Below, piece after piece: positions 1-29,756 of a DNA stretch of 29,756 nt. How positions within the stretch are numbered: the stretch's first letter is position 1; each line of letters starts with the position of its first letter. The DNA is from an uncultured Pseudomonadota bacterium. Its GTDB lineage: Bacteria; SAR324; NAC60-12. The translations under genes and the position numbers were made by a program. The DNA lies in contig CAJWCD010000026.1 in the NCBI GenBank assembly GCA_913020725.1, positions 1 through 29,756 on the forward strand, in the 5' to 3' direction. Below the pieces are notes generated by a model. That model was not told the origin of the DNA. It saw only the letters and a program-made list of their open reading frames with translations, and did no database searches.

Positions 1-130
1 TTTACAGGGCAAATTTTGCTGAGGACAGGCACCAACACTCAAGAGGGGGACTATCTAAATTTTAATCTAGGCAGAACACTAGGTGTTCCGCCCCAAGGAT
101 CGGAGTGCCGGATGGAAGAATGACCCTTCG

Positions 131-880
131 TCAGAGCATGTGGGCGACCTGCGGATGTTCACGGGTGAGTTGGGCAACGAGGGTGGAAATCGCTTCTGGA
201 GTGGTACGCTCACCGCGAGGAAGTACAATCGGCACGTCCACTGCGAGGGTCCCGGGACGAGAGGAGAACACGAGCAGGCGGCTGGCAAGCTGGAGGGCTT
301 CGCTGAGGTGGTGAGTCACGAACAGCACGGTGGGACTGCGGGATTGCCAGTAGTCCAGCAGCACCTGCCGCAGGGTGTCCGCCATCGGCTTGTCGAGCGA
401 GACGAAAGGTTCGTCCATGACGAGCAAATCCGGCTGGATGGAGAAGGCCCGGACCAGCGCAACGCGCCGCTGCATCCCCACGGAAAGCTGCGGTGGATAG
501 GTGTTTCGGAAGGCTCCGAGTTCGGTGGACGCGAGCAGTTTATCGATGATTCCGCTTTCGATTTGCTCCGGAGAGAGGACGAGCCGCAGGTTTTCCTCCA
601 CCGTACGCCACGGCAGCAGGCGTGGGTTTTGGAAGACGTAGCCGGTCTTAGGTTCACGACCTCCGGAAGTGGAACCGTTGAGGGAAACCGTGCCCTCGAA
701 GTCGGAATCGAGTCCGGCGATGAGGTTGAGCAGGGTGGTTTTTCCGCAACCGGAAGGGCCGAAGATGCAGAGGAATTCCCCGGAATTTACGGAAAAACAC
801 ACGTTCTCCAGCACGGTGACCTGTCCGTGTTTTTCAAAGGAACGGAAGCTCTTTCGGTGGATGTTCACCTGTAACTGCAT
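131..880 (-). CDS. ABC transporter ATP-binding protein, NitT/TauT (SsuB/TauB-like) family
   Basis: Walker A GPSGCGKTT, signature LSVGMQRRV, Walker B LLVMDEPF, H-loop FVTH; start overlaps the permease stop at 880. Confidence 0.93.
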   Translation of the reverse strand: MQLQVNIHRKSFRSFEKHGQVTVLENVCFSVNSGEFLCIFGPSGCGKTTLLNLIAGLDSDFEGTVSLNGSTSGGREPKTGYVFQNPRLLPWRTVEENLRLVLSPEQIESGIIDKLLASTELGAFRNTYPPQLSVGMQRRVALVRAFSIQPDLLVMDEPFVSLDKPMADTLRQVLLDYWQSRSPTVLFVTHHLSEALQLASRLLVFSSRPGTLAVDVPIVLPRGERTTPEAISTLVAQLTREHPQVAHML

Positions 881-1629
881 CAGCGCCGCCAGCGGTTTAT
901 CCGTCGCTCAAGGGGTTGCAGGAGTCCGTACTCCAAGACTTGGATCACCAGCACAAACGCGAGAGTGTAGGCGAGGATGCTGGCGATGTCGAAGAGTTGG
1001 AAGAAGAGGTGAAGCTGAAAACCGACGCCGTTGCTGCGGCCTAGCAGTTCGACCACCAACACGATTTTCCAGATGAGGGCGAGTCCGGAGCGCGTCGCGG
1101 CCACGAGAAATGGAGCCAACTGCGGCAGCACGATGTGCCGCAGCACTGTGCTGCGGCTCAGCCGGAAACTCTGCGCCATTTCCAGATAGTCGCGCTCCAG
1201 CGCCCGTGCGCCTTCCCGGATGGTGACGACGACGTTGGGAATTTTATTGATCACCACCGCCAGCACCGCTGCGGTTTCAATGAGGCCGAGCCAGACGTAG
1301 CAGAGGATGATGGTGACGAGCGCGGGGACGTTAAGAAAAAGCGTCAGCCAACTGTCAAAAAACCGATCCAGCGGCTTTGAAATTCCGAGCGCGATGCCGA
1401 TGCCGATGCCCGCCGTCATTGCCAGCGCAAAGCTCACGGCGACGCGCAACAGCGTGTGGCCGATGTGGTACTGCAATTCCCCCTCGGCGATGCTCTCCAG
1501 CAGCACCTCCAGCACGGTCAGTGGCAGGGGAAACAGGCGGGAATCCGCCCAGAGACCCGCGAATTGCCAAATCGCCAGCAAGCTTGCAAAGGAGAGGAGA
1601 GAGACCCCGATGGGCTTGCTGGCGAGCAT
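880..1629 (-). CDS. ABC transporter permease, NitT/TauT (SsuC/TauC-like) family
   Basis: About 6 hydrophobic segments; EAA-like loop YLEMAQSFRLSRSTVLRHIVLP; VVELLGRSNGVG motif; ATG 1629 (TTG 1632 alternative). Confidence 0.92.
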   Translation of the reverse strand: MLASKPIGVSLLSFASLLAIWQFAGLWADSRLFPLPLTVLEVLLESIAEGELQYHIGHTLLRVAVSFALAMTAGIGIGIALGISKPLDRFFDSWLTLFLNVPALVTIILCYVWLGLIETAAVLAVVINKIPNVVVTIREGARALERDYLEMAQSFRLSRSTVLRHIVLPQLAPFLVAATRSGLALIWKIVLVVELLGRSNGVGFQLHLFFQLFDIASILAYTLAFVLVIQVLEYGLLQPLERRINRWRR

Positions 1630-1641
1630 CAACTGAGAACG

Positions 1642-2667
1642 TCAGTAAGAGACGTGCGGCCAGAAGGTTCCGGCCTGCAATTCCAGGCTTTTGCCGACGA
1701 GCTTCTTGCCGCCCTGTTTGGCAAGCACCGCAAAGAGCCGCTTGGCAGCAGCACGTTCCGTTTCTCCCCAACTTCCCGGAATCCCGGCACGGTAGCTGTC
1801 TCGCAGGGCATTGAAGGTGGCATCGTCCTTGGCCTTCATCTTCGGACGCAAACGATCCCACTCACTTTGCGAATCGGCCAGTAAAGCCTTGGCTCTGCGC
1901 GAAGAGCGAGCAAAACCTTGCACGATTTCCTTATTCGCATTGGCCCAATTTTCCCGAAACGCATACCCCAGCATCGGTACGTCAGACCCGGCACCGAGTG
2001 TTTCGATGGCTTGCCCAATCGTCACCAACGGTTTCAAACCCTGAGCTTCAAGCCGGGCAATGTAGTGCCAGAAATTGATCACGGCATCCAGCTTTCCGGA
2101 GAGGATCTGTTGGTTGAGCAGCGGTGGTGCGCCAAACACTTTTTCCACGGAGGCGTTGAGGTCAATGCCTTCCTGCTGCTTGGCGAGGGCACGGACGACT
2201 AGCCAGCTTTTGTCCACCGGACCTCCGGCGATGCCGAGTCGCTTGCCCTGCAAATCCTTGAAACTGCGGATTCCGGAATCTGGCGCAACAAGCAAACTGC
2301 CGACAGCGCGTGAATAGGGAAAAAAAGTGAAATTCTCACCTTCGGCCCGTTGACGTGAGACCCAAACCCAATCCGTGACGATCATGTCCACACTTCCGGA
2401 TTGGAGGGCAACGGCGGTTGCATTCTTTCCGGCAAACCCGACAACTTCCAGTTCCACGCCTTCCGCTTTGGCGAAGCCGTGATGTTGAATGACATTGAGT
2501 TCCCAGTTAACCGTACCCCATTTTAGGACACCCACCCGGAGTTTCTTCGCCCACAATTCAGTGCCCCCGCTTCCGAGCAGGAGAAAGGTCAGCAAGACAA
2601 TGCCCCAGCTCTTTAGGGAGAAGAAGGAAGGTGGGGGAAAACCGATTGCGGCTTGCAGTGATTTCAT
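1642..2667 (-). CDS. ABC transporter substrate-binding protein, NitT/TauT (SsuA/THI5-like), of the type seen beside PQQ dehydrogenase clusters
   Basis: Signal peptide; LRVGVLKWGTVNWEL N-terminus; DSGIRSFKDLQGKRLGIAGGPVDKSW; first gene of an SBP-permease-ATPase operon. Confidence 0.88.
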   Translation of the reverse strand: MKSLQAAIGFPPPSFFSLKSWGIVLLTFLLLGSGGTELWAKKLRVGVLKWGTVNWELNVIQHHGFAKAEGVELEVVGFAGKNATAVALQSGSVDMIVTDWVWVSRQRAEGENFTFFPYSRAVGSLLVAPDSGIRSFKDLQGKRLGIAGGPVDKSWLVVRALAKQQEGIDLNASVEKVFGAPPLLNQQILSGKLDAVINFWHYIARLEAQGLKPLVTIGQAIETLGAGSDVPMLGYAFRENWANANKEIVQGFARSSRRAKALLADSQSEWDRLRPKMKAKDDATFNALRDSYRAGIPGSWGETERAAAKRLFAVLAKQGGKKLVGKSLELQAGTFWPHVSY

Positions 2668-2910
2668 CGGTTCCTCATTTTTTGAGAATGGATATTAGCA
2701 TGAGAAGCAAAAGACCTCTCATGGGTTATGTCTCGATTGAGACGCACTAAGGCACAGAGACAGTTGACATTTCTTGGGAAAACGCTTAACTGTGTCTATG
2801 CGAATTCGGCTTGCTTGTCGAATAACATGAAAAAACAAACACAGAAATTTGTTTCGCCAATCTCTTCACGAACCTTCCGTCAACCCCTTGAACCTGACAC
2901 TGGAGATAAC

Positions 2911-3249
2911 ATGATCCGCTTTGTGATCACCAGCTTGGCCCTGTTTTTTGCAGGGATTTTCCCCGTTTTAGCCAACGACTTTCCTACTGAGGCCCGTGCC
3001 GAATACGTCTTTGCCTGCATGGCGACCAACGGTGAAAACCGCGAGATGCTCAGACGCTGCTCGTGCAGCATTGACCGAATTGCCGAACACCTCACCTACG
3101 ACGAGTACGTCGAAGCGGAAACCGTGCTGCGGATGCGCCTGATGGGGGGCGGAGAAAAAGCCACCCTGTTCAAGGAAACCGCTTGGGCCAAGCAGATCGT
3201 GGACAAGCTCAAGCAAGCTCAAGCGGAAGCAGAACTGGATTGCTTCTAG
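2911..3249 (+). CDS. Small secreted 4-Cys hypothetical protein
   Basis: GGAG RBS at 2902-2905 before ATG 2911; signal peptide ending VLA; NDFPTEARAEYVFACM...RRCSCSID...LDCF resembles small proteins I recall from xox clusters. Confidence 0.8.
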   Translation: MIRFVITSLALFFAGIFPVLANDFPTEARAEYVFACMATNGENREMLRRCSCSIDRIAEHLTYDEYVEAETVLRMRLMGGGEKATLFKETAWAKQIVDKLKQAQAEAELDCF

Positions 3250-3359
3250 CCCACCGAGAGCTTACCACAGACTCCCCGGCAATGCTTGCACTATCCTTGC
3301 GAAAGTGTCGGGGACTTTTCAGGTTCACTCTCCCGTCAAAGACCAAAGCCTGCTGTCGG

Positions 3360-4208
3360 TCACGGATGCAATGCCGCTGCATGGTGCCGGATGTGGTCCT
3401 CCATGAAGGTGGCGATAAAGTAGTAGCTGTGATCGTAACCCGGTTGCATCCGGAAGGTCGCCGGATAGTCCTTGGACTCGCAGGTTTGCTTGAACAACTC
3501 GTAATTCAATTCCTCCATGAACTGATCCTCGGAACCCTGATCCACCAGCAGGGGCGCAGTCATGCTGCTGGATTGCATCAACGCATTGGCATCATGCTGT
3601 GCCCAAGCCTCCGGATTGTCGCCAAGGTAACTGCCGAGCGCTTGCTGTCCCCACGGGCATTGGCTGGGAGCGCAGATCGGCGCAAACGCGGACACCGAGC
3701 GAAAGCGTTCTGGATTCTTGAGTGCGAGCGTCAGGGCGCCATGCCCCCCCATCGAGTGCCCAAAGATGCTTTCACGTTCTGGATTGGTGGGGAAATTTGC
3801 GTGGATCAGTTTGGGGAGTTCGTTGACGATGTAGTCGTCCATGCGGTAGTGTTGCGCCCATTTCTCGACGGTTGCGTTGAGGTAGAATCCTGCTCCGGTG
3901 CCAAGATCGTAGCGTTCGTCCTCGCCTTCGATTCCGGCGCCACGTGGGCTGGTATCCGGAACTACGAGCATCAATCCAGCCGCCGCCGCGTACTGTTGCG
4001 CTCCGGCTTTGGTGATGAAGTTCTCGTGGGTACAGGTCAGTCCGGAAAGCCAATACAGTACCGGAACCGGGCCGGATTCCGCCTGGGGGGGCAGGAACAC
4101 AGAAAACTTCATTTCGCACGAACACGTCTCGGAAGCGTGGCTGAACATCTTGGTCCAGCCGCCGAAGGTTTTGTTTGCGCCGAGGGATTCGAGGGTGGTG
4201 GTTGTCAC
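3360..4208 (-). CDS. fghA: S-formylglutathione hydrolase
   Basis: PVLYWLSGLTCTHENF, PDTSPRG, nucleophile motif GHSMGGHG, GYDHSYYFIATF; GTG start. Confidence 0.97.
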   Translation of the reverse strand: MTTTTLESLGANKTFGGWTKMFSHASETCSCEMKFSVFLPPQAESGPVPVLYWLSGLTCTHENFITKAGAQQYAAAAGLMLVVPDTSPRGAGIEGEDERYDLGTGAGFYLNATVEKWAQHYRMDDYIVNELPKLIHANFPTNPERESIFGHSMGGHGALTLALKNPERFRSVSAFAPICAPSQCPWGQQALGSYLGDNPEAWAQHDANALMQSSSMTAPLLVDQGSEDQFMEELNYELFKQTCESKDYPATFRMQPGYDHSYYFIATFMEDHIRHHAAALHP

Positions 4209-4266
4209 AATTTGCCTGAGAGAAAGTTGAGATTGATTTTAGAGCAAGGACTATGCAGATGAAGGG

Positions 4267-5394
4267 TCATGGGGTCGGAGTTGGGAGTTTCAGGATTTTT
4301 TCCCGGACCCAGTAACGCAAGAGGGGGTCCGTGAACGAGTAAGCTCCGTTTGCTTTTTCCAAAAGCCCGGTGTTCAGCAGTCGCTTCACGGTGCGGGAGA
4401 TGTTGATTTTGCGGGAATCCATGACGGCGTACAAGGAGGAATTCCCTTTGGCCAGTTCCAAAACCACCTGCTTTTCTTGATGCTTGGCGCTGATTTCGTC
4501 CCAGACCTTTTCGCAATAGTTCACCTCTGTCTCCAGCGAGAGAGTCAGCAAGTCCTGAAAGGAACGATCTGCTTTTCCAAGCTGCTCACGGTGAAACAGT
4601 GCTTGCTGAGCCAGCAGTTGGGTGTAATACGGATGCCCGTTCGTGAAGCGGGTGATTTGGGCTGCGAGCGGTTGGGGCTGCTCAAAACCTTCCTCTTGAA
4701 ACACGGAGGTGAGGTGTTTCTGAAACACTCCCGGATCAATGGGCTTGAGCCGGAAGATTCTCGCGAATCGGTAAAACGGGGCCGTCGGCGAGACAAAGGT
4801 GTTGGACATCACCGACTCATGGCTCCCCGAAAAAAGACAAATGGTTGATGCCTGAAGTTGAAGCTCGGCGCGAAAGAGCTTCACAATTTTCTCCCCATCC
4901 AGCTTTCCTACATCTCCGAACTCATCGAAAACGGCAACGGTTTGGACTTTGTGCTTTTGAGAAAACGTCTCGATGAGCTTGAGGGAAGACCTCAGCAGGT
5001 CCCATGCGTTGGCCGACGCTTGCCCAAATCCCAGAATGAATTCGCTCCCCTCCACTTCCTGACGGAACTGAAGGTTTTGCATCAAGTCCGCAATTTGGTG
5101 TTTCAGTTGATGGATGGAAAAATCCAACTTCCGGTTGGACAGCACTCCTTTGGTGATCTCGGCGGCTAAATCATAAAGGTCCGGGATGGAGAAGAGATCC
5201 AAGTAAAACGAAAACAAGTTTTGTTGCTTGCTTCTGCGGAGGCTCTCCAGCAGGAGCGAGGTTTTGCCATATCGCCTTGGAGCAATCAGGGCCACGCTTT
5301 GACCCATCGCAATGCACTGCTCAAGCTCCCGAAGCTCCTGCTCCCGGCCAATCAGATTGCTCCCGGTCACTGGCTTTCCAACCTGAATCTGCAT
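4267..5394 (-). CDS. AAA+/archaeal-ATPase-like P-loop ATP-binding protein with probable C-terminal winged helix
   Basis: GKPVTGSNLIGRE, Walker A APRRYGKTS, Walker B VAVFDEFG, LFSGS, TNGHPYY (GxP), FTDPLLRYW; ATG 5394 chosen because the longer ORF overlaps frmA. Confidence 0.85.
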   Translation of the reverse strand: MQIQVGKPVTGSNLIGREQELRELEQCIAMGQSVALIAPRRYGKTSLLLESLRRSKQQNLFSFYLDLFSIPDLYDLAAEITKGVLSNRKLDFSIHQLKHQIADLMQNLQFRQEVEGSEFILGFGQASANAWDLLRSSLKLIETFSQKHKVQTVAVFDEFGDVGKLDGEKIVKLFRAELQLQASTICLFSGSHESVMSNTFVSPTAPFYRFARIFRLKPIDPGVFQKHLTSVFQEEGFEQPQPLAAQITRFTNGHPYYTQLLAQQALFHREQLGKADRSFQDLLTLSLETEVNYCEKVWDEISAKHQEKQVVLELAKGNSSLYAVMDSRKINISRTVKRLLNTGLLEKANGAYSFTDPLLRYWVREKILKLPTPTP

Positions 5395-5397
5395 GTG

Positions 5398-5468
5398 CGA
5401 CAGTTTGTGTATGCTACAGGAAGTGTCGTATGCGCCTGCCCCCGTCTTTCCGGAGCAGGCGCAAGCGT

Positions 5469-5471
<3 letters not shown>
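5398..5471 (-). repeat. 74-bp structured dispersed repeat, copy 1 (includes the frmA TGA)
   Basis: 63/74 ungapped identity to 21889-21962; 9-bp stem TGCGCCTGC (5431-5439)/GCAGGCGCA (5455-5463) plus a second imperfect CGACA/TGTCG stem. Confidence 0.9.
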
Positions 5472-7249
<1,778 letters not shown>

Positions 7250-7263
<14 letters not shown>

Positions 7264-8566
7264 TGCTCACCTTGCCCTCCACATCCAGCTTCCACGTCTG
7301 GATCGCGTTGTTGTGGTAGGTGGAGCGGGTGCCCCGCACCTTGCGCAATTGCCTAATGGTCGGTTGCACATAACCGCTTTCATCAATGACCCGGCTTTGC
7401 AACAAAAGCGGTTCGCCCTGCCACGTCCAAGTCATCCGGAAGCTTGTCAGGCATTTGGAAAGGACGGGCTGCTGGAGCTTGGCGGTTTCCCAATTGTTCC
7501 CACCGTCCACCGAGACATCCACCCGCTTGACCTTCCCGCGTCCGGACCACGCGAGTCCCCGGATTTCGTAGCTGCCCCGCTCCCGCAGTTGCTGGCCTCC
7601 GGACGGGAAGGTGATGACCGACTTGGCCTCGTTGACAAACGTGAACTGGCGGGCACTGCCGTCCGGCATCAGGTCGGTGTAGCGCGAGGTCTCCTCCCGC
7701 GTCATCCACGGGCGGGTGCCGACCTCCAAGCGCCGCAACCACTTCACGTTGGCGTTGCCCTCGAATCCGGGGCAGAGCAGGCGCAGCGGATAGCCCTGTT
7801 CCGGGCGGATGCGCTCGCCGTTTTGAGCATAGACCACCATCGCGTCATCGAGTGCCTTCGCCATCGGGATGCTGCGGGCAAGTCCGGCGGCATCCGCGCT
7901 TTCGGCTAGAATCCAGCGGGCCTGCCGATCCACCCCCACTTCGTCCAGCAGGGTGGAGAGCCGCACCCCGGTCCACTCCGAGCAGCCGATCATGCCGTGC
8001 GTGAATTGCACCGTCGGCATCACAGCCTGCGTCCACTCCAGCGTACCGTTCCCAGAACACTCGATGAAATGGATGCGCGACACCGACGGGAAGCGCATCA
8101 ACTCATCCATCGTGAAGAGCAGTGGACGCTGGACGAGTCCATGAATGAGCAGCCGATGTTCGTCAGGGTTGATGTCTGGAACCCCGGCGTGGTGCCGCGC
8201 AAAGTGCAGGCCGTTGGGCGTGACGATTCCGTGCAAGTCCTGCAAGGGAGTGAAGTTCACCGAGGCCCGCTCGTCCGGAAACAGCCAGTCAATGTCCCGG
8301 CGCATCACTTCACTCTCAAAACGGGAGGGCTGCCCGTAGGGAGCCCCCACCCCCACCCCCAACTCCTTTGACCACGACGGAGTGTGCGGAGGCAAATTGG
8401 AGCCTTGGGATTCTGCAAGGGCCGCAGTTGCGCCCAGCAGTCCGGCACCTGCCGCCCCTCCAGTGGCGAGGCTGGTTTGCAGGAACCTTCGGCGGCTCCA
8501 ATCCGTCCGGAAAGTTTCCGGACTCTGCCCAAGAACATGCTGCTGGTTCGAGGGATTGGCTGCCAT
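7250..8566 (-). CDS. soxC: Molybdopterin sulfane dehydrogenase subunit SoxC
   Basis: Tat motif SRRRFL; FTPLQDLHGIVTPNGLHF; Mo-ligand FIECSGNG; EQGYPLRL; REETSRYTDL; YHNNAIQTW; ATG 8566 (GTG 8575 alternative). Confidence 0.93.
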
Positions 8567-8592
8567 TTGCGTCACTTCGATTTCCGGTCGGC

Positions 8593-8922
8593 CTACTGCA
8601 CCACTCCGGAGCCTTCAAAGACGGTGTTGTAGTTGTCCACCAACCGGAGGTCGATTCGGTCCCCCTTCTTGCCCCGGTAACGGAATTCGATGAACGGGTT
8701 CCTGGAGATGGCGATGCTCCACTGCATCTCCAGCGCCAGTTCCCCGTTGACCCACACGACTCCCTCGGTGATGATGTGTTCCGGCCAGAATCCCCCGGTG
8801 GTCGGGTCGCGGCGCAAGCCGGTTTCCATCGGGTGCCTGATCAGCGCCTTCACCTGCACGATTCCGTCCTGCTCCCGGGCATGAACGCGGACGGTGCGTT
8901 CGTCTTTTTTTTGCTCTGCCAT
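8593..8922 (-). CDS. soxZ: Sulfur carrier complex protein SoxZ
   Basis: VKALIRHPMETGLRRD and WSIAISRNPF motifs; no signal peptide; directly after soxY. Confidence 0.93.
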   Translation of the reverse strand: MAEQKKDERTVRVHAREQDGIVQVKALIRHPMETGLRRDPTTGGFWPEHIITEGVVWVNGELALEMQWSIAISRNPFIEFRYRGKKGDRIDLRLVDNYNTVFEGSGVVQ

Positions 8923-8948
8923 CTCGGCTCACTGCGCTGACGGGGAGA

Positions 8949-9416
8949 TCAAGTGCATCCCCCAACCATAACCTGCACCGTGTGGGTCGCCCGGTAGAGC
9001 TTTCCGTTGGCCTTGACGACAACCAGCACTGGAGTTGTGCCAGGGCCATCCACCTTGATGCGGGTCGAGACAAAGGGTTCGACATGCTTGCCGAGCTTGT
9101 AGATCCCGGTCAAAGGCGTGGGGTTCTTCGCCACAAACACGGTGAAGGATTCGACCTCCTTCAGAGTGGTGGAGATCTCCATCGGCACAACCGCACCGTT
9201 CTGCCACCGGTCCGGCATTTTCAGGACCACCTCTGGGGAATCCTCGATGGGGGTGTTGCCAAACACGGCCTGGATGGACCGCGCAAAATTCGCCTCCCGG
9301 AAAGCGGCTTCGTCCCAGGCCGCCCACAACGGCATGGGCGAACACAGCCCCGCCCAGAGGACGGGAGCCGCAGTCCCCCATCCCAGAGCATTCCGGAAAA
9401 ATTCACGTCGTTGCAT
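8949..9416 (-). CDS. soxY: Sulfur carrier protein SoxY with variant C-terminal arm (VMVGGCT)
   Basis: Tat motif QRREFF; QNGAVVP, KNPTP, STRIK motifs; C-terminal GGC; AGGAGG RBS. Confidence 0.9.
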   Translation of the reverse strand: MQRREFFRNALGWGTAAPVLWAGLCSPMPLWAAWDEAAFREANFARSIQAVFGNTPIEDSPEVVLKMPDRWQNGAVVPMEISTTLKEVESFTVFVAKNPTPLTGIYKLGKHVEPFVSTRIKVDGPGTTPVLVVVKANGKLYRATHTVQVMVGGCT

Positions 9417-9443
9417 GGCACCTCCTTGAGTGCAGGTTGACGA

Positions 9444-9929
9444 TTATAATTTCAGTTTTTTCAGTTTATGCCGCACCAGCCACTTGGCGGCACGTTCCCA
9501 CGCTTTCCAGTTGTCGCCCCGGAAACTGACGGTACGGCTGAACAGCACCCGTTCCGTCTCCGCTTCGAACACCATGACCTGCATCCCCAGGATCAGCTCG
9601 CTGACCTTGCGGACCACCCCGGCAACCGCCCAGTCCCACTGGTGCTGCTTGGCAATATCCAGAAAGCAGCCGTTGCAGCCGTAGAGGGGTTCACCATCCT
9701 CAATCTCAGCCTGGGCGGGGGTCAGGTCCGGGGTGGAGAACCCGTACTGGACAAAGCCGTCCCGAATGATTTGAGTCACACCATCCAGCCATTCCGTGTG
9801 TCCCGGCTTTTGGCCTCCCCCGCTGGTATCAATCAGCTCGAAGCGGAACACCGCCACCTGCGGAGGAGCCGCGAGGACGGTGCCCGCGATTCCTGTTGCC
9901 GCCAGCAGAACTCCTAACCACTTTATCAT
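9444..9929 (-). CDS. Secreted DUF3280-like protein
   Basis: Signal peptide; VAVFRFELIDTS, CNGC, GVVRKVSELI, FRGDNWKAWERA match the DUF3280 pattern as I recall it. Confidence 0.75.
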   Translation of the reverse strand: MIKWLGVLLAATGIAGTVLAAPPQVAVFRFELIDTSGGGQKPGHTEWLDGVTQIIRDGFVQYGFSTPDLTPAQAEIEDGEPLYGCNGCFLDIAKQHQWDWAVAGVVRKVSELILGMQVMVFEAETERVLFSRTVSFRGDNWKAWERAAKWLVRHKLKKLKL

Positions 9930-10693
9930 GGGTTTGTTTTCACTTCCAGATGTTGCATGAGTTCCCGGCCCATTGCAAAGGCTCGCTGCTCCAGCAAGAC
10001 GGGTTGCTCACAGATGTAGCTCAGGGACTGCTCGCGCTGCTCAAAGGCCCGCTTGAACCAGTTTCTCTTGGAAAGCAGGTCGTCGTATTCCTCCTGTTGT
10101 TCCGCATTCATTTTCCTAGGAAAGGCTCGCAGCTTCAGTTCGAGCGTCTCCATCCGGTCTCCCAGCTTACGCTGGGCCACGGTGAACTTCTCGATCTTAC
10201 CGATGATGCGGTTCCGTTCCAGGTTGATGGTCTCCAGCATCCCGCTGGCCACCAGCGTCAACCGGTGATCCCGTCCAGATCCCAACTGTTGTGCAAATTC
10301 CACAACCTGCCGTTTCCCTTTCTCCAGCGGAGTTCTCCGGGAGGAAATCGCTTCCACCAGCATGGCAACCTCTGCATCCTTGAGCCACTTTCCCGTGAGT
10401 TCGTCAAACGGTGGTCCGACCCAGATCATGCCCGGTGAGATTTCCGGAACCTTGCGCTGGACGCACGGCCAGTTCTTGTCCGTGGGACTTCCGGAGAGGC
10501 CAAGCGTGGGGTGAGCCAGCAGCCCAATCCACAAGGCCAGAAAGAAAAGGGCAAAGTTCCAGAGGAGCAGAGTTCCAAAGGAGCCTGCCCTCCCTGCCCG
10601 GTCCCTTTGGGACTTTGGGACTTTGGAGCTTTGGAACTTCAATGTGAGTGCTGGAAGCCTCCTGTTGGTGAACCACAAGTGTCGAATGCCCAT
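9926..10693 (-). CDS. Exported hypothetical protein of the PQQ-catabolism/Lut-like cluster (start uncertain)
   Basis: Hydrophobic signal segment, then WPCVQRKVPEIS..W.GP, a helical coiled region, and SLSYICEQPVLLEQR; stop overlaps the DUF3280 ATG. Confidence 0.75.
   Translation of the reverse strand: MGIRHLWFTNRRLPALTLKFQSSKVPKSQRDRAGRAGSFGTLLLWNFALFFLALWIGLLAHPTLGLSGSPTDKNWPCVQRKVPEISPGMIWVGPPFDELTGKWLKDAEVAMLVEAISSRRTPLEKGKRQVVEFAQQLGSGRDHRLTLVASGMLETINLERNRIIGKIEKFTVAQRKLGDRMETLELKLRAFPRKMNAEQQEEYDDLLSKRNWFKRAFEQREQSLSYICEQPVLLEQRAFAMGRELMQHLEVKTNP
10553..10638. repeat. Short tandem and inverted repeat cluster
   Basis: Four 8-mers CTTTGGGA, CTTTGGGA, CTTTGGAG, CTTTGGAA (10605-10636); two 16-mers AAAGTTCCAGAGGAGC/AGAGTTCCAAAGGAGC (10553-10584); AGTTCCAAAG (10571-10580) is the reverse complement of CTTTGGAACT (10629-10638). 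Confidence 0.75.
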
Positions 10694-10760
10694 CTCTGTC
10701 CTCTTGTGCCAGAGTCCCAATTTCCTCCCCGGTGAGCGAGAATGCCCCGTTCAGGGTAGG

Positions 10761-11741
10761 CTACTTGATCGCTAACCCCCACGGATAGCGGCCCACGGCA
10801 ATTGACTTGATGACTTTGAGATCTTCCACATCAATAACTGAAATGTCATTGCTGACCCCGTTTGACGTGTAGAGATATTTTTCCTCCGCATCAAATGCCA
10901 ACTGCCAAACACGTTGGCCCACCAGCAAGTATTTCTTCACCTCAAATGTTTGTGTGTCAACAACGGCCACACGGTTGGCAGGGCCAAGAGCGATGAAAGC
11001 CGTTTTGAGATCATGAGTAACCCGCACTCCCACAGGTTGAAGCGCTTCATTGCGCACACCCGGAACATGGAATGTGATTTTCCGGACAACCTTCCGTGTT
11101 TCGTTTGAGATCACGCTGACCGTTCCTCCCACTTCCGAAGAGACCCAAATAAATTTTCCGTCGTCCGTGTATTCGGCGAAGCGTGGACGACTGTCTACCA
11201 AAACATTGTCTGTGATTTCCAAAGTTTCGGTGTCGATGAAATGGGCCATATTGGTCGTTTCGGAAGTGTTGACGATTGTTTTACCGTCCGGACTGACCGC
11301 CATGCCTTCCGGTTCAACTCCAACCGGAATTTCAACCAACACCTGCCCCGTGTTGACGTTGACCACCGTGACCATATTATCATCTTCGTTGGCGATGTAA
11401 AGACGGACACCGTCCGGATGCAAAATGAAAAGTTCCGGATCCGGTCCGGAGGGCAAGGTGTCAATAATTTTGTAAGTTTCGGTGTCCATCACCTCCACAT
11501 GATCATCGTCGCTGGCACAGATGTAGAGGTAGCGTTTGTCTTTGCTCAAAATGATGCCGCGAGGTCGTTGGCCGACTTCAACGGTTTTAATCACCTTAAA
11601 ACTATCAGAATCAATCACACTGATAGTATTATCTTTTTCGTTTGAAACAAAAACTTTGTAAGCCTGAGCCGATGCCCCCCAGAACATGATCCCCAGTCCG
11701 AGCATTGTGCCGGGCAGTATTTTCTTGAATGCTCGATTCAT
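10761..11741 (-). CDS. PQQ-dependent catabolism-associated YVTN beta-propeller protein (PedA2-like)
   Basis: Signal peptide; VFVSNEKDNTISVID, VGQRPRGI, LPSGPDPE, VGVEPEGMAVSPDG repeats; VGRYPWG C-terminus. Confidence 0.92.
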   Translation of the reverse strand: MNRAFKKILPGTMLGLGIMFWGASAQAYKVFVSNEKDNTISVIDSDSFKVIKTVEVGQRPRGIILSKDKRYLYICASDDDHVEVMDTETYKIIDTLPSGPDPELFILHPDGVRLYIANEDDNMVTVVNVNTGQVLVEIPVGVEPEGMAVSPDGKTIVNTSETTNMAHFIDTETLEITDNVLVDSRPRFAEYTDDGKFIWVSSEVGGTVSVISNETRKVVRKITFHVPGVRNEALQPVGVRVTHDLKTAFIALGPANRVAVVDTQTFEVKKYLLVGQRVWQLAFDAEEKYLYTSNGVSNDISVIDVEDLKVIKSIAVGRYPWGLAIK

Positions 11742-11750
11742 TAAATTGGT

Positions 11751-12935
11751 TTATTGCATTTCACATTTTACTTCAGGCCGATCATAACCCAAAGTATCCA
11801 TTTGTGAAAATTGATGCAAGAATTGCCGTTGCGGTGAAACAGAGACCAACGCCCGTGCCGCTGTCAACAATATCGGTTGCCGCAACTGCCCGTTCCATTT
11901 TCGGAAAGTCAGCTTTTGCCCTTTGTAAGCGGCCAGAACAAATTTTTCTCCCTGAATGTAATTGCGGATGTTGCGGAATTTCACGGAACGGGTGCGCGTT
12001 GCACCCTCACCGATAGCACGCACCGCAGACCAAACGCTGTAATCAAGCGGGGTCATCATGCGTCCATAAGTTTTCAAAAAACGACTTTGCATCTGCACCG
12101 CTCCCCATTGTTCGTGCGTCCGATGCCAACTTGTCGGCACTAATCCTTGAGTTCCGGCAATGACTTTCGGCTCCCACGTCCGATACATCAAGTATTCTCC
12201 AAATTCACCGATCACGTCGGCCACCAGCAAGACATCATAATCAACACTTTGTGTGAACACCGGAACTTCGGCTTGTGCGGTACGGCGGGCATCGGGGCCA
12301 TATTCCCAAATTTTTTCTGCGACAATTTTTCCGCCAAAACGCTTGGCCGCCCGTCGCATTGCCGCCGCATAAAGACGGTCCTCTTCACGACGACCAATCA
12401 CAAGAAACCATTTTTTCCAACGCTTACTGATCAGAAACTGCGCCAACGCATCGGCTTGCATGGCCGCACTTGGGAGAATGTGCAAAATGTTGGTGCGACA
12501 ATCTTGGTAACGTAACCGATCAGCGGTTGCACCGACATTGAACAGCAGAGATTCCTTCGCTTCCGGAAGATCGGCAAGTTCTAGTAATTTTCCGGAAGGA
12601 ATGTTCAAAATAAAGAGTTGAATGCCCTCCTTCTGCAATTTCCGGAATGTGCCGATCACATCACCGTTGTATGGTATTTTGATGGTTTGCAAAGAAAATT
12701 CCTGATTCATAAAACGGCCTGTGCCGTTGGTATCACGGATGCCGATTTCTCCGCCCTGAATCCCCTCGTTTTCGATGGGCAAGTCGAGGTTTGAAAGTTT
12801 GGGACGCGACTTTTCCAAGAGAGTGAGATAGACGATTTTTACTTGTTCTGGAGTTTGCTTTTTTTTTACGGCCCAACAAGAATTGACTCCGGAAAACAAA
12901 ATTCCGCTCAGTACAAGTACTATTATTTTTTTCAT
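11751..12935 (-). CDS. ABC transporter substrate-binding protein of PQQ-dependent alcohol dehydrogenase systems (PedA1/LutA-like)
   Basis: DTNGTGRFMNQEF, MQADALAQFLISKRWKKW, HEQWGAVQMQSRF, YKGQKLTFRKWNGQLRQP, DTLGYDRPEVKC. Confidence 0.9.
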   Translation of the reverse strand: MKKIIVLVLSGILFSGVNSCWAVKKKQTPEQVKIVYLTLLEKSRPKLSNLDLPIENEGIQGGEIGIRDTNGTGRFMNQEFSLQTIKIPYNGDVIGTFRKLQKEGIQLFILNIPSGKLLELADLPEAKESLLFNVGATADRLRYQDCRTNILHILPSAAMQADALAQFLISKRWKKWFLVIGRREEDRLYAAAMRRAAKRFGGKIVAEKIWEYGPDARRTAQAEVPVFTQSVDYDVLLVADVIGEFGEYLMYRTWEPKVIAGTQGLVPTSWHRTHEQWGAVQMQSRFLKTYGRMMTPLDYSVWSAVRAIGEGATRTRSVKFRNIRNYIQGEKFVLAAYKGQKLTFRKWNGQLRQPILLTAARALVSVSPQRQFLHQFSQMDTLGYDRPEVKCEMQ

Positions 12936-12949
12936 CAACGGAATCGTTA

Positions 12950-13867
12950 TTACGGTACAATAATCGGATTTCCCTTGCGGTCTAAGAGGAGCAGGCCATA
13001 ACTCATAAGAATCTGGTTGATGTCCTGTTGACGTTTGCGAATAATTTTATTGAGAGTCCGTTTCCACTCGATTTCTCCGTGCCGGACTCCCATCGTAATC
13101 CGGTAATTCATTTTCGGCATATCCGGTTCATCCCGAATCGGCAGTACCGTCATTTTCACATTTTTCCGACCAATGTAATAACCGGCAATCGGCCCCCAAA
13201 GTAAGCCCACGTCAACCTCTCCGGAAGCCACGTCCGCTACCATGTCCCGTCCGGATTTCTGAATTCGAGTGTCCACAATCAATTGATATGGGCGATGATT
13301 GTCGAAAAGTTCATACTTGAGCATCAAGTTTGCGGGCGGAGTCCCCGCGACAACGCCAATACGTAATTTGCGGAACTGTGGGTCAGAAAGTTGGGTTCCG
13401 GTAATTCCTGAATCCTTGCGGAAAAACAGCACAAAAACGGAACGATAATAGTGATTGGTGTTCAGCAAAAGTTCGTGAGCTGACGAGATTCCCATAACAA
13501 GATCGCACTTCCGCACCCGCAAAGTGTTCCGGATGAAGCCCCGCGTTTGCGGAAACCAAGTGTAGTGTATCGGTATTTGGAGTTCCTCGGCAACCACTTT
13601 GGCAATCTTGTTTTCAAAGCCTTCTTCTTTGTCATTGGAAAAGGGGAGATTTCCCGGATCAGCACAGACGCGGAGTGCCGTGCGGTCACGCACCTCCGTA
13701 GTCTGGGCAGATAGAGTTGAAGCAAAAATCAGCAGTCCGAAGATTAAAATTATGCTCCAACAGTTTTTCACAAAATTGCGGTCGGGACGACTGCGGTCCT
13801 TGTAGGTTTTCGTCATTGTTGATTCCGCCGGAACGTCCGGTACGAGTTGTGTTTTGGTGAGTTTCAT
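12950..13867 (-). CDS. xoxJ: XoxJ/MxaJ-family periplasmic binding protein
   Basis: LRVCADPGNLPFSN, GFENKIA, RNTLRVRKCDLVMG, WGPIAGY, MGVRHGE; follows xoxG with an ATGA overlap (a downstream start is possible). Confidence 0.93.
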   Translation of the reverse strand: MKLTKTQLVPDVPAESTMTKTYKDRSRPDRNFVKNCWSIILIFGLLIFASTLSAQTTEVRDRTALRVCADPGNLPFSNDKEEGFENKIAKVVAEELQIPIHYTWFPQTRGFIRNTLRVRKCDLVMGISSAHELLLNTNHYYRSVFVLFFRKDSGITGTQLSDPQFRKLRIGVVAGTPPANLMLKYELFDNHRPYQLIVDTRIQKSGRDMVADVASGEVDVGLLWGPIAGYYIGRKNVKMTVLPIRDEPDMPKMNYRITMGVRHGEIEWKRTLNKIIRKRQQDINQILMSYGLLLLDRKGNPIIVP

Positions 13868-14364
13868 GAGTCCTTCCAAGCATCACTGTTCATACAGGCG
13901 TTTTCGGAATCTCTCGCAATTTGAGGTTTGCGTTGTTTTTGGCGTGGTCTTCCGGGTTTTAGTACGCCAGCGGCACGGGCCTTGAGGTAGGAAAAAATAT
14001 GTTCAACGTAACACATCACGTTCGGGTTGTTGGCGAAGGAGGGCATCACGTTCTGATCGGCCGTGCCCACATTCATCCGTCCGGCCACGACCATCGCCAG
14101 AAATTCCGGATAGCTCATGGTCTTGATGGAGTCTATCAGGCCCGGCGCGTAAGAACTACCCATTCCGTTCGGGCCGTGGCAGACATGGCAGTCGGAGTGG
14201 TAGCGCCGGAAGCCACTGTAACTGTACCAGTCAATCTTCCCCTCCTTCACGTTGTACGGAATGTTCATGTCCCAAGCTTGAGCGGAGACGGTTGTGGGTA
14301 TCCAGAGGAACGCGGTGGCTCCGAGCAGCAAGAGGGCGCGGAAGGCGTTTGGTGTGATTTTCAT
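13864..14364 (-). CDS. xoxG: Cytochrome c, methanol-metabolism related (XoxG)
   Basis: Signal peptide; DWYSYSGFRRYHSDCHVCHGPNGMGSSYAP; NVMPSF..NPNVMCY; directly downstream of xoxF. Confidence 0.93.
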   Translation of the reverse strand: MKITPNAFRALLLLGATAFLWIPTTVSAQAWDMNIPYNVKEGKIDWYSYSGFRRYHSDCHVCHGPNGMGSSYAPGLIDSIKTMSYPEFLAMVVAGRMNVGTADQNVMPSFANNPNVMCYVEHIFSYLKARAAGVLKPGRPRQKQRKPQIARDSENACMNSDAWKDS

Positions 14365-14524
14365 CGGGTTGGTTTGACGAGTGTGGATAAGTGAAGCCCT
14401 TTAGTTTAACCGAAACAACCTTTGAGCAAATCAATCAGGGAAGAGAAGGCTGTAGGGAGGTTTCCGTTCCGGAGAGTGCTTCCCAGCAGGGTGGTCAAGG
14501 GATGGAAATCACCGCCGTGCGGGG

Positions 14525-14551
14525 GCCGAGTGACCGTGAAGGCCACTCGGC
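14525..14551 (-). other. GC-rich stem-loop downstream of xoxF (mRNA stabiliser or pause site; no U-tract)
   Basis: Minus strand GCCGAGTGGCC-TTCAC-GGTCACTCGGC, 11-bp stem with one G-U pair, 12 nt after the stop. Confidence 0.65.
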
Positions 14552-14563
14552 AGATTGGTGTTT

Positions 14564-16354
14564 TTAGAGACTGAAGACGGTCAGCGTACCACCTAACCGG
14601 GTCCAGTTGTTCAGGGCGCGGTAACCGCCCACCGCTCCGAGGCCATCGGTGTCCTTCTCCAAGCCTGCGGCCATACCGATACCAGCCCAGCCACCCACAC
14701 CGGAGAGGATCGCAATGTACTGCTTCCCGCCGTGCTTGTAGGTGGTCACGTTGCCGATGATGCCGGACGGAGTGCGGAACCTCCAGAGTTCACGCCCAGT
14801 GTTGGCATCCACGGCCTTGATGTAGCCCTCCAGCGTTCCGTAGAAAGCAACATCGCCCGCAGTGGAAAGCACTCCGCTCCAGACCGAAAAACGCTCCGGA
14901 TTCGACCAGACAATCTTTCCTTTGACGGCATCCCAAGCGATGAAGTTCCCCATGTGATCACCACCCGGTGCCGGGAACATACTCAGCGTCGCACCGACAT
15001 AAGGTTGCCCCGCAGTATAGGAAACACGGAACGGCTCGTAGTCCATGCAGACATGATTGGTCGGCACATAAAACAAACCGGTGCGCGGCGAGTAGGATGC
15101 TGGTTGTTGATCCTTCGTTCCCAGAGCTGCCGGACAAACGTCGGTGGTGTTGACATCCTCACCATTCTGGTCAGTACTGTAACGCGATACCACTTGCGGC
15201 CGCCCCGTCACCATGTCCACATGCGTCGCCCAGTTGACGGCAGGATCATATTTTTCCGCAACGATCAGTTCACCGGTGGCACGGTCCAACGTGTAACCAA
15301 AGCCGTTGCGGTCAAAGTGAACCAAGACCTTGCGCATTTGGCCGTCGATTTTCTTGTCAGCCAAGATCATCTCGTTGACGCCGTCAAAATCCCACTCGTC
15401 ATGCGGGGTCATCTGATAAACCCATTTGGCCACGCCTGTGTCCACATCACGGGCAAAAATGGCCATGGTCCACTTGTTGTCCCCCGGACGCACCGTCGGG
15501 TTCCAAGTACTCGGATTCCCGGTTCCGTAATACATCAGATTCAGTTCCGGATCAAAGGAATACCAGCCCCAAGAGGAGCCGCCGCCGATTTTCCATTGGT
15601 CGCCCTTCCAGCTATTGAGGCTGGAATTCTTACCGACAGGCTTACCCATCGAGGTGGTGGTAACCGGATCGATGAGCATCTCATGATCCGGCCCAGTGGT
15701 ATAGCCCCGCCAAACCCTCTTGCCGGTGTTGATGTCGTAAGCGGTCATGTGTCCACGCACTCCAAACTCAGCACCGCTGATGCCGACGAACACCTTGTCC
15801 TTGAAGACCATCGGAGCACTCGTTCCGCTGGCGCCGACCCTGAAGTTCTGAGGATCGTTCATCACCGACCAGACTTTGCGACCGGTCTTTGCGTCAAGTG
15901 CAACCAGCGTCGTATCGGCTTGATAAAGAAAGATCTTGCCTGCCGCATAGGACAAGCCGCGATTGACGGTGTCACAGCACATGATCGGAATGACATTGGG
16001 ATCCTGCTTGGGAACGTACTCCCAGAGAATCCGGCCCGGCTCATTCAGATCGAGAGCAAAGACCCTGTTCGGAAACGGGGAATGGAGATACATCGTGTCT
16101 CCGATGATGAGCGGGCCACCCTCGTGACCACGTAGCACACCGGTTGAGAACGTCCAAGCGACTTTCAGCCGATGGACATTCGCCCGGTGGATCTGCGCCA
16201 GTTGGCTGTAGCGATGGTTGGCGTAATTGCCTGTGGGCATGACCCACTCAGACGGGTTTTGCTGTCTGACCAGCAACTCTTCGTTGGCTTGCACACTCAT
16301 TGCGAGCGGCAAGGCCATTGCACAACCTAAGATTGTGACAAGTAATCGCTTCAT
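14564..16354 (-). CDS. xoxF: Lanthanide-dependent PQQ methanol dehydrogenase XoxF (probably XoxF5-like)
   Basis: GGAGGA RBS and signal peptide; [13 protein letters not shown]; vicinal CC (MCCDTVNRG); [27 protein letters not shown] with the extra Ln-binding Asp (MxaF has Ala there); no mxaI. Confidence 0.97.
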
Positions 16355-16540
16355 GGTTCCTCCATGTAAAGAGTCAAGTCTGTGAACGTGCGTGACGAGG
16401 CCATGCGACCAGCGCACTGCCCGACCCCAGACCGGAGTTTTGAGTCGCGTTACTTACGACCCACCTGCATTCTGCGGCCTTGGACACAAGAAGCCGATCA
16501 GAATGAACTAGACAAAATCATTACAGATTGGATGGCAGGT

Positions 16541-16582
16541 TTCTAGCCCGATCCTATCATAATTTATCTTTATTCTATCAGA
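16541..16582 (-). promoter_or_regulatory. Putative AraC operator upstream of xoxF
   Basis: Minus-strand TGATAG half-sites 21 bp apart (plus-strand CTATCA at 16554 and 16575); 29/42 ungapped identity to 18427-18468 upstream of gfa. Confidence 0.6.
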
Positions 16583-16636
16583 GTCGGTGTGTCTTGAGCG
16601 GATCGCTGCTTTTCGGAAGATCTGCGTAATTCCTCT

Positions 16637-17572
16637 TCAGTTGCGGGACTCTGTACTCTTCCGGACAATCTGGTGCTGGTACTGCTTGGGTGTGAGCCCG
16701 ATGGTGTTCTTGAAGAGCTGGATGAAGTAGCTCAGGGAGTTGAGTCCCGTCATGTGACAGACTTCCGTGACCGTGATCCTCGGCTGGTGGAGGAGGTGCT
16801 TTGCCCGCTCAATGCGCAGTTCATTGATGTACTGCACGGGGGTCATCCCAAATTCGTTCCTGAAGTGGCGGAACAGTTGGGCGATGCTCATGTGCGCTTC
16901 GCGGGCAAGCTGTTTCATGGAGAGGGGTTGTTCCAGATGGGTCTTGAGGTACTCGGCGAGGTGGGCCAAGGGGTGGGTTCCTGCAAGGGGCTTGCTGTGC
17001 TTCAGCAGCCGGATCACGGATTGCAGCTGCAAGACCCGAATGATCAGTTCCATCACCTTGATATCCAACAACGCGGGCTGGAAGATGTGTTGTTCTCGGC
17101 TGACTTGCACCAGTCCCTCAAGAATCTTGTCGATGTGAGGGGTGTTGGGAAAATGGAGGAAGTGGTGGTCTTCGTACCGCCACTCTTCGGATTCCTCGAC
17201 GCGGGCCACCTGCTCGTTGAGTTGGGCAATGATCTTGTTCAGCTGACCCGGGTCGATCTCCACCTTGAGGCATTTGGTGGGTGCCTCCAAGTCGGCGTGG
17301 GGGAAGTCAATCATCACCTCATCGTGTGCGGGGATCATCAGGGATTCACCCGGAACAAACTCGAAAGAGGAGTCGTCTGTGTGGACGATCTTCTTGCCGC
17401 AGAGCATCCCGCAATAGAGCGGGCTGGAGGACTTGAACACCACCCCTTTAGCCTGCACGCTCGTATTGTAGATCGAGAACTCGACATGCTCGGTGTTCCC
17501 GAAGACCACCTTGTCCTCGATGCTCTCCACGGCTTCCCGGTCAGGACGGGATTGCTGCAGTGCAATGCTCAT
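16637..17572 (-). CDS. AraC-family transcriptional regulator (AraC_N-type N-terminal domain)
   Basis: GGAGG RBS before ATG 17572; MLCGKK..FEFVPGES N-domain; double HTH LAREAHMSIAQLFRHFRNEFGMTP...RIERAK...LSYFIQLFKNTIGLTPKQY. Confidence 0.93.
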   Translation of the reverse strand: MSIALQQSRPDREAVESIEDKVVFGNTEHVEFSIYNTSVQAKGVVFKSSSPLYCGMLCGKKIVHTDDSSFEFVPGESLMIPAHDEVMIDFPHADLEAPTKCLKVEIDPGQLNKIIAQLNEQVARVEESEEWRYEDHHFLHFPNTPHIDKILEGLVQVSREQHIFQPALLDIKVMELIIRVLQLQSVIRLLKHSKPLAGTHPLAHLAEYLKTHLEQPLSMKQLAREAHMSIAQLFRHFRNEFGMTPVQYINELRIERAKHLLHQPRITVTEVCHMTGLNSLSYFIQLFKNTIGLTPKQYQHQIVRKSTESRN

Positions 17573-17707
17573 CGGCCTCCCCTCATTCTGGTTGCAAAAA
17601 CATCCCCACCCTGCCGTGCTGAAAGAATCTCTGGCGGGATGGCTTGTGGACACGCTCGGCAGCGAGCGCGGGAGTCATTGTTGACGAATCCCAGAACGGT
17701 GCAAGCG

Positions 17708-17750
17708 GAACCTGCTTTCGGAAAGATGATCCGAAGAAGCCAGCAGGTTC
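17708..17750 (-). other. Bulged stem-loop downstream of gfa
   Basis: GAACCTGCT (17708-17716)/AGCAGGTTC (17742-17750) outer stem plus TTCGGA/TCCGAA inner stem; no U-tract. Confidence 0.5.
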
Positions 17751-17767
17751 AGATGGGGATCAACCGC

Positions 17768-18322
17768 TTACCCTTTGGCGGTGTGGGCGGCGATGAGGTC
17801 CATCAACGGGGGAGACAGGCAATCGTAGGGTTCAAGGCCAATCTCCTTCAGCCTTGCTCGGATCGCACCCATGTCGTTGGGATCCGTTCCGGACTCGATG
17901 ATCGAGGAGACAAAGGCTGCAAATTCCGTAGGGGACCAGCCATCCTCATCGGACAGTTCAGAGTGGACGAAATCCAGTCCGTAGAAGGGGTGCCCTTGAT
18001 TTTCGATCCGCCCGTACATGTGCACACCGCATCCCTTGCAGGCGTAACGTTGAATGGCCGCGCTCGGATCAACGATCTCAAGCTTGTCTCCATTCTCAGT
18101 GACGCTGACATTGTCTCGGGACACCACGGCGATCTGTGAAAACACCGTCCCCTCCGGCTTCCAGCACTTCGTACAGCCACACACATGATTGTGAGCGGTC
18201 TGACTGGAGATGGCCACGACCACTGGATTATCTGCACAAGCGCATTTAAGCGTACCGCCTGAAAAGCCTTCCACTGCGGGCTTAATGCCGTTATCAACCG
18301 AAGGATGTATGGAGATAGCCAT
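17768..18322 (-). CDS. gfa: Glutathione-dependent formaldehyde-activating enzyme
   Basis: [65 protein letters not shown]. Confidence 0.97.
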
Positions 18323-18426
18323 TTCGTTTTCCTGAGTTTGTGTTGAAGAATAGACTCAGCCCTGAGCCTTTAAGCCCAATGGGATGAGCACGACAGAGCC
18401 TAACCTTCTCACAGTTGCTGCAAAAA

Positions 18427-18468
18427 TTCTCACGGAATCTTATCTTTAATTGTCGTTATCCCATCAGA
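18427..18468 (-). promoter_or_regulatory. Putative AraC operator upstream of gfa
   Basis: 29/42 ungapped identity to 16541-16582; half-sites TGATGGGAT and AGATAAGAT 21 bp apart on the minus strand. Confidence 0.55.
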
Positions 18469-18632
18469 CGGGTGCAAATTGAGCAGTCGGATGCTTTTGC
18501 GGGAAGCGGAAGGGAGCAACTCTTTGAGGATCGGATCAGTCCAGCTTGAATTCAGGTCGTAGGATTCTCCAAGGAACTTTTGGGAAGGTTGCAGAACGAG
18601 GACTCAGATGCACTCTTGCCGTGGCACGGGGA

Positions 18633-19910
18633 TCATCCGAACACATCTGTGGTGATGTTCTCGTACCAACTCTGGGCGTATGCGGCCTCCCGTGCCCGTA
18701 GTGATTCGGGTGCATCCTTGGGACTGACACCACCAGCCCCTTTCACGCTGACAATCTCGCTGTTCTCGACACGATACACTCCCGCCACAGAGATCGCGTG
18801 GCCCGGGGTAACGAAGCTGTAGCAGATGTTGAGGTAAGACGGCGGGACCGGACTCTCTTGCCGCAGGTGAGCGACCACCGTTGCTACCGTCACCTTTGCT
18901 TGGCTGTTGGCGGCAAAACCTGACTTGGGCATCGCTCCTGCGAGACTGGCATCGCCAAGCAGGTGGACGTTGGGCAAGTGTCGGGATTCAAAGGTTTCCG
19001 CATGGACGGGGCACCAACCGCTCTCGTCGGCGAGTCCGGAGATGCGGACAACCTTCCCAGCTTGCTGCGCAGGGATGAAGTTGATCACATCCCCGTACTC
19101 CCAGCCGAACTCGGTGCGAACGCGCATTCCCCGCACGTCCAACTCCAGTGGTCGGCCTCCAGCACTGCCCTGCCGCCACTCGATCATCTCCCCGTAGTGC
19201 TGCTGCCAGCCGTCCATGAAAAGCTGCTGCTTGGAGAATTGCTCCTTGGAGTCGAGGATGAGGATTTTGGCTTTGGGGTTGTGATGACGCAGGTCGTGGG
19301 CAATCAAGCTGGCCCGCTCGTAGGGTCCGGGAGGGCAGCGGTACGGATTCTCCGGAGGGCAAATGATCACGGTGCCGCCCTCCGGCATCGCTGCGAGCTG
19401 CTGCCGCAGCCGCGATGTTTGCTCCCCCGCTTGCCACGCATGGGGCATGGCCTCGACAGCAAATTCCCCGTAGCCCGCCATCTGGTCAAAACGGAAATCA
19501 ATTCCGGGAGCGACCACGGCTCGCTCAAACGGCAGCTTGACCCCATCCTCCAGCAGCACGACTCCCGGCTTGACGCGAGCAGCACGGGCGTGAATCACCC
19601 GGATGCCGTACTTGTGTTCGAGCGTCTTGTAATGCTGGGCAAGCTCACCAAATCCCTTGAGATTTCCCAACACAAGGTTGCTGAAAGGGCAGGTATGGTA
19701 GGTCCGCTTCGGCTCGACGAGAGTGACCTCAAGGCTGGAATCGAACCGCTTGAGGTACTTCGCTGCGGTTGCCCCGCCGAATCCTCCACCAACCACGACC
19801 ACCCTGCGCTTTGCGGCCAGCAGAAGTTGTGGAGCGGCCACAGCCATGCTGGTGGCTCCGGCCAGCTTCCCGAAGTTTCTGCGAGTCAAGTTGTGAGTGG
19901 AAGGGGTCAT
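18633..19910 (-). CDS. fccB: Flavocytochrome c sulfide dehydrogenase flavoprotein subunit (FccB/SoxF)
   Basis: Tat motif TRRNF; VVVVGGGFGGATAAKY; YHTCPFSN (FAD-linked Cys); YRCPPGPYERAS; MPKSGFAANSQ; NICYS. Confidence 0.94.
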   Translation of the reverse strand: MTPSTHNLTRRNFGKLAGATSMAVAAPQLLLAAKRRVVVVGGGFGGATAAKYLKRFDSSLEVTLVEPKRTYHTCPFSNLVLGNLKGFGELAQHYKTLEHKYGIRVIHARAARVKPGVVLLEDGVKLPFERAVVAPGIDFRFDQMAGYGEFAVEAMPHAWQAGEQTSRLRQQLAAMPEGGTVIICPPENPYRCPPGPYERASLIAHDLRHHNPKAKILILDSKEQFSKQQLFMDGWQQHYGEMIEWRQGSAGGRPLELDVRGMRVRTEFGWEYGDVINFIPAQQAGKVVRISGLADESGWCPVHAETFESRHLPNVHLLGDASLAGAMPKSGFAANSQAKVTVATVVAHLRQESPVPPSYLNICYSFVTPGHAISVAGVYRVENSEIVSVKGAGGVSPKDAPESLRAREAAYAQSWYENITTDVFG

Positions 19911-20221
19911 GGCTTGCGTTGGGCGAGGGCACGGGCGAGTTGCCGGATTTCCGCATCGGTGTATCCCTTGGCAATGCGGTCCATTATGGTGGCCTTCCGT
20001 GTGCCATTCCGGAACTGCCGCAGTGCAATCTCCAACTCTTGGGCTGACTTGCCGCTTAGCGTGGGAATCGCTCCTGAGTTGTCATCGTCAGGAGCGTGAC
20101 AAGCCGTGCAGGAAAGTGACAGCACAAGCCCCCGCTCCTCTGCTTCTGCGACTTCACCGAGGAAGGCCAAAGGTGCTGCCAGAAACAGGGTTGCAAAAAC
20201 TTGGTGCTTGAGTGAGATCAT
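19907..20221 (-). CDS. fccA: Monoheme cytochrome c subunit of flavocytochrome c (FccA-like)
   Basis: Signal peptide; CTACH; IPTLSG; ATIMDRIAKGYTDAEI; ATGA overlap with fccB. Confidence 0.88.
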   Translation of the reverse strand: MISLKHQVFATLFLAAPLAFLGEVAEAEERGLVLSLSCTACHAPDDDNSGAIPTLSGKSAQELEIALRQFRNGTRKATIMDRIAKGYTDAEIRQLARALAQRKP

Positions 20222-20273
20222 CAGGTTTGTCTCCCTGAGTACCTGCTCTTGTTCTCAGGGATGAGCCAGAGTC

Positions 20274-21077
20274 TCAATTTCCTCCTCGTCGGGCAAGGGT
20301 GCCCCGGGTGGGATCGTAACCCCAGATGGCAAGTGTCAGAAACACTAAAGTGCAGACGGCCACATAGGTCAAGGAAAAGGTGTTGAGTTGACCGTAGAGC
20401 GCAAAGCGGATCAGTTCAACGGCGTGAGTGAAGGGGTTGTAGGCGGCAATGTCGTGAAGCAGGATGCTCGACTCCTTCATGCGCCACAGGGGATAGAGCG
20501 CGGAGGAGGCAAAGAACATCGGGAAGATCACGAAATTCATCACGCCCGCGAAATTCTCCAGTTGCTTGACCACGGATGAGATGAACAGCCCCAAGGCTCC
20601 GAACATCAATCCGGAGAGGAAGAGTGCCGGTAGCACAGCGAGGTAGCCCATCAATGGGGCTTCGACCTCCCAAAACCATGCGATCAACAGGTACACCAAG
20701 GATTGCAGGATGGAGATGAACACACCCGCGCAGAGCTTGCTCGTCAACAGAAACCAGCGTGGCAGCGGACTGGTCAGCAGCGTTTTCATGCTGCCCATCT
20801 CGCGGTCATACACCATCGAGAGCGAGGTCTGCATTCCGTTGAAAAGCTGGATCATCCCCAGCAATCCCGGAGTGATGTACACCTCGTAGAGGATATAGGT
20901 TTCGTAGGGTGGAATGATCGAGACACCCAGTGTCGCCCTGAAACCGGCCGCAAAAATGAAGAGCCAGACCAAGGGGCGGACCAAGGACGCGAAGAAGCGG
21001 CTCTTCTGCTGAAGGAAGCGCAGAAACTCCCGCTGGATGATGCCCCCGAAGCAGCGTAGATAATGAATCGGTTTCAC
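20274..21077 (-). CDS. ABC-2-type permease of PQQ-dependent alcohol dehydrogenase systems (PedC/LutF-like)
   Basis: REFLRFLQQKSRF..LVRPLVWLFIFAAGF, LFNGMQTSLSMVYDREMGSM, QLENFAGVMNFVIFPMFFASSALYP; GTGA overlap with the ATPase stop. Confidence 0.93.
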   Translation of the reverse strand: MKPIHYLRCFGGIIQREFLRFLQQKSRFFASLVRPLVWLFIFAAGFRATLGVSIIPPYETYILYEVYITPGLLGMIQLFNGMQTSLSMVYDREMGSMKTLLTSPLPRWFLLTSKLCAGVFISILQSLVYLLIAWFWEVEAPLMGYLAVLPALFLSGLMFGALGLFISSVVKQLENFAGVMNFVIFPMFFASSALYPLWRMKESSILLHDIAAYNPFTHAVELIRFALYGQLNTFSLTYVAVCTLVFLTLAIWGYDPTRGTLARRGGN

Positions 21078-21829
21078 GAGGCGGCTGGCTTTTTCCGGGG
21101 GCGTGTTAGTTTTTGGAAAGCTTCTCGGATGTCCTGTGTTCCGGATTGCTCGACAATTTCCTGCGCCCATCCGTTGGCAATGACTTCGCCCTTGTGGAGG
21201 ATCACCACGCGGTCGGTGGGGAGCACCTCGTCGATCAGGTGGGTTGCCCAAAGCAAGGCCAGTTGTTCCTGCTCACACAACTTCCGGACGTGTTCCAAAA
21301 TCGTTTGTCGGCTGATCAAGTCCAGCCCCACAGTGGGTTCATCCAAGATCATCAACTGCGGTTGGTGCAGCAAGGCCCGCACGATTTCCACCCGCCGCAT
21401 CTGCCCGCCGCTGAGTTGCCGGATTTTCTCGTGGCGGTGTTCCTCCAACCCCAGTCGGCTCAGTTCTTGTGTGCTGCGTTGCTTGGCGTGTGTGCTGTTG
21501 ATTCCGTGGAGCGCGGTGAAGTACAGGAGGTTCTGCTGAACGGTCAGGTCCATGTCCAACGTGCGCTGCTGGAACACCACGCCAAGTTGTTTGAGAGCTG
21601 CGGTGGAGTGGGTGCGGATGTCATGTCCAAAAATGCGAACGGAACCGGAATGCGGATTGTAAAGGCGGGTGATCAGGGAGAACAGCGTGGACTTGCCCGC
21701 GCCATTCTGCCCCAGCAGCACCGTGAAGTCTCCGGGTTCGATCCCAAAAGACACTCTGTTTAGCGCGGGTTTCTTGCCGTAGCTGAAGGAGAGGGAATCA
21801 ACGGTGAGTGCGGAGGTCATGCTCGTCAT
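21074..21829 (-). CDS. ABC transporter ATP-binding protein of PQQ-dependent alcohol dehydrogenase systems (PedB/LutE-like)
   Basis: LLGQNGAGKSTLFSLITRLY, GVVFQQRTLDMDL, LSGGQMRRVE, LDEPTVGLD, LWATHLIDE. Confidence 0.93.
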   Translation of the reverse strand: MTSMTSALTVDSLSFSYGKKPALNRVSFGIEPGDFTVLLGQNGAGKSTLFSLITRLYNPHSGSVRIFGHDIRTHSTAALKQLGVVFQQRTLDMDLTVQQNLLYFTALHGINSTHAKQRSTQELSRLGLEEHRHEKIRQLSGGQMRRVEIVRALLHQPQLMILDEPTVGLDLISRQTILEHVRKLCEQEQLALLWATHLIDEVLPTDRVVILHKGEVIANGWAQEIVEQSGTQDIREAFQKLTRPRKKPAAS

Positions 21830-21839
21830 CAGATGGAGT

Positions 21840-21865
21840 CCGGGTCTTCGCTACGCCTCGCCCGG
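21840..21865. repeat. REP-like palindrome
   Basis: CCGGG-TCTTCGCTACGCCTCG-CCCGG, adjacent to repeat copy 2. Confidence 0.4.
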
Positions 21866-21888
21866 GGGGCAAGTATGGAGATCATATA

Positions 21889-21962
21889 CGACAGCCAGTG
21901 TATGCTACAGGGAGTGTCGTATGCAACTGTTCCAGTTTTTCCGGAGTAGGCGCAAGCGTTCA
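21889..21962 (-). repeat. 74-bp structured dispersed repeat, copy 2 (includes the mrp TGA)
   Basis: 63/74 identity to 5398-5471, same orientation; 8-bp stem ATACGACA/TGTCGTAT. Confidence 0.9.
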
Positions 21963-23042
21963 AAGGGCTTCCAGCGAACGGACAACATTTTCGGCAATGG
22001 TGCGGAAAGCCTGTGTTGCCGGGGAGTCCAGCCCTTGGGACATGACCGGGGTTCCGGTGTCTCCGCCTTGGCGCACAGCGAGTTCGATGGGAATCGCGCC
22101 CAAGAACGGCACGCTCATTTTCTGGCTCGTCTGCTTTGCGCCGTGTTCGCTGAAGATCGGAGTCGCTGTGCCGCAATTGGGACAGACAAAGACGCTCATG
22201 TTCTCGACGATGCCGAGGATGGGAATGTCCACCTTGCCGAACATGCTCACCGCCTTGACTGCATCGAGCAGGGCGACGTCCTGCGGAGTGGAAACGATGA
22301 CCGCACCCGTGATTTCGCAGAGTTGCGAGAGCGTGAGTTGGACATCGCCGGTTCCGGGAGGGAGGTCGAGGATGAGCACATCCCCGCCGGGCCATGCGGT
22401 GTCGCGTAGCATTTGCTCGATCGCCTGATGCACCATCGGACCGCGCCAGATCATCGCAGAATCCTCGTCCACGAGATTGCCGATTGACATGGTGTGAACG
22501 CCGTGGGCTTCGATGGGTTTGAGCTTGTTTTGGAAGACTTCCGGCTTCTGCTCCCGCAGTCCGGTCATGATCGGCAGACTGGGGCCGTAGATGTCGGCAT
22601 CGAACAGTCCAACCGAAAGCCCCTGCTGCTGAAGCGCGAGTGCGAGGTTGATTGAGACGGTGGATTTTCCCACACCGCCCTTGCCGCTTGCCACGGCGAT
22701 CGCGGCGTCATAGTTTTGCAGATAAGCGGTGCGTTTCGGTTGCTGAAGCGGACGCTGTGGAGCAGCCTGCGGCGGGACATTTTCCTCGGAATCGTCCGGA
22801 CGCTCCGAGACGATGTCCACAACGACTCGCTTGATGATTCCAAGCGGGAGAATCGCCTTTTCGATCTGTGCAGGCAGGGTGCCACGCAACGGCGAATCTT
22901 CCGGAAGCAAGAGGGTGAATTTTGCAAAATCATCGCTGACGATGCAACTATTGAGGATTTCCGTTTCCGTGAGTGTTTGCCCGGAATTGGAGAGTGTGAT
23001 GGTAGCGAGGGCGCTTTCGAACTGTTCTTGCAGGGTGGCCAT
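21960..23042 (-). CDS. mrp: Mrp/ApbC/NBP35-family Fe-S cluster carrier ATPase
   Basis: AVASGKGGVGKST, DADIYGPS, WRGPM, DLPPGTGD, STPQ, ENMS..CPNC; ATG 23042. Confidence 0.95.
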   Translation of the reverse strand: MATLQEQFESALATITLSNSGQTLTETEILNSCIVSDDFAKFTLLLPEDSPLRGTLPAQIEKAILPLGIIKRVVVDIVSERPDDSEENVPPQAAPQRPLQQPKRTAYLQNYDAAIAVASGKGGVGKSTVSINLALALQQQGLSVGLFDADIYGPSLPIMTGLREQKPEVFQNKLKPIEAHGVHTMSIGNLVDEDSAMIWRGPMVHQAIEQMLRDTAWPGGDVLILDLPPGTGDVQLTLSQLCEITGAVIVSTPQDVALLDAVKAVSMFGKVDIPILGIVENMSVFVCPNCGTATPIFSEHGAKQTSQKMSVPFLGAIPIELAVRQGGDTGTPVMSQGLDSPATQAFRTIAENVVRSLEAL

Positions 23043-23151
23043 GAAGTCTGTGAGTGTAGGAAAACCTGTGGGTTCGGCTTCCGATTGTTGGCAAAGACTG
23101 GTACGCTCAATAGTTTTCCATTTCTGGCTTAAAACGCAAGCATCCCGATTC

Positions 23152-24549
23152 ATGTCCCTGATCGTTCAAAAATTTGGTGGCACCAGCCTTGGCACAGGCG
23201 AGCGGCTGCAAAACGTCGCCCGCATCGTGCAATCCGGCACCACCGACCATCAGTCCATCGTGGTGGTTTCGGCGATGAGCAGCTACACCAAGGCCGAGGG
23301 CACGACCAGCCGCTTGCTCGAAGCCGGGCAGCAGGCACTGGCCAATGGACCGTTCTTCCGGATTCTCGACCTTGTGGAGCAGGCGCATTTTGAGGCGTTG
23401 GAGCAAGCGATTCCGGACCCCGAGATTCAGGAGGAAATCCGGGAATTCGTGCATCAGGAATTGCAGGCGCTCAAGTCCTTTCTCGACGCAATCCACGTCA
23501 TCCGCGAAATTTCTCCGCGCTCGCAGGATTTGATTGTGGGCACAGGCGAGCGGCTTTCGGCACGATTGCTCTCTGGAGTGCTGCGCAGCATGGGAGTAGA
23601 AGCGGAGTACACGGATCTTTCAGAAATCCTCAGCAACGGCGGGGACACCAACGATGAGGCGTTTTACCAGCAGCTTCAACACGCGATTCGCGCCAAGCTG
23701 CCGTCCACACACTGCGTTCCGGTGGTGACGGGCTTCATCGGCTTTGTGCCGGGTGGCATCATCGAGCGTATCGGACGCGGTTACACGGACCTCACCGCCG
23801 CGTTGATCGCGGCAGAACTGCAAGCCGAGGAACTGCAAATCTGGAAAGAGGTGGACGGCATTTTCTCCGCTGATCCCCGCAAAGTGCCGAATGCCCACGT
23901 GCTGGACGCGATTTCACCGACCGAAGCCGCAGAACTGACCTATTTCGGTTCAGAAGTGATCCACCCGTTCACGATGGAGCGGGCGATCCAGCACAAGGTC
24001 GCCATTCGCATCAAGAACACCTTTGCTCCGGAAAAGCCCGGAACCGTGATCGTTCCGGAAGGCATGGACGATGACGCCTTGGCGACCCGCAGATTGCAAA
24101 ACCGAGTGGCGGTTGCTGTGACCACGAAGAACCACGTTCGTGTGGTCAACGTCAACTCCAACCGCATGCTCCACGCCTCCGGGTTCATCGGTCAAGTGTT
24201 TGATGCCTTCCGCAAGCACAAGGTGGTCATTGATCTGATCTCGACCTCGGAGGTGAACATTTCTTGCACCATCGATAAATCGGATCGGCTGGACGAACTG
24301 GTCGAGGATTTGGGTGCGTTGGGCGATGTCACGTTGAAACACGACCGCGCCATCCTCAGCCTTGTGGGCGAAGGCATGCAAGCGCATGTGGGGGTGGCCG
24401 GACGGATGTTCTCGGCACTGGCTTCCGCCGAAGTGAACATCGAACTCATCACACAGGGAGCTTCCGAAATCAACATCTCCTGCGTGATTCAGCAGCAGGA
24501 CGCGGCCACGGCGATTCAGGCGGTTCACCAGCATTTTCTGGAAGGTTGA
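23152..24549 (+). CDS. lysC: Aspartate kinase with two ACT domains, fungal Hom3-like
   Basis: VQKFGGTS, GERLS, GRGYTD, DGIFSADPRKV, ISTSEVNIS, ITQGASEINISCV; ATG 23152. Confidence 0.95.
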   Translation: MSLIVQKFGGTSLGTGERLQNVARIVQSGTTDHQSIVVVSAMSSYTKAEGTTSRLLEAGQQALANGPFFRILDLVEQAHFEALEQAIPDPEIQEEIREFVHQELQALKSFLDAIHVIREISPRSQDLIVGTGERLSARLLSGVLRSMGVEAEYTDLSEILSNGGDTNDEAFYQQLQHAIRAKLPSTHCVPVVTGFIGFVPGGIIERIGRGYTDLTAALIAAELQAEELQIWKEVDGIFSADPRKVPNAHVLDAISPTEAAELTYFGSEVIHPFTMERAIQHKVAIRIKNTFAPEKPGTVIVPEGMDDDALATRRLQNRVAVAVTTKNHVRVVNVNSNRMLHASGFIGQVFDAFRKHKVVIDLISTSEVNISCTIDKSDRLDELVEDLGALGDVTLKHDRAILSLVGEGMQAHVGVAGRMFSALASAEVNIELITQGASEINISCVIQQQDAATAIQAVHQHFLEG

Positions 24550-25181
24550 TGTCTCCGGCAACGGTGCGGACGTTTTTCCGCAAGCTTTCGGAAGCGATTC
24601 CGGAACCGACCACGGAGTTGCAGCACAGCAACCCGTTTGAACTGCTGATTTCTGTGATCTTGAGCGCACAGGCGACCGACAAATCTGTCAACAAGGTCAC
24701 GCCCGCGTTGTTTGCGAACTATCCAGACCCGGCCTCAATGCAGGCAGCCGGGGAGTTTGAGGTGCTGTCCCACATCCGCACGATTGGACTTGCCCCAACA
24801 AAAGCGAAGCATGTGGTGAAAACCTGCGGTCAGTTGGTGGAATTGCACGGCGGAAACGTCCCCCGGACCCGTGAGGCGTTGGAAGCGCTTGCGGGGGTGG
24901 GACGCAAAACCGCAAACGTGATCCTCAACACTGCGTTTGGCGAGCCGACTATTGCCGTGGACACGCACATCTTCCGGGTCTCGAATCGCACGGGTTTGGC
25001 TCCCGGAAAGGATGTCTTGCAGGTGGAACACAGACTGCTAGAGACGGTGCCCCGCAAATACCGCAAGGATGCCCACCACTTGCTGATCCTGCATGGACGC
25101 TACACCTGCAAGGCTCGCACTCCAGAATGTGGTCAGTGCGTGGTCTTCCGGCAGTGTGCATGGACCGAGAAAGAGCGTTGA
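24549..25181 (+). CDS. nth: Endonuclease III
   Basis: PFELLISVILSAQATD, HhH LAGVGRKTANV, AVDTHIFRV, 4Fe-4S motif CKARTPECGQC..C. Confidence 0.97.
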   Translation: MSPATVRTFFRKLSEAIPEPTTELQHSNPFELLISVILSAQATDKSVNKVTPALFANYPDPASMQAAGEFEVLSHIRTIGLAPTKAKHVVKTCGQLVELHGGNVPRTREALEALAGVGRKTANVILNTAFGEPTIAVDTHIFRVSNRTGLAPGKDVLQVEHRLLETVPRKYRKDAHHLLILHGRYTCKARTPECGQCVVFRQCAWTEKER

Positions 25182-25193
25182 CCAAGAAATCAC

Positions 25194-25493
25194 ATGAGCC
25201 GCGTCGATGAAATCTTGGAGATGATCCGCAGGGTGATGCGCGACCACGCCCATGAATTGGCAGGGCGCCGTGTGTTGCTTTTCGGTTCACGTGCTGAGGG
25301 AACGGCGCAGGAACGTTCCGATTTTGATGTCGGGGTGGACGGCTCAGACCCCCTGCCACTGGAGGTTTTTTACCAAGTCGAGGATGCGCTGGACGAACTG
25401 CCAATGCTCTACCGCATTGACTGGGTGGATCTCAATAACGTCTCCCCGGACTTCCGGGAGTCGGCCTTGCTGCCACACGAAGGTGCTTCATGA
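25194..25493 (+). CDS. Minimal nucleotidyltransferase (MNT; MntA/HI0073-like antitoxin)
   Basis: LFGSRAEGTAQERSDFDVGV (GSx10DxD), IDWVDL; ATGA overlap with the HEPN gene. Confidence 0.9.
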   Translation: MSRVDEILEMIRRVMRDHAHELAGRRVLLFGSRAEGTAQERSDFDVGVDGSDPLPLEVFYQVEDALDELPMLYRIDWVDLNNVSPDFRESALLPHEGAS

Positions 25494-25873
25494 TGCCGCA
25501 ACCGTTGCTTGAAGACTACGCCAAAGCCTTGCTCGAATTGGAACAGGCTCTGGCGGAGTCTTCAGAAAACCAACTGATTCAGGCGGGTTGCATCCAATAC
25601 TTCGAGTTCTGCTTTGAGTTGGCGTGGAAGAGCGTCAAGTCCGTTGCGGAACAGGAAGGGCTGGAATGCCATTCTCCCAAGACCTGCTTGAAGGTTGCTC
25701 ATCAAAATGGCTGGGTTGAAGAAGAACCCCTTTGGTTGGAGATGCTGGCCTCCCGCAACCGCATGTCGCACACCTGCGATTCAAGTACCGCGCTCAGTAT
25801 CTATCACCACCTGACCGAGTTTCTACAGACATTGCAGCAGTTGCATCTCAACTTGAAAACCCACTGTGGCTAA
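25490..25873 (+). CDS. HEPN protein of the HI0074 nucleotidyltransferase-substrate-binding family (putative toxin)
   Basis: [27 protein letters not shown] (Rx4H). Confidence 0.9.
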
Positions 25874-26909
25874 CCCGCAAAAGACCGCCCTCATCACTGG
25901 TGTGACGGGGCAGGATGGAGCCTACCTTGCCGAATTGCTGTTGCAGAAGGGGTACATTGTCCACGGCATCAAGCGCCGCAGTTCCAGCTTCAACACCGGG
26001 CGCATTGACCCCTTCTATCAAGACCCCCATGTGGATCACCGTAATTTTATTTTGCACTACGGCGACCTCACAGACGCAACGAACCTGATCCGGATCCTTC
26101 AGGAAACGCAGCCTGATGAACTCTATAACTTGGCGGCCCAAAGCCATGTGAAGGTCAGCTTTGAGACTCCGGAGTACACGGCGAACTCCGATGCGCTCGG
26201 CACCTTGCGGTTGCTGGAAGCGATCCGGATTCTCGGCTTGGAGCAAAAAACGCGGTTTTATCAGGCCTCCACCTCCGAATTGTACGGAAAGGTGCAGGAA
26301 ATCCCACAAACCGAAACCACCCCGTTTTATCCACGCAGCCCCTATGCGGTGGCCAAGCTCTACGCCTACTGGATCACGGTCAACTACCGCGAAGCCTACG
26401 GACTGCACGCGAGCAATGGCATTCTCTTCAATCACGAGTCGCCCCTGCGTGGGGAAACCTTTGTGACCCGCAAGATCACGATGGCGGCCGCCAAGATCGT
26501 TCGTGGTCAGCAGGAGTGCCTACATTTGGGAAATCTTGATGCAAGGCGGGACTGGGGACACGCCCGCGACTATGCGGACGGGATGTGGAGGATGCTCCAG
26601 CAACCAGAACCAGACGATTATGTGCTGGCAACCGGAGTGACCACCTCAGTTCGGGAATTTACGGCAAAGGCGTTTGCGGTCGCGGGCATGGAACTGAAAT
26701 GGGAAGGCGACGGGGTGGACGAATTGGGACGAGACGCGAATACGGGTGCAACACGGGTCCGGGTTGATCCTCAGTATTTTCGCCCTACTGAAGTGGATTT
26801 GATGCTCGGAGATGCCTCAAAAGCACACGCAAAGCTGGGATGGAATCCCGTGTGCGCTCTGGATGAGTTGGTCACAGAGATGGTCCAGGCGGACCTGGAG
26901 CGTGCATGA
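25866..26909 (+). CDS. gmd: GDP-mannose 4,6-dehydratase
   Basis: [65 protein letters not shown]. Confidence 0.98.
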
Positions 26910-28246
26910 CTTCTCCCGCTCTCATTTTTTCCAAGGCCCACCAATTTCTTCAAGAACACCTTGGACTCAATTACCAAAAATATGCCACCAGTACGCTCTG
27001 GATGATGTCGGAGCGGGTGCTGCGGCTGGGCATCAACCTCTTTGTCAGCGTCTGGGTTGCTCGCTATCTGGGGCCGGAACGCTTCGGCAGCCTGCATTTC
27101 ACCCTCAGTTATGTGGATTTGTTCGGGGCAATCGCGCTGATGGGATTGGACCAGATTATCGTCCGCGAACTGGTCAAGCAACCGCATCAAAAAGAGCGGA
27201 TCCTTGCATCGGCTTTCATGGTCAAATGTGCAGGTGCCTTGAGCGCTTGGTTGCTGATGGCCCTGACGTGGCCTTGGCTGAACACAACTCCTGCTGAAGA
27301 ACTCATGGTCTTATGGCTCGCAGGAGGAGTGGTGTTTCAGATTTTTGGAGTCTTTGATTTTCACTTTCAGGCGACCGTCAAGGCGCAATACATTGCGTGG
27401 GTCCAGATGTCGCAGACCGTGATCGGTTCAGCGGTCAAGATTTATTTGCTCTTGATTCAAGCAGAATTGCCGTGGTTCGCAATGGTGTACGCCATGGAAA
27501 ACGCCCTGCAGGCACTGCTGTTATATTTGTTTCATTATCGAGTTTTCGGGCAGGTCCGCCTTCTGAAGGGGAAACTGAGTCTAGGTTTGGAGTTGCTCCG
27601 GGATTCTTGGCCGCTTATGCTGTCGGGGGTTTCCCAGATGATCTACCTCCGAGTTGATCAGGTGATGCTCCAACAGATGGTGGGAGCAGAGGCAACAGGT
27701 CATTATGCTGCAGCAACGAGAATCAGTCAGGCATGGTACTTCTTTCCTGTGATCATCTGTAATGTAGTGTTTCCTAATATTGTCAAATCCAGAGTGGTGG
27801 AGAGTGTGATGCTTTATAATAAACGCATCATTAATCTGTTTTCATTAATGATTTGGTCAGGAATTACTGTTTCCGTTGCAGTTTCACTGGTTTCAGTTTT
27901 TATGATTGAGTTGCTCTACGGTGTTGCTTATAAAGAAAGTGCAGCAATTCTTCAAGTGCATATTTTTGCAGGAATTTTTGTTGCTCTTGGTATTGCCATC
28001 AATAAAAAAGATGTCTGCGAAGCAAAGGAGATGAACATCATGATTCGTTACTTGATTGGATTGGTCTTGAATGTGGTCTTGAATGTGTTTCTGATCCAAA
28101 AGTATGGCGGCTGGGGAGCAGCATTGGCTACGCTTTTTTCAAACGTTGCCTTTGCTTATGTCAGCCTTCTTTTCATAAAAGGAGGTCGAGAAAACTTTAT
28201 GTTGGCAACGAGATCATTGGTGCCTGTTCACTTGCTTAGAAAATAA
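26906..28246 (+). CDS. wzx: Wzx-type polysaccharide flippase
   Basis: About 12 hydrophobic segments; [46 protein letters not shown]. Confidence 0.9.
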
Positions 28247-28329
28247 CTTGGTGCAGAATAAACAGTCAAGCACAGTTTGTGTTTACTCGTTTGCAGGCTG
28301 GAGTTCAATTTGATTTTCCTGGAAGGATT

Positions 28330-29502
28330 ATGATGCGTGAGTGGCTCCGTTGCCTGAAGGCATCGTTGTATGTTTTGCTCGATACGCTGGCATTGGCAGT
28401 GCCGGTAGTGCGCACCCAACCGGAGAAACCTGTGGTTCTTCTCATCCGAGTGGATGCCATTGGGGATTTCGTACTCTGGCTGGATACGGCGCAGGAGGAT
28501 CGCAAGCTTTATCCTTCAGAGGAATATCGAATCGTGCTGGTGGGGAACAAACTTTGGGGAGAATTGGCAGAATCTCTTCCCTACTGGGACGAGATAATCG
28601 CCATTGATCCCAACACCCTCAAGAGTCGGTTGTGGTACCGGAGGGAGACCCTACGCCGGATCCGGAGTTTGAACGCAGTGGTCGCCATCCAGCCAACGTA
28701 TTCGTCGGACATCTATCTGGGTGATTCACTGGTTCGAGCCTCCGCTGCAAAGGAACGCATCGGCTTCACAGGAGATTTGAGTAACAGCAACCTCTTCAAG
28801 GCTTGGCTATCCCGAAGGTGGTACACTCGAAGAATCTCGGCCTCGCTGGAGCCTAAGCACGAACTGGAGCGAAACGCCGAGTTCCTCGGCGAACTGTTTG
28901 GAGTGCCGCATCAATCTCAAATGCCTCAGTTGTCAATAGGGTTTGACACAAAACCATGTGGTGACTATTTTGTTGTGGTTCCTGGAGCCGGTAGAACTTT
29001 GAAGGAGTGGCCTCTGTCCTCCTTCGTAGCGGTTCTGAACCAAATTCAAATGCAGTGGGGTTGGCATGCCCTTATAATTGGAGGATCAAAAGATGAGTTT
29101 CTGGGGAGCAAACTTCAGCAACATGCTACTGGGCACGTAAAAAATCTTGCAGGAAAGCAGAGCCTCAGTGAAGTCGCTAGGTTGTTGAAGGATGCAAGAT
29201 TGGTGATAAGTAATGATACGGGCACTGTCCATATGGCAACTGCTATGAAGATTCCAACCATTTGTATTCTTGGGGGGGGGCATTACGGTCGTTTCATGCC
29301 TTACCCCAAGTCTATTCATCCAGAGAATCTTGCAGTCGTCCATCACCACATGCCTTGCTACAGTTGCAACTGGGGATGCATTTATTCAATTTCAGAACAT
29401 GATGCGGCTCCCTGTGTTTCAAAGGTGACTCCGGAATCGGTGTTGGATATGGTTGACCAACTTATCCCGCTTTCCTCAGAACAAATCGATGCTGAAAACT
29501 GA
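28330..29502 (+). CDS. Glycosyltransferase family 9 (heptosyltransferase-like)
   Basis: IRVDAIGDFVL, HELERN, PGAG..KEWP, ISNDTGTVHMA, CYSCNWGC; ATG 28330/28333 after GGAAGG. Confidence 0.9.
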   Translation: MMREWLRCLKASLYVLLDTLALAVPVVRTQPEKPVVLLIRVDAIGDFVLWLDTAQEDRKLYPSEEYRIVLVGNKLWGELAESLPYWDEIIAIDPNTLKSRLWYRRETLRRIRSLNAVVAIQPTYSSDIYLGDSLVRASAAKERIGFTGDLSNSNLFKAWLSRRWYTRRISASLEPKHELERNAEFLGELFGVPHQSQMPQLSIGFDTKPCGDYFVVVPGAGRTLKEWPLSSFVAVLNQIQMQWGWHALIIGGSKDEFLGSKLQQHATGHVKNLAGKQSLSEVARLLKDARLVISNDTGTVHMATAMKIPTICILGGGHYGRFMPYPKSIHPENLAVVHHHMPCYSCNWGCIYSISEHDAAPCVSKVTPESVLDMVDQLIPLSSEQIDAEN

Positions 29503-29756
29503 AAACATCACGCTGGTGCGTACTAGAATTTAGTCAAAAAATAGGCAGAGTTGCTGGAAGAATGTTAAATATGCGAAACAAAACAGTCATAAAATGAGCT
29601 CTTTAGTAGTAACATTTATTGTGATTAACATAGTTTTTGTAAAGCTGTACCAGCCAAAAGTATACTCATTTTTCTGGTTGTATTTTTTGTACAGTTTAAT
29701 TTTTTATTACATAAAAACAATCCTTATTCATCCAGGTTTATAATTAGAAATAATGC

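What the first reader, a model, noticed from the sequence alone, without database searches (positions are those of the whole stretch)
3360..21829. Lanthanide-methylotrophy genes interleaved with a partial Sox/Fcc sulfur system: candidate coupled C1-sulfur system
Seen: an unbroken minus-strand series, much of it with short gaps or overlaps: ABC ATPase/permease, fccA, fccB, gfa, araC, xoxF, xoxG, xoxJ, SBP, beta-propeller, hypothetical, DUF3280, soxY, soxZ, soxC, soxD, frmA, AAA ATPase, fghA. The sox and fcc genes sit inside the C1 operons, for example 27 bp from DUF3280 to soxY and 58 bp from soxD to frmA. There is no soxA, soxX or soxB. Established: XoxF plus Gfa/FrmA/FghA oxidise methanol and formaldehyde; FccAB oxidises sulfide; SoxCD oxidises SoxY-bound sulfane; canonical thiosulfate oxidation needs SoxAX and SoxB. 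Inference: the island may co-process both products of methylated-sulfur breakdown (methanethiol/DMS give formaldehyde plus H2S). Alternatively, SoxYZ-CD-Fcc may be repurposed as a periplasmic thiol/sulfane relay serving XoxF, as suggested for the SoxYZ-like carriers fused in other quinoprotein clusters. I do not recognise this arrangement as a described system.
Basis: partly seen in the sequence, partly recalled or inferred. Interest (0 to 1): 0.85.

Follow-up and report, generated by a model that had tools for sequence, protein, structure and literature searches.

The report
Stripped Sox module in methanol island
A marine bacterium keeps a cut-down sulfur-oxidising gene set (carrier, molybdenum oxidase and sulfide dehydrogenase, without the thiosulfate-handling enzymes) inside its rare-earth methanol dehydrogenase gene block, where it likely clears reactive sulfur that would poison methanol oxidation, rather than forming a methylated-sulfur pathway.

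Summary
The genes, order and short gaps are real; an independent assembly matches 99.2% over 13.4 kb. The host is a SAR324-phylum genome (93% complete) in which soxA, soxX, true soxB, mtoX, dsrA and pqqBCDE were not found.

SoxC and SoxD are of the canonical in-cluster type. SoxY is unfused and keeps its arm cysteine but ends GGCT instead of GGCGG; two relatives at 59-61% identity end GGCS.

The link is rare. XoxF5 occurs in 1 of 88 SAR324-phylum genomes. Of 401 sampled Pseudomonadota genomes, 17 hold both xoxF and soxC, and none has them within 80 kb (6 kb here).

The block is a composite. frmA-AAA-fghA is native to the genus, and the series probably forms at least four transcription units.

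SoxYZCD without SoxAXB is already noted, and unexplained, in Methylococcus and Methylophaga, and works alone in Sulfurimonas.

Best reading (inferred): a periplasmic sulfide/sulfane/sulfite sink that protects PQQ-XoxF and feeds cytochrome c. Methanethiol/DMS co-processing lacks its entry enzyme, although a DmdA-like gene exists elsewhere in the genome. Verdict: new variant of a known kind; moderate interest.

The parts
21883..21964 (.). 82-bp direct repeat, copy just behind mrp (edge of the block)
   Evidence: 84% identical to 5392-5473; only these two copies in the genome
21074..21829 (-). PedB/LutE-type ABC ATPase (lanthanide uptake by family)
   Evidence: TIGR03864 338.6/302
20274..21077 (-). 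PedC/LutF-type ABC permease (start approximate)
   Evidence: TIGR03861 409/241
20262..20306 (.). 45-bp repeat at the permease-fccA junction; second copy at 10705-10749 behind the beta-propeller gene; likely rearrangement scar (inferred)
   Evidence: 80% identical pair
19907..20221 (-). FccA, monoheme cytochrome c
   Evidence: one CxxCH; 54% identical to FccA of a SAR324 sox cluster
18633..19910 (-). FccB, flavocytochrome c sulfide dehydrogenase flavoprotein, twin-arginine signal
   Evidence: PF21706 and PF09242; PDB 5n1t E 4e-140 with cysteines aligned
17768..18322 (-). Gfa, glutathione-dependent formaldehyde-activating enzyme
   Evidence: TIGR02820 333/235
16637..17569 (-). AraC-family regulator
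   Evidence: PF06719 and PF12833; 46-48% identical to AraC genes next to PQQ dehydrogenases of other SAR324
14564..16354 (-). XoxF5 lanthanide-type methanol dehydrogenase
   Evidence: PDB 6oc5 E 3e-289; vicinal CC and DxD motifs; named close hits are XoxF5
13864..14364 (-). XoxG cytochrome c
   Evidence: TIGR03874 180/162
12950..13879 (-). XoxJ (start approximate)
   Evidence: TIGR03871 297/212
11751..12938 (-). PedA1/LutA-type binding protein
   Evidence: TIGR03863 472/414
10761..11741 (-). PedA2-type beta-propeller protein
   Evidence: TIGR03866 520/287
9926..10720 (-). exported protein of unknown function common in xoxF clusters (start approximate)
   Evidence: homologs near xoxF in 7 of 9 control loci
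9444..9929 (-). DUF3280 protein, common in xoxF clusters
   Evidence: PF11684; annotated neighbours
8949..9416 (-). unfused SoxY with twin-arginine signal and altered arm ending GGCT
   Evidence: TIGR04488 109/125, TIGR04557 57/140; alignment; same ending in 15 of 15 listed cluster members
8593..8922 (-). SoxZ
   Evidence: TIGR04490 95/76
7250..8575 (-). SoxC molybdoprotein of the in-cluster (sulfane dehydrogenase) type
   Evidence: TIGR04555 646/420; PDB 2xts E 1e-122; tree
6637..7263 (-). monoheme SoxD with CMxxC motif
5469..6578 (-). FrmA; native gene of the genus, now 58 bp behind soxD
   Evidence: TIGR02818; 91% identical gene behind mrp in G063
5392..5473 (.). 82-bp repeat, native copy between frmA and the ATPase gene
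   Evidence: also present in G063
4267..5394 (-). AAA/ATPase_2 protein; native
   Evidence: PF01637; G063 ortholog
3360..4208 (-). FghA; native
   Evidence: TIGR02821; followed by the cox operon in G062 and G063
2728..3249 (+). small exported cysteine protein common in xoxF clusters (start probably near 2912)
   Evidence: homologs in 6 of 9 control loci
131..2667 (-). NitT/TauT-type ABC transporter, three genes, associated with PQQ clusters
   Evidence: 83% identical copy in G063 beside another PQQ dehydrogenase

Best explanation
The block is a lanthanide XoxF5 methanol-oxidation island that carries FccAB and a Sox module reduced to SoxYZ and SoxCD, and these likely act as a periplasmic sink for sulfide, sulfane sulfur and sulfite that protects PQQ-XoxF and passes the electrons to cytochrome c. 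Shown: gene content and order, intact motifs, in-cluster type of SoxCD, altered SoxY arm, and no soxAXB found. From established family knowledge: XoxFGJ oxidise methanol to formaldehyde, Gfa/FrmA/FghA take it to formate, PedA1A2BC imports lanthanides, FccAB oxidises sulfide to sulfane sulfur, and SoxCD oxidises SoxY-bound sulfane and can oxidise sulfite. Inferred: SoxY is loaded directly by polysulfide or FccB rather than by SoxAX; the oxidised sulfur leaves without SoxB, probably as thiosulfate or sulfite by thiol exchange; soxYZCD is read from the xoxG-xoxJ-lut unit into frmA; and the benefit to XoxF is what keeps the genes together. It is predicted not to oxidise thiosulfate.
For: soxYZCD follows DUF3280 and precedes frmA with 27 and 58 bp gaps. 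Contigs from RNA libraries bridge DUF3280-soxY in 2 of 4 runs, soxZ-soxC in 2, soxC-soxD in 3 and soxD-frmA clearly in 1 (32 of 149 records were listed; a bridge shows no single transcript). SoxC falls with in-cluster SoxC (87/99), and SoxD has CMxxC like 3 of 3 in-cluster and unlike 5 of 5 orphan SoxD tested. SoxC has 4 silent and 0 amino-acid changes against L060, so it is not decaying. The usual XoxF relay genes (TIGR04557/58/59, CXXCW protein) were not found in G000, while 5 of 6 sampled alphaproteobacterial xoxF loci carry the fused carrier. Literature passages: sulfite retards methanol growth in Hyphomicrobium (PMC10451225); PQQ-sulfur adducts and a protective role for relay proteins are proposed (PMC12997753, PMC11237559); SoxCD oxidises sulfite (PMC5336275); Sulfurimonas CVO oxidises S0 with soxCDY2Z2 alone (PMC10045233).
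Against: No biochemistry exists. The link was seen in one species-level cluster only (1 of 88 phylum genomes). The 60,842-bp contig that carries the nearest SoxY and SoxC relatives shows no XoxF among the 120 best hits or the five clusters checked, a weak hint that the module also travels without xoxF. fccAB is separated from xoxF by three gaps of about 200-310 bp. In the Paracoccus system, oxidation of sulfide-treated SoxYZ needed SoxAX, SoxB and SoxCD together (PMC5336275), and no SoxH-like hydrolase lies in the block. A fused relay carrier was also not found in congener G063, which has another PQQ dehydrogenase. pqqBCDE were not found, so XoxF activity itself depends on scavenged PQQ or on missing sequence.
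Confidence: 0.45

Rival explanations
1. Composite flexible island: an independent sulfide/S0-oxidising module (FccAB plus SoxYZCD, like the Sulfurimonas soxCDYZ unit) and a XoxF cluster share one variable site and supply energy separately, with no functional link.
For: Repeats at junctions and a split ped transporter point to shuffling. The block is missing between mrp and frmA in G063 as assembled, with a 100-N gap. Contigs of two RNA runs leave the window at 21982 into the same other sequence. 0 of 17 Pseudomonadota genomes holding both genes have them within 80 kb. The nearest sox relatives may lack xoxF nearby.
Against: The sox genes sit inside a probable transcription unit of xox and lut genes with gaps under 60 bp. 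No hydrolase to release the product is present. The order is kept in an independent assembly.
Confidence: 0.3
2. Methylated-sulfur co-processing: methanethiol from DMSP or DMS is split to formaldehyde and sulfide, and the island oxidises both products.
For: A DmdA-like gene scores 409.7 against a cut-off of 410. Formaldehyde and sulfide enzymes lie together. Methylophaga induces FccB on DMS and has soxCDHYZ without soxAB, and one species grows on DMS without mtoX (PMC6548844, passages).
Against: No SBP56/MtoX in G000, while it was found in 4 of 88 phylum genomes. None of 6 molybdopterin proteins reaches a DMS dehydrogenase-type cut-off. dmdA is on another contig. frmA-fghA are native genes, and the genome has other formaldehyde sources such as TMAO demethylase.
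Confidence: 0.12
3. The module is the visible half of an ordinary Sox system whose soxAXB lie in the unassembled part of the genome.
For: The genome is 93% complete in 204 contigs. SoxCD is of the in-cluster type. Complete soxXYZABCD clusters occur in related genera.
Against: soxZ and soxC are 17 bp apart where relatives hold soxA and soxB. The SoxY arm is altered in the whole clade. SoxA was not found in either congener.
Confidence: 0.07
4. XoxF acts as a ThdT-like thiol dehydrotransferase that couples tetrathionate to glutathione and feeds SoxCD, as reported for Advenella.
For: A XoxF homolog works with SoxBCD in A. kashmirensis (as cited in bioRxiv 10.1101/683490, passages). XoxF, SoxCD and glutathione-linked enzymes are neighbours here.
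Against: That pathway needs SoxB, which was not found. Knocking out xoxF had no effect in Paracoccus thiocyanatus (same preprint). XoxF here has ordinary XoxF5 motifs and partners.
Confidence: 0.06

Closest known systems
Truncated SoxYZ + SoxCD sets of methylotrophs (Methylococcus, PMC8527097; Methylophaga soxCDYZH, PMC6548844)
   Same: SoxYZ and SoxCD without SoxA, SoxX and SoxB in a methanol oxidiser; role stated as unclear
   Different: The passages read give no linkage to xoxF. Here the genes lie inside the xox/lut unit, with FccAB nearby, no SoxH, and in a SAR324 host.
Campylobacterota soxCDY2Z2(H) unit (Sulfurimonas CVO, Sulfurovum; PMC10045233, PMC9122950)
   Same: Stand-alone carrier plus sulfane dehydrogenase linked to sulfide/S0 oxidation without SoxAXB
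   Different: No adjacent SoxH hydrolase; order YZCD; heterotrophic C1 context (no RuBisCO found)
Quinoprotein relay set TIGR04557/TIGR04558/TIGR04559 (PP_2677/PP_2678; SoxYZ-S4 of PMC11237559; review PMC12997753)
   Same: A cysteine-arm sulfur carrier next to a PQQ dehydrogenase with a vicinal disulfide; protective role proposed
   Different: The carrier here is unfused and Sox-derived; its partner is a molybdoenzyme, not a zinc hydrolase
Canonical Sox cluster soxXYZABCD-fccAB of other SAR324 genera (L035, L036, L040, L041)
   Same: Same YZ...CD order, monoheme SoxD with CMxxC, FccAB close by; SoxC 57-66% identical
   Different: soxX, soxA and soxB are absent, the SoxY arm is altered, and descent from the native SAR324 cluster is not shown (AU p 0.019 against; unresolved)
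XoxF5 clusters of Alphaproteobacteria (Mameliella, Paroceanicella, Azospirillum; L104-L106)
   Same: xoxFGJ, ped/lut transporter, DUF3280 and small exported proteins; frmA/fghA and the NitT-type ABC in two of the three
   Different: None of 9 control loci carries soxC, soxD or fccB

Membership tests
Canonical Sox (thiosulfate-oxidising) system | SoxAX present | tested here: not met
   TIGR04484: no match; SAR324 SoxA and SoxX queries: no hit; genome 93% complete
Canonical Sox (thiosulfate-oxidising) system | SoxB present | tested here: not met
   best score 140/550; both hits are nucleotidases
Canonical Sox (thiosulfate-oxidising) system | SoxY with C-terminal GGCGG arm | tested here: not met
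   ends GGCT, cysteine kept; 109/125
Canonical Sox (thiosulfate-oxidising) system | In-cluster-type SoxCD (clade; CMxxC in SoxD) | tested here: met
   criterion from PMC13500833, section 9
Campylobacterota soxCDYZ(H) unit | SoxCD and SoxYZ together without SoxAXB | tested here: met
Campylobacterota soxCDYZ(H) unit | Adjacent SoxH hydrolase | tested here: not met
   only distant metallo-hydrolases on other contigs
Campylobacterota soxCDYZ(H) unit | Oxidation of S0 or polysulfide | not testable with these tools
   needs an assay
Quinoprotein relay (TIGR04557/58/59) | Fused SoxYZ-like carrier | tested here: not met
   57-64/140; one SoxY-domain gene in the genome; outside the fused clade
Quinoprotein relay (TIGR04557/58/59) | Relay zinc metallohydrolase | tested here: not met
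   best scores 106/280 and 108/300
Quinoprotein relay (TIGR04557/58/59) | Next to a PQQ dehydrogenase with adjacent cysteines | tested here: met
XoxF5 lanthanide methanol dehydrogenase system | Lanthanide-binding DxD, vicinal disulfide, xoxG and xoxJ | tested here: met
   the meaning of the motif is recalled knowledge
XoxF5 lanthanide methanol dehydrogenase system | PQQ supply (pqqBCDE) | tested here: inconclusive
   not found in a 93% complete genome; pqqC also not found in three 96-97% complete relatives that have PQQ enzymes
PedA1A2BC/Lut lanthanide ABC transporter | Four subunits TIGR03863, TIGR03866, TIGR03864, TIGR03861 | tested here: met
   all over cut-off; split into two pairs
Flavocytochrome c sulfide dehydrogenase FccAB | FCSD domains, conserved cysteines, partner cytochrome | tested here: met
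MtoX-based methanethiol oxidation | Methanethiol oxidase gene | tested here: not met
   PF05694: no candidate in G000
ThdT/SoxBCD tetrathionate pathway | SoxB present | tested here: not met
   thiol dehydrotransferase activity of XoxF cannot be tested here

The most novel reading that the evidence does not exclude
A real Sox carrier and sulfane dehydrogenase have been captured from a thiosulfate pathway, had the carrier arm remodelled, and now replace the missing quinoprotein relay as XoxF's dedicated sulfur-clearing partner. With a DmdA-like gene but no MtoX in the genome, the same periplasmic set might also be an unknown route for methanethiol. That would give the first enzymatic clue to what the cysteine carriers beside lanthanide dehydrogenases do.
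Probability: 0.2. Interest if true: 0.85.

Novelty: new variant of a known kind. Interest (0 to 1): 0.52.

Why it matters
Two small open questions meet here: why methylotrophs keep SoxYZCD without SoxAXB (called unclear in PMC8527097), and what the SoxYZ-like carriers beside XoxF carry. This locus puts a catalytically typed SoxCD and FccAB into the xox unit, so both questions can be tested with five soluble proteins. It also shows XoxF5 in a SAR324 lineage whose sequence is found in seawater RNA libraries; one SAR324 survey found no methanol dehydrogenase genes (PMC9031357, passage). It also warns that counting soxYZ or soxC as thiosulfate oxidation would mislabel this organism.

Tried and rejected
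Chimeric assembly: rejected by L060.

Decaying sox relic: not supported; frames are open and SoxC has 4 silent and 0 replacement changes, though counts are small and SoxY shows 6 silent and 4 replacement changes.

Simple deletion of soxAXB from the native SAR324 cluster: my first reading. The AU test disfavoured it (p 0.019, LG+G4, 28 rows), a second tree left it open, and SoxY did not group with SAR324 SoxY. The 71-row tree finished only as a quick tree.

Orphan sulfonate-linked SoxCD type: rejected by the tree and the CMxxC motif.

Genome-collection scan with SoxY gave only two distant loci; the plasmid search with SoxY gave none. The DNA context of P0002, P0003 and P0008 could not be fetched, so synteny beyond the species cluster stays untested.

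RNA contig depth was highest over xoxF and little or no cover was seen over fccAB, but contigs cannot rank genes and holes prove nothing. The control stretch was patchy and may vary between strains, so DNA carry-over is not excluded.

Promoter and terminator scans were at chance level.

Complex prediction SoxC-SoxYZ returned no answer (score 0.00) and is not used either way.

One search missed a 31% identical PQQ dehydrogenase in G063 (seen), so that search speaks only for close XoxF5. G151 was included by mistake and is not used.

The paper on SoxY arm recognition (PMC4702959) was not held. No supplementary files were read; gene-context tables there (for example of PMC11237559, PMC6548844, PMC8527097) may show a soxCDYZ-xoxF linkage that I did not see.

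Full report
OBSERVATION. The window is the whole of contig C26 of a 3.45-Mb genome, 93.3% complete and 0.59% contaminated. The host is inferred to be of the SAR324 phylum: a SoxC named 'SAR324 cluster bacterium' matches a same-family genome in protein and contig length. Short gaps are confirmed (27 bp DUF3280-soxY, 26 bp soxY-soxZ, 17 bp soxZ-soxC, soxC/soxD overlap, 58 bp soxD-frmA, 52 bp permease-fccA), but four gaps of about 200-310 bp split the series. Contigs from RNA libraries end 95-137 bases upstream of xoxF in four runs and 44-66 bases upstream of gfa in five runs, a weak hint of separate starts. A JGI contig matches 99.2% over 13,377 bp from fccB to frmA, so the arrangement is not chimeric.

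THE PROTEINS. XoxF is closest to solved lanthanide XoxF, with the vicinal cysteines and the DxD motif; its named close hits are XoxF5. The four ped/lut transporter subunits pass their cut-offs but are split into two pairs. FccB aligns over its length with solved sulfide dehydrogenases. SoxC passes TIGR04555 and groups with SoxC of complete clusters (87/99), not with orphan sulfonate-linked copies; SoxD has one heme and the CMxxC motif seen in 3 of 3 in-cluster and 0 of 5 orphan SoxD (criterion from PMC13500833, section 9 read). SoxY is unfused, keeps its cysteine and ends GGCT; 15 of 15 listed cluster members share this, and two relatives at 59-61% identity end GGCS. They form a clade (100/99) among other non-canonical arms. 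Non-canonical endings are common: 71 of the 149 other representatives end GGCGG. Against L060, SoxC has 4 silent and no replacement changes.

WHAT THE GENOME LACKS AND HOLDS. Not found: SoxA, SoxX, true SoxB, a second SoxY-domain gene, MtoX, DsrA, RuBisCO, PqqB-E, the relay hydrolase and the CXXCW protein. Found elsewhere: a DmdA-like protein (409.7/410), TMAO demethylase, formate dehydrogenase and a BisC-family reductase just under cut-off. Absence is subject to the missing 7%.

DISTRIBUTION. Among 88 phylum genomes, a close XoxF5 occurs only in G000; six others have 32-41% identical PQQ enzymes. SoxA passes its cut-off in 9 of 88, and the four intact loci I read show soxX-Y-Z-A-(K)-B-C-D, three of them with fccAB. 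Both congeners gave no close SoxC, XoxF5 or FccB. In G063, mrp is followed by frmA-AAA-fghA across a 100-N gap, and the 115 bases before frmA are unlike the end of soxD; in both congeners fghA runs into the cox operon. So frmA-AAA-fghA are native and the variable block spans about 6.6-21.9 kb, with an 82-bp repeat at its mrp edge and a 45-bp repeat at two internal junctions. Gain in G000 or loss in G063 cannot be told apart. Contigs of two RNA runs leave the window at 21982 into one other sequence, suggesting populations without this junction. In 401 evenly drawn Pseudomonadota genomes, 33 have XoxF and 51 have SoxC; 17 have both, and the nearest pair on one contig is about 82 kb apart, against 6 kb here (counted by me from the tables; many pairs are on different contigs). 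None of 9 control xoxF loci has soxC, soxD or fccB, while 5 of the 6 sampled ones carry the fused TIGR04557 carrier. The nearest SoxY and SoxC relatives (59% and 81%) both come from a 60,842-bp contig for which no XoxF appeared among the 120 best hits or five clusters checked.

EXPRESSION. 20 RNA-library runs hold part of the stretch. In four runs laid, listed contigs bridge DUF3280-soxY (2 runs), soxZ-soxC (2), soxC-soxD (3), soxD-frmA (1 clearly, with 29 differing letters) and xoxF-xoxG (1) (32 of 149 records shown). This shows the junctions exist in those samples; it does not show single transcripts or expression levels.

MECHANISM. Established steps: methanol to formaldehyde by XoxFGJ; formaldehyde to formate by Gfa, FrmA and FghA; sulfide to sulfane sulfur by FccAB; oxidation of SoxY-bound sulfane, and of sulfite, by SoxCD (PMC5336275, passages). 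Without SoxAX and SoxB thiosulfate cannot enter or leave the normal cycle. I infer a periplasmic sink: polysulfide loads the SoxY cysteine directly, SoxCD oxidises it, the product leaves by thiol exchange, and electrons reach cytochrome c. The likely reason for the linkage is protection of PQQ-XoxF: sulfite retards methanol growth in Hyphomicrobium (PMC10451225, passages), and PQQ-sulfur adducts and a protective role for relay proteins are proposed (PMC12997753, PMC11237559, passages). Against this: the Paracoccus enzymes needed all three components to oxidise sulfide-treated SoxYZ (PMC5336275), no hydrolase is present, the link is known from one species cluster, and a relay carrier was also not found in G063, which has another PQQ enzyme. 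Confidence 0.45; independent module in a composite island 0.30; methylated-sulfur co-processing 0.12; hidden soxAXB 0.07; ThdT-like XoxF 0.06.

COMPARISON. It works like the Sulfurimonas soxCDYZ unit (PMC10045233, PMC9122950, passages) and occupies the place of the quinoprotein relay, but is a member of neither. SoxYZCD without SoxAXB is already reported in Methylococcus (PMC8527097, one passage) and Methylophaga (PMC6548844, passages). SAR324 reviews describe incomplete Sox sets (PMC8364033, passages) and no methanol dehydrogenase (PMC9031357, passages). PMC3797975, PMC13046587 and bioRxiv 10.1101/683490 were read as passages; Pyne 2018, Lahme 2020 and Li 2023 only as cited by these papers. 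Ten literature searches showed no description of soxYZCD plus fccAB inside a xoxF5 operon; the library lacks most subscription journals and I read no supplements.

VERDICT. Real, rare and intact; a new variant of a known, unexplained kind. Interest 0.52; the boldest reading (a captured Sox module replacing the XoxF relay) has probability about 0.2.

Noticed in passing
G000 genome; G046-G048: pqqB-E were not found despite an intact xoxF cluster, and pqqC was not found in three 96-97% complete relatives that have PQQ enzymes: possible PQQ scavenging in SAR324.
   Followed up: partly
L094:867-4800 (G063:C125); also L096, L100: A second, divergent soxY-soxB-like-soxZ set with a cytochrome, a beta-propeller protein and a YeeE-type protein, below SoxY and SoxB cut-offs; similar weak SoxY hits occur in several genera of the family.
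   Followed up: partly
L095, L096, L097 (G020, G061, G035): soxYZ next to fccAB in SAR324 genera where SoxA and close SoxC were not found: a still smaller carrier-plus-sulfide-dehydrogenase unit.
   Followed up: no
window 21982 (mrp 3' end): Contigs of two RNA runs continue into a different sequence, suggesting an allele without this block junction.
   Followed up: no
window 1-60: The contig begins with a short dispersed repeat, probably the end of a small mobile element, with many copies in G000 and G062; contig C37 (cox operon) begins with a related repeat and may be the neighbour.
   Followed up: partly
L137:5148-9713 (G000:C6): Unassigned molybdopterin oxidoreductase with a 565-aa ferredoxin-type partner; below all family cut-offs, possibly a sulfur-compound oxidoreductase.
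   Followed up: partly
L156 (G063:C132): The congener has a different PQQ dehydrogenase cluster (31% identical to XoxF) beside the same NitT-type ABC transporter.
   Followed up: partly
window 10761-13879: xoxJ, the binding protein and the beta-propeller gene have 48% GC against 57% for the genome, suggesting a separate origin within the block.
   Followed up: no
window 25194-25873 and 25866-29502: MntA-HepT-type toxin-antitoxin pair followed by gmd and a low-GC flippase and glycosyltransferase; ordinary variable surface-polysaccharide region.
   Followed up: no
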